From Planctomycetota bacterium (lineage in GTDB: Bacteria > Planctomycetota > UBA1135 > UBA2386): 64,000 nt of DNA. The notes beneath the pieces are model-generated. The model did not search any database and was not told the origin of the DNA. It was given only the letters and a program-made list of their open reading frames with translations. Location of the stretch: NCBI GenBank assembly GCA_051278165.1, contig JBNMNW010000002.1, positions 1,267 to 65,266 on the forward strand, given 5' to 3'. This document shows, piece after piece, positions 1-64,000 of the stretch. Both the position numbers and the translations under genes were made by a program. Within the stretch, counting starts at the first letter, position 1. Each line of letters starts with the position of its first letter.

Positions 1-1605
1 CTCAACACTGCGCAACTAGACAAACTGCTGAAGCAACAGCAGCGCCTCGACGAGCAACTCGAGAAGCTCGGTGGCCACGATGTCGATCACCGGGCTTCGG
101 CATTGCTTGACTCGTTGGGCGTTCCCGATCATCAAGCGATCTGTGGCGACCTGTCCGGTGGCGAACGCCGGCGCGTCGCGATGGCGCGCCTATTGTTGTC
201 GAATCCTGAAGTGCTGTTGCTCGACGAGCCGACTAACCACCTCGATGCCGAAGTCACCGAATGGCTCGAGGGCTACTTGCTCGATGCCGGCGTGCCGTTG
301 GTCTTGGTGACGCACGACCGCTACTTCCTCGATCGCCTGTGCACGCGCATCGTCGATTTCGACAATTCGAAGCTGCACGAATACGACGGCGGCTACTCGA
401 CCTATCTGATCAAGCGCGCTGAGCGTCTCGAGTCGGATGCGAAGTCCGAAAGTGCCCGCATGAACACGCTGCGGCGGGAGACCGAATGGATCAGGCGCGG
501 CCCGCCGGCGCGCACGACCAAGTCGAAGGCGCGCATTGGTCGGCACACGGCGCTGGTCGATTCGGCGCCGCCACCGAGCGCGGCGGATCTGGAGTTCATG
601 ATTCCGGATGGGCCCCGCCTGGGCGACTACGTGTTGCGCATCCAGGACGTCAGCAAGTCGTTTGGCGACCGCACCATCATCGAGCCGTTCTCGTTTGAAC
701 TCGGTCCAGGCCAGCGCCTCGGCATCGTCGGCAAGAACGGCGCGGGCAAGACCACGTTGCTGCGCATGATCATGGGCCAGCTCGAGTCCGATACCGGCAC
801 GGTCGGCATCGGCCCGACCGTGAAGTTCGCCGGCATCGACCAGAAGCGTTCGGATCTCGACGAGTCCAAGACGGTTATCGAAGAGGTTGCCAACGGCAAC
901 GACTACGTGTTCGTCGGTGGCCGTTCGCAGCGCATCGAGACGTTCTTGGAGCAGTTCCTGTTCCCGGGCGAGATGAAGCACGGGCTCATCAGTGGGCTCA
1001 GCGGTGGCGAGCGAAATCGCGTCTTGATCGCCAAGCTATTGTGCGCTGGTGGCAACGTGCTGGTGCTCGATGAACCGACCAACGACCTCGACTTGGTGTC
1101 GCTGCGCGCGCTTGAAGATGCCTTGCTGGCGTTCCCGGGCGCGGCCATCGTGGTTAGCCACGATCGCTGGTTCCTCGATCGCATCGCGACGCGGGTGGTG
1201 CACATGGATGGCACGGGCCACGCGCGGGTGCACGAAGGCGACCTGTCGTTGTTGCTCTCGCGACTCAAGCAAGAGTCGGCCGATCGCACCGCGCAAGCCG
1301 CGGCAGCCAACCAAAGGGCCAAGGCCAAGGCAAAGCAGGCGTCTGGAGCTCCGGTTCCGGCCGCCAAGACGAAGAGGCTCAGTTCGCGCGAACTGAAGGA
1401 ACTCGCGCAGTTGCCGCAGAAGATCGAGGTTGCTGAAACGGAGCTAGCCGACCTCGATAAAAACTTGGGCGATCCGAGCCTCTACGAGCAGCAAAACTCG
1501 CAGCGCTTCGACGAATTGACGAAGCGGCGTAAGCAACTGCCCGGCGAGTTGGCCGCGCTGTATGCGCGCTGGGAAAAACTCGAAGCGATCGCGGAGCAGG
1601 CGTAG
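1..1605 (+). CDS. ABC-F family ATPase (Uup-like); 5' end lies off-window
   Basis: The frame of ORF 103..1605 stays open back to nt 1. It has two ABC cassettes: LSGGERRRVAMARLLL and LLLDEPTNHLD, then GKNGAGKTT Walker A, LSGGERNRV signature and VLVLDEPTNDLD Walker B. There are no TM segments, and the C-terminus is a coiled-coil tail. Confidence 0.9.
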   Translation, partial: LNTAQLDKLLKQQQRLDEQLEKLGGHDVDHRASALLDSLGVPDHQAICGDLSGGERRRVAMARLLLSNPEVLLLDEPTNHLDAEVTEWLEGYLLDAGVPLVLVTHDRYFLDRLCTRIVDFDNSKLHEYDGGYSTYLIKRAERLESDAKSESARMNTLRRETEWIRRGPPARTTKSKARIGRHTALVDSAPPPSAADLEFMIPDGPRLGDYVLRIQDVSKSFGDRTIIEPFSFELGPGQRLGIVGKNGAGKTTLLRMIMGQLESDTGTVGIGPTVKFAGIDQKRSDLDESKTVIEEVANGNDYVFVGGRSQRIETFLEQFLFPGEMKHGLISGLSGGERNRVLIAKLLCAGGNVLVLDEPTNDLDLVSLRALEDALLAFPGAAIVVSHDRWFLDRIATRVVHMDGTGHARVHEGDLSLLLSRLKQESADRTAQAAAANQRAKAKAKQASGAPVPAAKTKRLSSRELKELAQLPQKIEVAETELADLDKNLGDPSLYEQQNSQRFDELTKRRKQLPGELAALYARWEKLEAIAEQA

Positions 1606-1678
1606 CTCCTAACCGGATTTGCTCGCGCAAGTCCCGCAAGCAGGGGCAGCCGTAAGCTGCTGACGCCGATTTAGCGTA

Positions 1679-1701
1679 CCTGATCTATGCGTTAGATCAG
1701 G
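1679..1701. terminator. Hairpin between convergent genes (possible bidirectional terminator)
   Basis: CCTGATCTA-tgcgt-TAGATCAGG forms a 9-bp stem with a 5-nt loop, between the ABC-F stop (1605) and the peroxidase stop (1742). There is no clear U-tract. Confidence 0.4.
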
Positions 1702-1741
1702 CTGCCGATCTACCCTGCAGCGTTACTCGGGCAGCACTGGG

Positions 1742-2731
1742 TTATTCTGGCAGCACTGGCTCGACGAACGTCACACCGTTGTCGAGGGACTTGAGGAACG
1801 CGACCAGTTGGTCGATCTGCTTGTCCGTCAATTCACGATCGAACAGCAGGCCGTCTTTGGCGAATTGGTGCTTAAGACCGCCCGAGGCCATCAGCTTGAC
1901 CGCTTCCTTCAGCGTCGCGACGCTGCCGTCATGGAAGTATGGCGCCGTCTTCGAAACGTCACGCAACGTCGGCGTCTTGAACTTGCCGTTGTCAGCTGCG
2001 TCTTTGGTCTTGTTGGCGCGGCCGAGGTCCGGGTTTTCAGCGGCGAGGCCAATGCCGATGTTGTGGTACGACTTGTCCATGAACAGTGGCGGCGCGTGGC
2101 AGCCAACGCAGCCAGCACTGGAGAACAGTTCTTGGCCGGCCTTCGCTTCAGCGGACAGCTTCTTCTGGTCGTAGAGCGAGTTGCCGCTGCGCAGTGTGCG
2201 CAAGAAGGACGTCAGTGAGTTGACGATCGTCGTCTCGCTGGCATCTTCCTTGAACGCGGCTTGGAACTCAGTCTTGTAGGCTTCAATGCCGTTGAGCGTT
2301 GTGGCGACATCGGCCGGCACGCCACCGAGCTGGCCGGTCCAAGCGGCGAGCACGTTGGACTCAAGGCCAACCTTGCGGCCATCCCAGTAGAGCTCCGGGT
2401 AGTAGCCGCAGTTGTACATCGTCGGCGAGTTGCGGCTGTTCTTGCCACCGTTGTCCTTGACCGAGAAGGCGAGGCCGTCGGAGAACGCCTTGTCGATGTG
2501 GTGGCAGTTTACGCAACCCATCTTGCCGCTCTTGCTGAGTCGCGGATCGAAGAACAGCTTCTTGCCGAGCTCGGCCTTCGCGGCCGTCAGTTCGTTATCG
2601 GCGGCTAGGTCTAGTTGAGCGTTCTCTAGGCCGAGTGGCGCCGTCAACGGGTTGACATCTGCGTGGGTCTCAGAGCCGCAGCTGGTGAAGAACGGGAAAA
2701 GAAGGAGAGTCGATAGGGTCGCGCTACGCAT
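1742..2731 (-). CDS. Di-heme cytochrome c peroxidase (CCP/MauG family), probable lipoprotein
   Basis: Two CxxCH motifs (GCVNCHH, GCVGCHAPPLF) and the conserved APYFHDGS near the C-terminus. The N-terminal signal has a lipobox-like FFTSC. Confidence 0.9.
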   Translation of the reverse strand: MRSATLSTLLLFPFFTSCGSETHADVNPLTAPLGLENAQLDLAADNELTAAKAELGKKLFFDPRLSKSGKMGCVNCHHIDKAFSDGLAFSVKDNGGKNSRNSPTMYNCGYYPELYWDGRKVGLESNVLAAWTGQLGGVPADVATTLNGIEAYKTEFQAAFKEDASETTIVNSLTSFLRTLRSGNSLYDQKKLSAEAKAGQELFSSAGCVGCHAPPLFMDKSYHNIGIGLAAENPDLGRANKTKDAADNGKFKTPTLRDVSKTAPYFHDGSVATLKEAVKLMASGGLKHQFAKDGLLFDRELTDKQIDQLVAFLKSLDNGVTFVEPVLPE

Positions 2732-2839
2732 CGGTTCAACAGCTGGGAGGCCAAAGGGCGAAGTTGCCTTGCGACGTCATGCTAGCGTCATTCGGGCCGC
2801 CGCCACATCTCCTATATATCCCGACCCGTGTAACTGAGC

Positions 2840-2912
2840 CTGCGTACCGTACCCGGTTCAAACCACCAGCGCGCCTAGCGCGCTGGTGGATTGAACCGGG
2901 TACGGTACGCAG
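2840..2912. repeat. 73-bp near-perfect inverted repeat (34-nt arms, 5-nt centre)
   Basis: The arm ctgcgtaccgtacccggttcaaaccaccagcgcg (2840-2873) pairs with 2879-2912 with a single mismatch. It lies 53 nt after the stop of 2965..3534 and about 108 nt upstream of the peroxidase start. Confidence 0.85.
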
Positions 2913-2964
2913 ATCCGGCTGTTGGTGCTCTCGTGGGAAACTCTCGCGGGCAGAGCGGCCGCAG

Positions 2965-3534
2965 TTAGCGCATGCGGCGCAATTGGCGCAGCAGTTGCAG
3001 GTAGCGGCGGTCCTGGGTCAGGGTCCAAGCGGCCTGCGCGTCATACATCATCGCGTATTGGCTATTGAAGCCACGAGCGACACCGAGAATGGGATCGAAG
3101 CCGGCGGGGGCGGCGAGCACGTCGCTCAGCGGGGTTGATGCTTCGACGACTTGGGCCGACTCAGTCATAGACGCGTCCTCGATGCGCACATCGCGCATAC
3201 GCTTTTGGGACGCTTGGGCCGCACGACGGCTTTCGTTCGCCGTCTGTCCGTCTTGCTTGGCGTCCTTTTCGGCCTTGACGATTGCGTCGATGGTCAGATC
3301 GTCCTTCTCAATCTTGAAGACGCTCGACTTCGGCAGCAGGATCTCACCGCCTTCGGTGCGCACGTGGTAGCCATCGTCGTCTTCGGCGACCAGGACACCT
3401 TGGATTAGATTAGGGGAAGAACCAGCTGCCGTGTTTTGCTCGGACTTCGGATCGGTCAACCAGAACTTGTCGGCTTTTGCGGGGGCGCAAATCAGCAATA
3501 CGCCAGCGATCAGGGGGAGGTAACGCATGGTCAA
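2965..3534 (-). CDS. Hypothetical secreted protein
   Basis: Signal peptide MTMRYLPLIAGVLLICAPAKA. Composition is protein-like, and I recognise no family. Confidence 0.6.
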   Translation of the reverse strand: MTMRYLPLIAGVLLICAPAKADKFWLTDPKSEQNTAAGSSPNLIQGVLVAEDDDGYHVRTEGGEILLPKSSVFKIEKDDLTIDAIVKAEKDAKQDGQTANESRRAAQASQKRMRDVRIEDASMTESAQVVEASTPLSDVLAAPAGFDPILGVARGFNSQYAMMYDAQAAWTLTQDRRYLQLLRQLRRMR

Positions 3535-3623
3535 ATAGTAGCACGCGGCAGGCCAGCCGGTTGGGCGGTTGGGCCAGTGTGTGTTGGACTGAAGCGGAAC
3601 CTCCGGTGAGACTGGGCAGACTC

Positions 3624-6600
3624 ATGCGCTCGATTCTTTTCGGTGTTCTCCTCGCGGTTGTGTTGGCGGCTATGGCGATGGCCCAAGAAGGGCCGGCGTT
3701 CAAGCCGCTCTTTGATGGCGAAAGTCTCAGCGGTTGGCGCGGCGACCCGGCGGTCTGGAGCGTCACCGATGGCGTGATCGTTGGCTCGACGCATGGCATC
3801 AAGCTGAGCGCGAACACGTTCTTGATTCACGAAGGTGTGTTCGCGGACTTCGAGCTGCGCTGCAAGGTGAAGCTGGAAGGCGCCAACAACTCTGGCGTGC
3901 AATACCGCAGCCGTTTGCTCAAGCCGGACGGTTACCGAGTCGTCGGCTATCAGTGCGATTGGCACCCGAACCCGCCCTACTCCGCGATGCTCTATGACGA
4001 AGGCGGCGGCGGCATTGTCGCCGAGCGCGGTCAATTTGTGCGTTGGACGGATCAGGGGCGCCGCGAGCTTGGCCGACTGATCAAGCCAAAGGCGGTCGAC
4101 GTCAGCGGCTGGCACGACTTGCGGGTTGTGGCGCGTGGCGACTTGGTCTGGCACGAACTTGATGGGCGCATCGTCACGGCGCTGCAAGACCAACGTGCTT
4201 CGGCACCAAGAAGCGGCATCGTGGCGTTGCAGGCGCATCGCGGCCCGGCCATGAAGGTTTCGTTTCGTGACATCTCGGTGCGCTCGTTGACGAAGGCCGA
4301 TGACCTGGCCGTGCCAGGCGCCCTGCGCGCGCTGCTGCAACGTGCCGACCAGCAGGTGGTCGAGACCAAGACGCAGACGCCCAACTGGGTCTGGGACCAA
4401 GAGGCGCAAGGCGAGGAAGAGCTGTTCTTCCGACGCGGGTTTGATGTGCGTGAGGTGCCGGAAAAGGCGCGGCTCTCGGTCACTTGCGACAACAACTGTC
4501 GCGTCTACGTCAACGGCGCACGGGTCGCCAATGATGACTCGTGGGAGTCGCCGACGGTTGTCGACATCGCCAAGCAGCTGAAGTTGGGTCGCAACGTCGT
4601 CGCCGTGCATGGTTGGAACGACGGTGGACCAGCCGCGATGGCGCTGCGTATTGCTTGGCTCGAAAACGATAACGACGTCGAAGTCGTCACCGACAGCGAG
4701 TGGCGTTGCCACGACGACGATCCCGATGGTTGGGATACGGTCGCATTCGATGATTCCAAGTGGCAGGCCGTGCGGGTGCTCGGCGAGCTTGGCCAAAATG
4801 GCTTGGCGTGGTCCGGTCGCCACGGCGCGACGGCGCTGGGCCAGCAGGCGAATGCTTACGCCGAGCAGATCGCCATCGTCGATTGGGAAGTCGATAGTTC
4901 GGATGCCACGCAGACGCCGCCGATGCGGTTGCTCGACATCCCGCGCGAACTTGGTTCGTGGGTGTCGCTGGCTGCCGATCCACAGGGCCGTCTCTACTCG
5001 AGTGCTCAAGGTGGTGGCCTGTATCGCATCACGCCAGCCAAGCAGTTGGGCGACGCGACTTCGATCGAACGCGTTCCGGTCGAACTCGGCGGCGCGCACG
5101 GGATGTTGTGGTTCCGCAACTGCCTCTATGCGGTCGTCAACGGTGGCCAAGATGGCTTCTACCGACTGACCGATACCGATGGTGACGACATGCTCGACCA
5201 CGTCGAACTGCTGCGCGCACTCGACGGCAGTGGCGAGCATGGCCCGCACTCGGTCGTGGTCGCACCGGACGGCGAAAACCTGTTGGTGCTGTGCGGCAAC
5301 ATGACCAAGTTGACGGAGCTCGCGAGCAGTCGTGTGCCGACCAACTGGCAAGAAGAACGAGTCGTGCCGCGCATCGAAGATGCTCGCGGCTTCTGGGGCG
5401 GTTACTCGCCGCCCGGTGGTTGCCTCTACCAAGTGGATCCCGACGGCAAGCGTTGGGAATTGATCTGCTGCGGCTTCCGCAACCCGTTCGATCTCGTGGT
5501 GCTGCCCAATGGTCAGGTGGTCGTCTACGACGCCGACATGGAATGGGATATGGGCTTGCCGTGGTATCGCCCAACGCGCTACCTCGCCGGCCAGAGCGGG
5601 GTCGACTACGGTTGGCGTAAGGGCAGTGCCAAGTGGGCGACGGACTACCCCGAAGCGCCGCCTGCACTGCAGGACATCGGGCCCGGTTCACCAACCGGCA
5701 TGGCCTACGTGCCAGGTGCCAAGGGCGGCATCATCGGCCTCGATTGGACCTTCGGCACTGCCTACTTCGAAGGCAAGCCGTGGAACTTCGGCGCGCCCTT
5801 CCCGGTTGCCGACGTCACGTTCTCTAAGCGCATCGATGGTGGCGTGTATGTCGTCACTGGTGGTCGCGGCTTGCCGTCGCGTTTGCTGCGCCTGATTCCG
5901 GGTCGTGCGTCGGGCGAATACGAATTGGGTGATCAAGAAGCGCAGCGCGTAGCTACCTGGGGATCGGCGGTCGCATGGCCGGCAACGGAAGCGCGCACGG
6001 CGCAACAGATCCTCGATGCTGGTGCGATCGGTAGCGATCGTTTGGCGTTTCGCGGTACCCAACCTGCGCCGAAGCCAGACTGGGTGACGGCGCGCATCGC
6101 GCTAGAACGATTGCCTGCGGATCGTATCCGTGCCACCGTTCTCGCGGTCGATGCAGCGCGACCGGATCGTGCCTTCGCCGGCTTGCTAGCGCTCGCACGA
6201 CAGGGAACTGCTGGCGATTTGCAGCCGATCCTCGATGCGTTGGGCCAGTTCTCGTTCGCGCCGCTGGATCATAGTCAGCGCATTGCCTGGCTGCGCATCC
6301 ACGCCGTTGCGTTGCTGCGCCAAGGCCCCGCCAGCGACGCCCAGCGCGCCTTGGTTGCGAAGCGTCTGCTGCCGCTGTTCCCAGCGAACAACGAACGTCA
6401 AGACCAAGACCTGTGCGAATTACTCGCCTACGTTGACGCGCCCGGCTTGCTCGCGAAGGCTGTGCCGTTGTTGACGCCACTCAAGCCATCCGAGCCACCG
6501 GCATGGGCCGAACTGGCAACTCGCAACGCTAGCTACGGCGGCGTCATCGACAAGATGATGGCCAACATGACGCCGATGGGCCAGCTCACGATCGCCAACG

Positions 6601-7322
6601 CGCTGCGCATGGTCGATCACGATTGGACGATCGAGCAGCGGCGCACGCTGTTCACGTTCTTAGGCGAAGCGCGCGGGCGTTCCGGCGGGGCCAGCTACGA
6701 CGGCTACGTGCTGAAGATCGTCGACCTCGCCTGGCAGACTTGCAGCGACGACGAGAAGCGTGCCCTCGAGTTCTTGGTCGGCCGGGTGCGCGCGCCGAAC
6801 AACCAGTTCGCCAGCAAGCCGCCGAAGGGGCCAGGCAAGAACTGGCAGATGAGTGACATCGCGGCGCTCGTCGACGGCGGGTTTGATGGGCGCAGTGTGC
6901 AATCTGGCCGCAACCTGTTCCACGCCATTGGCTGCGCGTCGTGCCACTACTTCAAGGGCGCCGGCGGCTTTGGCGGTCCGGACCTGACCAGCTTGAAGAA
7001 CAAGTTCCGCGCCGAAGACCTGCTTGAGGCCGTGATCGACCCCAACAAGGTGATCAGCGACCAATACACCGGCCAGATACTGACCAAGAAGGATGGCACC
7101 GCGTTGTTTGGTATTGTCCACAAGACGTGGGATGGTGACATGGAGGTCTACGAGGTCATCCCGGCGGTTGCCGATGCGAAGCCAGTGCGCATCCCGATCG
7201 AACAGGTCGAGAAGGTCGCACCGTCGCCGCAATCGCCAATGCCCGCAGGCTTACTCAACCGCCTCTCCGCCGACGAGGTTCGTGATCTCGTCGCGTTCTT
7301 GATCGGCGCGAAGGGCAAGTGA
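3624..7322 (+). CDS. Large secreted PVC-type heme-binding dehydrogenase-like protein (DUF1080 N-terminal domain, beta-propeller/HEAT region, C-terminal cytochrome c)
   Basis: I place the start at ATG 3624 (MRSILFGVLLAVVLAAMAMAQE signal peptide) rather than 3477. FKPLFDGESLSGWRG is typical of DUF1080. The C-terminus has GCASCHYFKGAGGFGGPDLT (CxxCH). The architecture matches the Pirellula/Verrucomicrobium-type membrane-bound dehydrogenase plus heme-binding domain family. Confidence 0.8.
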   Translation: MRSILFGVLLAVVLAAMAMAQEGPAFKPLFDGESLSGWRGDPAVWSVTDGVIVGSTHGIKLSANTFLIHEGVFADFELRCKVKLEGANNSGVQYRSRLLKPDGYRVVGYQCDWHPNPPYSAMLYDEGGGGIVAERGQFVRWTDQGRRELGRLIKPKAVDVSGWHDLRVVARGDLVWHELDGRIVTALQDQRASAPRSGIVALQAHRGPAMKVSFRDISVRSLTKADDLAVPGALRALLQRADQQVVETKTQTPNWVWDQEAQGEEELFFRRGFDVREVPEKARLSVTCDNNCRVYVNGARVANDDSWESPTVVDIAKQLKLGRNVVAVHGWNDGGPAAMALRIAWLENDNDVEVVTDSEWRCHDDDPDGWDTVAFDDSKWQAVRVLGELGQNGLAWSGRHGATALGQQANAYAEQIAIVDWEVDSSDATQTPPMRLLDIPRELGSWVSLAADPQGRLYSSAQGGGLYRITPAKQLGDATSIERVPVELGGAHGMLWFRNCLYAVVNGGQDGFYRLTDTDGDDMLDHVELLRALDGSGEHGPHSVVVAPDGENLLVLCGNMTKLTELASSRVPTNWQEERVVPRIEDARGFWGGYSPPGGCLYQVDPDGKRWELICCGFRNPFDLVVLPNGQVVVYDADMEWDMGLPWYRPTRYLAGQSGVDYGWRKGSAKWATDYPEAPPALQDIGPGSPTGMAYVPGAKGGIIGLDWTFGTAYFEGKPWNFGAPFPVADVTFSKRIDGGVYVVTGGRGLPSRLLRLIPGRASGEYELGDQEAQRVATWGSAVAWPATEARTAQQILDAGAIGSDRLAFRGTQPAPKPDWVTARIALERLPADRIRATVLAVDAARPDRAFAGLLALARQGTAGDLQPILDALGQFSFAPLDHSQRIAWLRIHAVALLRQGPASDAQRALVAKRLLPLFPANNERQDQDLCELLAYVDAPGLLAKAVPLLTPLKPSEPPAWAELATRNASYGGVIDKMMANMTPMGQLTIANALRMVDHDWTIEQRRTLFTFLGEARGRSGGASYDGYVLKIVDLAWQTCSDDEKRALEFLVGRVRAPNNQFASKPPKGPGKNWQMSDIAALVDGGFDGRSVQSGRNLFHAIGCASCHYFKGAGGFGGPDLTSLKNKFRAEDLLEAVIDPNKVISDQYTGQILTKKDGTALFGIVHKTWDGDMEVYEVIPAVADAKPVRIPIEQVEKVAPSPQSPMPAGLLNRLSADEVRDLVAFLIGAKGK

Positions 7323-7347
7323 ACGTGCCGACGAGCACTCCGGGTAT

Positions 7348-8943
7348 TTGCTGAGCGACGCGAGCGGCGCGGCGGCGCTGCGAATCAGTGCCGGGTTGCG
7401 GCGGCAAAAAGTGCGGCTGCCGACAACTTGGCGGCTACGATTTTTCGCAATGCTCGCCGCTGCCGTGACTGCAATGGTGTCTTTCCTGGCACCCGTGCCA
7501 CAGGAGCCGATCACCGTCCACGAGGACATCCAGTATTCGGATGTCGCTCGCCAACCGCGACGTAATCGACTCGATCTGTATCTGCCGACTGCGAAGACTG
7601 CGAAGACCCCTAAGGCTGCGAAGCCGGGGGTTGCTGGGCCGCAGGAATCGGCCGTCGGCGGTGGCGATCTCGAAGCCGGGGATGTCGTGCCGCCGCCGCT
7701 CGTGATGTTCGTGCACGGTGGTTCGTGGACTGGCGGTCACAAGGATAGCTACAAGTGGATGGGGCGGATGCTGGCCGACAACGGCTTTGCTTGCGCGGTC
7801 ATCAACACGCAGTTGTTTCCGTTCGCCAAGCCGGACGTGATGGTCAAAGACTGCGGCCAGGCATTTGGCTTCTTGCACAAGAACGCCAACAAGTATGGCT
7901 TCGACGGCAACCAACTGTTTGTCATGGGCCACTCCTCCGGCGCCCACCTGTCGTGTTGGTTGGCGCTCGACGACGCCCAACTTAAGGCCGCCGGCGTGCC
8001 GAAGAAGGCGTTGCGCGGCTCGGTGTTGTTGTCCGGCGTCTACGACATTCGTTCGCGCCACTTCGCCCTCGATGCGGTCTTTGGGGCGGACTCCGAGTTT
8101 CGCAAGCGCGCGACGCCGCTGTTGCACGCCGACAAGACCGATGCGCCGGTGTTCCTCGCTTGGGCGCAGAAGGACCTGCCCGGTCTAGCGTTGTGCGCGC
8201 GCATGCTGCGTGATCGGTTGCTCGAAGCCGGCGTGCCGGTGGCAGCGCATCAATACCCGGACTGCAATCACGCCGACTACATCTACGCGCTGACGAAGCA
8301 CGAGGATCCGGTGATGAAGGACGTGCTGCAGTTCTTGCACGATCCCCAGAAAGCGACTACCAGGCGGGAAGTGAAGCGCAAGCAGGCTCTGTTGTGGGTC
8401 GCTACGAACGACCGCGAACACGCCGTGGGGGATGCCATTCGCAACGCGATGCAGCCGCATGGTGTCGAAGTGTTGGTGCAAGACTTTGCGGACCCAACCT
8501 GCAACTGTGTCGCCGAGGCATTCCGTCAGCTGTGTCTCGATCGCAAGGCAGCGGATGCGATGTTGCCGAGCTACGTCGGGGGCATCGGCCAAGGCGGCCT
8601 CGCTGCTGCGACCGCGCCATTGACGGCACGCAAGGATGGTCTGCTCGGTCGTATCGTTGCAGGTATCGCGTTGGACTCGCGTTCGTTGGCCGCTTTCAGT
8701 CAGCGTTCGTTCGCCGAAGATACGAACTACCTGACAGAGTCGCGACTACTCAGCGTGCTGGGCGACCAGGACTCGAAAGAGAAGCGTTCGCAGTCGATGT
8801 CCCGCACGTCGTCGCTACTTCGTAAGGGGCTGGAAGCGCACCCCGTCGAGTTGGCCAACACGACGGTCGAAGCCGCCTTGCTGGCAGTGCGCGCCGACGA
8901 CAGTTTGGTCGTGCCGATGCTGCTGGCGTTTTTGTTCCCGTAG
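7348..8943 (+). CDS. Alpha/beta hydrolase (esterase/lipase-like) with extra C-terminal domain
   Basis: Oxyanion-type VMFVHGGSWTGG and nucleophile elbow GHSSGAH (GxSxG). An alternative start at ATG 7450 (MLAAAVTAMVSFLAP) would give a cleaner signal peptide. Confidence 0.75.
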   Translation: MLSDASGAAALRISAGLRRQKVRLPTTWRLRFFAMLAAAVTAMVSFLAPVPQEPITVHEDIQYSDVARQPRRNRLDLYLPTAKTAKTPKAAKPGVAGPQESAVGGGDLEAGDVVPPPLVMFVHGGSWTGGHKDSYKWMGRMLADNGFACAVINTQLFPFAKPDVMVKDCGQAFGFLHKNANKYGFDGNQLFVMGHSSGAHLSCWLALDDAQLKAAGVPKKALRGSVLLSGVYDIRSRHFALDAVFGADSEFRKRATPLLHADKTDAPVFLAWAQKDLPGLALCARMLRDRLLEAGVPVAAHQYPDCNHADYIYALTKHEDPVMKDVLQFLHDPQKATTRREVKRKQALLWVATNDREHAVGDAIRNAMQPHGVEVLVQDFADPTCNCVAEAFRQLCLDRKAADAMLPSYVGGIGQGGLAAATAPLTARKDGLLGRIVAGIALDSRSLAAFSQRSFAEDTNYLTESRLLSVLGDQDSKEKRSQSMSRTSSLLRKGLEAHPVELANTTVEAALLAVRADDSLVVPMLLAFLFP

Positions 8944-8963
8944 CGCAGCCGTCGCCGGTTGGC

Positions 8964-10721
8964 TTACGCCGACTTGACGCCGTGCACCTGCAGTTGCGGG
9001 AAGGGGATACCGAAACCGTGCTCGGTGCAGGCGGCGACCAGCGCTTGGTTGATGCGGCGCTGGATCGCTTTGTAGCGCATGGCAGCCTTGCCTTCGAGGC
9101 CGACCAACACCACGAAATCGAGCGAACTTGCGCCTGCCGATTTCAGTTCGACGCGGATTGAGCGCATCGCATCGCCATCGACATCTGCTTCCAACGCGGC
9201 TACGACCGCTTCGTGGAAGGCGGCAGGAACGCGCTGTAGAGCCAGTTCCTGGTGGCTGTAGTCGATCCCGAACGTCACGGCGATTTCGAAGCCATGCGAC
9301 AGATTGCGCGGGCTCATCGCCAGGAAGTCTGTGGTGGGGATCGTCTGTGGCGCATCGTTGCGCTTGACGAAGATCACGATTTCGGGCGTCTGCATTTCGA
9401 TGTAGCCCAGCGAGTCGCCGAGCATCACGATGTCGCCTTGCTCGCACGGAAACCAAGGTTCGTCAGCGGCGCCGAGGCGTGAGCGTTGGCCAATCAACTG
9501 GCCAATCGGCATGCGCAGGGTGCCTCCCGTAAGCGCCGGGTTTCTGAGCTTGGTGTAGAACCGCAGCGACTCGACCCGGTAGGGCAGGCCATCGACCAGG
9601 ATGCGCTCGCCTTCGCGCACCGAGCCCACGTTGAGCAGCATCCGGATCTCTTCCAGATACTGGGGTGCCTGCTTGGTCATGACCCAGCCGATGGCGACGA
9701 CGAACAGGATTCCGATCGTGAAGATGACGAACTCTCCCCGTGCATACGCCGTGATCAGGATGGCGACGACGGCGACCACTACCGTCAGTATGCGCATCAA
9801 GATCGTTACCAGCCGGGCCGCGAAGCCACGCTTACGTTTCCTGGTGACGATGAGATTGCTCAGCAAGCGCATCGCAAAGAACGTCAACAAAAACACCCCA
9901 AGGCACCACAGGATGCTGATGCCACTGTCTTGCACGCCCTCGTCAAACTTGGTGGTCAGCGTCTGCCAGATCGTGGTCTTGCTCTCATTTTGGATTCGCT
10001 GCTTTTCGCCGAGCACGAGGATCTTGCTACCGAGACTGCGCAGCAGCGGTTGCCAGTGCTCAGCCAATTCCCGTTGCGCCTCGGCAGCAGCTAGCAGGCT
10101 TCCTGGGCTGCCATCGACCTTGAATTGTGCGATGGCGTTGGTGACTCGCGCGCTCGCTTGTGCCGCGGTGACGCGACGGCTTCTGGCGCTCTCGAGGTCG
10201 TCTGTGACCTGCTGCGCCTCGCGCGGAGCCTCCGTCCAGTCCTTGACCACGGAGACGATGGGGCGCACCGTTTCGACCAACTCTTCCTGAAGGTTGAATT
10301 TGACGGCCGTTGGGTCTTCAAATTTCTTGACGTCGATGCTCGTGACCAAGCTCGCGAACTCCAGCCGTTGTTGGCGAATCTCTAGGTCCAGCTCCTTCGC
10401 CTTGTTCTGATCGTTTGCGGCCAACGCGGCGGCACGCTCTAGTCGCGTGTCTTTCAGCACCCCTGCGACACTGCGGAGCGCTTCGGCGGTGCTCTCTAGT
10501 AGGCCTGGTTCCGGGTCTTGTTGCTTGGCCTCGGTTGCGACAGTCTCCTGGCCGGGCGTAGGGCTGAGAAGATCGATCGCGGGCGTACCGGCCTCGGGGG
10601 CTACGCCAGCCGCAGGCCCCTCAGACACGGGGGGCTGTGCGGCAATCGGGAGTGGCGAAAGTAGCCCTGCTGTCAGCATTGCCAGGATCAGACGAGTCAC
10701 GAGCGTGCGCATGATCGCCAA
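8964..10721 (-). CDS. Mechanosensitive ion channel family protein (MscS-like)
   Basis: Signal/TM at the N-terminus, a long coiled periplasmic region, a cluster of TM helices, then an MscS-type beta domain (ERILVDGLPYRVESLRFYTKLRN). Confidence 0.75.
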   Translation of the reverse strand: MAIMRTLVTRLILAMLTAGLLSPLPIAAQPPVSEGPAAGVAPEAGTPAIDLLSPTPGQETVATEAKQQDPEPGLLESTAEALRSVAGVLKDTRLERAAALAANDQNKAKELDLEIRQQRLEFASLVTSIDVKKFEDPTAVKFNLQEELVETVRPIVSVVKDWTEAPREAQQVTDDLESARSRRVTAAQASARVTNAIAQFKVDGSPGSLLAAAEAQRELAEHWQPLLRSLGSKILVLGEKQRIQNESKTTIWQTLTTKFDEGVQDSGISILWCLGVFLLTFFAMRLLSNLIVTRKRKRGFAARLVTILMRILTVVVAVVAILITAYARGEFVIFTIGILFVVAIGWVMTKQAPQYLEEIRMLLNVGSVREGERILVDGLPYRVESLRFYTKLRNPALTGGTLRMPIGQLIGQRSRLGAADEPWFPCEQGDIVMLGDSLGYIEMQTPEIVIFVKRNDAPQTIPTTDFLAMSPRNLSHGFEIAVTFGIDYSHQELALQRVPAAFHEAVVAALEADVDGDAMRSIRVELKSAGASSLDFVVLVGLEGKAAMRYKAIQRRINQALVAACTEHGFGIPFPQLQVHGVKSA

Positions 10722-10775
10722 GGTAGCGCAGCGTCCGTTTGGATTCGCGCGCCGAGGCGGCTACACCATTGGCAG

Positions 10776-12113
10776 ATGAGCAAAGCGATCTCGACGAAAC
10801 CCCCGAGCGGCATGCGCGACTTCCTGGCTGAGGATGTGGTGCGTCGCCGCCATGTGCTCGCCATCGTGCAGCGCGTGTATGAGTCTTTTGGCTTCGTGCC
10901 GCTCGAAACTCCGACCATCGAGAACCTGTCGACGCTGCTCGGCAAGTATGGGCCCGAAGGCGACCAGCTGCTGTATCGCCTGCTGCACCGCCGCGACAAG
11001 CTGACGCGGGCGCTTGATAAGGGGGTCGAGAGCGAGATGGACTTGTCGGCCGAAGGGCTGCGTTATGACCTGACGGTGCCGTTGGCGCGCGTCGTGGCTA
11101 ACTACAAGACCCTGCCGTCGTTCTACAAGCGCTACCAGATCCAACCGGTGTGGCGTGCGGACCGACCGGCGCGCGGTCGCTTCCGTGAGTTCTACCAGTG
11201 CGATGTCGATATCACCGGCACGAACAGCCTGGTCGCCGATGCCGAAGTCTGCGGCGCCATTGCGCAAGTGCTGCGCGAACTCGGCTTCACCGACTTCAAG
11301 ATTGCGACCAACCATCGTGAGCTGTTGCGCGCCTTGGTCGCCGATGCTGGCATCCCCGCCGAACAGGAGTCGTTGGCGTTGATCGCGCTCGACAAGCTCG
11401 ACAAGGTGCAGAAGGAAGGCGTGCTCAAGGAGCTCTCTGAGAAGGGCATTCCTGAGTCGCAGGCAAACAGCTTGTTGGACTCGTTGGATCGCATGCGCGA
11501 AGACGGTGCCCTCGAACGCATGTGCGAAGGCGACGGTCCCGGTGCGGTCGGCGCACAGGAATTGCGCGAGCTGTTCCTGCTGGCGAGCGGTGGTCCGGCT
11601 AGCGAGCATCTGACGTTCGATCCGACCTTGGCGCGAGGGCTGAGCTACTACACCGGCCCGATCTTCGAGATCCAAATTGAGGGCCTCGCCGGCTCAATGG
11701 GCGGCGGCGGGCGCTACGACAACCTGATTGGCATGTTCCAGAAGCAGGGCGTGCCGGCGGTTGGCTTCTCGCTCGGCCTTGAGCGCGTGCTGCTCGTGAT
11801 GACCGAGCGCAACATGTTCCCCGAGCTCGGCATCGGGCCGGAGCTGCTGCTGTGCCGCATGGCTGAAGTGGACGCTTCGAAGGTGCTGGCAGTCGCCAGC
11901 GAGCTGCGCGCTTCAGGCCTTCGTGTCGAAGTCTATGCCGACGCAGTGGCGATGAAGAAGCAGTTGCAGTACGCCAATACCATTGGTGTCTCCCATGTTG
12001 GCATCCTTGGACCAGTTGAGCTGGCTGACGGCATCATTGCGCTCAAGGATTTGGTTAGCGGCGAACAAGTGGCTTGTTCGGTGAAAGATGTGGCGGGGCA
12101 TGTGCGTTCCTAA
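10776..12113 (+). CDS. hisS: Histidine--tRNA ligase
   Basis: PSGMRDFL, RFREFYQCDVD (motif 2) and GGGGRYDNL (motif 3). Confidence 0.95.
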   Translation: MSKAISTKPPSGMRDFLAEDVVRRRHVLAIVQRVYESFGFVPLETPTIENLSTLLGKYGPEGDQLLYRLLHRRDKLTRALDKGVESEMDLSAEGLRYDLTVPLARVVANYKTLPSFYKRYQIQPVWRADRPARGRFREFYQCDVDITGTNSLVADAEVCGAIAQVLRELGFTDFKIATNHRELLRALVADAGIPAEQESLALIALDKLDKVQKEGVLKELSEKGIPESQANSLLDSLDRMREDGALERMCEGDGPGAVGAQELRELFLLASGGPASEHLTFDPTLARGLSYYTGPIFEIQIEGLAGSMGGGGRYDNLIGMFQKQGVPAVGFSLGLERVLLVMTERNMFPELGIGPELLLCRMAEVDASKVLAVASELRASGLRVEVYADAVAMKKQLQYANTIGVSHVGILGPVELADGIIALKDLVSGEQVACSVKDVAGHVRS

Positions 12114-12146
12114 CAGAGCTCACCAGCTAGTCTAGATTCCTATTCC

Positions 12147-13169
12147 ATGCCCGAAGCGAGTTCCGCGATGCCCAATGACGCGCCGCAGCCATTGCGGTCC
12201 GAAGAGCTCGAACTAGTTTCGCGCATCGTTGCGGCGTTGCGTGCGTGCGCTACGGATGACGCCAGAGAATCGATTCGGGCCATTAAGCACCACCTGCAGA
12301 ACCTCGCGCTGTTTGGCGAGCTGCTCAATCGCTATCCATCGCCGCTGACCGATCAGATTCTGCACGGCAAGAAGCGCGGCCTCGAGACGCTGGTCGACAC
12401 GATGGTGTTGACCGACCAGGCCACCTTTCCGTTCCGCGCGCCGACCCAAGCACTGGTTGGTCGCACAATGAACATGGCGCAGATCAACTTCCTGCGCATG
12501 TTGTGGCATCTCGCTGGCAGCCTGCCGGCCGGTGACGATGCTAAGAAGCTTGGCTGTGAGGACGCGTTCGAACTGCGCGAAGCGGCGGCGCATCGGTTGC
12601 GCGCCGCAGTGCATACGAGGTTGGTCGAAGAAGTGCTCGTCGACATCGTGACCGATGCATTAGTGGGGCGCTCCCTGCGGGCTCAAGGTGCTCGCAGCCT
12701 CGCGCATCTGTGGGGCAACCGCCTCACTTGGCGCGTGCACGACTTCTTCCCGATCCTCGCGGCAACCTGGGAGGCGCGACAACGCGTGCAGGTGATCGGT
12801 GGAACGTTGGCCGGTAGCTGCGAGTTGATGCAGTTGATGACCAAGGGCGGCGATGCCGAGTTCGTCGATCTGTTCACTGACTGCGACTACGGCGAAGTGG
12901 AGCTGCAGGCGTTCCGCGAGTTCTTGTTCGGTACCTCGTCCGAAGAGCTCGACCGCCTTGCTGAGCGCATGGCAACCGAAGGCCTGACCAGCATCGAGCT
13001 CGACAGCCGGATCGGCGAAGTCACGCGCGACTCGGGCTCGATCCTGTTCGAGTTCTTCCGCACGCGCTTGGTGCAGTGTAGTTCTCGCCGCGTCGCTGGG
13101 CTACCAGGCCCAAGGCATACTGCCGAGGGCTACGTGATGCTTGCGTGGCTGCAGAAGCAGTGCCCGTAG
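12147..13169 (+). CDS. Hypothetical protein (helical, cytoplasmic)
   Basis: A 340-aa ORF with protein-like composition and no motif I recognise. Its stop codon lies inside a tandem repeat. Confidence 0.6.
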   Translation: MPEASSAMPNDAPQPLRSEELELVSRIVAALRACATDDARESIRAIKHHLQNLALFGELLNRYPSPLTDQILHGKKRGLETLVDTMVLTDQATFPFRAPTQALVGRTMNMAQINFLRMLWHLAGSLPAGDDAKKLGCEDAFELREAAAHRLRAAVHTRLVEEVLVDIVTDALVGRSLRAQGARSLAHLWGNRLTWRVHDFFPILAATWEARQRVQVIGGTLAGSCELMQLMTKGGDAEFVDLFTDCDYGEVELQAFREFLFGTSSEELDRLAERMATEGLTSIELDSRIGEVTRDSGSILFEFFRTRLVQCSSRRVAGLPGPRHTAEGYVMLAWLQKQCP

Positions 13170-13226
13170 AGCAGTGCCCGTAGAGCAGATCGCCGGCAGC
13201 AGATCACCGGCAGCAGAGCTTGCACA
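13157..13226. repeat. Five tandem 14-nt units starting GCAG
   Basis: gcagtgcccgtaga x2 (perfect), gcagatcgccggca/gcagatcaccggca, and gcagagcttgcaca. The array fills the gap between convergent stops at 13169 and 13228. Confidence 0.9.
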
Positions 13227-13227
13227 C

Positions 13228-15942
13228 CTAGTGCGCTTCAAGCCAGTTCGCGCCAACGCCGAGGCTGACTTCTAGTGGCACCTTGAGGTCCGCAGCGCCG
13301 ACCATCTCGTCGCGCAACAGGCGTTCGACTTCGAGGCGCTCTTCATCCGGCACGTCGAGTATCAGTTCGTCATGAACCTGCAGCAGCATCTTCGTCTGCA
13401 GGCCACGAGTCTCTAGGGCCGCGTGCACCGCCAGCATCGCCCGTTTGACGATGTCGGCGGCGGCACCCTGAATCGGCGTGTTGACAGCCATGTTCTCGGC
13501 GGCGATGCGCTGCATGGCGTTGGTTGAGTCGATGTCTGCGAGTGGCCGGCGGCGACCGAACATCGTGCGCACTTCCTTCTCGATGCGGGCGTGCTCGAGC
13601 GACCGGTCGAGGTATTCCTTCACACCCGGCAAAGCCCGGAAGTAGCTGTTGATGAACTTCTTGGCCTCCGGCGGTCGCATGCCGGTTTCGTTGGCGAGGC
13701 GGGACGCGCCCATGCCATACATCAGCCCGTAGTTGATGATCTTTGCTTGGTTGCGCAGCTCGGGCGTAACCATCGTTGGCAACAGACCGTGCACCAGGGC
13801 CGCGGTGCGTTCGTGGATGTCTTCGCCTTGGTTGAACGACTCGACTAGCGCTTTGTCTTCCGACAGGTGCGCCAGGATGCGCAGTTCGATCTGCGAGTAG
13901 TCGGCGGACATCAGCTGCCAGCCCTTCTTCTTGGCAACGAACGCGGCGCGCACCTTGCGGCCCTCTTCGGTGCGGATCGGAATGTTCTGCAGGTTGGGGT
14001 CTTCGCTACTCAGGCGTCCGGTTGCGGCGACGGCTTGATTGAACGTCGTGTGTACGCGGTCAGTGTCGGGCTGCGCCAACGTCGGCAAGGTGTCGATGTA
14101 GGTGCTCTTGAGCTTCGATAGCTGGCGCCACTCGAGCACCAGTTGCGGCACTTCATGTTTGGCCGCGAGTTTCTCCAGCACGTCGTGGTCGGTCTTGTAT
14201 TGGCCCTTGGGCGTGCGCTTCGGTTTGAGCTTGGCGAGCAGGTGCACTTCTAGCTCGTCGAACAAGACCACGCCGAGCTGTTGCGGTGACGCTAAGTTGA
14301 ACTCGTGGCCGACGCGTTGGAAGACGCGGTCCTGCAGGATTTCGATGCGCGACCCCATCTCGCGCGACAGCGTCGCCAGGTGCTCACGATTGATCGCGAT
14401 ACCGGTCCACTCCATCTCGAGCAGCACCGGCACGAGCGGCAATTCCATCTCGCGATACAGCGTCATCGTGCCGTAGCGCTCGAGCAGCTCTTTCATTACA
14501 GGCACCAATCGCAGCACCAGGTCGGCTTCTTCGCAGACGTAGTTGCCCACCAGTTGTGGATCGACTTCGGCGAACGTGCGCTGCTTCTTACCGGTGCCGA
14601 CCAGGTCCTTGGCCGATGTCTTCTTGAACGTGAAGTGCTTTAGCGCCAAGTCATCGAGAGAATGCGAGCGCAGGCCGGGTTCGGTGCAGTAGCTGGCCAG
14701 CATGATGTCTAGGTCGATGCCGTTCAGGTTGACGCCGCCCAGCTTGATCTCGGGCGCGCGCAACGCGGCGAGCAAGCGCTTGAGGTCGTGCACCTGCTTC
14801 TTCGGCGTCTCGGCCTCAAGCAACGGGCGCAGCATGTCGAGATGCGCCTTGTTGGCCTCGCCAAGCGGCACGTAGACCGCTTCACCGGGAGCCGTGGCGA
14901 ACGCCATGCCGACCAGCCGCCGGGTTTGCAGCGTCTTGCCCGTGGTCTCCGCGGCAACGGCGAATTGCTCACACGTCTGCAGTCGTTCGATCAACGCCTG
15001 CAATTCGGCAAGCCCTGTGATCACCGAATACTTCTGTTCGACGTCGTCCTGTGGCGGGGCCTTGGCGGCCAGGTCGGCAAGCAAGTTCTTGAACCCGAGC
15101 CGCTGGAACAATGGCAGCAGCTTCTCTGGGTTCGGAGCCGCCGGGCCGATGTCTTCGATGGCGACGCCGACGTCGAGGTCGAGCTGCAGCGTTACGAGTT
15201 GTTTGGACAGTCTGGCGAGTTCGCGGTTCTCGTCGAGTGACTTCTTGATCGACGGCTTCTTGACCTCTTCGAGGTGCTCGTAGATGCCATCCATCGTGCC
15301 GAACTGAACGAGCAGGTCGACGGCCGTCTTCTTGCCGACCTTTGGCACACCTGGCACGTTGTCCGAGCTGTCGCCCATCAACGCCAGCATGTCAACGATC
15401 GCTGTCGGCGGCAGACCCCACTTTGCTTCGCACGACGTAGCGTCAAAGATCTCTGGCTTGCTGGTCGAACTGCGCAGGTTCCAGAGCTTGATCTTGTCGT
15501 CGACGATCTGGAGGAAGTCCTTATCGCCGGTGACGATGAACACCTCCATGCCGGCATCGCGCGCCCGCACCGCGAGCGTGCCAATCACGTCATCGGCTTC
15601 ATGCTCCTCAGCCGCGACAACCTGCAGCCCATAGCCGTCGACGGCTTCGCGGATGTCGTCGAGTTGGATCGCCATCTCGTCCGGCATCTTGGTGCGCGTC
15701 GACTTGTATTCCGGGTAGATCTTGGTGCGCAGCAAGTCGCCGCGCGGCCCGTCGAACGAAATCGCCATCGCGTCCGGTCGCTCGCGCTCGATCAGCGCCC
15801 GTAGCGTCGTGCAGAACCCGTAGGTCGCAGCGGTGGGGTGGCCATCGTCGGTCGTCAGAGGAGCGCGACCGGTGCCTTGGAAGGCGAAGAAACTGCGGTA
15901 GGCCAGTGCCGTACCATCGATCAGGAAGAGCCGCTTCGCCAT
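13228..15942 (-). CDS. polA: DNA polymerase I
   Basis: 5' nuclease N-terminus MAKRLFLIDGTALAYRSFFAF (start moved to 15942). Polymerase motifs are LMSADYSQIELRILAHLS, QAKIINYGLMYGMGA and LLQVHDELILDV. Confidence 0.95.
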   Translation of the reverse strand: MAKRLFLIDGTALAYRSFFAFQGTGRAPLTTDDGHPTAATYGFCTTLRALIERERPDAMAISFDGPRGDLLRTKIYPEYKSTRTKMPDEMAIQLDDIREAVDGYGLQVVAAEEHEADDVIGTLAVRARDAGMEVFIVTGDKDFLQIVDDKIKLWNLRSSTSKPEIFDATSCEAKWGLPPTAIVDMLALMGDSSDNVPGVPKVGKKTAVDLLVQFGTMDGIYEHLEEVKKPSIKKSLDENRELARLSKQLVTLQLDLDVGVAIEDIGPAAPNPEKLLPLFQRLGFKNLLADLAAKAPPQDDVEQKYSVITGLAELQALIERLQTCEQFAVAAETTGKTLQTRRLVGMAFATAPGEAVYVPLGEANKAHLDMLRPLLEAETPKKQVHDLKRLLAALRAPEIKLGGVNLNGIDLDIMLASYCTEPGLRSHSLDDLALKHFTFKKTSAKDLVGTGKKQRTFAEVDPQLVGNYVCEEADLVLRLVPVMKELLERYGTMTLYREMELPLVPVLLEMEWTGIAINREHLATLSREMGSRIEILQDRVFQRVGHEFNLASPQQLGVVLFDELEVHLLAKLKPKRTPKGQYKTDHDVLEKLAAKHEVPQLVLEWRQLSKLKSTYIDTLPTLAQPDTDRVHTTFNQAVAATGRLSSEDPNLQNIPIRTEEGRKVRAAFVAKKKGWQLMSADYSQIELRILAHLSEDKALVESFNQGEDIHERTAALVHGLLPTMVTPELRNQAKIINYGLMYGMGASRLANETGMRPPEAKKFINSYFRALPGVKEYLDRSLEHARIEKEVRTMFGRRRPLADIDSTNAMQRIAAENMAVNTPIQGAAADIVKRAMLAVHAALETRGLQTKMLLQVHDELILDVPDEERLEVERLLRDEMVGAADLKVPLEVSLGVGANWLEAH

Positions 15943-16026
15943 GCCACCGTTGTAGCGTGCGGCGGCTCCGCATCGAAGCGCGATCACGCACCGAGCGGGC
16001 TCAGATGCGGCTGTTTGCTCTTGCTT

Positions 16027-16719
16027 CTAATCGTGAGACGGCAGCAACACCTTGATCAGCACGAACCCGCCGATCAGCACGAGCGTGCCGAGCGTGGTCA
16101 CCAGCGCGAAGCGCTTCTCGATGAACTCCTTCATGCCAGGGCCGTAGCGTTTGAATAGCCACGCGACCAAGAAGAAGCGCGCCGAGCGGCCGACCGCCGA
16201 AGCGATCAAGAACATCGGGAAGTTGATTGCACAAACACCCGCCAGGATCGTGATCACCTTGTAGGGAATCGGCGTGAAGGCCGCGGCGAAGACGATCCAG
16301 AAGTCCCAGTTGCTGTAGAGCTCGCGCACCGACTCGACGGAGTGCGGGCTGACGCCCGGCACGTAGTCGTAGAAGAAGGTGCGCACGCCATCGTTCTCCC
16401 ACAGGAAGTATCCGATGCCGTAGCCCGCCATGCCGCCAACGACCGAGCCGATCGCGCACCAGGTGGCGAACCGGTAGCTCTTATTCACCGTGCCGATGCA
16501 CATCGCGATCAGCAACACGTCCGGCGGCACCGGGAAGAAGCTGCTCTCAGCGAACGCCAAGAAAAATAAGGCCGGCACCGCGTACGGCGTCGGAGCCCAG
16601 GCTAGCACCCAGTCGTACATGCGACGCGGGATGGTCGTGATCTTGGCCCAAAGGCCCTTGCCACCGGTTGGCTGACCGGCGTCCTTATCGGTGCTGTTCA
16701 CAGCGTTCCTATCGGCCAT
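16027..16719 (-). CDS. YqaA/DedA-family (SNARE-associated) membrane protein
   Basis: FAESSFFPVPPDVLL motif and multiple TM helices. The start is set at MADRNAV (16719), which overlaps the recJ stop by 11 nt. The longer 16896 start would overlap recJ extensively. Confidence 0.75.
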   Translation of the reverse strand: MADRNAVNSTDKDAGQPTGGKGLWAKITTIPRRMYDWVLAWAPTPYAVPALFFLAFAESSFFPVPPDVLLIAMCIGTVNKSYRFATWCAIGSVVGGMAGYGIGYFLWENDGVRTFFYDYVPGVSPHSVESVRELYSNWDFWIVFAAAFTPIPYKVITILAGVCAINFPMFLIASAVGRSARFFLVAWLFKRYGPGMKEFIEKRFALVTTLGTLVLIGGFVLIKVLLPSHD

Positions 16720-18460
16720 TGCGGTGTTCGTTCGTGCGCCCACTGCTGCGGCGCGGTTCGTTTCCGGCCGCCAGGTCGTGGATGTCAATTTGCACCGGCC
16801 CATCTTCACTGCGCGAACTGATGCGCGGCGTGTAGGCGATGCTCCATGGACCCTTGTTCTGGCGCAGGGTTTCAAAGTGCTCGGCGCCGCGCACAACCCG
16901 AGCCGGCATGATGTCGCGCCCTTTGGCGACGCGAACGCGCAGGTGCTGGCCGCGCGTATCGACGAACGGGTTGCCGATGATCTTGACGCCGTGGGTTACG
17001 AAGCGCGGTCGCGGATGCCCGTTACCGAACGGTCCTAGCGCCTCCATGCGGCGAATCGTTTGCGGCTCGAGCTCTGGGAACTCGGCCAGGCCGTCGACGC
17101 GGTAGGGGTGTTCTTTGGGCGCCAATCGCGCGCAGACAGCTGCGAAGCGTTCGCAGAACGCTGGGAAGTGTTCGCGCTTGATCTCCATGCCAGCGGCTGC
17201 CGCGTGGCCGCCGTGGGCTTCCAGTAGATCGGAGCACTCGCCGAGCGCGTCGCGCAGGTTGACGCCGTTCGTGCAGCGGCCAGAACCGCGTCCGATTTCG
17301 CCGTTGAACGCGAGCAGCATGACCGGCTTGGCGGTCGATTCCGCGATCCGTGCGGCGACGATGCCGAGCACGCCGGGGTGCCAGTTGTCCTGGCCGAGTA
17401 CGACGGCAGGGCCCGTGCCGCCAGCGATCAGCTGCTGCACTTCGTCTTGCAGCTGTCGTTCGACCTTACGGCGCGCTTCGTTGTGGCCTTCCAGCACCTT
17501 GGCGGCCTTTTGCGCGTCGGTGTAACTGGATGCACATAACAGGTCAACGGCGTCGTTGGCGTGGGCAACGCGACCGGCGGCGTTGATCAGCGGTGCGATG
17601 CGGAACGCGATGTCTTCGGGGCCAGCGCCGCGATGCAGCAAACCAGCAGCGTCCATGAGCGCGCGAATGCCAGGGTTGCGGCTCAATGACAGCGAGCGCA
17701 AGCCGTGGAACACCAGGGTGCGGTTCTCGCCATTCAGGGGAGCCACGTCGGCGACCGTGCCCATGGCGATGTATCCCATCGCATCGATCAGGAAGTCAGA
17801 GAACTCGGAGCTGCGCCGCATCGTGCCACTCAGCGACTCGGCGATCGCCGCGACCAAAGTGAACGCGACGCCGCAGCCCGCGAGGTTGCGATCGGGATAT
17901 CCGGCATCGGGCAGGCGCGGGTTGAGCACCGCGTAGGCGTCGGCGACGTTCTCGGTGGTGCCGTGGTGGTCGGTAATGATGACGTCGATGCCGCTCTTCT
18001 GCAGTTCGGCGATTGGCTTGATCGCGTTGGTGCCATTGTCGACCGAAATCACCAGCGGAAAGCCACCATCCTTGATCGCTTTGACACTCGCTGCGGAGAA
18101 CGAATAGCCGTCCTTGCGCGCCGGGATGTAGGGCTTGCTGTTGCAGTGCAGCAGCTTCAGGAACTTATGCAGTAAAACGGTGCCGCTAATTCCGTCGACG
18201 TCGTAGTCGCCGTGGATCAGGATCGGGTCGCCATTGCGCAGCGAAACCTGGACACGTTCCACGGCCTTCTGCATGTCCTTGAACTTGAAAGGGTCGTGCA
18301 GGCTGCCGAGATCCGGCCGCAAGAAGGATTTTGCAAGTTCGGGTGTGTCGATGCCACGCGCCAGTAGCACGCGCACGCAAAGGTCCGGCAAGCCAATGGA
18401 CCTGGCCAGCGCGGATTCGCGAGGATCAGGTCTTGGCGTCTCGAGTGCAGCGCGAAGCAT
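16709..18460 (-). CDS. recJ: Single-stranded-DNA-specific exonuclease RecJ
   Basis: DHH motifs LIHGDYDVDGISGT and IITDHHG, and the DHHA1 motif GGHAAAAG. The start is set at MLRAALETP (18460), and the exact start is uncertain. Confidence 0.9.
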   Translation of the reverse strand: MLRAALETPRPDPRESALARSIGLPDLCVRVLLARGIDTPELAKSFLRPDLGSLHDPFKFKDMQKAVERVQVSLRNGDPILIHGDYDVDGISGTVLLHKFLKLLHCNSKPYIPARKDGYSFSAASVKAIKDGGFPLVISVDNGTNAIKPIAELQKSGIDVIITDHHGTTENVADAYAVLNPRLPDAGYPDRNLAGCGVAFTLVAAIAESLSGTMRRSSEFSDFLIDAMGYIAMGTVADVAPLNGENRTLVFHGLRSLSLSRNPGIRALMDAAGLLHRGAGPEDIAFRIAPLINAAGRVAHANDAVDLLCASSYTDAQKAAKVLEGHNEARRKVERQLQDEVQQLIAGGTGPAVVLGQDNWHPGVLGIVAARIAESTAKPVMLLAFNGEIGRGSGRCTNGVNLRDALGECSDLLEAHGGHAAAAGMEIKREHFPAFCERFAAVCARLAPKEHPYRVDGLAEFPELEPQTIRRMEALGPFGNGHPRPRFVTHGVKIIGNPFVDTRGQHLRVRVAKGRDIMPARVVRGAEHFETLRQNKGPWSIAYTPRISSRSEDGPVQIDIHDLAAGNEPRRSSGRTNEHRNGR

Positions 18461-18493
18461 GTGGGGTGGGGTATGGTAGCGACCTATCCCGCG

Positions 18494-19879
18494 ATGCCCA
18501 GAACTGACGCCGACCGTTCTTCCGCACTGAGGCTTCTGCCCTCGGTGGACCATTTGCTTCGCCACGACGATTTTCAATTGTTGTCGCGTCCTGTGCTGAC
18601 CCGTGTCGTTCGCGGCCTGGTCGATCAACTGCGAAACGGGGCGCTAGATGGCTCGATTGACGCCGTTGCCATGGCGCAGCGTTGCGCCGGCGATGCCTTG
18701 GTGGCGACCGTGAAAGAACGCTGTGAGTCGGCTTCGCGTCGCCGGCATGAGCGGGTCTACAACGCGACCGGGATTGTTCTCCATACCGGGATCGGTCGAG
18801 CGCCGCTGGCCTCGTCGGCGATCGCAGCCATGACCCAGGCGGCGGGCTATGCAATTGTGGAAGTTGACCCGGTCACCGGCCAGCGCGACCAGCGTGAGGT
18901 GGCGGTGGCGGCGTTGCTGCAAGACCTGACCGGTGCCGGTGGCGCCGTGATCGTCAACAATAACGCGGCCGCGACGACCTTGATGCTGGCCGCTTTGACT
19001 GCCGACACCGAGGTGGTGATCTCGCGCGGTGAACTGGTCGAGATCGGTGGTGGCTTCCGCATTCCTGATGTGATGCGTCGCGCCGGCTGCACGATGGTGG
19101 AGGTCGGTGCGACCAACAAGACGCACCTCTACGACTTTGAGAGCGTGTCGAACGAACGCACTTCGGCCTACTTGAAGGTGCATCCGAGCAACTACCGCAT
19201 CGAAGGCTTCGCCGGCACGCCGTCGGTGGCCGAACTCAGTAAGCTCGCCAAAGAGCGCGGCCTGATGATGCTCGATGATCTCGGCTCTGGGTTGCTGTGG
19301 AACGAGCCACTGCCAGGCCTCGCCGGTGAGCCGCGCGTCTCCGACAGTCTCGGGCAGGGCGCCGATGTGACCTGCTTTAGCAGCGACAAGCTGTTGGGTG
19401 GCCCGCAATCCGGCATCTTGCTTGGCGACGCCGCGATGATCGCCCGCTGCCGTGCACACCCTCTGTATCGCGCCATGCGTTGCGACAAGTTGACGCTGGC
19501 AGCGTTGGAGGCGACCCTCTTGCTCTACCGCGATGGCAACCCGCTGGCCGCTGTGCCAACGCTGCGCATGCTGTCGGTGTCACAGGACGATCTGGAGAAC
19601 CGCGCCGGCGCCCTGTCGGTGATGCTGCAAGATCTGAATGCCGAGGTTGTTAGGAGCGAGTCATTCGCTGGCTCGGGAGCGAATCCCGCCAAGCCGCTGC
19701 AGAGCTTCGCGACGGCGATTCCGGGCGGGGACTCGCATTGTGACCGCTTGCGCGTGGCGCGGCCGGTCAGCGTGTTTGCGCGCGTCTCCGAAGGCCGCGT
19801 GCTGCTCGATGCGCGCACCCTGCTGCTCGAAGATCTTGACGTGGTAGCCCTGGCGGTTCGCCAAGCCTTGAGCGATTAG
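18494..19879 (+). CDS. selA: L-seryl-tRNA(Sec) selenium transferase
   Basis: VYNATGIVLHTGIGRA, VNNNAAAT, SRGELVEIGGGFRIPDVM and the PLP-lysine motif FSSDKLLGGPQSG. The start MPRTDADRSSALRLLPSVDHLL aligns with the SelA N-terminus. Confidence 0.9.
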   Translation: MPRTDADRSSALRLLPSVDHLLRHDDFQLLSRPVLTRVVRGLVDQLRNGALDGSIDAVAMAQRCAGDALVATVKERCESASRRRHERVYNATGIVLHTGIGRAPLASSAIAAMTQAAGYAIVEVDPVTGQRDQREVAVAALLQDLTGAGGAVIVNNNAAATTLMLAALTADTEVVISRGELVEIGGGFRIPDVMRRAGCTMVEVGATNKTHLYDFESVSNERTSAYLKVHPSNYRIEGFAGTPSVAELSKLAKERGLMMLDDLGSGLLWNEPLPGLAGEPRVSDSLGQGADVTCFSSDKLLGGPQSGILLGDAAMIARCRAHPLYRAMRCDKLTLAALEATLLLYRDGNPLAAVPTLRMLSVSQDDLENRAGALSVMLQDLNAEVVRSESFAGSGANPAKPLQSFATAIPGGDSHCDRLRVARPVSVFARVSEGRVLLDARTLLLEDLDVVALAVRQALSD

Positions 19880-19945
19880 TGCGGCTCTGGTTCCCGGTGG
19901 CGCGAGCAACTGTCGCGCCGCGAGTATACTCTAGGTTGACCTACT

Positions 19946-21013
19946 ATGGCTGAACCCACCAACGTTCGATTGACCCGCTACGCATCGAGTTCTGGTTGAG
20001 CAGCGAAGCTGCCACCAGGAAGCCTCGGGCAGGTTCTCCACCTACTAAAAGCGACTCCGAATCCCGATCTCCTCGCTGGCCATGCTGGCTTCGAGGATGC
20101 GGGAGTGATGCGTATCGATGACGAACGCGCGCTTGTTCAGACCCTCGACTTTTTCCCGCCAATCGTTGATGACCCGCGTTGGTTCGGCCGCATCGCCGCG
20201 GCGAACTCGCTGTCGGATGTCTACGCGATGGGGGGTAAACCGCTGACTGCGATGAACATCGTTGGTTGGCCAAAGGAACTCGACATCGCGATCCTCGGTG
20301 AAGTCATGGCCGGCGGCCTCGACAAGATCGAAGAGGCTGGAGCCGTCTTGTGCGGCGGCCACTCGGTCGTCGACAGCGAAGTCAAATACGGCTTGTCGGT
20401 TACCGGCATCGTGCATCCGCTGCGCTTCTGGCGAAACGCTGGCGCCAAAGAAGGCGACGCGTTGCTGATCACCAAGCCGCTCGGCATGGGAGCTGTTTCG
20501 ACGGCGATGAAGAAGGACAAGCTGGAGGACGGCGCTGCCAACTCGGCGATGACCGAGTCGGCCATGCATGTCATGGCGACGCTCAACAAGCTGGCCTGCG
20601 AGATTGCATCCGACTTTGACGTGCATGCCTGCACCGACATCACTGGCTTCGGCTTTGCCGGTCACTCGTGTGAGATGGCGCAGGACACTGGCCTACAGCT
20701 CGAAGTCGATACCGGGCATTTGCCGTTGATGGACGGCTCGCTCGAGTTGGTTCGCTCTGGCTCATTGTCCGGTGGCTGTGCGCGCGGCAAGGAGCACTTC
20801 GGTGGTCGCGTGCAGATCGAGAGCAGCGTCGATGCGGCCTTGGCCGACCTGGTGTTCGATGCCGAAACGTCGGGTGGTTTACTGATCGCTGTGCCTCAGG
20901 ATCAGGCGCAGAAGCTGTCGGATCGTTTGCGCGATGCTGGCGTGCCGAGTCACGCGATCGCTGGTCACTTCGTCAAGCGAAGTGATGACGCACCGCTGCT
21001 GCGCTTGAAGTAG
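19946..21013 (+). CDS. selD: Selenide, water dikinase (selenophosphate synthetase), selenocysteine-containing; TGA at 19997-19999 read as Sec
   Basis: Same frame as ORF 20105..21013. Upstream translation from ATG 19946 gives MAEPTNVRLTRYASSSG-U-AAKLPPGSLGQVL, which matches the SelD N-terminal loop (E. coli RLTQYSHGAGCGCK) with U at the Cys17 position. The core contains DFFPPIVDDPRWFGRIAAANSLSDVYAMGGKPL. Confidence 0.85.
19992..20032 (+). promoter_or_regulatory. Candidate bacterial SECIS region (two alternative hairpins at or just after the UGA)
   Basis: One hairpin is CTGGT-uga-GCAGC-gaa-GCTGC-c-ACCAG (19992-20018). The alternative is CTGCC...GGCAG (20009-20032), which starts 10 nt after the UGA. 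Both were folded by eye only. Confidence 0.35.
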
Positions 21014-21054
21014 CGCGCGCGGCATCGCCGTTGCTCACGTCCGACCTTGGCGCG

Positions 21055-22065
21055 TTAGCGCAGCAAACTCTGCTGGCGGTCGTTCAGCTGCGGCTTTGCT
21101 TGCTGGCCGTGGTTCTCGAGACTCAGCGTGAAGTTGGCGACCGAGGTCTTCTTGCGCGAGCGCTTTGGCAGGCCCTTTGAATACTCGAGGGGCTTGTTGT
21201 CCTCGGCTTCGTCTTCATCCTCGTTGGGCTCCGCTTCTTCGTCGTCGTCGCCAACGGCTTGGCCGACAGCTACGCGACCAGCGGCGAATGCAAAGACGCC
21301 ACCGTTTTGGTTGGCCTCGGTCCATGCGCGAACGCGGATCTGGTGCACTAAGTTGGTGCCTGGGTCGAGCGAGATCGCAAGGTCGATCGTCGTGTTTGGC
21401 GGCGTCGCTGCCCGACGTCCCGCGTTGCCGCCCATGACGATGTTGATAACTTGGCCGAAGTTGCCTTGCGATAGCGATTCCGGCAGGCTGCCTGACCACA
21501 TCAGTTCGCCGACTTGCTCGGCGTTGAGGGTGACCGAGACGACCTCGACCGGTCGGTCCTTGTAGGCGCCGGCTTCGCGGCGGGTGACCGCGAGTGGCCA
21601 TGACGCAAGTTGCTGAAGTAGCGCGTGGGCGTTCGGCACGAACGTGACCTTGTTGCCATCGGCGAAGTGACCGCTGCGCAGGCACCAATCACGGTCCTTA
21701 TCGCGGGCAATCATGTTGCCGCCGGCCAGCAGCAGTTCGTCCGTCTCATCGCCGCCGAATTGGATGTGGGTGCGGCCTTCGTGCCACGAGCCAGTGACGT
21801 TGCCAGACGCGGCTTGGCCCATCATCGCGGCAAATGGGTTGTTCTCCTTGGCCTTCTTGTCAGGTCCCCACTTGATCGTGAAGCCAGTGTCGGCGGTCTT
21901 GGCCGTCTTGGTCAACGCGCGGGTGAGGCGCTTCTTGAGCGCGACTTTGGCGGCGATCGCCGGGTCGACTGGGGCCTTGGTGTCCTGGGCGCACAGCGTG
22001 GCTGGCAGCAGGCAGGAAGAGATGACGAGGAGGAGGGTGGCTCTCATGGCGGCGTGTTGACGCAT
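21055..22065 (-). CDS. Hypothetical secreted protein with acidic stretch
   Basis: Signal peptide MRQHAAMRATLLLVISSCLLPATLCAQ. The start could be 22137, 22065 or 22047. It has a DDDEEAEPNEDEDEAEDNK tract and no recognised family. Confidence 0.6.
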   Translation of the reverse strand: MRQHAAMRATLLLVISSCLLPATLCAQDTKAPVDPAIAAKVALKKRLTRALTKTAKTADTGFTIKWGPDKKAKENNPFAAMMGQAASGNVTGSWHEGRTHIQFGGDETDELLLAGGNMIARDKDRDWCLRSGHFADGNKVTFVPNAHALLQQLASWPLAVTRREAGAYKDRPVEVVSVTLNAEQVGELMWSGSLPESLSQGNFGQVINIVMGGNAGRRAATPPNTTIDLAISLDPGTNLVHQIRVRAWTEANQNGGVFAFAAGRVAVGQAVGDDDEEAEPNEDEDEAEDNKPLEYSKGLPKRSRKKTSVANFTLSLENHGQQAKPQLNDRQQSLLR

Positions 22066-22176
22066 GGTAAGCCAGAAAGCTTCGCAATGGCCGCGCAAGG
22101 GCACGCTTCGGGGCGGAAAGGCCCTGGGTTGCGCCACGCATCTGGCGCTCCATCGCGGATTTTTGGACCCTAGATG

Positions 22177-22731
22177 CTAGACCGCGGACGGTGGCTCGTC
22201 GTCTTTCACGGGGTCCGCCGGCGGCTCGGCGGCGGACGGCTCAATTGCTGGCGCTTCGTCTGCTGCTGCTTCGGATACCGCTGCTTCGTCGGGCGCGGGG
22301 GCTTCGGTTGCCGGAGATACAGCGGGGGAATCGCCAGTCGCATCATCGCCGGTCGCACCATCGCCTGCCGTCTCACCCTCAGGATGAAGTTCGTTCAGCA
22401 GCTTGTTCATGCGGATCGCCGCGCCGATGCCTTCGTCGAACAGGAACTCAAGGTGGGGGACTGAGCGCGTGTGCAGCACTCGAGCCATCTCACGCTGACA
22501 GAAGCCGCGCGCGCGGCCGAGCACGGCGGCGCTGTCGCGCTTGGCCTTCTCTTCTTGGTCCGAGCCTGCGAGCACCGACCAGTAAGCCTTGCAGTGGCTG
22601 AACTCGGTATCGAGCTCGACGCGCGTGATGGTGACCATGCCAAGCTTGGGATCGGCTAGGTCACGATGCAGCACCTCAGCGAGGCGCTGTTTGATCTGTT
22701 GCTTGAGGCGTGCGAGGCGGCGTTCGTTCAT
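22177..22731 (-). CDS. rbfA: Ribosome-binding factor A with long acidic C-terminal tail
   Basis: The N-terminal ~115 aa are RbfA-like (RLARLKQQIKQRLAEVL..ITRVELDTEFSHCKAYWSV). It lies in the nusA-infB operon context. Confidence 0.85.
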   Translation of the reverse strand: MNERRLARLKQQIKQRLAEVLHRDLADPKLGMVTITRVELDTEFSHCKAYWSVLAGSDQEEKAKRDSAAVLGRARGFCQREMARVLHTRSVPHLEFLFDEGIGAAIRMNKLLNELHPEGETAGDGATGDDATGDSPAVSPATEAPAPDEAAVSEAAADEAPAIEPSAAEPPADPVKDDEPPSAV

Positions 22732-22771
22732 TGCTCTGGGTACTCAGGACCTTGCTACTCGGGCGATCCGC

Positions 22772-23065
22772 TCACTCAGGTGAGAGGATCTCAAGCTGAT
22801 GGTCGATCATCGAGCCATCGCGCCAGTCGCGCAGCTCGTTGACTAAATGGTCCATCGACGAGTTCACGTTCTTGTGGTCGCTACCGGCGACTACGGCGCC
22901 AAGGGTCGCATACGTCACGGCGTCTTGGTCTGCAAACTCAGTGATCGAGACGTTGAACGACCGGCGTAGCCGATCCTTCAAGCTCTTGACCACTGAGCGC
23001 TTTTCCTTAAGCGACACCGCGTAGGGGATCTCCAAGGTGAATTGCAGGACTCCGATGTAGAGCAT
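22772..23065 (-). CDS. DUF503 (YlxP-like) protein
   Basis: MLYIGVLQFTLEIPYAVSLKEKRSVVKSLKDRL. It occupies the conserved position between infB and rbfA. The start is moved from 23119 to 23065. Confidence 0.8.
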   Translation of the reverse strand: MLYIGVLQFTLEIPYAVSLKEKRSVVKSLKDRLRRSFNVSITEFADQDAVTYATLGAVVAGSDHKNVNSSMDHLVNELRDWRDGSMIDHQLEILSPE

Positions 23066-23146
23066 GGTGCTTCGGGTGCACGGCTCCGGCGATCGTAGGT
23101 GCTGCACCGCTGCCGTCACCAGCTAGGTTCCGGCAGGGCGGCGCGA

Positions 23147-26074
23147 TCACTTCGAATCGCCCAGCTTGCGCTTGATGAGATCGATCTGCACGAACTCGAG
23201 GTTGTCGCCTTCGCGCAGGTCTTGGAAGCCGTCGAGCGTCATGCCGCATTCGAAGCCAGTTTTGACTTCCTTTGCGTCTTCGGTCTCGCGGCGAAGACTC
23301 GCCAGCTTGCCGTTGTAAATGACCTTGCCACCACGTGACAGCCGCACGATCGAACTGCGTCGAGCGACGCCGTCGATAACGCGACAACCAGCGATGATGC
23401 CAAACTTCGAAGACTTGAAGGTCGCGCGGACTTCGGCGTGGCCGATGACCGATTGAACTTCTTGCGGTGCGAGCACGCCTTCCATGGCGTCCCTGACCTG
23501 ATCGAGCAGCTCGTAGATGATCGAGTAGTAACGGATGTCGACGCCCTGGACATCGGCCAGCGCACGCACATTGGCGTCCGCAACCGTGTTGAAGCCGACG
23601 ATGACGGCGCCGGAAGTCGCTGCAAGGTCGACGTCGGCCTTGTTGATTCCGCCGAGGCCGGAGTGCACCACGTTGACGCGAACTTCGCTGGTGGCGAGTT
23701 CGTCGAGGCACTTGCGCACCGGTTCGAGTGAACCCATGGCGTCTGCCTTGAGGATCAGCTTGACCTCCTTAAGGCTGCGCTCAGCGAGCCTGGCCGAAAG
23801 GGTTTCGAGCGTGACAGCCGAACGTTCGGCGCGCGACAGTTCGCGCACGCGGCGTTGACGTTCTTCGACGACTTCCTTGGCCTTCTTGGCGTTCTCGACC
23901 ACGAACAGCTTGTCGCCCGGGGTCGGAATACGGTCGAGGCCGAACATCGTGATCGGCGTCGCCGGTCCCGCTTCGGTCAGGTTCTTGCCGTGGTCGTCGA
24001 TCATCGCGCGGATGCGCGAGAAGCTTTCGCCACAGACAATCTGGTCCTTGAGGCGCAGCGTGCCATCGGTGACCAGCAAGGTCACAACGATGCCCTGCTC
24101 GGCTGATTGCTTGGCTTCGACGACGATACCCTTAGCCGGTGCATCCGGACGGGCGTTGAGGTCGAGCAGTTCCGCTTCGAGGTGCACGCGTTCGACCAGC
24201 TCCGGCAGACCTTGAAGGGTCTTGGAGGAGCATTCGATCATGCCAATCTCGCCGCCGAAGTCTTCGGACTGTAGGCCCTTGACCATCAACTGCTGCTTGA
24301 CCTGCATCGGGTTGGCCTGCGGCAGGTCGCACTTGGTGATCGCAACCACGATCGGGCAGTTGGCTGCCTTGGCGTGGCTGATCGCCTCTTCCGTTTGCGG
24401 CATGACACCGTCATCGGCAGCGACGACGAGCACAACCACATCGGTCAGCTCGGCACCGCGTGCCCGCATCGCGGTAAACGCGGCGTGGCCGGGCGTGTCG
24501 AGCACGACGATGGCGAGGCCATCTTCGTTGACGACCTTGTAGGCGCCAATGTGTTGGGTGATGCCGCCGGCTTCGTGACGCGCAATGTCACTCGACCGCA
24601 GCGCGTCCATCAACGACGTCTTACCGTGGTCGACGTGGCCCATGAAGGTCACAACCGGAGCGCGTTCCGCCGTTGCCTGGCCTTCGCTTTCTTCGACGAG
24701 CTGTTCGATCAGCTCATCCATGGCAGCCTTGGCGTCGACGACCTTGATGTTCCGCTCGAGCTCCATCGCGATGAGTTCGACCTCATCGTTGGTCAACATC
24801 GAGTTGATGTTTTTGCCACCGATCTTGAGACGGAACGCGAACGTCGCGATCAGCTCATTGACCTTGATGCCGATTCCTTCGGACAGTGCCTTCATCGACA
24901 CTGGCTCTTGGACTTCGATCACCTTCGTCGGATCGATCGGCGTCGAGATACGGCCCCGACGCGACGGACCGCCACGGGAATCGCGGCCACCGCGCGATGC
25001 GGGACCACGGCGGTTGCCGGGGCTCTGACGCATGGTGCCACGCTGCTGCATCTTCTGCAGAGCGGCACGGCGAAGGTCGCGAGGTGCGGCCGGCGCCGAG
25101 CGGCGGGTTGCGTCGCGAATGGTTTCTTGCGGCAGTTCGATACGGCCGAGCACGGTCGCCTTCTTCTGCGGCACGAGAAGCTTACGAACCGTTCCCTTGC
25201 CGGAGGCTGGCTGTTCGGCCACCGGAGGGGCCGGAGTCACCGGAATCCTCGTGATCGGCATCATCGTAGGACCCCTTCGGACGGCTGCTGCTCGCTCCGC
25301 CTGGGAGCCTGTGGCGCCGGCTGCCGGGGCTTGAGCTGCCGGGGCCTGAGCTGCCGGTGTCTGAGCTGCCGGGGATTGAGCTGCCGGGGATTGAGCTGCC
25401 GGGGCCTGAGCTGCCGGGGCCTGAGCGGCCGGGGCCTGAGCGGCCGGGGCCTGAGCTGCCGGGGCTTGAGCTGCCGGGGCTTGTGCTGCCGGTGTCTGTG
25501 CTGCCGGTGTCTGCGCTGCCGGTGCCTTGGCGGCAGGTGCAACGACCTCGGCGGGAGCCGCAGGCTTCGCTACGGGAGCTGCCGGTGCTTCAGGCTTCTT
25601 CTCCGGCGCAGCTTCGGTTGCAGCTTGGCCGATCGGAGTCTTCGGTACCGGTTTTTCTGCTACTGGCTCAACAGCAGCCTCTGCCAGCGTCTTGCGCGGC
25701 GGTGGAGTTGCTGTTTGCGGCTCGTCGAGAGTCGGTGCGCTGGGCAGACGACGCTTGGGATCGGGCAGAGCCTTCTTATTCAGGGTTGGCTTCTTCGGCA
25801 GTGCCTTCTTGGACGGAAGACCGTCATCCTCAGCAGCTGCACTCAGTGAGCGCTTCTTTGGTAGACCGCCGGCGCCGCCGCTAGCAGCTTCCGCAGGTTT
25901 ACGCACCCGCCCTTGAGCGGATAGACGCGCTTCGACCATCATCATGTCGGCGTCGTCCAGAGCGGTCATGTGCGTCTTGACTTTTTCGAAGCCAATCTCA
26001 CGCAAGAGCTTCGCCATCTCGGGGCCCTTCATCCCGAATTCTTTGGCCAGTTCGAAGACTCGTACCTTTTTCAA
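23147..26074 (-). CDS. infB: Translation initiation factor IF-2
   Basis: GTPase motifs [24 protein letters not shown] and AITKCD. The N-terminus [14 protein letters not shown] is typical of IF-2. Confidence 0.95.
25321..25530. repeat. About 14 tandem 15-bp units inside infB encoding (PAAQ[A/T/S])n
   Basis: The unit ctgccggggcNtgag recurs every 15 nt from 25321. In the protein it reads [20 protein letters not shown]... Confidence 0.9.
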
Positions 26075-26207
26075 ATCGCGTTTGCTCCTCAGTCAAGGCC
26101 GTTCACAACGGAAGGCCATTGCCTGGTTGTTCTGTGCTCTTGCGTGCGTGGTGGGTTTGTAAATTCAGTCGCGTGATGAGTGCGTGCGGCAGCTTCGGCG
26201 CGAACGG

Positions 26208-27425
26208 TTAGTTCGGGCTGTCAGCGGTGCCTGCACTGCCGGGGGTGTCCCCAGCTGGTGACTCATCTCGTGGTGTTTCTTCTGCCGGCGCTTCCGCAAC
26301 CGGTTTGTTAGCTTCTTGGGTGCCTGCATCCGGAGCATCTGCTGCCAGAGGATCTGCCGGTGCTTCCGCAGCGACATTCTCAGCAGTGACTTCCTCGGCA
26401 GCTACATCCTTGGCAGCAATAGTTTCGTTCTCGGCTGCCACTGCAGCATCCGCTGCAGCATCTTCTGCGGCGCCGTCTTCGGCAACCGATTGCTCAAGCT
26501 CGGCGCGCGTCATGATGTCAATGTCCCAGCCCGTCAGCTTGCTGGCGAGGCGGACGTTTTGGCCCTTGCGGCCAATTGCCAGTGATTGCTGGTCTTCACC
26601 AACGATCACAAGCGCCTTCTTGACGTCGTAGTCGAGCGTGATGTCGCCGACTTCGGCGGGCTTCAGCGCGTTGGCGATCAGCGTCATCGGCTCGCCGTTC
26701 CAGCGAATGATGTCGATGCGTTCGCCGTTGAGTTCGTCGATGATCGACTTGATGCGGTTGCCGCGCACGCCAACGCATGCACCAACGCAATCGACCTTGT
26801 CGTCGCTCGAGTCGACCGCCAGCTTGGTGCGGTAACCCGGCTCACGCTCGATGCGTCGAATCGTGATCGTGCTGTCCGCGATTTCCGGAACTTCGAGTTC
26901 GAACAGTGCGCGGACGAGGTCGCGGTGGGTGCGGCTCAGGATGACCTTGACGCGTGGCCCGACCTTCTTGACCTCGAACACCATCGCGCGGATGCGTTCG
27001 CCGACATTGTAGTTTTCGCTGCGGACCTTTTCGGAGCGCGGCAGGATGCCTTCGAGGTTGCGACCGAGGTTGACGATGACCGTGTCACCTTCGAACCGTT
27101 GAATGTTGCCGCTGACGATCTCGCCGAGCTTCGACTCGTATTCGGCGTAGATGACGTCGCGCTCGGCTTCGCGCACCTTGGAGATGATCGCTTGCTTGAC
27201 CGACATCGCAAAGATGCGGCCCTGATCTTCCATCGAGACCTCGTAGTTGCAGACGAATTCGCCCGTCTCACGATCGAGGGTGATGTCGACATCATCGACG
27301 CCATACTTCTTCGCAAGCGCGTGAGACATCGCATCCTCGATGCCTTCGATCAGCGCTTCCTTATCGATCTCCTTGTCGCGAGCGATGGAGTCGATGTAGC
27401 GGAGGATTTCAGCGTGGTTGGCCAT
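26208..27425 (-). CDS. nusA: Transcription termination/antitermination factor NusA with acidic Ala/Glu/Pro tail
   Basis: S1 domain (VSGNIQRFEGDTVIVNLG) and KH domains (GACVGVRGNRIKSIIDEL, AIGRKGQNVRLASKLTGW). It sits directly upstream of infB. Confidence 0.95.
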   Translation of the reverse strand: MANHAEILRYIDSIARDKEIDKEALIEGIEDAMSHALAKKYGVDDVDITLDRETGEFVCNYEVSMEDQGRIFAMSVKQAIISKVREAERDVIYAEYESKLGEIVSGNIQRFEGDTVIVNLGRNLEGILPRSEKVRSENYNVGERIRAMVFEVKKVGPRVKVILSRTHRDLVRALFELEVPEIADSTITIRRIEREPGYRTKLAVDSSDDKVDCVGACVGVRGNRIKSIIDELNGERIDIIRWNGEPMTLIANALKPAEVGDITLDYDVKKALVIVGEDQQSLAIGRKGQNVRLASKLTGWDIDIMTRAELEQSVAEDGAAEDAAADAAVAAENETIAAKDVAAEEVTAENVAAEAPADPLAADAPDAGTQEANKPVAEAPAEETPRDESPAGDTPGSAGTADSPN

Positions 27426-27766
27426 TCCAGTGCGGGGGGCGGGTGCGTCTGGTTGAGGTCGAAAAGAAAACGGTGGAGGGAAACGACAGAACCGGGCAGG
27501 CGAGAGGATCCCATGCCCCCGACCTTATGGGCGGGGTCCTTGATTGGTTACGCTGCCCCGTTGGCAGCCACCTAAAAAGGAAAAGGATCCTGTCGACTGA
27601 CCGGGATTCCGGGTCGCCAGTCCCCCGCAGGTCGAAACCGATCTGCGGGTTAGGCGAGCATGCTAGCCGCTGGGTTGGGTCTGGGTCAAGCGAACCATCG
27701 CAACCAAGTGATGATGGAACCGGTGGTTACCCGTCAGACATTCGGGCTAGATTGCAGCACTCGCCC

Positions 27767-28243
27767 ATGACCAACCTATCGGACCCACTGCAATTGCGCC
27801 CCTTTGAGGTGGCCGACGCCGAGTTCGTCGCACCGTGGTTGTGTGGTCCTGGTCTCTCCGTGCCAAAGGGAAGTTCGGCATGGCCGGAGCGATTGGTTCG
27901 CGATGCGCGCATCTTGGCGCTCGTGGCCTACGCCGCCGGGGAGCCGACTGGACTGGTGCGATTGGACTGTGGGCCGGATGGCATTGCCGAGGTCACGATC
28001 GTGGTCGCACCTGAGCATCGCCGGGGTGGCCGGGGGCGTTTGATGTTCCAGCAGGCTTTAATTCGTGCCCGCGAAGTGGGCATGCGACGCTTGGTTGCCT
28101 ACATCGACATCGCCAATGAATCCGCCCTGGGGTTCTTCGCTGAGTGCGGCTTTGCCTCGAACGGCGTGACGGGCAGCCGCATTCGCATGGACCGCATTGT
28201 CCACAAGGGCAGCAACGTTGCTCCGCTCGACGTGCGTGGCTGA
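27767..28243 (+). CDS. GNAT family N-acetyltransferase
   Basis: Acetyl-CoA motif VAPEHRRGGRGRLMFQQAL. The start is set at MTNLSDP (27767), because the upstream part of ORF 27443 is not protein-like. Confidence 0.75.
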   Translation: MTNLSDPLQLRPFEVADAEFVAPWLCGPGLSVPKGSSAWPERLVRDARILALVAYAAGEPTGLVRLDCGPDGIAEVTIVVAPEHRRGGRGRLMFQQALIRAREVGMRRLVAYIDIANESALGFFAECGFASNGVTGSRIRMDRIVHKGSNVAPLDVRG

Positions 28244-28981
28244 GTTGTTGCCGCAGTCGCTTGGAGATTGACTCCAGAATCGGCGCAGCCGACCGGATTG
28301 AGCCTGAGACTGCGTGCTCATGGTCAAGATGCACCGCCGCAATTAGTTGTGATCCGCTCTCGTTTTCTCACTCGTCGTGCCTCGATGGTCGCCCCGAACT
28401 CGTCTGAAGGTCGTGATTCTGTCGTAGTTTGACCAACTATCAGGTCCCGATTGTCTCGATTGGCAGCACAGAGACGGCCGTCGAGAAGCAGGTATAGTCT
28501 GGCGCCGCGCGGCAGCGTGAGCTCGCCGTTGTGCTGTCTTCGTAGTAGCCGGTCCACGGCCGCGTCGGCGAGTAGCTCAGTGATTGCTGGCAGCTGGCGA
28601 TTCCGTCACTGCAGCAATCGGTGCCAAGCCGGCGCCGAGCCGGTTCCTTGGCCGGACGCATCACGACCCCACTCAAGGGGGCATGCCGCTCGCCGCGAAC
28701 GCCGTTCTTCTGCTGGTTGTTCCAGTCGGGCTGAATCGCTCGTTTCGCTTACCGGTAGTTGGCCATGTCGGCGATGCCGAGCGAACTGCCGTTGCAGTCC
28801 AGACATCTGGCTGCTGGACCAAACAGCCGCGAAGGCTGTGCTCGCTGGGGCGATATCCCGTCTGTTGTTGACCATGTACCGTCAGGGCCAGGCGGTGGTC
28901 CGGGGATGCGGTTCGGCATCAGACGCAAAACACATGTTGGTACGGTTCGCGTGGCCCTGTTTGCTCAGGTCTCGAGGAACT

Positions 28982-30382
28982 ATGCAGACAGTCAGTATCG
29001 CCAAGCTGCTCCAAGGGCAGATCGCCACCGATAGCCAAGTTGAGATTCGCGGGTGGGTGCGTACGCGCCGCGACAGCAAGGCCGGTTTGTCGTTCATTCA
29101 AGTCTCGGACGGCAGTTGCCAGGGCACGATTCAGGTCGTCGCCAAGAAGGAGCTGTCGAATTATGAGGATGCGGTGCAGAAGCTGACGGCGGGCTCGTCG
29201 CTGATTGTGCAAGGCACGTTGGTCGAATCGAAGGGCCGCGGCCAGAGCGTCGAGATCCAAGCTGCATCCGTCGATGTGATCGGTCTGGTCGACGATCCGG
29301 AGACCTATCCCATCCAGCCTAAGCAGCACAGCCTGGAGTTCTTGCGCGAGCAAGCGCACCTGCGGCCGCGCACCAACACCTTTGGCGCTGTCGCACGCAT
29401 TCGTCATGCGGCGGCGTTTGCGATCCACGACTTCTTCACCAAGAACGAGTTCTTCTGGGTCAACACGCCGATCGTGACGGCGAGTGATGCAGAGGGTGCC
29501 GGGGACATGTTCCGCGTCAGCACGCTCGACGTGAACAACATGCCCAGGAACGACAAGGGCGAGATCGAATGGAACAAGGACTTCTTCGGTCGCGAAGCGT
29601 TCTTGACGGTCTCCGGCCAACTCAACGTTGAGGCCTACTGCTTGGCGTTGTCGAAGGTCTACACGTTCGGCCCGACGTTCCGCGCCGAGAACAGCAATAC
29701 GACGCGCCACCTTGCGGAGTTCTGGATGGTGGAGCCTGAGATCGCGTTTGCCGATCTCAACGACGATGCCGATCTCGCCGAGGCGTTCTTGAAGCACGTC
29801 TTCCAACACGTGCTCGAAGTGCGCATCGATGATCTTGAGTTCTGCGAGGAGCGCATCGAGAAGGGTGTGATCGAACGCCTAAAGAAGTTCCAGGAGGCAT
29901 CGTTCGAGCGACTGGACTACGGCAAGGCGATCGACATCCTGCAAAAGAGCGGCAAGAAGTTCGATTACGCGCCGGAGTGGGGCATCGATCTCCAAACCGA
30001 GCACGAGCGCTTCTTGTGTGAAGAGCACGTTGGTCGTCCGGTCGTCGTGATGAACTACCCCAAAGACATCAAGGCGTTCTACATGCGCTTGAACGACGAC
30101 CAGAAGACGGTCGCCGCGATGGATGTGTTGGCGCCTGGCATCGGTGAGATCATCGGTGGTAGCCAACGCGAAGAGCGCCTCGACGTGCTCGACGCCCGCA
30201 TGGCAGCGATGAAGCTCGACCCCGCGCACTACTGGTGGTACCGCGACCTGCGTCGCTACGGCACTGTGCCTCACGCCGGCTTCGGGCTCGGCTTCGAGCG
30301 CTTGATTGTCTACATCATGGGGTTGCAGAACATTCGCGATGCGATTCCGTACCCGCGCGTGCCGGGCTCGGCGACGTTCTAG
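28982..30382 (+). CDS. asnS: Asparagine--tRNA ligase
   Basis: The start [12 protein letters not shown] (28982) precedes the OB-fold N-domain. [21 protein letters not shown] and GFGLGFERL are present. The upstream 177 codons of ORF 28451 are Arg/Ser/Cys-rich junk. Confidence 0.95.
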
Positions 30383-30506
30383 TGGTGTGATGCAGAGATC
30401 TGCGGTCTTATCCGCGGCCGGCGACGACGCTCGCGGCGTTGGGCTTCTTTAAGCCTGGGCACGTGCCACACGCGAACCGGGCGCACTACGGTGCGCCGAT
30501 GCGCGC

Positions 30507-30764
30507 GTGCGCGTCATGGATGCCACGCTGACGCCGATCATTTGGTTGGCGATCATCCTGCAGATGCTGTTCGGCTGGATTGTCTTCGCCAGTGCACAGG
30601 TGGCGCTCGAGCATTGGCAGACGTTGCCGCTGGCGCCAACGCTTAGTGCGGTCGCTCTACCCACCGCGTCTTCGGTGTCATTGGTGCTGGTGTCGAACCG
30701 CGCCGTGAAAGTTAGTACGGTGCCTGAAGTTAGTACGGTGCCTGGACAACAAACAACAAACTGA
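30507..30764 (+). CDS. Possible small membrane protein (hypothetical)
   Basis: One clear TM segment (IIWLAIILQMLFGWIVFASA). The C-terminus contains an 18-bp x2 duplication (30709-30744, VSTVPE VSTVPG). Support is weak. Confidence 0.35.
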   Translation: MRVMDATLTPIIWLAIILQMLFGWIVFASAQVALEHWQTLPLAPTLSAVALPTASSVSLVLVSNRAVKVSTVPEVSTVPGQQTTN

Positions 30765-30825
30765 CGCGCTACCGGGGTCGGCTATTTTCGCGGCAATATC
30801 CACCGGTAGAACCGTTGTTAGGTGG

Positions 30826-31149
30826 ATGTTGATGACAACTACCGGGTCGCTGGCTGGCTATCGCATGGTTGCCGAACACGGCATCGTCGAAGCCAACATC
30901 GTGCAGTCCAAGCATCTTGGCCGTGACATCGCCGCGGGCCTCAAGTCACTGGTCGGCGGCGAGATTCGTGGCTACTCGGAGATGATGACCGAGGCGCGCA
31001 GCAAGGCGAAGCGTCGGCTGATCCAGCAAGCCGAAGCGGTCGGCGCGAACGCGGTGGTGGGGCTTCGCTACGCGACCAGTTCGATCGCGGCCGGGATGTG
31101 TGAGATCCTGGTGTTTGGCACCGCGGTTACCGTGCAGCGCGAAGGGTAG
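30826..31149 (+). CDS. YbjQ/UPF0145 family protein
   Basis: GGEIRGYSEMMTEARSKAKRRLIQQAEAVGANAVVGLRY. The size (107 aa) is typical of the family. Confidence 0.85.
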   Translation: MLMTTTGSLAGYRMVAEHGIVEANIVQSKHLGRDIAAGLKSLVGGEIRGYSEMMTEARSKAKRRLIQQAEAVGANAVVGLRYATSSIAAGMCEILVFGTAVTVQREG

Positions 31150-31178
31150 CGCTAGTCCTTGCGGACTGCCCGGAGCCT

Positions 31179-31232
31179 CTGGTGGCCCGGATAACGCTGG
31201 TGGCCCGGATAACGCTGATGGCCCGGGTAACT
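31179..31232. repeat. Three tandem 18-nt units
   Basis: ctggtggcccggataacg x2 (perfect) plus the degenerate ctgatggcccgggtaact. The array begins 30 nt after the ybjQ-like stop. Confidence 0.9.
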
Positions 31233-31282
31233 CTGGCTAACTGCAGTTGCACTCGCAGCTAAGCCTGTGGCGATTCGGCCGG

Positions 31283-31435
31283 TTACGGGCCCAGGCCGCC
31301 GGGTAGTTCCGGCTCGTCGTTTTCGGGGTCCGTCAGGATCTTCTTGTAGCAGCAGAAGACCAACGTGCCGACCGCTCCGATGGAGGTCAGCATGAAGATC
31401 CAGCCGGTAATGGTCAGTTCTGTGTTCGCGAGCAT
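31283..31435 (-). CDS. Small single-TM protein (50 aa), possible MetS-like small subunit of the adjacent NSS transporter
   Basis: Not in the ORF track. Hand translation gives MLANTELTITGWIFMLTSIGAVGTLVFCCYKKILTDPENDEPELPGGLGP. A GAGGA Shine-Dalgarno lies 7 nt upstream. It starts 77 nt downstream of the NSS transporter stop, on the same strand. Confidence 0.6.
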   Translation of the reverse strand: MLANTELTITGWIFMLTSIGAVGTLVFCCYKKILTDPENDEPELPGGLGP

Positions 31436-31512
31436 GGTTGCGTCCTCAGTCTTGGTTGGTTGTTCGGTTGTTCGACGCGCGCCTAGATGACGCGCGCCTA
31501 GTCGTGAAGCAG

Positions 31513-33396
31513 CTAGTCGTTAAGCGGCTGCTCACCGTTGATGTCGAGGCCTAGTTCCTTGCCTCGCTTGGCACCCTTGAAGACCAGAAGCGCGATGCCG
31601 GCAATCGTCAGCAACAGCAGCATCCACGTCTTGCGGGCGTCCGAAGGACCTTCGACATCGATGCTCTTCTTGATCGTTTCGGTGCGTGTGTTCGTGCCGT
31701 CGTTGATGACGACCTGGAACTCGACGTCGTAGTTCTCTTCGCCTTCCGCACGAGCTGCTGCGACGAAGTTGGCTCCGGCTTCCGCGGCCTTGGTCAACTC
31801 ACCCGGCTTGCCGGATGACTGCGTCCACGCATACGTCCAAGTCTTCTTGGCCTCGTCTTCGACGCCTTCCGGCGGCTTCGGATCGCTCAGTTCAACTTCG
31901 ATATGGCCGAACAGCTTGTCGATGTAGCCCGGCGCGTTGTTGATGCAGAAGCCAACGACGACGATCAACAAGAACGTCGGCGAGATGTACTTCATGATGA
32001 AGCCGAACACCGCGGGAATGCGCATGTTCGACCCCTCGTGGGCTTCCTTGAGGCCCTTCTCGATCCCGAAGATCCAGCCAAAGGCGACGATCTGGATGCC
32101 GGCAACGATCAGGATGAAGAACGTGCCAACCCAGAAGTCGATCGTGTCGAGCGCGATCAGGCCCTTCGAGTAGTAGAGCACGAACAGGTTGCCGATCAGG
32201 CCCCAGACCGTGACGATCACCGTCGAACCGACCCGGTTACAGCCGACACTTTCTTCGATGAACGCCTTGGTCGGTTGCAGCATCGACAGCGAACTGGTGA
32301 TCGCTGCCAAGAACAGGATCAGGAAGAAGGCTCCCCCGAAGATGTTGCCGCCAGGCATCTGTGCGAACACCATCGGCAGCGTCTTGAAGCCGAGGCTCAT
32401 CGTGCCGCCCTGGCCTTCTTGCGTCACTGCAACGCCGACAAAGACGATCGATGCGGTCACCGCGATCATGCCGCCGAGCGCGACTTCGAAGAACTCGTTG
32501 GTTGCCGAGGCCGTCAGGCCGGACAGCACCACGTCGTCCTTCTTCTTCATGTACGACGCGTAGTTGATGATCACGCCGAAGCCGACCGACAGACTGAAGA
32601 AGATCTGTCCAGACGCGGCTAGCCACGTCTTGAAGTCCGTCAGCTTGCTGAGGTCGGGGTTCCACAGGTAGCCCAGTCCGTTGAGCACGCTCTGATCGGG
32701 CTTGGCCTCGTCGGGAGTGCCGAGTGTCAGCACGCGGATCAGGATGATCACGCCGAGCACGGCCATGATCGGCATCGCAGCCTTACAGACTGTTTCGATG
32801 CCCCTCGAGATGCCGCGGAAGATGAAGAAGATGTTGATCGATGCGACCAACAAGAACGTCCAGACGATGGGGTGGAAGCCACCGCCGTCTGGTTGCGAAA
32901 ACAGGATGCCGTTGCCGTCATTGCCCGTGATCTGGTTGAAGAAGCTGTGGGTGACTTCAACCTGGCTGCCGACTTCACTGGAGCTGCCGATCGGCGCCGT
33001 TGGATCGATGCCGATGCCGCCGGTGACATACTTGATGACGAAGTAGAGGCACCACGTCTCAATCAGCACGTAGTAGAAGTAGACCCCGAGCGGGATCAGC
33101 ACTCCAAACACGCCGAGGTAGCGACCAACTGGGCCCTTGGTGAAGACACCCAGGATCGCCGGCGCGCCGTGGAAGCCCTTGCGACCGCCGTAGCGACCCA
33201 TGGTCCATTCCGCCCAACCAATTGGAATCCCGAGCAGCAGCAGTGCCACGAAGTACGGGATCATGAAGGCCCCGCCGCCGTTCTCAGCAGCGTTGCCCGG
33301 GAAGCGAAGGAAGTTGCCGAGGCCGACTGCAGAGCCGGACACAGCGAGGATCACACCGAGGCGCGAGCCCCACTGTTGCTTAGGTTGATTCGTCAT
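31513..33396 (-). CDS. Sodium-dependent transporter, NSS/SNF (SLC6-like) family, with extended C-terminal domain
   Basis: TM1 motif SAVGLGNFLRFPGNAAENGGGAFMIPY and about 12 TM helices. A hydrophilic insert and a final TM segment follow at the C-terminus. Confidence 0.9.
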   Translation of the reverse strand: MTNQPKQQWGSRLGVILAVSGSAVGLGNFLRFPGNAAENGGGAFMIPYFVALLLLGIPIGWAEWTMGRYGGRKGFHGAPAILGVFTKGPVGRYLGVFGVLIPLGVYFYYVLIETWCLYFVIKYVTGGIGIDPTAPIGSSSEVGSQVEVTHSFFNQITGNDGNGILFSQPDGGGFHPIVWTFLLVASINIFFIFRGISRGIETVCKAAMPIMAVLGVIILIRVLTLGTPDEAKPDQSVLNGLGYLWNPDLSKLTDFKTWLAASGQIFFSLSVGFGVIINYASYMKKKDDVVLSGLTASATNEFFEVALGGMIAVTASIVFVGVAVTQEGQGGTMSLGFKTLPMVFAQMPGGNIFGGAFFLILFLAAITSSLSMLQPTKAFIEESVGCNRVGSTVIVTVWGLIGNLFVLYYSKGLIALDTIDFWVGTFFILIVAGIQIVAFGWIFGIEKGLKEAHEGSNMRIPAVFGFIMKYISPTFLLIVVVGFCINNAPGYIDKLFGHIEVELSDPKPPEGVEDEAKKTWTYAWTQSSGKPGELTKAAEAGANFVAAARAEGEENYDVEFQVVINDGTNTRTETIKKSIDVEGPSDARKTWMLLLLTIAGIALLVFKGAKRGKELGLDINGEQPLND

Positions 33397-33552
33397 TCCG
33401 TGAGCGAGGAGTGGGCCGTTAAGGGCGTCGTTACGTGCGGACTGTCACTGTAGGCGGGCTGTGATGCAACCGCTTGGCTCAGATTCGTTAGCGGCGATCC
33501 CAGCGGTGCGCAGTCGGGCGGGGCCGGATTGCACCGGGGCCTGCCGTCGGAA

Positions 33553-34539
33553 TCAGTTCGTCAGGCCGGCTCGCATTCGGGCGGCGGTGACATCAGCCGG
33601 TACGGAATTGATGTACATGTCGCCGCCAAGTTCGAGGCCGGCGAGCTGCCCGGTGCGCGGCTGCAGTTCGAAATGCCAGTGAAAGGACTGTTGAATGGAC
33701 TCGTTGGAAGTATGCAAGAGAGGCTCTTCGAGCGAGTCGCCAACCTCGGCAGCCTTGGCGTTGAGCAGTGCGTTGGGCACGCGGTGCAGCCACAGATTGC
33801 ACGGTGGGCGGTTCAGTCCGCCGCCGATCGCTTGCAGCCATTGCTGCATCGCCGTGGCAAGCGCGGCCGGATCGGCTTGCAAGAAGTCCGACGTACAATC
33901 GCGTGGCATCAGCCAGGTTTCGAACGGCAGCTTGGGCGGATCCGGTGCCAGCGCCACGAATTGCTCGGTGGCGACCACGATGCGCTGCTCGACTTCGGCC
34001 GTTGCCAGCGACGCGCAAATTAGGCATCGCCCATGGCGGCGCTGCTGCTCGCGCTCAAGCTCGAGGCGCGGCGGCAACTGTGGCAGGCCAATTACTTGGC
34101 TGTGGTTGTGCGCAATCGAGGCACCGGCGCGGGCGCCGACGTTCTTGAACAGGAAGGCGCACGCAATGCCATCGATGGCCTCGATGGCAATGATGCGTCG
34201 CTGCCAGACGGTGATCGCCGCCCGCCAAGTTTCGACATCGAGATCGCACGGGTGCTCGTAGTGCGTCGCACCTTCAGCGATCACTTCGTGATGCTTGGTT
34301 GCCGGATACAGGTTGGCGAAGGCACGCACGCTCCAGCCGGGTTGGTTTGCAGTCGTGTCGCCGGTGCGGGCCGCATCGACTTCCGTCGGTGTGTCCTCTT
34401 CATTGCCGCTGCAAAACGGGCAACGCTTGTCGCTCGCCTTGGCGCCGGTGTGCATCGGCCGATTCTGGCGCTTCGGCGCCATCAGGATCGGTCGGCCGGT
34501 CGTTGGATCGACGACGGTGCGCGGTTCGGGCGCGTTCAC
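33553..34539 (-). CDS. galT: Galactose-1-phosphate uridylyltransferase-like (GalT/HIT superfamily) nucleotidyltransferase
   Basis: Zn motif CPFCSGNE and active-site SIAHNHSQVIG (HxHxQ). Substrate specificity is not inferable from sequence alone. Confidence 0.75.
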   Translation of the reverse strand: MNAPEPRTVVDPTTGRPILMAPKRQNRPMHTGAKASDKRCPFCSGNEEDTPTEVDAARTGDTTANQPGWSVRAFANLYPATKHHEVIAEGATHYEHPCDLDVETWRAAITVWQRRIIAIEAIDGIACAFLFKNVGARAGASIAHNHSQVIGLPQLPPRLELEREQQRRHGRCLICASLATAEVEQRIVVATEQFVALAPDPPKLPFETWLMPRDCTSDFLQADPAALATAMQQWLQAIGGGLNRPPCNLWLHRVPNALLNAKAAEVGDSLEEPLLHTSNESIQQSFHWHFELQPRTGQLAGLELGGDMYINSVPADVTAARMRAGLTN

Positions 34540-35006
34540 TTAATCGCTCCGTGGGCGTCGTGGCAGCGGGCGCTGTGTTGCTTGCGGCCGCTGCGATACA
34601 GGTCGGCGGCGATCACGCGACGACCGTTATTGGCTTCGATCGCAATCTGTAAAAACCATGATTCGCAGTCGCGTGACATGCTTGCGAACCCAGGCACGTG
34701 TCGGTGATCCATTTTGCCGTAGCCGAGGCTGATGCGTTCGGCGGCTTCTTGGGCGCGGGCGGCGACGACGTTGAGGTCGCCGGCTGGTTGCCGCAGCAGT
34801 CGCTTGTCAATGTCGCGGCAAGCCTCATCGAGATCCTGCATGACCAAGGCCCATTGCTCTTCGAGTTGGGCCCGGCTCGCGGCGTCATTCGCTGCTTCGG
34901 TGGAGCCTCCAGTGGTCGCGATCGTGCAGCTGACTAGCCACAGCGAGATTGCTACCAGGAACATCATCTTCCTAGGCGCCACTGTCTTCATAGAGGCCGT
35001 CTTCAT
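34536..35006 (-). CDS. Hypothetical lipoprotein
   Basis: The start is set at MKTASMKTVAPRKMMFLVAISLWLVSC (lipobox LVSC). The upstream part of ORF 34536..35396 is not protein-like. It overlaps the galT-like start by 4 nt. Confidence 0.6.
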   Translation of the reverse strand: MKTASMKTVAPRKMMFLVAISLWLVSCTIATTGGSTEAANDAASRAQLEEQWALVMQDLDEACRDIDKRLLRQPAGDLNVVAARAQEAAERISLGYGKMDHRHVPGFASMSRDCESWFLQIAIEANNGRRVIAADLYRSGRKQHSARCHDAHGAIK

Positions 35007-35080
35007 GGAGGCAACTGTAGGGACTCGGCTAGGCGCTGCCAGCGAACGCTTGCTCGGCCCGTTCGGATGGAAGTGGCGAC

Positions 35081-35488
35081 TCATTGTGCGCCCTTCTCTT
35101 GATGCAGCGTCGCGTTGGGCAGCAGTTCGGACAGCTTGGGGATGTCGCCCGAAGGATCGGCATAGGCACGCAGTTGACCACGCGCTTGCACGGTTGTGCC
35201 GGCTGGATAATTGAACCATCGCCGTTCGGACTCGAACTGTTCGCTCAGCGGTTTGGGGGTCAGGCGGATCTGGCGGATGACCAAGTCGCGCGTCGTGCTT
35301 GGAAAGACCAACCGGCCGTCGCCGCCGATCACATAGCTCGCGTGGAACGTGTGGTCCTGGTGCTTCGGCAGCGCCGAATCCGGCAAGGTCGAGCAAGCGC
35401 CGAACAGGGTCGCCAGCAACCCAGCAAAAACCACGTATGGCAAACCCTGAGATGGGCGTCGGATTGGTGCGTGTTCGTCAGGTAGCAT
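35081..35488 (-). CDS. Hypothetical lipoprotein
   Basis: Signal plus lipobox (VVFAGLLATLFGACS). Composition is protein-like. Confidence 0.55.
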   Translation of the reverse strand: MLPDEHAPIRRPSQGLPYVVFAGLLATLFGACSTLPDSALPKHQDHTFHASYVIGGDGRLVFPSTTRDLVIRQIRLTPKPLSEQFESERRWFNYPAGTTVQARGQLRAYADPSGDIPKLSELLPNATLHQEKGAQ

Positions 35489-35496
35489 CGGCAGTG

Positions 35497-36366
35497 ATGA
35501 TCGGCGGATTGGCAGTTCGGAACAACTTGCTATGTGTCACATGGTCCGCTGGGCGTGGCCATGTGTTTTTGTACGACCTCGAAGCCAACGAGCGGATTTC
35601 GTCGTGGACCAACCCAGCGGGGCCATCCGGATACTCTGATGCGGGCGGGATTGCGATCGATCGCGACTTCCGGATCTTCGTCGCCGACGCGCACAATCAC
35701 TGCGTTCGCCGCTACAACGCGTTCGGCCAGCATCTCGGCGATCTCGGCTTGCCGATGCCCGCGAGCGGTGATCGCGCCAAGGATCGCACCGGCCTGCTTG
35801 ATCAACCGCACGCGGTCGCGGCCCACGGCGAACGGATCTATGTCGCAATGGGCGAGCGACCGCGGCAGCGCGCCGTGCAGTGCTTCCATGTCGACGGTCG
35901 GGTCTTGCCTGGTTTGCCGGCGCAGGGTGACGGGGCGCGCAAGTGGGGTGCGCCACGCGGGATCTTTGCGGATGATGCTGGGCTGCTGATCGCCGACACC
36001 TTGCGCGGCCGCATCCAGCGCTTCCGGCACGACGGCATGTTCGTGCAGGAGTATCTGGTGTGTGACGGGGACGCGCGACCAGGTCATTTAGTGCGGCTGC
36101 CCGACGGCACGATGTTGATGGTGGACCACAGTGGTGTGCACGCGACGCTGCATGCGATGCAGCTTGACGGTCGCGAGCACTCGGTCGAGAAATTGAACGA
36201 CGCGTGTCACGATCCGCTGGCCTTGGCGGTCGGTGGTTGCGGTCGCGTCTACATTCTCGACCGTGGGGGAGAACGGGTGATCCGTGCCAACGAGGACCTG
36301 AGTTTTGACTCGGTATTGTTTGACCTAGCCGAGCACGACGGCGATGCGCCGATGCACGTCGACTGA
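35497..36366 (+). CDS. NHL-repeat-like beta-propeller protein
   Basis: Repeated motifs such as IAIDRDFRIFVADAHNHCVRRYNAFGQHLG and IFADDAGLLIADTLRGRIQRFRHDG. The start is set at 35497 to avoid overlap with the divergent lipoprotein gene. Confidence 0.6.
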   Translation: MIGGLAVRNNLLCVTWSAGRGHVFLYDLEANERISSWTNPAGPSGYSDAGGIAIDRDFRIFVADAHNHCVRRYNAFGQHLGDLGLPMPASGDRAKDRTGLLDQPHAVAAHGERIYVAMGERPRQRAVQCFHVDGRVLPGLPAQGDGARKWGAPRGIFADDAGLLIADTLRGRIQRFRHDGMFVQEYLVCDGDARPGHLVRLPDGTMLMVDHSGVHATLHAMQLDGREHSVEKLNDACHDPLALAVGGCGRVYILDRGGERVIRANEDLSFDSVLFDLAEHDGDAPMHVD

Positions 36367-36876
36367 GGTGTCCTGCTGCGTAGGCCGCGCCACGAGCGCT
36401 TGTGAAGGCGTCCGTCGTGGCTGGCAAGCACGCGCCATGCAAGCTGCATGATCGCGAGTATGGTTGGCCGAGAAACGGAAGAGCCTCATGACGTGATGAC
36501 TTATGGGGCTTCCGCTGCATTGCGAAGTGGCTCGCTGCCGCACAGCAAGGGCAGTGTCAGCAGTGCAAACTCGAGGCCCGCATAGTCACACTCTCCACCG
36601 AAGTTACTCGGTCGAGCGAAGAACTCTTAACGCGTCCTTGCACCGATGCCATCGGATGGACACACTGGCCTCGCGCCGCAACGGGCGGAGCGCGGATCGG
36701 TCAGCCGATCTCTCAAACACTGTTGAGAACGATGTGGACAGCCACTCACATCTTCTTCAGAAACTTTGGGCGATTGGGATCCACGCCCTGGTCAGCGGAC
36801 GCTCTTCGTTCTCACCAATGTCTTAACAGCGGCCGGTCACCATGCCCTCGATCCGGCCGATTTGGGAGGGGGTCCT

Positions 36877-38148
36877 TTGGATAGAATCCGTATCCGCGGC
36901 GGTCGCGAGCTCAGCGGCTCAGTGCGAGTTTCCGGCAGCAAAAACGGCGCATTGCCGATCTTGGCCGCCTCCCTACTGGTCGATGGACCGATAGTGCTGC
37001 GCAATATGCCGCGTCTCAAGGACGTCGAGAACATGCTTCGCATTCTCGGCAAACTTGGCGTCGTGCATAGCTGGCGGCCTGATGGCTCGCTGGAGATGGA
37101 GGCCGTTGACAAGACGGTTTACGTCGCGCCCTATGACTTGGTTCGCACCATGCGCGCCAGCTTTGTCGTGCTCGGGCCGCTTTGGGCTCGCCGCGGCGTG
37201 GCTCGAGTCAGCTACCCCGGTGGTTGCGTCTTCGGTCACCGACCGGTCGACCTCCACCTGAAGGGCCTCGCCGACATTGGCGGCACGGTCGAACACTCCG
37301 ACGGCTACGTGACCCTCAGCGGCCGGCCGACTGGTGGCGTGACGTTCTTGGGCGGCAACATGGGTTCGACTGTGCTCGGCACGGCGAACGTCTTGATGGC
37401 GGCAACCCTCGGCACCGGCACGACGTATCTCGAATGCGCCGCGATGGAGCCCGAGATGGAGGACCTGTGCAACTTCCTCAACGCCTGTGGCGCGCGCATC
37501 ACTGGCATCGGCGGACACCTGCTGACGATCGAAGGCGTGGACACGCTGCACGGTTGTGAGTGGGACATGATCCCAGACCGCATCGAAGCGGGCACGTTCT
37601 TGTGCGGCGCGGTCATGCTCAACAGCCCGGTGGTTGTGCAGGACTGCAACCCGATGCACATGCTTTCAGTCATTGACCGACTGCGCGCTGCTGGGGCGAA
37701 GCTTGATATTGGCAAGAACTCGATCACCGTGCAGCCGACCGCTTCCGGTCAGCTCCGCGCGGTCGATGTCACAACGATGGCCTACCCTGGCTTCCCGACT
37801 GATCTGCAGGCGCAGTTCATGGCATTGATGACGCGGGCGGATGGCGTCTCGGTCATTACCGAGAAGATCTATCCGGAGCGCTTCATTCATGCGGCGGAGT
37901 TGCAGCGTCTCGGCGCACGCATTCGTCGCGAAGGTCCGAGCGCGATTGTCGAAGGAACCGACGAACTGCAAGGTGCTCCGGTGATGGCGAGTGACCTGCG
38001 TGCATCGGCAAGCCTGGTGCTCGCCGGACTGGTTGCTCGCGGTGCGACGGACGTTCGACGCGTCTACCACATCGATCGTGGCTACGAGCGCATTGAGAAC
38101 AAGCTGCAGGGCATCGGCGCCGACATCGAGCGCATCTCGGAAGGCTAA
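36877..38148 (+). CDS. murA: UDP-N-acetylglucosamine 1-carboxyvinyltransferase
   Basis: VSGSKNGALPILAASLL and the active-site Cys in YPGGCVFGHRPVDLHL. The proposed TTG start gives (M)DRIRIRGG, and a GGGAGGGGG Shine-Dalgarno ends 5 nt upstream. Confidence 0.9.
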   Translation: MDRIRIRGGRELSGSVRVSGSKNGALPILAASLLVDGPIVLRNMPRLKDVENMLRILGKLGVVHSWRPDGSLEMEAVDKTVYVAPYDLVRTMRASFVVLGPLWARRGVARVSYPGGCVFGHRPVDLHLKGLADIGGTVEHSDGYVTLSGRPTGGVTFLGGNMGSTVLGTANVLMAATLGTGTTYLECAAMEPEMEDLCNFLNACGARITGIGGHLLTIEGVDTLHGCEWDMIPDRIEAGTFLCGAVMLNSPVVVQDCNPMHMLSVIDRLRAAGAKLDIGKNSITVQPTASGQLRAVDVTTMAYPGFPTDLQAQFMALMTRADGVSVITEKIYPERFIHAAELQRLGARIRREGPSAIVEGTDELQGAPVMASDLRASASLVLAGLVARGATDVRRVYHIDRGYERIENKLQGIGADIERISEG

Positions 38149-38180
38149 GAGCTCGCAGCTGTACTGGGGTTGGCAGTTAC

Positions 38181-38216
38181 TCTTGGACGGGCCGCTGTTC
38201 TTGGAAGGGCCGCTGC
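38181..38216. repeat. Two tandem 18-nt units
   Basis: tcttggacgggccgctgt / tcttggaagggccgctgc. The array begins 33 nt after the murA stop. Confidence 0.85.
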
Positions 38217-38345
38217 CTGAGCAGGCAGTTGCTCCCTGGCAAGATTTAGCCCGGCATTTGGAGCCTTCGTGCTCCGACGTGCTTGTCGCCCATCGCTAAC
38301 CTGACGCAGTCGGCGCGATATCGGTGGCTTGAAGGGCACGCGCTG

Positions 38346-38873
38346 CTACTCGATGGCGAGCGCAACGGGTCGCACGCAGGCGGATTCGTCGCGCCATGTT
38401 TCGGCCAGCGAAACGCCCGACCCCGACTGGCATTCGATCAATGCTAATGCGAACGCGATGACGTCGTGGGGCTGGCAATTGCGTTCGATGCGGATGGCAC
38501 CAATGCCAGTCTCGCGGCAACGTTGTCGCAGCCAGTATACGGCTAGATGGTCGGTTGCGATGGCCACGCCGTCGAGTTCGAGTTCATGCTTGCGAAGGAT
38601 AAGCTCGTTGGCGGGACCCTCGAGTGTCGCGTGCTCGGCGACAAACTCCGAAGCACGTTCGACGACTCGCGGGTGGTCCGGAGGGTAGATCGTGATGTTC
38701 TTGATTGCAGACGCAAAGGCAGTCATGCATGCGGTTACACGATTCGCATGCGCTGCATTGTGCTTTGTGGGGCGAGTCACAGGGCCGTCTATCGCCGGTT
38801 GCCACGCACTTGTTCCAGGCCGTGTTTGCATGGTTTCGAAGCTGCGATCGCATCGATGGCTGCTGGTCGGCAT
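38346..38873 (-). CDS. Hypothetical protein
   Basis: The C-terminal ~125 aa are protein-like (MTAFASAIKNITIYPPDHPRVVERASEF...). The start is uncertain (38873, 38831 or 38723), and I recognise no family. Confidence 0.5.
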   Translation of the reverse strand: MPTSSHRCDRSFETMQTRPGTSAWQPAIDGPVTRPTKHNAAHANRVTACMTAFASAIKNITIYPPDHPRVVERASEFVAEHATLEGPANELILRKHELELDGVAIATDHLAVYWLRQRCRETGIGAIRIERNCQPHDVIAFALALIECQSGSGVSLAETWRDESACVRPVALAIE

Positions 38874-38904
38874 TTAGCTCGTCAGTTGAGCGAGCGGCGA
38901 TCGT

Positions 38905-40056
38905 TCAGCAGCCGACGGCATCAGCAACGGCCGCGATGACGTCTTCGACATCTTGGTCGGTCAGTTTGGCCGACAACGGCAGCGACAGCGTGCGATCGCC
39001 GATCGCCTTGGCGTGCGGGTAATCTTCGGACCGCCAGCCGAACCGCTCGCGGTAGACCTTGAGATCGGGGATGGCGCGGTAGTGCACTCCGGTGCCGATG
39101 TTCCGCTTGTGCATCGCCAGCAACATCTCATCGCGCGAGATGCCAGCGTCAGCCTTGTTGACGAGCAGCGTGAATAGGTGCATCGCGTGCCGTTCGTCGT
39201 CGGGCCAGGCAGCCGGCGTTTGCAGCGGCATGTTGGCGAACGCTTCCATGTAGCGCTTCCAAATGACTTGCCGCCTTAGCCAGTAGTCTTCGACACGTTG
39301 GATCTGGTGCATGCCGATGGCTGCCTGCAGGTCCATCATGTTGTATTTGAAGCCGAACTCTTCGACGTCGTAGTGCCGGTAGCCATCGTCGCTGAAGCGC
39401 TTCCACGCATCACTCGACATGCCGTGCAGGCCCATCATCTTGGTGCGTTGCGCCAGTGCCGCGTCGCGGGTCAGCACCATGCCGCCTTCGCCGGTGACGA
39501 TGTTCTTGGTCGAGTAGAAGCTCAACACGCCAAGGTCGCCGATGGTGCCGGCCTTTTGGCCGTGGTATTCCGTTTCGATTGCGTGGGCGCAGTCCTCGAT
39601 GACCTTTAAATCATGCTCCTTGGCGATCGCCATCAGTTCGTCCATCGCGCACGAGCGTCCGGCGAAGTGCACTGGCAGGATCGCTTTGGTGCGAGGCGTG
39701 ATTGCGCGGCGAACGGACTCCGGATCGATGTTCATCGTCACCGGGTCAACGTCGGCGAGCACGGGGGTTGCGCCGGCGTGAATGATCGCGTTGACCGACG
39801 CGCAAAACGTCATCGGTGTCGTGATGATCTCGTCGCCCGGTTCGAGGCCAAGCACCACGCAGGCGAGGTGCAGACCGGCGGTGCACGAGTTGAGGCCAAC
39901 GGCGTGCGGCACACCTTTGTAGTCGGCAACACGGCGTTCGAACTCGGCCGCCTTAGGGCCGGTGCCGAGCCATGAGGACTTCATGGAGTCGACGACTTCA
40001 TCGATCTCAGCTTGTTCGATGAGGGGTTGCCCAAATACGAGGTAGGAATCGCGCAT
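38905..40056 (-). CDS. DegT/DnrJ/EryC1/StrS family sugar aminotransferase
   Basis: MRDSYLVFGQPLIEQAEIDEV start, and the PLP-lysine region SFYSTKNIVTGEGGMV. Confidence 0.85.
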   Translation of the reverse strand: MRDSYLVFGQPLIEQAEIDEVVDSMKSSWLGTGPKAAEFERRVADYKGVPHAVGLNSCTAGLHLACVVLGLEPGDEIITTPMTFCASVNAIIHAGATPVLADVDPVTMNIDPESVRRAITPRTKAILPVHFAGRSCAMDELMAIAKEHDLKVIEDCAHAIETEYHGQKAGTIGDLGVLSFYSTKNIVTGEGGMVLTRDAALAQRTKMMGLHGMSSDAWKRFSDDGYRHYDVEEFGFKYNMMDLQAAIGMHQIQRVEDYWLRRQVIWKRYMEAFANMPLQTPAAWPDDERHAMHLFTLLVNKADAGISRDEMLLAMHKRNIGTGVHYRAIPDLKVYRERFGWRSEDYPHAKAIGDRTLSLPLSAKLTDQDVEDVIAAVADAVGC

Positions 40057-40075
40057 AACCGTTCGTGAACGTTGT

Positions 40076-41545
40076 CTATCGGTTGGCGCGGCGCCAGCCC
40101 ACAAAGGCAATTGCCAACGCGAGTACCCACGAGCCGACGCGGTCGAGGAAGCCGCCGGGAAGTTCGGGTAGCAGCTGCATCTTGTTGATGTAGAAGGCTA
40201 GCACGGCGCTGCCGCCGCCGACGACCATCGAAGCGAAGCCCCAGTTCGGTGCCACCGGTCCTAGGCAGAGTCGCACGATCAGCAGCGGGCCAAACGCGGA
40301 GCCGAGAGCTGCCCACGCGAACATGACGTTGCCGAAGACATCCTTGGGCAGCAGCAGCGCGGCGATCAGGGCGCCGATGCCAATGATCAGCACGGTGCCG
40401 CGCGCGATCAGTAGCATCTTGTTGGGAAAGCGTCTGGCCAAGCCTAGGTCGTGGGTCACGCTGCTGGCGCAGACCAGCAGCTGGCTGTCTACCGTCGACA
40501 TGATCGCGGCCAGCACACTGGCGACGACGATGCCGTCGACGACGACTGGTAGCAGGTTCTTGCTCGCTTCGTAGATCGCGTCCTCGGGGTGGCCAACGTC
40601 CATGTTGGCACGAACGGCCCAGCCGACAATCAACATGCCACTGTAGAGCAATACCGCCCAGCTCAGGCCAACGGTGCGCGCCACGGTCATCGAAGCGGTG
40701 GGGGACATGCCCATGAACTTGTTCACGGCATGCGGCTGGCCAGGGTAGCCGAGCCCGATGCCGACCAGCCCGAAGGCGAACGCCGCTGCTGCCGCGCCTT
40801 CATACTTGCCGCCCAAGCTGTGCCAATTCGCCACATCAACTGCCGCAATCTGGTCGACGAACTCGCTGATGCCGCCGGCGTTCACGATCGCCGCGATCGG
40901 CACGAGCACGGCAACAACGACCATTAGCAAGCCCTGCACGGTGTCGGTGACGCTCGCTGCCAAGTAGCCGCCCATCAGCGTGTAGGTCACGGTCACCAGT
41001 GCGCCGATGGCGATGCCCATGCTCGCGTCTTCACCGAACTGCACCGGGAACGCGTGCGAGAACGCGGCGCCCGCGGCTTGCATCTGAGCGGCTACATAGG
41101 TCAGCAGCGACGCGAGCGTCAGCAATGCGGCGAACACGGCAATGCGATGGCGGCCGGGTGCGCCGGCTGGACCCGCCAGGTAGTCGGTCAGGGTGATTGC
41201 GTCGCCGGTCTGGGCGCGCATACGCGGTGCGATCACAAACCAGTTGAGCACGAATCCGCCGATGCAGCCGGGGATCAGCCACAGCGCGGTCATGCCGAAG
41301 GTGTAGGCGAAGCCGCCGACGCCAACGATGCTCCACGCCGACGAAGAACTGGCGTTGGCAGCCAGCGCCGTGACCCACGGGCCTAGGGACCGGCCGCCGA
41401 GGTAGAAGCCATCGGAGTCATGGGTCTTCTGGCGTGCGCGTAGGCCGACGAGCAACAATCCGATCAGGAACGCAATCAACGCGATCAAGATCGCGGTTTC
41501 GCGGCTGACTACCGTTTCGTCGAGGATCGCCGTTTCACCTAACAT
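40076..41545 (-). CDS. Sodium:solute symporter (SSS family, PutP-like)
   Basis: FYLGGRSLGPWVTALAANASSSSAWS resembles the SSS N-terminal signature. There are about 13 TM helices. Confidence 0.8.
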   Translation of the reverse strand: MLGETAILDETVVSRETAILIALIAFLIGLLLVGLRARQKTHDSDGFYLGGRSLGPWVTALAANASSSSAWSIVGVGGFAYTFGMTALWLIPGCIGGFVLNWFVIAPRMRAQTGDAITLTDYLAGPAGAPGRHRIAVFAALLTLASLLTYVAAQMQAAGAAFSHAFPVQFGEDASMGIAIGALVTVTYTLMGGYLAASVTDTVQGLLMVVVAVLVPIAAIVNAGGISEFVDQIAAVDVANWHSLGGKYEGAAAAAFAFGLVGIGLGYPGQPHAVNKFMGMSPTASMTVARTVGLSWAVLLYSGMLIVGWAVRANMDVGHPEDAIYEASKNLLPVVVDGIVVASVLAAIMSTVDSQLLVCASSVTHDLGLARRFPNKMLLIARGTVLIIGIGALIAALLLPKDVFGNVMFAWAALGSAFGPLLIVRLCLGPVAPNWGFASMVVGGGSAVLAFYINKMQLLPELPGGFLDRVGSWVLALAIAFVGWRRANR

Positions 41546-41581
41546 GTGCGCAGACTACCATCCGATTGAGTCACAGCCGCA

Positions 41582-43198
41582 ATGGATACCGCCAACCGCT
41601 TCGCCCGTTATCTCCGTTTTCGAAGTGTGCTCGACGACCCGTTCGTCGAACTCGACTTGAGCCATTCTGCGCTCGAGGAGAGTGACGTCAGCGCGCTTAC
41701 TCCCGCCTTGACGATGGCCCTGCAGGCGATGCAGGAAGTCGAAGCTGGCAGTATTGCCAATGCCGACGAAGGTCGACAGGTTGGCCACTTCTGGTTGCGA
41801 GCGCCCGGGCTGGCACCGTCCGAAGAACTCGAGCAGGCGATTCGCGGCAGTATCGATGACTTGGCCGCGTTCGTTGAGGCAGTGCATTGCGGTCGTATCG
41901 CACCTCCCGAAGGTGGCGCGTTCGGCAAGGTCGTGCTGTGCGGCATCGGTGGCTCGGCGCTCGGCCCGATGCTGCTTAACGATATCTTCGGGAGTCCGGT
42001 TGCTGGAGATGCGGCTGTTGGAGGTTCGGCTGTTGGGAACTCGGGCCAGCCGATGCAGCTGTTCGTGCTCGACAACACGGATCCGGAAGGCATCGATCGC
42101 ATGCTTGCCCGTGTCGGTAGCTTGCAGGATGCGTTGGTGATCGTTATCAGCAAGAGCGGTGGCACAGCCGAGACGCGCAATGGCATGCTCGAAGTTCGGC
42201 GCGCGGTGGAGCAGCAAGGGCTCGCGTTCGCTGCGCGTGCCATCGCGGTGACGATGGATGGCAGCAAGCTGCACCAGTTGGCGACCGGCGAAGAGTGGCT
42301 GAAGACCTTTCCGATGTGGGATTGGGTTGGCGGTCGCACGTCGATCACATCCGCCGTCGGCCTGTTGCCGGGCGCGTTGATCGGCATGGATATTCGCGCG
42401 TTCTTGGCTGGCGCTGCGGCCATGGACGACGCGACCCGCAACCCGGACGTTTGGCAGAATCCTGCCGCGATGCTCGCCGCGTTTTGGCATCACGAAGGTC
42501 AGGGTAAGGGTGAGCGCGCAATGGTCGTGTTGCCTTACAAGGATCGCATGCTGCTGTTGTCCCGCTACATGCAGCAGCTGGTCATGGAGTCGTTGGGTAA
42601 AGAGCACGACCGCCAGGGCAACGTCGTCAACCAAGGCCTTGCCGTCTACGGCAACAAAGGTTCGACCGATCAACACGCCTACGTGCAGCAACTGCGCGAC
42701 GGCCGCCACGACTTCTTCGCAACGTTCGTGCGAGTGCTGCAGGATCGCGACGGCGACGAATACTTTGAAGTGGCTGATGGTGTGACCGCAGGTGACTTCC
42801 TCGATGGCTTCTGGCAAGGCACGCGCACGGCGCTGTATGAGAAGGGACGGCGTTCCGCAACCATCGCTGTCGATCGCGTCGACGAACGTGTGCTCGGTGC
42901 GTTGGTCGGGTTGTTCGAACGAACGGTCTCCATCTACGCCGAGTTGATCGACACCAACGCCTATAATCAGCCTGGCGTCGAAGCCGGCAAGAAGGCGGCT
43001 GGCGTGGTGCTTGATCTACAGGGCAAGTTGCTCGCTGCGATCACCACCGATGCACAGAGCGTCATCGCGCTCGCCGCGAAGGTCTCGGCCGACCCTGCCG
43101 ATTGCTGGCCCATCCTGCAGCATCTCGCGGCCAACCGTTCGCACGTGCACGTGGTCCGCGGCCACGAGCCGGCAGACGCGACGTTTTTACGGCGATGA
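41582..43198 (+). CDS. pgi: Glucose-6-phosphate isomerase
   Basis: SIS-domain motif VISKSGGTAETRNG, with typical length and overall pattern. It contains a 15-bp x2 in-frame duplication at 42011-42040 (AAVGG/SAVGN). Confidence 0.9.
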   Translation: MDTANRFARYLRFRSVLDDPFVELDLSHSALEESDVSALTPALTMALQAMQEVEAGSIANADEGRQVGHFWLRAPGLAPSEELEQAIRGSIDDLAAFVEAVHCGRIAPPEGGAFGKVVLCGIGGSALGPMLLNDIFGSPVAGDAAVGGSAVGNSGQPMQLFVLDNTDPEGIDRMLARVGSLQDALVIVISKSGGTAETRNGMLEVRRAVEQQGLAFAARAIAVTMDGSKLHQLATGEEWLKTFPMWDWVGGRTSITSAVGLLPGALIGMDIRAFLAGAAAMDDATRNPDVWQNPAAMLAAFWHHEGQGKGERAMVVLPYKDRMLLLSRYMQQLVMESLGKEHDRQGNVVNQGLAVYGNKGSTDQHAYVQQLRDGRHDFFATFVRVLQDRDGDEYFEVADGVTAGDFLDGFWQGTRTALYEKGRRSATIAVDRVDERVLGALVGLFERTVSIYAELIDTNAYNQPGVEAGKKAAGVVLDLQGKLLAAITTDAQSVIALAAKVSADPADCWPILQHLAANRSHVHVVRGHEPADATFLRR

Positions 43199-43563
43199 AG
43201 GCTCGCCAGTTCGGGCTGGTGATGGCGCTGTTGTCGATCAGCTGTGCCGGCACCGGGAGCCAGTCGTCAACGGTGCTCGATGCGCGTGATCCCCACGAGC
43301 AGCCCGCAGTCCAGGAACAGCTGTTCCCGGTGGCGATCGTGTTCGAGCCGGCACTGTCGAAGGCCGGCAGGTTGTCGGTGCGTCACGAATCGGGCTGGGC
43401 CGTCGAACTTCAGGCCCGGCCATCCGGCGTTGACTTTGCCATGCCCGAAGGCCCGGCAAGTTTGCTGTTGGTCGTGGGCGAGCATCGGTTCGAACGCACA
43501 CTGAAGGTAGCGTCCCGTAGTGACGGCCATGCTTCGAGTTGCGTGTGGCGCCTGCCGCACTAG
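43195..43563 (+). CDS. Hypothetical lipoprotein
   Basis: MKARQFGLVMALLSISCAG has a lipobox. Its ATG overlaps the pgi stop (ATGA). Confidence 0.6.
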   Translation: MKARQFGLVMALLSISCAGTGSQSSTVLDARDPHEQPAVQEQLFPVAIVFEPALSKAGRLSVRHESGWAVELQARPSGVDFAMPEGPASLLLVVGEHRFERTLKVASRSDGHASSCVWRLPH

Positions 43564-43750
43564 CGCAGCTCTCTGCGGGCTTCTTCGGGCGTGCCTGTCA
43601 CGCAGCTGTGCGACCACGGGTGGTAATGGCAAGCGTCGCGACGCCCAACAAGTAGTGCTTTCCCGAGCGAACTACGGAACTCTACGTGGCGTTCGCGGCG
43701 CCGACTCGCTACTGTCTTCACGCTTTCCCTACCAACCAGGAGAAAGCGAT

Positions 43751-45208
43751 TTGGCAGAGTTTCTCGGCGAAGGCCTCACCTACGACGACGTCCTGTTGGT
43801 GCCGCAAATGGCATCGGCGCTGCCGCGTGACGTTGTCACGACGACCCGGTTTTGCCGCGGCGTGACGGTCCAGGCGCCGATTGCCTCCGCCGCCATGGAC
43901 ACGGTCACCGAATACCGCATGGCGGTCGGGCTGGCCCAGCAAGGTGGCATCGGCATCGTGCACAAAAACCTGTCGATCGAGGGCCAGTGCCACGAGGTCG
44001 ACAAGGTCAAGCGCTCGGCCAATGGCATCATCCAAGATCCGGTGGCTCTGTCGCCAGACGACACGGTGGGGCAGGCCAAAGACCTGATGCGTTCGCATAA
44101 GATCAGCGGCTTACCAGTCGTTGATGACAAGCGCGTTGTCGTGGGCATCCTGACGAATCGCGACCTGCGCTTCGTCGATGATCGTGACACCTTGGTCGGA
44201 GCCGTGATGACCAAGCAAAACCTGGTCAAGGCACAGCCCGGCACGACGCTAGATCAAGCGCGCCAGATCCTGCGCACCAACAAGGTCGAGAAGCTGATCC
44301 TGGTCAAGGAAGACGGCACCTTGGCTGGCTTGATCACGATGCGCGATATTCGCGGCACCGAGGAATATCCGATGGCAGCGCGCGATGAGCGCGGACGACT
44401 ATTGGTTGGTGCGGCGGTCGGCGTGCACGACCTCGAGCGAGTCGCCAAGTTGGTCGAAGCTGGTGTCGACGTCGTTGTCGTTGATACCGCCCACGGCCAC
44501 AGCAAGAACGTCATCGACACCGTCATGGCGATCAAAAAGCTGCTGTCGATTCCAGTCGTTGCAGGCAACGTCGGCAGCTACGACGGCGCCATGGCGTTGG
44601 TCGACGCGGGCGTTGACGGCGTTAAGGTCGGTATTGGTCCCGGCTCGATCTGCACGACGCGCGTGGTTACCGGATGTGGCGTGCCACAGTTGACGGCCGT
44701 GCTCGACGCTGTTCGTGCGTGTGCGTCGGCCGACGTGCCGGTGATCGCCGACGGTGGCATCCGCCAGTCGGGCGACATCGTTAAGGCACTTGCCGCAGGT
44801 GCTTCGACCGTCATGCTCGGCTCGCTACTCGCAGGACTCGATGAGTCTCCCGGCGAAACGATTCTCTATCGCGGCCGTTCCTTCAAGACCGTGCGCGGCA
44901 TGGGCTCACTCGGAGCGATGGAGAAGGGCTCGGCCGATCGTTACGCGCAAGGCGACGTGCAGGACAAGATGAAGTTCGTGCCCGAAGGCGTCGAGGGCAT
45001 GGTGCCCTACAAGGGCCCGGTCGCGAACTACGTATACCAGCTCGTCGGCGGGATTCGCTCCGGCATGGGCTACTGCGGTTCGCGCACGCTGAAGGAGCTT
45101 ACCGACAAGGCCAAGTTCTTGCGGGTCAGCCCGGCGACGTTGCGCGAGTCGCACCCACACGACATTCAAATCACCAAAGAAGCGCCTAACTACTCAGGCG
45201 AAGCATGA
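43751..45208 (+). CDS. guaB: IMP dehydrogenase
   Basis: A CBS pair, catalytic [13 protein letters not shown], and [11 protein letters not shown]. The proposed TTG start gives (M)[18 protein letters not shown], with an AGGAGA Shine-Dalgarno 7 nt upstream. Confidence 0.9.
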
Positions 45209-46851
45209 GCCAGCAAGCAGACGAAGGCAGCAGTGTGGTTGAGAGCAGTGTGGTTGAGGGCAGTGCGGTTGAGAGCCGTGCGGTTGAAAGCAGCGTGGTC
45301 GATGAGGTGTTGGGCGGCGTCCTGATCATCGACTTCGGCGCGCAATACTGTCAGTTGATTGCCCGCCGCATTCGAGAACTCGGGGTCTACTCGCGCATCA
45401 CCGTGCCCGATCGCGCGATGTTCACGCTCAAGCATATGCGGCCGAAGGCGATCATCCTCAGCGGTGGTCCGTGCTCGGTGTATGCGCACGATGCGCCAGC
45501 TCTCGATCCTGCGATCCTTGAGCAAGGTGTGCCCGTGCTCGGCATCTGCTATGGCTTGCAGTGGTTGGCGCAACACACCGGCGGCACTGTCTTGCCAGCC
45601 AAGAGTGGTTCCGAATACGGCCGCACTGAGTTGCAGCCGATCGACACCGCGGACCTGCTCGCCGGCGTTCGCCAAGATGGCATCGTCTGGATGTCGCACG
45701 GTGACAAGGTGCAGGAGCTGGGGCCGGGCTTCGAAGTCATGGCCAAGAGCGAGCCGTGCCCGTTTGCAGTCGTTGGCGATCGCAAGCGCAAGATGTTTGG
45801 CCTGCAGTTCCATCCGGAAGTGAACCACACGGTCGACGGCCAACGCATCCTCGAGAACTTCGTGCTCGGCATCGCTGGTTGTGACAACGATTGGAACCCT
45901 GGCAACCTGGCCGAGCGCAAGATTCAGGCGGTCAAGGACCTGGTCGGCGAGACTGGCGAAGTGGTGCTTGGTTTGTCCGGTGGCGTCGATAGTTCGGTTG
46001 CCGCGGTGCTAGTGCACCGTGCCATCGGCACGCGTCTGCACTGCGTGTTCGTCGACAATGGGCTGCTTCGTCAAGGCGAGCGTGAAGGCGTTGAGGAGCT
46101 GTTCCGCGACGACTACCACATGGATCTGAAGGTTGTGGATGCCGCCGACCGGTTCTTGTCCGAGTTGCAGGGGATTACCGATCCCGAGCAGAAGCGCAAG
46201 ATCATCGGCCGCATCTTCGTCGAGATCTTCGAAGAGGAATCCAAGGGCTACAAGAACGCTAACTTCCTTGGCCAAGGCACCCTCTATCCGGATGTCATCG
46301 AGTCGGTCGCCGCTCACGGTGGCGCCACGTCGACGATCAAGAGCCATCACAACGTTGGCGGTTTGCCCGCGCACATGAAGATGAAGTTGGTCGAGCCGCT
46401 GCGGGACCTCTTCAAGGACGAGGTGCGTGCGTTGGGTCGTGAGCTTGGCCTGCCATCCTCGCTGGTCGATCGCCAACCGTTCCCTGGGCCTGGTCTGGCG
46501 GTGCGTTGTCTTGGCGAAGTCACGCGCGAGAAGCTCGAACCGCTTCGGCAAGCGGATGCCGTGGTGCGTGAAGAGATCGAATCACGCGACCTCCACAAGG
46601 ATCTGTGGCAATACTTTGCGGTTTATGTGCCGCAAAAAACCGTAGGTGTGAAGGGCGATGCGCGCGTTTATCAGGACGTGTGCGTAGTTCGCTTGGTTTC
46701 GAGCCAGGACGCCATGACGGCGGATTGGGAGACCCTGCCAACGGATGTGATGCGCCGCGTGTCGAGTCGTATCCTCAATGAAGTGGACGGGTTCGCGCGG
46801 GTGTGCCTCGATATCAGTTCGAAGCCGCCCGGCACGATTGAGTGGGAATAG
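45205..46851 (+). CDS. guaA: GMP synthase (glutamine-hydrolysing)
   Basis: GATase Cys in VLGICYGLQW, PP-loop LGLSGGVDSSVAA, and C-terminal KPPGTIEWE. The ATG overlaps the guaB stop (ATGA). The first ~35 codons are repeat-derived, so a later start is possible. Confidence 0.9.
   Translation: MSQQADEGSSVVESSVVEGSAVESRAVESSVVDEVLGGVLIIDFGAQYCQLIARRIRELGVYSRITVPDRAMFTLKHMRPKAIILSGGPCSVYAHDAPALDPAILEQGVPVLGICYGLQWLAQHTGGTVLPAKSGSEYGRTELQPIDTADLLAGVRQDGIVWMSHGDKVQELGPGFEVMAKSEPCPFAVVGDRKRKMFGLQFHPEVNHTVDGQRILENFVLGIAGCDNDWNPGNLAERKIQAVKDLVGETGEVVLGLSGGVDSSVAAVLVHRAIGTRLHCVFVDNGLLRQGEREGVEELFRDDYHMDLKVVDAADRFLSELQGITDPEQKRKIIGRIFVEIFEEESKGYKNANFLGQGTLYPDVIESVAAHGGATSTIKSHHNVGGLPAHMKMKLVEPLRDLFKDEVRALGRELGLPSSLVDRQPFPGPGLAVRCLGEVTREKLEPLRQADAVVREEIESRDLHKDLWQYFAVYVPQKTVGVKGDARVYQDVCVVRLVSSQDAMTADWETLPTDVMRRVSSRILNEVDGFARVCLDISSKPPGTIEWE
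45229..45303. repeat. Five tandem 15-bp units at the guaA 5' end
   Basis: agcagtgtggttgag x2 (perfect), then ggcagtgcggttgag, agccgtgcggttgaa and agcagcgtggtcgat. These encode SSVVE SSVVE GSAVE SRAVE SSVVD. Confidence 0.9.
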
Positions 46852-47020
46852 CGCGTTGCGCTCCGGGGACGCCTGCGGGTTGTCCCCAAGGGTTTGTCCC
46901 ACGGGCCTCTTGTCAGTAGGGGCAAGACCCATCGACTTCGATTGATCCCCCTGCCGAATTGGTTGGTTACCAGGGCGCAGTGGCTCTGGCTTAAGCCATG
47001 CGACCAATCAGGAGGATTCG

Positions 47021-47659
47021 ATGACTGCAACCGACGCACCGGACGCCGCGTCCGTCGGCAACACGGCCACGGGGCAAAGCCCCGCGGATGCCGTTAGCCA
47101 GGCCACAAGTAAGGCCTCAAAGGAGCCGGAAACGGCGACGCCAGCCAAAGTGGAAGTGCCGCCATCTCTGCGCGGCAACAAAGACCAAGACAGCCAGGGC
47201 ACACAGGTTGTGAGCTTCCGTCTTGGCGAAGAGGAGTACGGAGTCAACATCATGACTGTGCAGGAGATCATTCTGATCGGCTGCATTACACAGGTGCCAG
47301 AGGTTCCCGAGCATGTGCTCGGTGTGATCAACCTGCGTGGCAATGTGATCCCGATCCTGAATCTCCGCTGCCGCTTTGGCATGCCGGATCAAGAGCCGGA
47401 GGACGCAACACGCATTGTCGTGATGAACCTCAACGGCCGCACGGTGGGAGTCGTCGTCGACGCGGTCAGCGAAGTGCTGCGCCTGACGGACGATGACGTT
47501 TCGCCGACGCCGCAGTCCCTTACCGGTGCAGGTAAGGACTACATCATTGGCCTCGCCCAAAGCGGCGAGCGCCTACTAATTCTGTTGGACATGGCTCGCT
47601 TGCTGGGTGGCAACGAGCTCGGGGTAATCACCAATCAAGTTTCGAAGGGAGAGTCGTAA
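47021..47659 (+). CDS. cheW: Chemotaxis coupling protein CheW with ~60-aa disordered N-terminal extension
   Basis: VVSFRLGEEEYGVNIMTVQEIILIGCITQVPEVPEHVLGVINLRGNVIPILNLR. An AGGAGG Shine-Dalgarno precedes the ATG. Confidence 0.9.
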   Translation: MTATDAPDAASVGNTATGQSPADAVSQATSKASKEPETATPAKVEVPPSLRGNKDQDSQGTQVVSFRLGEEEYGVNIMTVQEIILIGCITQVPEVPEHVLGVINLRGNVIPILNLRCRFGMPDQEPEDATRIVVMNLNGRTVGVVVDAVSEVLRLTDDDVSPTPQSLTGAGKDYIIGLAQSGERLLILLDMARLLGGNELGVITNQVSKGES

Positions 47660-47662
47660 GAG

Positions 47663-49732
47663 ATGACAACCAAAATGAACCAGCCTGACCTTGCTCAGGC
47701 ATTGAATGTTGCGACGGCGAACGTGTTCGTCATCGATTCTGATCTGCAGATTGAGTTCTGTAATCGTCAGGCATTGCAGTCATGCAACCAGCTGCAACAG
47801 GCTCTGACATCGGTCGGACTCTCCGTGAATCAACTGGTCGGTAGCTCATTTGAACGGGTCGTAGGTAGCGCTGCAAACCAGTTGCGACAGGCCGCTGGTG
47901 GCGCTTGGAGCTGCCAGGTAGATCTCGGTGACGAGACCCTCAAGTTCGAGGGTAATGCCATGCAGGCCGAAGACGGCAGCTTCTCTGGCGCCGTCGTGAC
48001 TTGGGAGATCGTTACCACCGCTCTCGAAGAGACCAAACTTGTCGATGGGCAGCGCAAGCTGGTCGAAGCGATGAGTGGCGAGCAGGCGGTCATTGAGTTC
48101 GATCTCGGAGGTAATGTCGTGACTGCCAACGACAATTTCTGTGCGGCGATCGGCTATTCACTTGGCGAGATCCAAGGTAAGCACCACCGCACGTTCGTTA
48201 CGCCTGAATACGCCGCTTCGCCGGAGTATCGTGAGTTCTGGGCGAAGCTCAACCGGGGTGAGTCAGACACTGGTGACTACCTGCGCATTTGCAAGGGCGG
48301 TCGCGAACTCTGGATCAACGCCACCTACTTCCCGATCACCGACGAGAGCGGCAAGCCGGTCAAGGTTGTCAAGTTTGCGACGGACATCACTGCCCAGCGC
48401 AACGATGCGCAATCGGCGAAGAGGTCTGCCGATGCCATGAACGCGGTCGCGACCAACATTCTGGTTTGCGATGAATCGTTCAACATCATCTATGGCAACG
48501 AGAAGTCTGCTGCGACTCTTCGAACCCTCGATGCGGTTCTGAGCGAGAAGTTCGGCGTGCGAGCGGACCAGGTTGTGGGTGGGTCGATTGACCGCTTCCA
48601 CAAGGATAAGAGTCACCAGCGCTCGCTGCTGGTTGCCTTGCGCGGTCGCAACCACACCGCTGAGTTCCAGTTGGCAAACGAAGTCCTGTCCCTGAGCGCT
48701 AGTGGCTTGTTTGACGCCGCCGGCAACTTCTCTGGTGCCGTGGTCAACTGGGAGGTGATCACCGAGCAGAAGAAGCAGGAAGCGGCCATCGCGGCGCGTG
48801 CGGAGGCCGAATCGGTGGCTGCCAACGACTTGCGCCAAAAGGTCGACTCGCTGTTGAACGTGGTCGAAGAGGCTGCGAAGGGTGACCTCACGGCGGAACA
48901 CACCGTCGAGGGAGATGACCCGATTGGGCAACTCGGTGGTGGCTTGCGCCGCATGATCACCGACCTGCGCTCCATCATCGTGCAGATCAAGGAAGGTGCC
49001 GAGCAGTTCAGCGCAAGTGCTGGCACGATCTCGAACGCCTCGAGCAGTCTGTCCGAAGCCTCGCAGACGAACGCTGCGACGGTGGAAGAGATGACGGCTT
49101 CGGTTGACCAGTTGACCGAGAGCATCCGCATGATTGCTCAGAACGCGTCGGATGCAAACTCGATTGCCGACGAAACCAGTCGCCGAGCCGGTGCTGGTGG
49201 CGAAGCGGTCGATCGCTCGATCACGGCGATGAAGGAGATCAACCGCTCGAGTGAGCAGATCAGTGAGATCATCCAGGTGATCAGTGAGATCGCGAGCCAG
49301 ACCAACCTGTTGGCCTTGAACGCGGCGATCGAAGCTGCGCGCGCTGGCGAGCACGGTCTCGGTTTCGCGGTTGTTGCTGACGAAGTCCGCAAGCTGGCGG
49401 AGCGCAGTAGCGAAGCGGCCAAGCAGATCACGGGCTTGATCCGTGAGTCGACGCAACGGGTGGTCGAGGGCACGAAGTTGTCCGAGGATACCGGGAAGGC
49501 TCTGAAGCAGATCATCGAGGGCGTGACTAGCACGGCCGAGTCGATCTCGCAGATCGCAAGTGCAACGGACGAGCAATCGGCCACCGCCGGGGAAGTTGCC
49601 CGCGCGATTCAGAATGTCGCGAAGTTGACCGAGAACAACTCGGGCAACGCCACCGACATGGCTGCATCCGCTGAAGAGCTGTCCGCTCAGGCGATTGCTC
49701 TGAAGGAACTTGTTCGTCGCTTCACGATCTGA
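47663..49732 (+). CDS. Soluble (no TM) methyl-accepting chemotaxis protein with PAS-like N-terminal modules
   Basis: Signalling hairpin [39 protein letters not shown]. There is no hydrophobic segment, and the N-terminal half has repeated PAS-like blocks. Confidence 0.9.
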
Positions 49733-49792
49733 TCGTGACAACTTACGAGGCCGGCGTTTCGCCGGCCTCGTGCATCTAGGAAGGGGAACTGC

Positions 49793-51790
49793 ATGACTAC
49801 CGACGGCAATGAAGATCTGATCGCTGACTACCTCGGGGAAGCCCACGACTACCTAGAGCAGCTCAACACCATCTTGATGGAGTTAGCCGATCTTGAAGAT
49901 GGTTGGCCGGACGATCGTGCCAACGACATGTTCCGTAGCGCTCACTCGCTTAAGGGACTGTCCGCGTGCTTTGGCTTTGAGGCGACCAGCACGGTTACCC
50001 ATCACATGGAGAGCCTGCTTAGCAAGGTTCGTGAAGGGGCCTTGGCGCCGACGCAGGGCATTGTTAGAGCACTGTTCGATTCCATCGACTGTCTCACCAA
50101 CCTGACTGCTGAGATCGCAGCAGGTGGCCAAGAGGGATCCGCTCCGCAGTTGCTCGTGGATCAGCTGCAACAGCTGTGTCGCGGCGTTGACGCAGTGGCG
50201 CCCAAGGAGGCTGCGAAGAAAATCAGCGCGGCTGGGGGTGGTGATACGCCGCCAAAGGCTGCGGGGGCGATGGCGCAATCTGATGCCAACGAGACTGTGC
50301 GTGTGCGCATGGATCGACTCGACCTCATGGTCAATTTGACTGGCGAATTGGTCGTCGCTCGGTCGCGCTTCCAGCTGGTGACGCAATTGATGCGGCCACT
50401 ACAGCGTCTAGATGAAATGGGGCTGGCCTGGCGTGAGGCGCAAGGCAGCATGGATGAGTTGCGCGCGATGTCGCAGGCGCAGTCGCAAGACATGGGCCGC
50501 TTGCCAGCACTTGTCGATCGCATGAGCGAGCAGATGCAGCGCTTCAACTCGAACTGGCAAGACCTGCATGGTGTCGGTCGCGTGCTGCGCGATCTTGACG
50601 ATGTTGCCTACGACCTCGATAGCGTCGTTGGCGGTATCCATGAGGCCGTGCTGCAGTTGCGCATGGTCCCGCTCGACAGTGTCTTCCGCCGCTTGCAGCG
50701 CGTCGCTCGCGATACCGCGGAGACGGTCGGCAAGGCGATCAACTTTGAAGTCACTGGTGGCGACACCCAAATTGACAAGCGCGTCGCCGACGAGTTGATC
50801 AACCCGCTCGTGCACATGCTGCGCAACTCCATTGACCACGGCTTTGAAACCGCCGAGGAACGCAAGGCAAGCGGCAAGTCCGAGCGTGGTTGCCTGAGCG
50901 TCAAGAGTTTCCAGCGTGGCAGTTCCGTCGTGATCGAGATTCGCGATGACGGCCGCGGCATTGATCCTGTTCGCATGGTGAAGAAGGTCACGGAGCTGGG
51001 GTTGATGACTCCCGAAGAGGCCAACGCCATGTCGCCTAGAGAAGCGCAGCGGCAGATCTTTGCCGCTGGATTCTCGACGGCTGCCGAAGTGACCGAAGTG
51101 TCTGGTCGCGGTATGGGCATGGACATTGTGGCCGCAACGATCAAGAGTTTGCGCGGCAGTATCGAACTCGAATCTGTGGTCGGCGTTGGCACATGCTTTA
51201 CGATTCAATTGCCGCCGAGCATGTCGATCTTGGCCAGCTTGCTAATTGAAGTAGGCGATACGATGTTCGCACTGCCGTTGACGGAAGTGCGCGAGATCAT
51301 CGAGTTGACCGAGGACCGACTGCACAGCGTGCAAACCAAGCCGGTGGTCATCGTGCGCGACCAACCGATGCCCTTCGTGCTATTGCCAGAGGCCTATCGG
51401 TTCGCCCATGGGGTGCTGTCCGGTAAGCAGAAATCCAAACCCGCGCACGCCATTGTGTTTGGCTACGCCGGCAACGAGATCGTGCTTGGTGTCGATCGAT
51501 TGGTTGGCAAGGAAGACCTTGTCATCAAGCCTCTGTGTGCTGAGTTGACATCGGTACCTGGGCTTGCTGGCATGGCCATTCGCGGCGACGGCAAGGTTAC
51601 CTTGATCCTCGATCCATCTGGCTTTGCCGACTTCGCGATGTCTAGGCAGCGTTCCCCGCGGCCTGACAAACGTGGTCGCGACAACACTGCGAGTCCGGAT
51701 GAGACTGCGAGTCCGGACAACACTGCGAGTCCGGGTGTGACTGCGAGTCCGGATGAGACGGTTGTCGATGCGGTGCCCGCCCCTGTGTAG
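49793..51790 (+). CDS. cheA: Chemotaxis histidine kinase CheA (no fused receiver)
   Basis: P1 His in FRSAHSLKGLS, N-box LVHMLRNSIDHG, G1 IRDDGRGID, G2 SGRGMGMDIV, and a CheW-like P5 domain. The tail is low-complexity. Confidence 0.95.
   Translation: MTTDGNEDLIADYLGEAHDYLEQLNTILMELADLEDGWPDDRANDMFRSAHSLKGLSACFGFEATSTVTHHMESLLSKVREGALAPTQGIVRALFDSIDCLTNLTAEIAAGGQEGSAPQLLVDQLQQLCRGVDAVAPKEAAKKISAAGGGDTPPKAAGAMAQSDANETVRVRMDRLDLMVNLTGELVVARSRFQLVTQLMRPLQRLDEMGLAWREAQGSMDELRAMSQAQSQDMGRLPALVDRMSEQMQRFNSNWQDLHGVGRVLRDLDDVAYDLDSVVGGIHEAVLQLRMVPLDSVFRRLQRVARDTAETVGKAINFEVTGGDTQIDKRVADELINPLVHMLRNSIDHGFETAEERKASGKSERGCLSVKSFQRGSSVVIEIRDDGRGIDPVRMVKKVTELGLMTPEEANAMSPREAQRQIFAAGFSTAAEVTEVSGRGMGMDIVAATIKSLRGSIELESVVGVGTCFTIQLPPSMSILASLLIEVGDTMFALPLTEVREIIELTEDRLHSVQTKPVVIVRDQPMPFVLLPEAYRFAHGVLSGKQKSKPAHAIVFGYAGNEIVLGVDRLVGKEDLVIKPLCAELTSVPGLAGMAIRGDGKVTLILDPSGFADFAMSRQRSPRPDKRGRDNTASPDETASPDNTASPGVTASPDETVVDAVPAPV
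51686..51757. repeat. Four tandem 18-bp units in the cheA 3' end
   Basis: The unit is actgcgagtccgg followed by 5 variable nt, and it encodes (TASP-x-x) x4 (TASPDE, TASPDN, TASPGV, TASPDE). Confidence 0.9.
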
Positions 51791-51813
51791 AGACTGAGCA
51801 AGTATCTATAACT

Positions 51814-52332
51814 ATGACTGCCCACGACAAACTTGTCGTTCAGGTTCCGATCGGAGGGATTGCAGTCGTGCATCCTCCGAATATTGTCAGCACGCTGTTG
51901 GGGTCCTGTGTTGGGATGATTGTGCAAGATCTTAAACACCACGTCGCCGTGCTGGCACACATCGTGCGGCCTGATGGCGCCGGGGTGGGCATGGGGCCCG
52001 GCTACTTCGCGAACCAGGCAGCGCCAATGGCGCGTGACCTTGCGTTGCAAAATGGCGCCGAACCCAAACAGCTGATCGTGCGAATGGCCGGTGGTGGCTC
52101 GATGTCGTCTGGCATGAGCGACGACATCGGTCGACGCAACGCCGAAGCCATCAAGGAAGCGACCTACAAGCTTGGCATGGTGTTTGGCGGCCACGTCGAA
52201 GGTCCGGCTGATGGTGGTTGCGTATTGTTTGTCGATCCAGCGAACGGGCGGATTCAGGTTCGCATGCTCCGTGGTGGGCAGTTCGACGACAAGCAGTGGC
52301 GCAAACTCGTCAAGGATGTGATTGCGCCATGA
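51814..52332 (+). CDS. cheD: Chemoreceptor glutamine deamidase CheD
   Basis: Catalytic-Cys context LGSCVGMIV, and the size (172 aa) is typical. Confidence 0.85.
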   Translation: MTAHDKLVVQVPIGGIAVVHPPNIVSTLLGSCVGMIVQDLKHHVAVLAHIVRPDGAGVGMGPGYFANQAAPMARDLALQNGAEPKQLIVRMAGGGSMSSGMSDDIGRRNAEAIKEATYKLGMVFGGHVEGPADGGCVLFVDPANGRIQVRMLRGGQFDDKQWRKLVKDVIAP

Positions 52333-53348
52333 CCGTTGGTTCCCGCGCGAACGTCTTGGTGGCTGCCAATCCCGATCAGGCCAGCATGCTTACCGAATGG
52401 CTGCATGCGGCAGGATTCGATGCGATTGCGTTGCAAGAGTTCGATGCCGTGACGCAGCCATCGGTCGTCGCCACGTTGTTGCGCTGGCCGCTTGAGGTCG
52501 ACATTGAAACGTTGCCACGGCCGATCATTCTGCTGTACGAGCCCGGTGCCGAGTTGCAGCCAGTGGTGGGGGCCGTTGCGCAAGTGATCGAGGTGCCTGA
52601 CAGCAAGGATGTGCGCAGTCTGTTGGCGTGGTCCGCCAAGATGAGTGGGGTGCTGCGGGAGATTGCGGATGGCCGGCAGAAGCAGATCGATATCTTCGCG
52701 CCGGTTACGTTGCCTCTTGAACCAGAGAGCGTGCTGCCGCGCAGCACACGACGCGCGGCGCCAAGTCTGCTCGCATTGGGCATCTCAACTGGCGGTCCCT
52801 CGAGCTTGCGAGTGCTCTTTGAGGGCTTGAGCGCGGCGCGCGAACCGCTGCCTCCGCTGGTTATTGTGCAGCACATCCCGCCGGCATACGTCGAAGATCT
52901 GGCACAGCGGTTGCGCGACCAATCCGGCTACGATGTGCGTTGCTGTGGGGACCAAGAGAGGCTGCAGGAAGGTGTTGCCTACATCGCTCCAGGTGATCAT
53001 CACGTGCGAGTCACGCAACGCGGCGACAATCTCTATGCGTTGTGGGATGATCGCGCGCCAATCCGCGGCCATTGTCCTTCGGTTGAGGTGCTCTTTGAAT
53101 CGTGTGCCAAGCTCGACGTGTCAGGCATTGCCATCATCATGACCGGCATGGGCCGCGATGGCTCGGCTTGCATGAAGGCCTTGCGTGACAAGGGTTGGGC
53201 AACGATTGGTCAGGATGAAGCGACGTGCACGATCTATGGCATGCCTCGCGCCGCCAAGGAAGCTGGCGCCGTTGCGCGCGAACTGCCGTTGGATCAGATT
53301 GCGCCATGGTTGGTGGCAAGCTGTCGCCGTCACGCACCGTCGATCTAG
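52329..53348 (+). CDS. cheB: Protein-glutamate methylesterase CheB with degenerate (pseudo-)receiver domain
   Basis: The catalytic triad contexts are intact: GISTGGPSS (Ser), VQHIPP (His) and MTGMGRDGS (Asp). The ATG overlaps the cheD stop (ATGA). The N-terminal domain lacks the REC acidic pocket. Confidence 0.9.
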   Translation: MTVGSRANVLVAANPDQASMLTEWLHAAGFDAIALQEFDAVTQPSVVATLLRWPLEVDIETLPRPIILLYEPGAELQPVVGAVAQVIEVPDSKDVRSLLAWSAKMSGVLREIADGRQKQIDIFAPVTLPLEPESVLPRSTRRAAPSLLALGISTGGPSSLRVLFEGLSAAREPLPPLVIVQHIPPAYVEDLAQRLRDQSGYDVRCCGDQERLQEGVAYIAPGDHHVRVTQRGDNLYALWDDRAPIRGHCPSVEVLFESCAKLDVSGIAIIMTGMGRDGSACMKALRDKGWATIGQDEATCTIYGMPRAAKEAGAVARELPLDQIAPWLVASCRRHAPSI

Positions 53349-53399
53349 CAGCCTGCGTCAGGCGTTCGGCGCAAACGTCGCCGGCTCTGATGCGCCCCT

Positions 53400-55085
53400 C
53401 TAGCGCCCGTTGGCGCGCAAGACCGGGTCCTCATTGCGCAGCGTGACGACCAGGCCTTCGTCGCGTGCGTTGACCGCGCGTCGTGCCGACCAAGTTTTGC
53501 CGTCGCGTTGCGCGGTCGCAATCAACAGCAAGTTGTGTTCGCTCGGCAAGCCATAGAACGAAAACGCGTCGCCAACCGATGTGACCAGCGAGCGTTCGCG
53601 CGGGCGAAGTTCATCGCTCGGATCACGCAGCGTGACGACAATCGCATTGCCCTGAGCGCCGTCGGCAAACTTCACCGTCGCGGTTAGCGTCTCGCCGTCA
53701 TCAATGATGAGCGCTAGCGGAGTCGACGGGACCCGTTGCAGCGACATGTCCTGATTGGCGTAGCGTTCATCGCTGACTTGCAGGGTGCCCGGCGCGACAA
53801 CGTGGCCAAAACGCGCCACGCCAGTTGCGTCGGTGCGCGCGATCAATGCCGCCGCGTCTTGTCGTTCTGGCGTGTATGAAACCATCAGGTCGGCGATCGG
53901 TAGTGCCCGTCGGTCGCGCGCGGTCACGGCGAACGGTTGCCCCATCGGCGAACGCAGTTCGTGGCCGTCGGCGGTGGTGGCCCACGGTTGTGCATGTGGT
54001 GCATGTCCCGGCGCGAGCAGCAACAGCCACGCGTCCCCGTCTGGCGCGACGGGCATGCGAAGTTGCCCAGCGTCGTTGTGGGCGTAAGCAACCACACCAA
54101 ACGAACGGTCCGACTTGCGTAGCAGGCCAAGCAGCACCGTTCCGGCCGGCGCAGTGGCCACGAGTTGCAATGTCTCGGAGCGCAGTCGTAGATCATGCTT
54201 CGGCGGCCAGGGGCGCGCTTGCTGCGTTGGTGGCCCCGGCACGGCGCGCGCTGGCGTTACGATGCCGTTGCTCCAAGTGATCCACGGCGCTGTGAGCGCT
54301 GCGCCGCGCAGTGCGACTTCGTTGGCTTCGCCGCTAAAATCTTCGCCAGCAAACTGCCGTAGCGATAGTGATGGCAGCCCAGCTGGATGCACATAGGCAT
54401 CTTTAGCCAGCAGCATGCGTTGCACGGCGCCGGTGAATTGCAGTTCGGAGCGTTCTCCCGGTTGCAGCTGCATGCGTTGCCAAATCAGTCCGTCGCGGCC
54501 ACCGGCCCAGACTTCGTAGTCGCCGGCCGGTAGCCGTACGCGGTTGCCTTGTTGCGGCGGTAGCGTGATCTTGGAGCCGTCGGCGAGCGTCGCCCGCGCG
54601 ATCAGCACGAACGACTCACTGCCGGTTGGGGTCGTGACCAACGCCATTGGCTCGAGCGTGATCAGCGGCGTGCGCTTGGCGTGCAGTCGCGGCAGCAGCG
54701 CGCCGAGTCCCGCGTCCGTGATGACCATGCCGCTGCCAGCCGACGCCATCGAGCCTGTTGGAATCGGAAAGCGCAGCACGCCGCGCGCATCGCTCGTCGC
54801 TGCTATTTGTTGCGGCTTCGGCGTTCCGGTCGCGAGCTGGGGGAGGTCGTCACCAGCAAGCGCAGCGAGACGCCACGCCGGTTCGGTCAGAAGCCAGCCT
54901 TTGGCGTCTTGGACCTTCGCGCCAGATGGATCGCGAAGCAGCGCAATGATCGCCGGTTGCCGAGACTTAGCCGTCGGTCGTTGGCTCGGTAGGTGTGCCG
55001 CCGCAACCAGTAGGGCACAGCCCAAGGTCACTACTCGCAGCAGATTGGCGCGTGAGCACAGCATCGTGTGCTCACAACGTAGCAT
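53400..55085 (-). CDS. Hypothetical secreted protein (repeated beta-sandwich-like modules)
   Basis: Signal peptide (LLRVVTLGCALLVAAAHL). There are several carboxypeptidase-regulatory-like segments (e.g. ARTDATGVARFGHVVAPGTLQV). An alternative start is at 55064. Confidence 0.6.
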   Translation of the reverse strand: MLRCEHTMLCSRANLLRVVTLGCALLVAAAHLPSQRPTAKSRQPAIIALLRDPSGAKVQDAKGWLLTEPAWRLAALAGDDLPQLATGTPKPQQIAATSDARGVLRFPIPTGSMASAGSGMVITDAGLGALLPRLHAKRTPLITLEPMALVTTPTGSESFVLIARATLADGSKITLPPQQGNRVRLPAGDYEVWAGGRDGLIWQRMQLQPGERSELQFTGAVQRMLLAKDAYVHPAGLPSLSLRQFAGEDFSGEANEVALRGAALTAPWITWSNGIVTPARAVPGPPTQQARPWPPKHDLRLRSETLQLVATAPAGTVLLGLLRKSDRSFGVVAYAHNDAGQLRMPVAPDGDAWLLLLAPGHAPHAQPWATTADGHELRSPMGQPFAVTARDRRALPIADLMVSYTPERQDAAALIARTDATGVARFGHVVAPGTLQVSDERYANQDMSLQRVPSTPLALIIDDGETLTATVKFADGAQGNAIVVTLRDPSDELRPRERSLVTSVGDAFSFYGLPSEHNLLLIATAQRDGKTWSARRAVNARDEGLVVTLRNEDPVLRANGR

Positions 55086-55250
55086 GGCCTCGCCGGTTCA
55101 GCTCCCGGTGACGGAGCTGCCTTCGGTATGGGCGAGTCGGGGCTGCAACGCGGCCCCAGTCCCTCAAGCGGATCAAATGAGGGGTAAACGCGTTGGGAAC
55201 CCGGGTTTGGCCCTTCTGCAACAGGTGTCTCGTTGCATCAGCTAGCTAAC

Positions 55251-55269
55251 GGGTCCGCCACGCGGACCC
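55251..55269 (-). terminator. Hairpin directly downstream of clpP
   Basis: GGGTCCGC-cac-GCGGACCC forms an 8-bp GC-rich stem, 16 nt after the clpP stop. There is no U-tract. Confidence 0.4.
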
Positions 55270-55284
55270 GATTGGCTATGTCGA

Positions 55285-55944
55285 TCAACCCTTCTTGGAT
55301 TCGTTACCTGGCAGTTCCTTGCGGTTCTTCAGGATCTTGTTGATCAGGCCGTATTCGAGCGCCTGACTGGCATCGAGCCAGAAGTCGCGGCGGGACGACT
55401 CGGTGACTTCTTCGACCGTCTTGCCACAGGTTCCGGCAATGATGCGGTTGTAGCGGTCGCGTAGCTTCAGGATCTCGCGCGCGGTGATGTCCAGGTCAGA
55501 TGCCTGGCCGCGGCCGCCGGTTGACGGCTGGTGGATCATGAAGCGGCTTTCCGGCATGCAGTAGCGTTGGCCATCGTCACCGGCGAGGTGGATCAGGATG
55601 CCAGCCGAAGCGGACAGGCCGTTGACCACGGTGCGGATCGGCGGCGCAATGAAGCGCAGCAAGTCGTAGATCGCAAAGCCAGCGTCGGCGCTGCCGCCTG
55701 GCGAGTTGATGAAGACCGTGATCGGGGCGTCCGGGTCCTTTGCTTCCATAGCGAACCCACGCACGGTGGTTTCCTTGAGCATCTTGTCGTCGACCGCGCC
55801 GCTGATTAGCAGCGTGCGCGAATCAAAGAGCGCCTTTTCGAACGGGCTGGAGAGGCCTTCGCCCTTCTTTTCGTTCTTGTCGGAGTCGCTGTCCTCATCT
55901 TCGAGACGGAGGCGGCGGGGATCAAAGTCGATTGGATTCTGCAT
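55285..55944 (-). CDS. clpP: ATP-dependent Clp protease proteolytic subunit (ClpP-like) with acidic N-terminal extension
   Basis: FINSPGGS, a Ser in GLSASAGILI, a His in FMIHQPS, and a C-terminal RDFWLDASQALEYGLI. The start is set at MQNPIDF (55944). Confidence 0.85.
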   Translation of the reverse strand: MQNPIDFDPRRLRLEDEDSDSDKNEKKGEGLSSPFEKALFDSRTLLISGAVDDKMLKETTVRGFAMEAKDPDAPITVFINSPGGSADAGFAIYDLLRFIAPPIRTVVNGLSASAGILIHLAGDDGQRYCMPESRFMIHQPSTGGRGQASDLDITAREILKLRDRYNRIIAGTCGKTVEEVTESSRRDFWLDASQALEYGLINKILKNRKELPGNESKKG

Positions 55945-56797
55945 CTTGGCGTGCTTTCGCGTGAACGACGGGCAGCTGGCCCGCTGTTGTTCTTTCGGTG
56001 ATTGGCGGTGAGGAAGTTGAATCGGAACCGCCGATCGCAGGGGACGGTGGATAGCGCACCGAACGGTAGAGAGCAACGTCGCAAACTCGGATGCGGTGTC
56101 TTTGGACAATCTCGATGGCAACGGTAATTGAGGAACCCACTTGCGCGCCTCGTGATACCGCGATACTCTCCGCGCCCGTCTGCGGGAGCGACTGTTTAGG
56201 ACAGCGCACCCTGGATCGAACCCTGGATCTCGCCCTTGGCTGCAAAGCCGTTTGAGTCCTCGCCAAGCCGGTGAGGCAAGTTGGGGTGAGCGCGGTTGGA
56301 GCCATTTTGGTGACCACGCTGCGTCTTCTCGCCACTATGGCTATCAGCCATACGGTAAATACGAGCGCACCGTAGTCGCCTGAAACTTCAGTCGCCTGGA
56401 GCTTTAGAAGAGGAGTCAAGCCCTATGGCCTTTGAGCCAACGGTCTCGACGCCAACACTAGATTCCGAAACATTAGATTCCGAGCACGTGCTCTAAGCAC
56501 TTGTGACAGAACCTCGAGGGACATGTCGCATCAAGAAGGTCTTGATGCGCTGTCTCCTGAGCAGGTCGAACAGAATTACTGGTCGACTACGATAGAGGCG
56601 AAACGCAGTTTTCCCAACGTGTTGCGATCGTTCGCATCCATTTGGCCAACTGGCTGTCGTCTGAAAAGCGCAGCGGTCGCTTTGCGGTATCCGTGCAAAC
56701 TTCTCAGGGAGCATCTGCTTCCTGAGTGCATTGGACTACGGCAAATCGGCCCGGACAGGAGCACGGCAGCAAAGCGCTGCCAGTCGCGACGCACTGT

Positions 56798-58174
56798 ATG
56801 AGTATCACGGAGAACGATTTCGGGGGCGGCATTGAAAGCTCGCCCGATCAAGGTGGTGGACCCGATCGCAAATGGCGACGCGGTGGTCGTAGGCGACGTC
56901 GTCGAGGCGGCGGCGGCGGCGGCGGTGGCCAAGGTGGCGGCGGCCAAGTGGGCGGCGGCGGCCAAGGCGGCGGCCAAGGCGGCGGTGGCGGCCAAGGCGG
57001 CGGCGGCCAGGGAGGCAACTTCCAGGTCGAGGGCCCAACCGAAGAAGCGATTGGCGTTCTCCAATACACCAAGGAAGGCAATGGCTGGCTTCGCAAGGCG
57101 ATCAACAGCTACATGCCCGACGACATCCCGAACGGCGACACGTTCGTTCCGGGCTCACTGATTCGCCAACATCGCCTGCAGGAAGGTAGCGAGATCGTTG
57201 GCCAAGCTGGCTTCCCGACTCGCGGTCAGCAACGTCTGACGATGGCGGAGGTCGAGAAGGTGGACGGCATGGAGCCGGACGAGCGCAAGGAAGTGCCTCA
57301 GTTCCGCAGTTTGACCGTCATCGACCCCGAGCCGATGTTCGTGTTGGCTCCAGGTAGCGACGAGAACATTTCGCTGCGCATTGTCGATCTGCTCTGTCCG
57401 ATTGGATACGGCACGCGTGGCCTCGTCGTGGCACCGCCACGATCGGGCAAGACCGTGCTGATGCAGCAGATCTGCGCATCGATCAGCGAACATCATCCCG
57501 AGGTGCACATCATCGTGCTGCTGATCGACGAGCGCCCTGAAGAGGCGACCGGTTGGAAGCGCAGTGTCACCGGCAAGAACCGCGAAGTGCTGGTCTCGAC
57601 CCTCGACGAAGGTCCCCAGAACCACGTCCTGGTCAGCGAGATCTGCTTGAAGCGCGCCCAGCGCTTGGTCGAAACCGGCCGCGATGTCGTCATCCTGCTC
57701 GACTCGATCACACGATTGACGCGCGCCTACAACTCGGCCCTCGGTGGTCGCGGTGGCGGCACGATGTCCGGTGGTCTCGGTTCGAAGGTGCTCGAAATCC
57801 CGAAGAAGTTCTTCGGCGCGGCGCGCAACTGTGAAGACGGTGGCTCGCTGACGATCCTCGGCACGACGCTGGTCGACACCGGCTCGCGCATGGACCAGGT
57901 CATCTTCGAAGAGTTCAAGGGCACTGGCAACCAGGAGCTCGTGCTCAACCGCCAGCTCGCCGAACGCCGCGTGTATCCGGCGATTGACGTCGAGCTGTCC
58001 GGCACGCGTAAGGAAGAGTTGCTGCTTGGCGCCGAAGTGACCCAGCGCCTCTACACGCTGCGCCGGGTGCTTTCGCGCATGAACGCGCTCGATGCGATGC
58101 CGCTGTTGATCGACCGTCTGATGAAGACGGATACGAACCAGCAGTTCCTCGACAGCTTCCGCTTGGAAGAGTGA
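56798..58174 (+). CDS. rho: Transcription termination factor Rho with Arg/Gly/Gln-rich N-terminal low-complexity region
   Basis: Walker A VAPPRSGKTVLMQ, Walker B VLLIDERPEE, and RVYPAIDV. A CSD-like RNA-binding region (GVLQYTKEGNGWLRKA) is present. The start is set at MSITENDF. Confidence 0.95.
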   Translation: MSITENDFGGGIESSPDQGGGPDRKWRRGGRRRRRRGGGGGGGGQGGGGQVGGGGQGGGQGGGGGQGGGGQGGNFQVEGPTEEAIGVLQYTKEGNGWLRKAINSYMPDDIPNGDTFVPGSLIRQHRLQEGSEIVGQAGFPTRGQQRLTMAEVEKVDGMEPDERKEVPQFRSLTVIDPEPMFVLAPGSDENISLRIVDLLCPIGYGTRGLVVAPPRSGKTVLMQQICASISEHHPEVHIIVLLIDERPEEATGWKRSVTGKNREVLVSTLDEGPQNHVLVSEICLKRAQRLVETGRDVVILLDSITRLTRAYNSALGGRGGGTMSGGLGSKVLEIPKKFFGAARNCEDGGSLTILGTTLVDTGSRMDQVIFEEFKGTGNQELVLNRQLAERRVYPAIDVELSGTRKEELLLGAEVTQRLYTLRRVLSRMNALDAMPLLIDRLMKTDTNQQFLDSFRLEE

Positions 58175-58197
58175 TCGTAGGTTGGTCGGCCGTTTGG

Positions 58198-58248
58198 TCG
58201 AGCAAACGGTGACATCGAGCAAACGGTGACATCGCCGATACGGTGAGA
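58198..58248. repeat. Three tandem 17-nt units
   Basis: tcgagcaaacggtgaca x2 (perfect) plus the degenerate tcgccgatacggtgaga. The array begins 24 nt after the rho stop. Confidence 0.9.
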
Positions 58249-58377
58249 ACGGATCCAGGCGGCAGATTGCCGCTGTGATCCATATGGCTTTGGGTCTTCT
58301 TCGGAACCTGTCTGGATGTTGCGTCAGGTTCCGGGTTGGCTAGACGTTCGCGTGCTAATCCAAGACCGCAACTGATC

Positions 58378-59328
58378 ATGATCGAAGTCGACCGTCTCGA
58401 GAAGAGCTATGGCTTCGCTCGCGCGCTGAAGGGCATCTCCTTCTCCGTTAGCAAGGGCGAAGTGATCGGCTTCCTCGGCCCCAATGGAGCCGGTAAGTCC
58501 ACGACGATGAAGATTCTGACCGGCTACTTGTCGCCCTCGGGTGGCAGTGGCAGCGTCAATGGACTCGACGTCGTCAAGGACTCGTTGGCCGTGAGGGCGT
58601 TGATCGGCTACCTGCCGGAAAGCACTCCGCTCTACAGCGACATGCGCGTTGATGACTACTTGTCATTCTGCGCCGAGATTCGCGGTGTCGCTGCCCGCGA
58701 TCGCAAGGCCGCGTTAGCCCGCGCGTTCCGACTTTGCGGACTCGAGCGCGTGACCGGCAAGAACATCGTCGAGCTGTCGAAGGGCTATAAGCAGCGCGTC
58801 GGACTCGCCCAGGCAATCGTGCACGAGCCGCCAGTGCTGATCCTCGATGAGCCGACGTCGGGCCTCGACCCCAACCAGATCGTCGAAGTGCGCAAGCTGA
58901 TCGAACGACTTGGTGAAGAGCACACGGTCGTCTTGAGCACGCACTACCTGCAGGAAGTCGAGAAGTCGTGTTCGCGCGTGATCATCGTCAACCAAGGCGT
59001 GATCGTCGCCGATGGCACGCAAGAGCAGTTGCTGGCGCAGCAACCCGGCGGCGGCTTGCGCATGCGCGTTCGCGGTCCCGAGGCCGCGGTGTTGGCGCAA
59101 CTCAAAGAGCTGCTCAGCGAGGTTCCGATCGAGGTAGTCGACCGCCACGATGATGGCAACGAATACCGAATTGCAGACCACGGCCAGCAAGCACCGATCG
59201 CCGAAGCGATCGCACGCATGGTGGTCAAAAACGGCTGGGACCTGCTGTCGTTGCAGCGCGAGACCCCGGACCTCGAAGACGTCTTCCGCAAGTTGACGTT
59301 GAGTAAGCCGGAGGCCGCCAATGTCTAA
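58378..59328 (+). CDS. ABC transporter ATP-binding protein (ABC-2/GldA-like)
   Basis: Walker A LGPNGAGKSTT, signature LSKGYKQRVGLAQA, and Walker B LILDEPTSGLD. The start is set at MIEVDRLEKSYG. Confidence 0.9.
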   Translation: MIEVDRLEKSYGFARALKGISFSVSKGEVIGFLGPNGAGKSTTMKILTGYLSPSGGSGSVNGLDVVKDSLAVRALIGYLPESTPLYSDMRVDDYLSFCAEIRGVAARDRKAALARAFRLCGLERVTGKNIVELSKGYKQRVGLAQAIVHEPPVLILDEPTSGLDPNQIVEVRKLIERLGEEHTVVLSTHYLQEVEKSCSRVIIVNQGVIVADGTQEQLLAQQPGGGLRMRVRGPEAAVLAQLKELLSEVPIEVVDRHDDGNEYRIADHGQQAPIAEAIARMVVKNGWDLLSLQRETPDLEDVFRKLTLSKPEAANV

Positions 59329-60085
59329 CGTGATCACCAGCGTGTGCGGTCGCGAGACGCGCGTCATCTTTCGTCGCGAACTGAAGAGCTACTTCCTGTC
59401 GCCGATTGCCTACGTCTTCGGTGGGCTGTTCCTGACGGTGCTGCTCTTCCTGTCGGCGAAGACCAGCCTCGTGCACGGCGCGCCCGCCACGATGCAGCCG
59501 TTCTTCCTCTACTTGCCGTGGCTGTTCCTGATCTTCCTGCCCGGCTTGACCATGCGTCTGTGGGCTGAAGAGCGGAAGCTCGGCACGATCGAACTGTTGC
59601 TGACGTTCCCGGTGCGTACCAGTCAAGTCGTGCTCGGCAAGTTCGGCGCGGTGGTGACCTACCTCGGCTTCATCTTGCTGCTGACGCTCGGCCTGCCGTT
59701 GACGCTCGGCGCGTATGGCTCGATCGATTGGCCGCCGGTGTTGGGGCAATACGTTGCCTCGCTGATGTTTGCCGGCAGCTTCGTCGCGGTCGGCATGTTT
59801 TGGTCGAGCATGACCAAGGACCAGATCGTCGCGCTGCTCGCGTCGATCGTGTCGCTGTCGGTGTTGTTCTTGCTGGGCAACCCGTCGGTGATCGAGTTCT
59901 TTGGTTCGAACCTGCCGCTGTGGTGCGCCGACTTGCTCAACGGCATCAGCCCTTACAAATACTTCCTCAGCATCGCGCGCGGCGTCTTCGATACGCGCGA
60001 CTTCATCTACTTCGTCTGCTTCTGCGGGTTCTTCCTCTACGCGAACGTGCTGGTGCTGAAGGCGCGGCGGGAGAGCAAGGGATGA
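59321..60085 (+). CDS. ABC-2 type transporter permease (GldF-like)
   Basis: Six predicted TM helices. It overlaps the ATPase gene by 8 nt. Confidence 0.8.
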   Translation: MSNVITSVCGRETRVIFRRELKSYFLSPIAYVFGGLFLTVLLFLSAKTSLVHGAPATMQPFFLYLPWLFLIFLPGLTMRLWAEERKLGTIELLLTFPVRTSQVVLGKFGAVVTYLGFILLLTLGLPLTLGAYGSIDWPPVLGQYVASLMFAGSFVAVGMFWSSMTKDQIVALLASIVSLSVLFLLGNPSVIEFFGSNLPLWCADLLNGISPYKYFLSIARGVFDTRDFIYFVCFCGFFLYANVLVLKARRESKG

Positions 60086-62214
60086 TTGGTATGCATTCAT
60101 CAAGACGTCCGTCAGAACTGCGCCGAGGTCGCGAACGCGGCGCCGCGCTACCGCTGCTGCTGCACGTGGTGCTGTTGCTGCTCGTGCTCGGCCAGATCGT
60201 CTACCTCGCGTCGCGCTATCGCGTGCGCATCGACATGACGACCGACAAACTGTGGACGACGACGGCGTCGACCAGCAAGTTGGTGGGCAACCTCAAAGAG
60301 CGCCTGATCGTCGAGGCCTACTTCAGCCCGAAGGAAAACTTGCCGCTGTCGATGAGCAGCAGTCGCGACTGGGCTGACAACTTCCTCGATGAAATCACGC
60401 AGCTCGGCAAAGGCCGCGTGATCGTGCAGCGTTTCGATCCAAACAGTGATGCCGCGATCGCCAAGACGGCGAGTCGCCTTGGCATCCAGCCACTCAATCT
60501 GCGCAGCCAATCGGCGACTTCGTTGTCGGTCGATCAGCACTGGCAAGGCTTGCGGCTGCTCTACGGCGGTGGCAAGCAGAAGGTCATCGAAGCCTTCTTG
60601 CCGCGCAGTTCGTTCCAAGCGGAGGCGATGGTCACGCCGAAGATCAAGGAAGTCATCACCGGCTCGAAGCGCCGGATCGGCTACATGGAATGGCCGGCGC
60701 GGGTGCCGCGCGGCCGTCAGCAGAAACTTGTTGGCTGGAATATGGTGCGAACGCAGCGCGATCTGAAGTCGCGCTACGAATTCCAAAACTACAAGGATAC
60801 AGACGGCGCGCTGCTGCCAGCCGACCTTGAGACGCTGTTCTTGTTCCGGCCGATGTTGCTGACGGATCGGCAGAAATACGTCGTCGATCAGTTCGTCATG
60901 AGCGGCGGCACGTTGGTGATCTTTGCAGATGCTGCGGAGTACCAGATCGATGCCGAGCGCAGCTTTAAGAAGGTGCCGTTTGCGCTCGACGCAAAGGAGA
61001 GCGCCTATCCGTTCGTGCAGCAGCTCAGTCATTACGGCGTTGATTGGCAGCCGCGGCTTGTCGCGGACATGCACGACCTCGCCTACAAAGCGCAGTTCTC
61101 AGGGCCGCAGGAATACTTCGCGCGCGCCATGCGGGTTGCCGCGGATAGTGCCAATTGGATCCCGGTCGCCTACCCATACTTTTTGCATGCGGTGAACTAC
61201 GATTGGGCGATGTCGGCCGATCAACTAGCGGTCGACCCGACCGGCAAAATCGATGAACTCAAGGCAGCGCAGTATCGCAAGAGCCTGCGGCCTGGCATGC
61301 CAGCCGATGATTTCCTGTTCCAAGGCTTCAAGAAGGCTGCGAACCGGGGGCCGGGATTTTACTGGCCGACTTGGGTTGGCCTGCGCGAACGTGCTGGCGG
61401 CGTGCCCGATATGCCCGACGGCGTAGAAGGCCGCGTGCTGCTGTGGACGTCACCGTTGGCGCTGGTGGAGAGCCCACCGGCTGGCCTAAATCCCGTTGGC
61501 TTCAACGAAGGTGCAATGGAAGCTGAGCATCAGCGTTTCATGGATCAGCTACGCGACCGCGTGCTGGCCGAACCGCGCTTGCAGGCGCCGTTGATGGTTG
61601 AGGTGCAGGGCGAGTTCCAGTCCTTCTTTGTCGGCAAGGCGGTGCCGAAGCGCCCATCGCAGATCCTTGAAGAATCGCGCCGAGCGAAGGACGAGGCGAA
61701 GCCTGGGGATGAACCCGTGGAGCCCTCGTCAGATGCAAACGGCCCGCAACCTGCGAAGCTAAGCGACTCTGTTGCAAGCAACGCTGAAGACCCGATGCGC
61801 CCAGCGTCTGCGTCACCAGGTCGCATTATCGTGGTCGGTGATGCCACGTTCCTGCGCGACGATGTGATCGGCGGCGACTACAAGGGAATCGGTGGCCCGG
61901 TTTCGGGCGGCGCAGCGATGCCGTTCTTTGGGCAAATGCTCGACTGGCTCAGCGATGATCGCGACTTGGTCGATCTGCAATCGCGAGTGCCAGCCGACCG
62001 CACACTTGCATTGGTCGATACGACTGCGAAGCCGAACGAAGATCCTCGTGACGCGGAGCAGGCCATGCGCAGCAAGACAACCAGCTTGGTCGCACTCAAT
62101 GTCATCATGCCGTGCTTGGTGTTGTTGACGTTTGGCCTGATCGTCTGGAACATCCGCCGCAACCAGAAGCGTGCGTTCCTCACGTCGCTCGATACCGCGG
62201 AGGAGACGCGATGA
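60082..62214 (+). CDS. GldG-like ABC-transport auxiliary protein (N- and C-terminal TM anchors, large periplasmic body)
   Basis: The ATG overlaps the permease stop (ATGA). It has an N-terminal TM (LPLLLHVVLLLLVLGQIVYL) and a C-terminal TM (LVALNVIMPCLVLLTFGLIVW). It occupies the position after a GldF-like permease. Confidence 0.65.
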   Translation: MIGMHSSRRPSELRRGRERGAALPLLLHVVLLLLVLGQIVYLASRYRVRIDMTTDKLWTTTASTSKLVGNLKERLIVEAYFSPKENLPLSMSSSRDWADNFLDEITQLGKGRVIVQRFDPNSDAAIAKTASRLGIQPLNLRSQSATSLSVDQHWQGLRLLYGGGKQKVIEAFLPRSSFQAEAMVTPKIKEVITGSKRRIGYMEWPARVPRGRQQKLVGWNMVRTQRDLKSRYEFQNYKDTDGALLPADLETLFLFRPMLLTDRQKYVVDQFVMSGGTLVIFADAAEYQIDAERSFKKVPFALDAKESAYPFVQQLSHYGVDWQPRLVADMHDLAYKAQFSGPQEYFARAMRVAADSANWIPVAYPYFLHAVNYDWAMSADQLAVDPTGKIDELKAAQYRKSLRPGMPADDFLFQGFKKAANRGPGFYWPTWVGLRERAGGVPDMPDGVEGRVLLWTSPLALVESPPAGLNPVGFNEGAMEAEHQRFMDQLRDRVLAEPRLQAPLMVEVQGEFQSFFVGKAVPKRPSQILEESRRAKDEAKPGDEPVEPSSDANGPQPAKLSDSVASNAEDPMRPASASPGRIIVVGDATFLRDDVIGGDYKGIGGPVSGGAAMPFFGQMLDWLSDDRDLVDLQSRVPADRTLALVDTTAKPNEDPRDAEQAMRSKTTSLVALNVIMPCLVLLTFGLIVWNIRRNQKRAFLTSLDTAEETR

Positions 62215-63320
62215 ATCTGAAATCTCGCAATCTTGTGCTCAGCTTGGTGTGCCTACTGCTGGCGATCCCGACGGCTCTGCAGCTCTACGCTGACTCGGAC
62301 ACGTTCGTCGATGTTGGCCGCATCCCGTTGATGTTCCAGGGCTTCACCAGCGACAATGCTGGCTATGTGTTGATTGCGGAGCCGAAGGCTGTGCAACAGC
62401 CGCCGCCTGCTAACCCCAATCCCAAGCAGCTGCCCCAAGTCGACTACACCGAATTGTTGCTGGAGCTTGTTGGTGGCACTTGGAAAATTAAGCAATTGCC
62501 TGACCAAGCGCCTGGTCTGTTGGTCGGTGCGCCGATCAAGGCACCGCGTCTTGAAGCGGACGTGTTCCATCATCTGCGGATGATCCGCAATGATCCGGAG
62601 ACGTTGGTGCAGGCCAACGCGACGGGTGAGCAGCTGAAGAAATACGGCCTCGATGTCGAGCATGCCTACTTGATCAAGGTCATTGATAAGCAGGGCGACA
62701 ATGTGCTGGCCGAAGTCTTCGTTGGCGATGACTCTAGTGTTGGTCGTTCGGGCACCGAGGCGGTGCGTGGCGTGTTCGTGCGCCAAGTCGGCAGCAACGA
62801 TGTCGTGCTCTACGAATGGGAGAAGCCTTGGCGTCGCAACATCGAGATCGGCGAATGGGTCGAGCGTGTTTTGGCGCGCTTCCAGCCGCCGCAAGTTCGC
62901 AGGCTGACGCTTAAGAACCTGTCGACCAAGGGCCAGACGTTCGTGTTCGAGCGTGAGCCGGGTAAGTCGATGTGGCAGTCGAAGGATGGTGGCGAGAGCT
63001 TGGGGGCGGTGCGTCAGACCGAGATTGAAGGCCTGATCCAGCGGTTCAGCTACCTGGCCGTGAATAGCTTTGAGCGCGGCCTCCAGAACGCTGGCGACAT
63101 GTCGAGCTACGGGCTGTTTCCCGCCGAGATCGAAGTGACGTTCACGATCGCTGAGGGCGATACCGAGAGGGTTGTGCGGATTGCCATCGGTAACCGGGTC
63201 GAGGGGCGGAACATCTATTACATGACCTGCAACCTGGCGCCGTTCATCATGACGTGGGGCTCGTCGATGGTGACCAACTTCGAACTCGACGTGGCAACCC
63301 GTCTGTTCGATCCCAAGTAG
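62211..63320 (+). CDS. DUF4340-like protein (N-terminal anchor)
   Basis: The ATG overlaps the previous stop (ATGA). MNLKSRNLVLSLVCLLLAIPTAL forms an anchor. The gene order GldF-GldG-DUF4340 is a recurrent arrangement. Confidence 0.55.
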   Translation: MNLKSRNLVLSLVCLLLAIPTALQLYADSDTFVDVGRIPLMFQGFTSDNAGYVLIAEPKAVQQPPPANPNPKQLPQVDYTELLLELVGGTWKIKQLPDQAPGLLVGAPIKAPRLEADVFHHLRMIRNDPETLVQANATGEQLKKYGLDVEHAYLIKVIDKQGDNVLAEVFVGDDSSVGRSGTEAVRGVFVRQVGSNDVVLYEWEKPWRRNIEIGEWVERVLARFQPPQVRRLTLKNLSTKGQTFVFEREPGKSMWQSKDGGESLGAVRQTEIEGLIQRFSYLAVNSFERGLQNAGDMSSYGLFPAEIEVTFTIAEGDTERVVRIAIGNRVEGRNIYYMTCNLAPFIMTWGSSMVTNFELDVATRLFDPK

Positions 63321-63583
63321 CCGGCTGACGGCCGCTGCTGGCATGCGCGCAAGGCAACTGTAGCCGACTTGCCGCGCAGTCTCGCTCAGAGACCGCCGCG
63401 AATGCCGCGCTGTCAGCGCGCTTAGACGCAGGTTTGCGGCCAACATTCTGTGCGCTCCAGGTGCAACGCGAGCTGACTCTTTGGCCGCTGGCCGAAGAAA
63501 GCAACCTCTCCTCCTTCTGAGTAGGCTGGGGCGAGGGCACGTTGCCTTCGCCCCGGTCGTTTTCTTCTGGCGAGAGAACGCGC

Positions 63584-64000
63584 ATGATCTGGATTGTGCC
63601 CGGCACTTCGATCGCAGCCACAACGACATCTCACGGTTCGGCCTTGCGGCGGTTTGCTCAAGGTCTGCGCTGGCGTCATGTCTTCAGCTGCACCATTGGA
63701 GCTGGCATGCGCTGGGGACTGCTGCTCGCTTTGCCGCTGCTGTTGCTCGCGTGGCTTTGGCCCGAGGAACTGCGCTTTGGACTGATCGTTTGTTTGGCGA
63801 TCCTGCTGCCCACGATGTTGCTGGCGGCAGTGCGCGCATGGTGGCACAGCAGGCAGATCTTCTCGGCGTTGCGGCATAGCTTGTTGGGCGGCGGCTCGGC
63901 CGGAACTGGCGGTGAGATTGCGGCACTACACGACGAGTTATTGACGTGGCTTGAGATCGACGATCTGCACGCTAGCGATGTTGTGGATGCCAGCTCTGGC
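63584..64000 (+). CDS. Hypothetical membrane protein, 3' end off-window
   Basis: Not in the ORF track because there is no stop in the window. The frame is open from ATG 63584 to nt 64000 (139 codons). It has two TM-like segments (WGLLLALPLLLLAWLW, FGLIVCLAILLPTMLLAAV). Confidence 0.45.
   Translation, partial: MIWIVPGTSIAATTTSHGSALRRFAQGLRWRHVFSCTIGAGMRWGLLLALPLLLLAWLWPEELRFGLIVCLAILLPTMLLAAVRAWWHSRQIFSALRHSLLGGGSAGTGGEIAALHDELLTWLEIDDLHASDVVDASSG

Follow-up and report, generated by a model that had tools for sequence, protein, structure and literature searches.

The stretch of DNA analysed here (the window, 64,000 nt) belongs to an uncultured Planctomycetota MAG of 5.93 Mb with 62% GC in 436 contigs and includes the genes for Pol I, RecJ, IF-2, GMP synthase, CheA and Rho, in and between which lie numerous short head-to-tail arrays (Table 1). 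The first-pass annotation had listed 14 such loci: all of them are present and 13 were recovered by TRF with the same coordinates and periods, while at 31474-31527 TRF gave only the second of two arrays (31498-31529, 15 bp x2.1), the first one (31474-31503) being below the TRF score and visible in the sequence. The array at 7587..7623 was the weakest among the 14. As had been described, three arrays start 24, 30 and 33 nt past the stops of rho (58174), a 107-aa ORF (31149) and a 460-aa ORF (38148), respectively, and three others, at 1723, 13157 and 31498, span the stops of the ORFs 1742..2731(-), 12147..13169(+) and 31513..33396(-).

Table 1. Tandem arrays in the 64-kb window (positions counted from its first nucleotide)
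Position	Strand	Feature	Source
1722..1759		19 bp x2.0, over stop codon of di-haem cytochrome c peroxidase ORF (1742..2731, -)	TRF; Pfam CCP_MauG
2955..2990		18-19 bp x1.9; additional to the 14	TRF score 51
7587..7623		9 bp x4.1, imperfect, in frame, N-terminal part of alpha/beta-hydrolase ORF 7348..8943	TRF, 75% matches; Pfam
13156..13217		Two adjoining 14-bp arrays, spacer of convergent ORF 12147..13169 and polA (13228..15987); first covers stop of 12147..13169	TRF
17131..17175		21 bp x2.1, inside recJ ORF 16709..18628; additional	TRF score 62
22253-22290		Weaker second 15-bp array, near 22330..22365	TRF
22330..22365		15 bp x2.4, in ORF 22177..22731; additional	TRF
25320..25527	-	15 bp x13.9, in frame, low-complexity N-terminal region of IF-2 (ORF 23147..26074)	TRF; Pfam IF-2, GTP_EFTU
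26368..26417		15 bp x3.3, in ORF 26208..27425; additional	TRF
30709..30744	+	Perfect 18 bp x2; unit is the outermost 18 bp of one terminal inverted repeat of a MITE; element end runs to ~30770	TRF; sequence
31179..31236		18 bp x3.2, begins 30 nt past stop of 107-aa ORF 30826..31149	TRF
31474..31529		Two adjoining 15 bp x2 arrays; second takes in stop and last four codons of transporter ORF 31513..33396 (-)	TRF; sequence
34984..35012		15 bp x1.9 duplication	TRF
38181..38215		18 bp x1.9, begins 33 nt past stop of ORF 36766..38148	TRF
42004..42036	+	15 bp x2.2, in frame within ORF 41582..43198	TRF
45229..45303	+	15 bp x5 (TRF x4.7, 45229-45299), in frame, SSVVE-type pentapeptide, N-terminus of GMP synthase (45205..46851)	TRF; Pfam
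51680..51759	+	18 bp x4.1, in frame, C-terminal tail of CheA (49793..51790)	TRF; Pfam CheW, HATPase_c, Hpt
56454..56483		15 bp x2 duplication, upstream of rho	TRF
58198..58246		17 bp x2.9, two perfect and one decayed copy, begins 24 nt past rho stop (58174)	TRF; Pfam Rho_RNA_bind, ATP-synt_ab

Whole-genome TRF profiling produced 1,470 rows, corresponding to 1,195 non-redundant tandem arrays which occupy about 1% of the genome, compared with 101 rows in a Markov-5 shuffle, so that the excess noticed in the window is genome-wide and far beyond chance. The arrays contain from 2 to 119 copies, most of them 2-4. Perfect tandem duplications with periods of 12 to 18 bp numbered 92, 27, 49, 235, 60, 22 and 46 in the whole genome, against 0-3 per period after shuffling. 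Perfect duplications of 12 bp or longer reached a density of 99 per Mb, in comparison to 0-20 per Mb both in GC-matched proteobacterial replicons (S. meliloti pSymB, 200 kb, 62% GC: 0; C. necator pHG1, 100 kb: 20; E. coli, 50 kb: 0) and in 11 Planctomycetota genomes from other families. Four genomes of the same genus were also high, with 60 (G001, closed), 54 (G009), 43 (G002) and 132 per Mb. Short duplications are approximately 10-fold denser here than in the comparable bacteria sampled, and this trait is common to the genus.

The most distinctive feature of the arrays, overlooked in the first-pass annotation, is the narrow intrinsic window of unit length. Genome-wide, the intergenic perfect duplications with periods from 11 to 20 bp numbered 6, 25, 24, 44, 76, 57, 18, 12, 5 and 2, whereby the exact height of the 15-bp peak is approximate, since the genes were called with our own crude caller using longest-ORF starts. 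The distribution is unimodal, spanning 12-18 bp with a mode at 15-16 bp, and its edges are sharp: 10-11 bp units are at background and units of at least 19 bp are almost missing. Inside genes only the 12, 15 and 18 bp units are kept. The earlier observation that intragenic units are divisible by three thus holds for 249 of the 253 perfect in-gene duplications (98%) in the genome, in contrast to 44% between genes, and the in-gene proportion of 12, 15 and 18 bp units (65:151:33) fits the frame-filtered intergenic one (25:76:12).

The position of the arrays relative to genes is also far from random. A proposed enrichment near stop codons was borne out by a permutation test: 26.0% of the arrays are located within 30 nt of a stop, compared to 7.4 ± 0.8% of the permuted positions (3.5-fold), and 9.0% versus 3.6% overlap the stop codon itself, while the same test for start codons gave 10.1% versus 7.5%. 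No preferred distance of 24-33 nt from the stop was evident genome-wide, the density simply falling off with distance. It tracks the number of gene 3' ends per spacer, with 0.96, 0.46 and 0.20 arrays per kb in convergent, tandem and divergent spacers, respectively, and in the tandem spacers the arrays are skewed toward the stop side (67, 47, 31, 25 and 18 in successive quintiles). Coding sequences hold 53% of the arrays, which sit there in the terminal deciles of genes, the N-terminal enrichment being approximate due to the crude gene calls. No replication or transcription polarity was detected: co-directional and head-on genes did not differ (9.9 and 10.1%), nor did the decayed copy show any polarity (76 versus 82).

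Comparison with the sister species demonstrated array turnover: their orthologous sites carry one copy, another copy number or an unrelated array. The copy number was unequal in 35 of 43 ortholog comparisons, in 24 of these by a near-integer number of units. The guaA array, for example, has five copies in the source genome, three in G002 and one each in G009 and G011. The arrays at 31474..31529 are present in one copy each in G009, G002 and G011, the duplication at 34984..35012 in one copy in G002 and G009, and the MITE-tip duplication at 30709..30744 in one copy in G009, where the array 31179..31236 is missing at the orthologous position. The array at 42004..42036 is missing in G002 and G009; in G011, another 15-bp duplication lies a few bases off. 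In the spacer downstream of polA, filled by unrelated arrays in five species, the first 14-bp unit is single-copy in G009 and missing in G002, and G011, G003 and G010 bear unrelated arrays with units of 17, 13 and 14 bp, respectively. Of the perfect two-copy arrays, 379 out of 456 (83%) have an in-phase older copy.

According to an alternative already considered in the first-pass annotation, the arrays 3' of genes could have a functional role in a genome with few U-tract terminators. Kept by selection, they might act as substitutes for Rho-utilisation sites or terminators, as 3'-UTR stabilisers or as protein-binding sites. The enrichment near stops, the highest density between convergent genes, the scarcity of T-tracts in 3' regions in general (1-2%) and the recurrence of some array downstream of polA in different species would all agree with such a role. 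Nevertheless, it is very improbable, given the properties of the arrays themselves. Their units are locus-specific and head-to-tail without any dispersed family, and the absence of a convincing consensus, suspected from the window, was confirmed by a hexamer survey, in which the best hexamers occurred in not more than 6% of the units and only the MITE-tip arrays had a sequence in common. From the weak cores proposed earlier, ACGGTG was indeed over-represented (20 of 346 intergenic units versus 4 expected), but it is minor and originates largely from one MITE family. The sense-strand composition of the arrays (A.19, C.31, G.30, T.20) is free of the C>G bias (0.306 versus 0.304) of C-rich, G-poor rut regions, folding does not exceed that of array-free 3' segments (z-score -0.80 versus -0.58, p=0.41) and a T4+ tract follows just 1% of the arrays. 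Intrinsic and Rho-dependent terminators were rejected as candidates, as neither a GC-rich hairpin with a U-tract nor a rut-like C>G bias was found. Furthermore, there is no preferred distance to the stop codon, the process also operates inside genes with an identical length spectrum, more than half of the arrays are coding, the usual state at orthologous positions is a single copy, and the arrays are not conserved between species.

That the arrays are artefacts of short-read metagenome assembly is hardly credible, even for a 436-contig MAG: four other, independent assemblies of the genus bear the signature as well, among them the closed single-contig genome G001 with 60 per Mb, most arrays include diverged copies beyond the invention of an assembler, the copy-number series are coherent and in frame across assemblies, and the 12-18 bp periods are unlike assembler k-mer sizes. 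The birth of the duplications is another matter. Among 77 young two-copy events, 33, 18, 7 and 3 had a junction microhomology of 0, 1, 2 and 3 nt, respectively, compared to 41, 22, 9 and 3 by chance, and approximately 16 had 4-9 nt. No excess over chance was evident in these events for the flanking microhomology arms, typically of at least 3 bp, that characterise microhomology-mediated tandem duplication (MTD). From the slippage or microhomology process suggested by the first-pass annotation the duplication part stands, and the microhomology part needs refinement, as microhomology is not evident at the youngest events. Chance-level microhomology at birth is not predicted by either classical slippage or microhomology-mediated duplication, and generic slippage would not obviously lead to such sharp length limits. 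In addition, one MITE family has a strong duplication hotspot at its cleavage ends: in 15 out of 104 TIR tips precisely the first 15-18 bp are repeated in tandem (background 1.95%, p=2e-9), in contrast to 0 of 106 at an internal position and 0 of 85 in the other MITE family. Since the outer copy matches the variant bases of its own element, the MITE-tip events are recurrent. All this, including the narrow lengths with hard edges, would suit a ruler-type enzyme, namely a lineage-specific nuclease, transposase or integrase nicking about 15 bp apart, with fill-in and rejoining resulting in a fixed-length, microhomology-free duplication; as existing copies would be re-cut, arrays would grow in phase. 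Such an enzyme is, however, unlikely. Neither MITE family produces a target-site duplication of 2-20 bp (MITE-1, 168 bp with CTAG ends, is not flanked by any long repeat, and 30 paired elements of MITE-2 gave none in this size range), and no sequence preference was found at 33 unambiguous young breakpoints. Ku, patchy in the genus (5 of 14 relatives), is missing in the source assembly and in G002 (43 per Mb) and present in G009 (54 per Mb). The 83% of recent events within existing arrays are accounted for by slippage without any enzyme. The microhomology result itself is not distinctive, since 50-60% of the perfect tandem duplications in reference genomes also lack visible microhomology (Wei et al., 2026, bioRxiv 10.64898/2026.02.28.708716). 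Fill-in by Ku/LigD end-joining was rejected because the signature also occurs where Ku is absent.

Rather than functional elements, the arrays are probably the footprint of a lineage-specific mutational process, in which short segments duplicate in tandem at a high rate and the resulting arrays expand by slippage and pass through a selective filter. The very active, selection-filtered duplication process initially proposed for the window fits every test performed, i.e. the genus-wide excess, the locus-specific units, the frame filter and the 3'-end density. Throughout the genome, segments of 12-18 bp (mode 15-16) would be unusually prone to head-to-tail duplication. A two-copy array would then become a hotspot gaining and losing whole units, most simply via slipped-strand mispairing in replication, while the older copies would decay through point substitution, which together may explain the typical pattern, in which two perfect copies are accompanied by a decayed one. 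Most events would be cleared by purifying selection: out-of-frame duplications in genes would be lost and in-frame ones persist mostly where an N- or C-terminal tail is disordered, those spanning or just 3' of a stop codon would be neutral and accumulate, and promoter-bearing spacers would retain only few. The position bias thus appears to come from selection rather than from targeting, although sequence alone separates the two only incompletely. The length window probably reflects a physical step of duplication birth, for which the length of an unprocessed Okazaki 5' flap is a candidate, by analogy with the Rad27/FEN1-dependent duplications. MutS1 is present in the genus, as are genes for RecJ, ExoVII, the Pol I 5'-nuclease and RNase HI/HII-like proteins; none of the MutS/L-type, Ku, RecJ, ExoVII and RNase H inventories accounts for the duplications.

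Several known systems are comparable in part. Flap-endonuclease defects (yeast rad27, E. coli polA 5'-nuclease mutants) cause a duplication mutator phenotype, with duplications of 5-108 bp flanked by 3-12 bp repeats. Common to both are short tandem duplications as the dominant insertion class and a length set by an Okazaki-type flap, which for the planctomycete is a candidate, but its Pol I has an intact 5'-nuclease domain (full Pfam profile, E=4e-50) and all relatives carry a second FEN-like gene. Transposon target-site duplications and excision footprints also have a defined length and need no microhomology, and the hotspot at the termini of one MITE family is a further point of resemblance. 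They were rejected as a source, since neither resident MITE family yields duplications of array-unit length; moreover, no inserted element lies between the planctomycete copies, no long target-site duplication comes from the resident MITEs, and the arrays reach 14 copies in the window and more elsewhere in the genome. Bacterial minisatellites/VNTRs evolve by slipped-strand mispairing, with tens of loci in typical genomes. The planctomycete arrays resemble them in locus-specific head-to-tail units of 10-25 bp, in whole-unit differences between close relatives and in the occurrence of in-frame arrays in proteins and arrays in spacers, and differ by some 1,200 loci, a sharp period mode, mostly 2-4 copies and no sign of contingency-locus use. 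In Xanthomonas, minisatellites serve for MLVA typing (PMC10174486).

MTD has been proposed as an origin of tandem repeats and connected by its authors with Okazaki-flap processing by Rad27/FEN1 (Wei et al., 2026, 10.64898/2026.02.28.708716; Dang et al., 2021, PNAS, PMC8639346). Approximately 13-30% of recent bacterial events are reported to have 0 nt and 50-70% at least 3 nt of microhomology (10.64898/2026.02.28.708716; PMC8639346), in contrast to 43 and 25%, respectively, of the youngest planctomycete events. Further differences are the restriction of units to 12-18 bp and a density about 10-fold above the other bacteria sampled and confined to a single lineage; neither Planctomycetota nor a length mode is mentioned in the MTD paper (10.64898/2026.02.28.708716). 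On the other hand, in both cases the arrays are unstable and vary among isolates or species, with their sites of persistence shaped by selection, and single-copy segments duplicate in tandem and then expand: the planctomycete two-copy duplications grow to multi-copy arrays, as seen from the 2 to 119 copies and the 83% of perfect pairs adjoining an in-phase older copy.

The head-to-tail arrays with locus-specific units that the first-pass annotation had listed for the window were retrieved by Tandem Repeats Finder (TRF) with their coordinates and periods, together with about six arrays beyond that list (score >=50). The array pattern was not confined to the window: genome-wide TRF produced 1,470 rows, corresponding to 1,195 non-redundant arrays, against 101 rows after Markov-5 shuffling of these contigs. 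The source assembly comprises 5.93 Mb in 436 contigs with 62% GC and an estimated completeness of ~90%. The window, at C2:1267-65266, carries polA, infB, guaB, guaA, cheA, rho and recJ, as well as genes typical of planctomycetes, for instance one for a fusion of a 3-keto-disaccharide hydrolase with cytochrome c, and the nearest proteins to its Rho came from MAGs labelled Planctomycetota.

Since period spectra are skewed by the TRF score threshold, perfect tandem duplications were counted directly. In the whole genome, periods of 12–18 bp were represented by 92, 27, 49, 235, 60, 22 and 46 perfect duplications, respectively, against 0–3 in the shuffle, while periods of 10–11 bp showed no excess (genome 15 and 7, shuffle 19 and 11) and those of 19–21 bp yielded only 5, 2 and 6. 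A crude gene caller relying on codon usage (4,143 genes, 85% coding) placed 39% of the arrays in intergenic DNA, which makes up 15% of the genome. The intergenic perfect duplications with periods of 11–20 bp (6, 25, 24, 44, 76, 57, 18, 12, 5 and 2) formed one peak, whose mode is given as 15–16 bp because unannotated coding sequence may swell the intergenic 15-bp bin. Inside genes, 249 of 253 perfect duplications were divisible by three, and their 12:15:18 ratio (65:151:33) was near the intergenic one at those lengths (25:76:12), indicating a single process with an intrinsic length of ~15 bp, which acts everywhere and whose products are filtered by reading frame.

Comparison with the ORF table confirmed that three window arrays begin 24–33 nt past a stop codon and that three others take in the stop codon and the final codons of the gene. 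Genome-wide, 26.0% of the arrays were located <=30 nt from a stop codon versus 7.4% for permuted positions, and 9.0% overlapped a stop codon versus 3.6%, with little enrichment at start codons. Convergent, tandem and divergent spacers contained 0.96, 0.46 and 0.20 arrays per kb, respectively, and the tandem spacers, divided into quintiles from the stop of the upstream gene, held 67, 47, 31, 25 and 18 arrays, a distribution skewed to the stop. Arrays inside genes gathered toward the two ends, in deciles 1, 2 and 10 of the gene. No preferred offset from the stop was found in the whole genome, the array density declining smoothly with distance. Such a pattern is predicted by a selection filter, since a stop-spanning duplication keeps the protein unchanged, 3' spacers are signal-poor and promoter spacers are signal-rich.

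A functional role of the arrays in 3' UTRs had been proposed as the alternative. The 283 3' arrays, read in the sense orientation of the upstream gene, had no C>G bias (C=0.306, G=0.304), their folding did not exceed that of array-free 3' segments (z-score -0.80 versus -0.58, p=0.41), and a T run of four or more followed only 1% of them. With no signal in structure, composition or T-tracts, a terminator or rut function was rejected and the functional alternative gained no support. A hexamer survey agreed with the initial view that the units have no common consensus; of the weak cores suggested, ACGGTG was indeed present in 20 of 346 intergenic units versus 4 expected, without amounting to a consensus across units. 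Replication-transcription conflict was also rejected, as arrays occurred at the 3' ends of 9.9% of co-directional and 10.1% of head-on genes, and so were palindromic units (maximum stem per unit 3.12 versus 3.21 in controls). The decayed copy showed no polarity in the whole-genome arrays.

The specificity of the signature, i.e., the excess of perfect 12–18 bp tandem duplications, was assessed by counting perfect duplications of >=12 bp per Mb with one script for all sequences. The density was higher in this genome than in the 62% GC replicons sampled, and elevated values were found among its relatives.

Density of perfect tandem duplications (>=12 bp) in the genomes compared
Sequence	Relation or sample	Duplications per Mb
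This genome		99
G001	same genus, closed	60
G009	same genus	54
G002	same genus	43
G011	same genus (30 kb only)	132
G015	same family	30
G017	same family	15
G024	neighbouring family	86
Three further families	same order	0–20
Eight closed Planctomycetota genomes	other families (760 kb)	0–20
S. meliloti pSymB	200 kb, 62% GC	0
C. necator pHG1	100 kb, 62% GC	20
E. coli K-12	50 kb	0

The genus, pooled without this genome, gave 47 events in 815 kb, compared to 7 events in 1,042 kb for eleven Planctomycetota genomes outside G024 and the family of this genus (f1), indicating a lineage trait roughly ten-fold over the background and a property of neither the phylum nor the GC content. TRF density alone separated the lineages more poorly than the perfect-duplication counts; relatives with >=70% GC contained 2–3 arrays per 10 kb, mainly imperfect and with periods of 18–24 bp.

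The arrays were subject to turnover between species. The spacer after polA has two 14-bp arrays in this genome, a single copy of one of these units in G009 and none in G002, while G011 has 17- and 14-bp arrays of unrelated sequence, G003 a 13-bp array with four copies and G010 a 14-bp array with three. The 15-bp unit at the GuaA N-terminus is present in five copies here, three in G002 and one each in G009 and G011, and at the ortholog of the array at 42011 G011 carries a distinct 15-bp duplication shifted by a few bases. When all arrays with flanks placeable in the sampled DNA of G009, G002 or G011 were compared, the array length differed in 35 of 43 ortholog comparisons, in 24 of them by close to a whole number of units; in most cases the relative was single-copy. 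Assembly artefacts were excluded by the copy series, by the substitutions between copies and by a closed genome that bears the signature too.

Among the 456 perfect two-copy arrays of 12–18 bp, 379 adjoined an older in-phase copy, so that most recent events arise within existing arrays, despite the latter occupying only ~1% of the genome. Slipped-strand mispairing inside existing arrays would account for this concentration. The remaining 77 events, without an older copy, were taken as approximate births and likewise had lengths of 12–18 bp. Their junction microhomology was near chance: 33, 18, 7 and 3 events with 0, 1, 2 and 3 nt, respectively, versus 41, 22, 9 and 3 expected, and ~16 with 4–9 nt; no breakpoint base preference was visible in 33 events. 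Wei et al. (bioRxiv 10.64898/2026.02.28.708716) describe arms of >=3 bp for most recent bacterial duplications, but no such arms for 50–60% of the perfect duplications in reference genomes, which makes the weak microhomology here notable, albeit not decisive. From a steady-state estimate with 531 perfect arrays of ~30 sites each, in which the first substitution ends perfection, we roughly infer, to an order of magnitude, that one duplication or expansion is fixed for every few hundred neutral substitutions.

Two MITE families were examined in connection with the arrays. MITE-2, with the terminal inverted repeat TGTYRGTACGGTGCCTGGACAA.AAACAACA, is represented genome-wide by ~109 ends and 30 paired elements of 116–314 bp. 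A tandem copy of exactly their own first 15–18 bp was present at 15 of 104 MITE-2 ends versus 1.95% of random sites (p=2e-9), at none of 106 internal control positions 45 nt inside the element and at none of 85 ends of the second family, MITE-1. The outer copy carries the variant bases of its own element, indicating that the tip duplications are repeated local events, and such a hotspot, at a site which a transposase has to nick, is a hint that duplication may be set off by nicks. No MITE-2 target-site duplication of 2–20 bp was detected, so that this family is not the origin of the genome-wide pattern. MITE-1 has CTAG-tagged terminal inverted repeats (CTAGGAGTCTGCG.CACGGGAG) and 32 full-length copies, mostly 95–100% identical, so that recent activity is probable, and is free of long flanking repeats. 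As neither family yields a long target-site duplication, transposon footprints were rejected as an explanation of the arrays.

Coordinates of repeats and genes discussed (C12, C16, C19, C22 and C185 are contigs of this assembly)
Feature	Location	Remark
Array at a MITE-2 end	window 30709-30744	terminal inverted repeat, duplicated over its first 18 bp
MITE-2 copy	window 30727-30770	appears to be a solo end; directly upstream of ORF 30826..31149
MITE-2 example	C185:8056-8230	
MITE-2 example	C12:40514-40676	
MITE-1 example	C22:11701-11868	168 bp; outside the window
Third dispersed repeat	window 30376-30443	~66 nt; directly past the stop of ORF 28451..30382
Repeat in the Rho ORF (56726..58174)	window 56906-57016	GGC-rich trinucleotide or 15–18-bp compound repeat
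MutS2-like match	C16:23299-23844	sole MutS_V hit, 114 bits
Divergent RNase HII-like ORF	C19:34524-35495	323 aa, DEAG motif; under Pfam and NCBIfam cut-offs
RNase H type comparison, further locus	C19:39064-39315	

None of the gene inventories examined accounts for the signature. This assembly lacks a MutS1-grade hit, most likely because of a gap in a 90%-complete MAG; MutS1 (~260–300 bits) was found in 13 of the 14 relatives within the genus, the two closest among them, and in all 60 other Planctomycetota sampled, and its presence in the genus led to the rejection of mismatch-repair loss. Ku-dependent end joining was discarded, Ku being patchy and not tracking the signature, and so was the loss of single-strand exonucleases, since RecJ and the ExoVII large subunit are present throughout. 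Pol I has an intact 5'-nuclease domain, and there is a further, second FEN-like gene. Within the order (relatives G001–G030), the RNase H types were reciprocal: family f1 and G024 have RNase HI with only the divergent RNase HII-like ORF, the remaining families carry canonical RNase HII but lack RNase HI, and G017 has both types. This swap fits the high signature of G024 and the low one of G017; as a cause it was rejected, since the set-up of this genus recurs in seven of eight low-signature genomes from other parts of the phylum. As a separate observation, the ExoVII large subunit gene is more divergent in the high-signature lineage, scoring ~200 bits in family f1 (G001–G018) versus 270–337 bits in most other families (G019–G030).

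Most tandem repeats are thought to be born by tandem duplication and then to expand. The signature is a lineage-specific and quantitatively extreme form of this known process, in which tandem duplication leads to minisatellite growth under a selection filter; the genome-wide excess, the frame and position filters and the species turnover sustain the original proposal of an active duplication process filtered by selection. Its unusual feature is the tight length window of 12–18 bp. A conceivable, albeit unlikely, source is an as yet undescribed enzyme-driven duplication with a ruler of ~15 bp, started by a nick or break and copying the adjoining 12–18 bp without microhomology, genome-wide and with a high preference for cleaved MITE-2 ends. 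If so, the arrays would be the marks left by a specific DNA-processing activity rather than by generic slippage during replication. In the literature searched, no duplication signature with a 15-bp peak was described for Planctomycetota. To our knowledge, the determinants of the rate and length of tandem duplication are poorly known outside yeast, and the genus, with approximately ten-fold the usual rate, a sharp 12–18 bp window and a closed reference genome, offers a natural comparative system that could reveal the responsible step, whether it lies in flap processing, in a nuclease or in a property of a polymerase. In this clade the process continually rewrites 3' spacers, duplicates stop-codon regions and lengthens protein tails by pentapeptide repeats (IF-2, GuaA, CheA and others), and it can confuse gene prediction in these genomes as well as the search for regulatory elements or RNA motifs.

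The repeat inside the Rho ORF encodes a low-complexity insert of the Gly/Arg type, located N-terminally in the protein. The third dispersed repeat had 18 matches in this genome; matches were also numerous in G009 and G011, and they frequently formed inverted pairs ~100 bp apart.

Follow-up and report, generated by a model that had tools for sequence, protein, structure and literature searches.

The 64,000-nt stretch of Planctomycetota DNA analysed here (hereafter the window) very probably carries the selA-selD pair of a marine Planctomycetota lineage, in which selD encodes a 355-residue selenophosphate synthetase with selenocysteine (Sec) in the loop SSG-U-AAK, specified by an in-frame UGA that a downstream hairpin and SelB are proposed to decode and at which gene callers truncate the product. 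A sequence-only reading of this DNA had claimed that selD encodes a selenoprotein and that the ORF track conceals its N-terminal catalytic loop, and this claim is borne out by the family score, the alignment, the 96 relatives with TGA at the same codon, the synteny with a Cys-type relative and the adjoining selA. The selD gene is a correctly called gene of a known kind, overlooked by public annotation in this lineage. The coordinates of the features discussed below are collected in Table 1.

Table 1. Features of the selA-selD region and tRNA-Sec genes near selD in more distant Planctomycetota (window coordinates unless a locus is named)
Feature	Position	Strand	Remarks
selA, L-seryl-tRNA(Sec) selenium transferase	18461..19879	+	453 bits to TIGR00474 (cutoff 267.9)
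selD, full-length CDS	19946..21013	+	355 codons and stop; residue 18 is UGA (predicted selenocysteine)
selD start codon, ATG	19946..19948	+	first start after the in-frame stop; relatives start alike
Sec18 codon, TGA	19997..19999	+	catalytic position, opposite E. coli Cys17
Lys21 codon, AAG	20006..20008	+	corresponds to Lys20, which is essential in E. coli SelD
Hairpin H1	19990..20020	+	first hairpin of the sequence-only reading; encloses the UGA
Hairpin B (fold B)	20009..20032	+	second hairpin of the sequence-only reading; loop AAG 20020-20022; CCU arm shared with hairpin A
Hairpin A	20017..20039	+	arms 20017-20025 and 20031-20039; loop CGGGC 20026-20030
tRNA-Sec, locus L030	2866-2963		within about 100 nt downstream of selD
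tRNA-Sec, locus L033	11108-11205		within about 100 nt downstream of selD
tRNA-Sec, locus L054	11117-11214		within about 100 nt downstream of selD
tRNA-Sec, locus L075	11103-11200		within about 100 nt downstream of selD
tRNA-Sec, locus L016	16732-16829		a few kb away from selD

The selD frame is preceded by an in-frame TGA stop at 19937-19939, after which the ATG is the next start codon, and the products of the closest relatives begin (MAES... or MADT...) at the matching position. From there the frame reads MAEPTNVRLTRYASSSG, the TGA codon and then AAKLPPGSLGQVLHLLKATPNPDLLAGHAGFEDAGV (in a shorter quotation after the TGA, AAKLPPGSLGQVL); it contains no other internal stop, remains open through the tracked ORF that begins at GTG 20105, and ends with TAG at 21011-21013, in keeping with the earlier description of one frame joining that ORF across a single TGA. 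Scored with Cys in place of the TGA, the read-through product reaches 363.7 bits against TIGR00476 (cutoff 125), over residues 8-320 and hence from a point well upstream of the tracked ORF, and 315.6 bits against NF002098 (cutoff 299). Among solved structures, E. coli SelD (3u0o) is the best match (phmmer, E=2e-64, residues 5-338), and the alignment places residue 18, the TGA, opposite Cys17 and Lys21 opposite Lys20, which agrees with the positions assigned to both residues from the sequence alone. E. coli SelD activity requires Cys17 and Lys20. Additionally, the A. aeolicus SelD chain 2yye has SSGCAAK where the window has SSG-TGA-AAK; this crystal form (also PDB 2zod) is the Sec13Cys mutant of the natural A. 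aeolicus selenoprotein. By its family score and its N-terminal glycine-rich loop with Sec/Cys and Lys, the window gene is SelD, a predicted selenophosphate synthetase.

The DNA of 80 genomic relatives was collected and translated through the TGA site. The codon corresponding to Sec18 is TGA in 65 of these loci, including every one from Planctomycetota, and TGY in the other 15; it is also TGA in each of the 31 metagenomic relatives whose sequence reaches the N-terminus, four of which share 90-93% protein identity with the window gene and come from marine samples (TARA, JGI marine metagenomes). By codon, the totals are 96 TGA-type and 16 TGY-type relatives, one of the latter (L121) being syntenic with the window. 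The motif G-[U/C]-x-x-K occurs in 111/111 relatives (80 genomic and 31 metagenomic), and the residues flanking the TGA on either side are conserved as RLTxYASxxG*AAKLPPGSLGQVL. Thus, in selD an in-frame UGA stands opposite the Cys of homologues with both flanks conserved, the pattern by which a Sec-UGA gene is recognised. The syntenic Cys-type relative (P0029/L121, 65% identity) has TGT at the Sec18 codon, is called at full length (350 aa) and matches the window in gene order (recJ-selA-selD-rbfA-DUF503-infB). Elsewhere in the window, TGA is the ordinary stop of infB, of a methyl-accepting chemotaxis protein (MCP) gene and of the gene at 3477-7322, which indicates that the genetic code is standard and that the selD UGA is a case of site-specific recoding. 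As a separate observation, 30 of 38 relatives use GGU for the Gly directly before the UGA (19994-19996, alignment A2 columns 10-12; entropy 0.86 bits), unlike the GGC preferred elsewhere, and the 5′ context of the Sec codon may be constrained.

The gene directly upstream of selD was correctly identified as selA in the earlier work: it matches TIGR00474 over profile positions 1-454 of 455, is intact, and ends 66 nt before selD. The adjacency of the two genes is kept in loci L016, L033 and L117-L121. To our knowledge, the only role of SelA is to make Sec-tRNA(Sec), and for this reason a conserved, adjoining selA is the best available proxy for Sec decoding. On identical contigs the selA start is called at 18473 or 18545, together with a shorter recJ; the mechanical selA ORF (GTG 18461) overlaps the 5′ end of the opposite-strand mechanical recJ ORF over 18461-18628.

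Searches of the window itself returned neither selB nor tRNA-Sec, as the sequence-only reading had stated. No tRNA gene of any kind was found in the 64 kb, and the only match to the selB model is the IF-2 gene at 23147-26074 (86.5 bits against a cutoff of 242). Among close relatives, no tRNA was found within ±10 kb of selD. When 1,118 long ORFs from 121 fetched sequences were searched with an approximate E. coli SelB query, all Planctomycetota matches were IF-2, and selB was found only beside selD in loci from outside the phylum. A tRNA-Sec gene with anticodon UCA lies near selD in five more distant Planctomycetota loci (Table 1). Among 28 further long ORFs of the window (searched with NCBIfam for 8 and Pfam for 20), the families seen belong to housekeeping, chemotaxis and transport, with no selU/ybbB, fdhA, selB or other selenium gene. 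No convincing candidate emerged from a rough search of the window for other in-frame TGAs flanked by coding signal; its top-ranked frames are antisense to known genes, and the search is insensitive, selD itself not ranking high.

A conserved stem-loop does follow the TGA, although it is not among the two hairpins originally listed. An alignment of 38 Planctomycetota selD genes over positions 19985-20050 is gapless, and RNAalifold, unaided, predicts from it one hairpin (columns 34-41/47-54), which with one more pair corresponds to hairpin A. In this register, 91.6% of alignment cells form standard pairs, compared with at most 63% after shifting the 3′ arm by 1-3 columns. Columns 37 and 51 covary, as A-U in 24 sequences and G-C in 13, counts that ignore phylogeny; on its 3′ side the pair uses the wobble base of Val30 (GUU/GUC), which tracks an amino-acid change in the other arm, from Ser AGC to Asp or Gly GAC/GGC. 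The second base of the loop, G (column 43), is invariant in 38/38 sequences.

Selection on this element is also visible at synonymous sites. In a whole-gene selD codon alignment, the third-base entropy of fourfold-degenerate codons was computed in 133 sliding windows, and residues 25-31, with five such columns, have the lowest mean of all (0.60 bits against 1.25 gene-wide). Gly25 is GGG in 25/29 sequences and Gly28 in 26/27, compared with a G third base in 18% of Gly codons elsewhere in the gene, while Val30 is GUU in 24/35, compared with a U third base in 7% of other Val codons; entropy is ordinary (1.1-1.8 bits) at residues 19-24, where the 5′ arms of hairpin H1 and fold B lie. At each of the five constrained sites, the Cys-type L121 departs from the Sec-type consensus (it has GGC, CUA, GGA, GUG and CUG), and its version of hairpin A folds at -1.0 kcal/mol, the hairpin being lost, which implies that the constraint is tied to the UGA. 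At the family level, covariation, synonymous constraint and loss in the Cys-type gene together point to a stem-loop after the UGA that is under selection. We conclude that hairpin A is the candidate SECIS of the selD family, to which SelB would bind.

In the window itself, hairpin A is weakened. Its outermost pair is mismatched, as is 20020(A)/20036(C), the latter because Gly25 is GGA here and in the three nearest relatives; the hairpin has an energy of -3.5 kcal/mol and a pair probability of about 0. Relatives in which hairpin A dominates have exactly this loop and these five closing pairs. Of the two candidate bSECIS hairpins proposed from the sequence alone, both can form, but the first lacks comparative support and the second, the favoured fold in the window, is not conserved outside the close clade. 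This second one, fold B, has an energy of -10.5 to -10.6 kcal/mol and a pair probability of 0.84-0.95 when 9-14 nt after the UGA are treated as covered by the ribosome, and with these UGA-adjacent nucleotides occupied it dominates over hairpin A in the window and its three nearest relatives; across relatives, 79% of its cells are paired, and it is broken beyond the close clade. Hairpin H1 dominates the free RNA of the window (-16.2 kcal/mol; z -3.3 against dinucleotide shuffles), a stability that stems from complementarity in the conserved peptide between its Gly and Pro codons and between its Ala and Leu codons. It was rejected as a SECIS element on three grounds: it is not conserved (412/500 column shuffles reach the observed pairing), it is unexceptional when the same peptide is recoded synonymously (z -0.99, with 18% of recodings folding equally well), and it contains the UGA and would melt under the decoding ribosome.

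Bulk folding energy provides no evidence for a SECIS element. Dinucleotide-shuffle z-scores for the region 3′ of the UGA are unremarkable (-0.4 to -1.2), and in the window this region folds no better than its synonymous recodings (z +0.54). Across 104 selD genes, the minimum free energy relative to synonymous recoding does not differ significantly between Sec-type (mean z -0.54) and Cys-type (-0.21) genes (p=0.21).

Only one feature of selD is even mildly unusual: in the marine subclade, which comprises the window and loci L081-L084, the ancestral hairpin is weakened and an alternative fold stands beside it. The synonymous change GGG to GGA at 20020 would destabilise the family hairpin A in this subclade and would shift the balance to fold B, whose stem begins about 9-11 nt past the UGA, together with a stable hairpin sequestering the UGA in free mRNA. 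That the ancestral SECIS hairpin has thereby been remodelled, either as a register switch in progress or as a toggle tuning SelD synthesis to selenium supply, is a speculative reading that we consider unlikely.

A 7-pair hairpin in a nearby register, +29 to +47 from the U of the UGA, occurs in a sister clade of 19 Planctomycetota selD genes, with compensatory changes at 5/7 pairs, and this different placement suggests that the SECIS register varies between clades of one phylum. The sister-clade hairpin is of the type GCGCAG-GUN-CUGCGC (L019, L023-L029, L035-L073; alignment A3). No Rfam match, to a curated SECIS family or otherwise, was obtained for the whole window at the gathering threshold or for 19900-20150 at E≤10. 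Bacterial SECIS elements are variable and poorly captured by a single model (PMC12013277), and the lack of an Rfam match for the selD hairpin fits this known variability.

Compared with the E. coli fdhF SECIS and the bSECISearch consensus, the window stem-loop is likewise located within the ORF, shortly after the UGA. The consensus that Zhang and Gladyshev are said to have set out in 2005 reportedly has its apical loop in a 16-37 nt range with G as the second loop base; the loop of hairpin A falls within that range and has the same second base. Hairpin A has no sequence similarity to the fdhF element, however, and about 18-21 nt, not 11 nt, separate its stem from the UGA. Sec-containing SelD is known from Aquifex aeolicus, Haemophilus influenzae, Geobacter and Clostridia. 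The window gene shares with these bacterial enzymes the fold family (TIGR00476, AIRS and AIRS_C domains), the motif SSG-U-AAK as in A. aeolicus, a UGA at the Cys17-equivalent position and a hairpin within the coding sequence after the UGA; it differs in lineage (marine Planctomycetota), in the sequence and register of the hairpin, and in the A.C mismatch of its own copy. Its loop lies 26 nt after the UGA; in the SelD SECIS of Acetomicrobium mobile the distance is about 17 nt (PMC13326102). With the Cys-type E. coli SelD (3u0o), the window protein shares Lys20 and the glycine-rich loop, but the E. coli enzyme has Cys17, encoded by TGY with no recoding required, where the window codon is UGA. 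No bacterial selenoproteins are more widespread than SelD and FdhA (PMC1794560), in accordance with the initial remark that Sec-SelD is well known in bacteria.

We infer that Sec is inserted at the selD UGA. By analogy with E. coli, Moorella and Aquifex, when a ribosome reaches this codon, a stem-loop within the next roughly 45 nt of coding sequence would recruit SelB, GTP and Sec-tRNA(Sec), and Sec would then enter the chain in place of termination by release factor 2. The best candidate for this stem-loop is hairpin A, which in the window retains its loop and five closing pairs, and the second is the overlapping fold B. SelA would make the Sec-tRNA(Sec) from selenophosphate produced by SelD, and in this way the synthesis of SelD depends on its own product. 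No decoding agent, neither tRNA-Sec nor selB, is seen in the window, and Cys serves at this position in many SelD proteins (15/80 loci; P0029), which leaves some room for the UGA to be decoded otherwise, either by a Cys-charged tRNA-Cys with anticodon UCA delivered by SelB or by near-cognate read-through, yielding a Cys- or Trp-type SelD. Such decoding is nevertheless very improbable, because it would leave unexplained an intact and conserved selA whose only known role is in Sec-tRNA(Sec) synthesis, a conserved hairpin under synonymous constraint 3′ of the UGA, and the genuine tRNA-Sec genes that flank selD in related Planctomycetota.

Gene callers halt at the UGA and resume at GTG 20105 or ATG 20108, giving a 301- or 302-residue product without the catalytic loop and leaving a false 229-nt "intergenic" gap behind selA. 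The exact 301-residue C-terminal product is found on at least 15 independent contigs and is always called short; datasets with the identical gene include Logan SRR28417279, Logan SRR28417637 and JGI 3300047667. Nearly all close database homologues are likewise N-terminally short, beginning either just past the TGA ([M/L]PPGSLGQVL) or at a downstream Met, a signature of callers stopping at a Sec codon. Misannotation of SelD is frequent in GenBank and RefSeq and is a documented, routine problem (PMC13326102).

The uniformity of these calls, both for the identical sequence and for the close protein-database homologues, could be taken to mean that the callers are right, SelD starting at GTG 20105 or ATG 20108 and 19946-20104 being an untranslated leader or a separate 17-codon uORF. 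This is scarcely credible, given that the 53 codons upstream of 20105 are conserved at the protein level down to relatives of 44% identity and can be aligned to the catalytic loop seen in SelD structures, that the Cys-type relative is called at its full 350 aa, and that the short product has no counterparts of Cys17 and Lys20, both required for activity in E. coli SelD. The orthologue comparison suggested alongside the sequence-only reading therefore came out in its favour. An internal stop in a gene with an otherwise intact product might also denote a pseudogene, arising by nonsense mutation or sequencing error, a proposal effectively refuted by the identical TGA at the same codon in 96 independent relatives, by the identical C-terminal product encoded in at least 15 independent assemblies, and by the lack of further stops or frameshifts together with conservation on either side of the TGA that fits purifying selection. 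A pseudogene, a sequencing error and a true start at 20105 are excluded for practical purposes.

A Sec-UGA at the SelD catalytic residue is a well-known arrangement that is routinely mis-annotated as a shortened gene, and the existing knowledge of selenium biology is unchanged by the finding. Its main value lies in annotation, since the public calls for this sequence and its close relatives, including NCBI-annotated MAG proteins, are without the catalytic loop. Furthermore, by its predicted Sec codon this marine Planctomycetota lineage can be recognised as a selenocysteine user, and the clade-specific SECIS hairpin could help to find further selenoprotein genes in these genomes.

Several observations concern the surroundings of the pair. 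The gene order over 16709-27425 is recJ(-), selA(+), selD(+), a 330-360 aa protein(-), rbfA(-), DUF503(-), infB(-) and nusA(-), and it is kept in L117-L121, which comprise identical contigs and the Cys-type L121, where selA is retained. The 360-aa ORF at 21055-22137 (- strand), directly downstream of and convergent with selD, has no NCBIfam match, and its counterparts of 330-360 aa in relatives have no Pfam match. A chemotaxis cluster occupies 47021-53348 (+ strand), with CheW, a PAS-containing methyl-accepting protein, CheA and CheB. At 3477-7322 (+ strand), a 1281-aa protein carries a C-terminal CxxCH heme-binding domain (TIGR02603) and weakly matches TIGR02604, the N-terminal domain of PVC-type heme-binding proteins, which fits a Planctomycetota origin.
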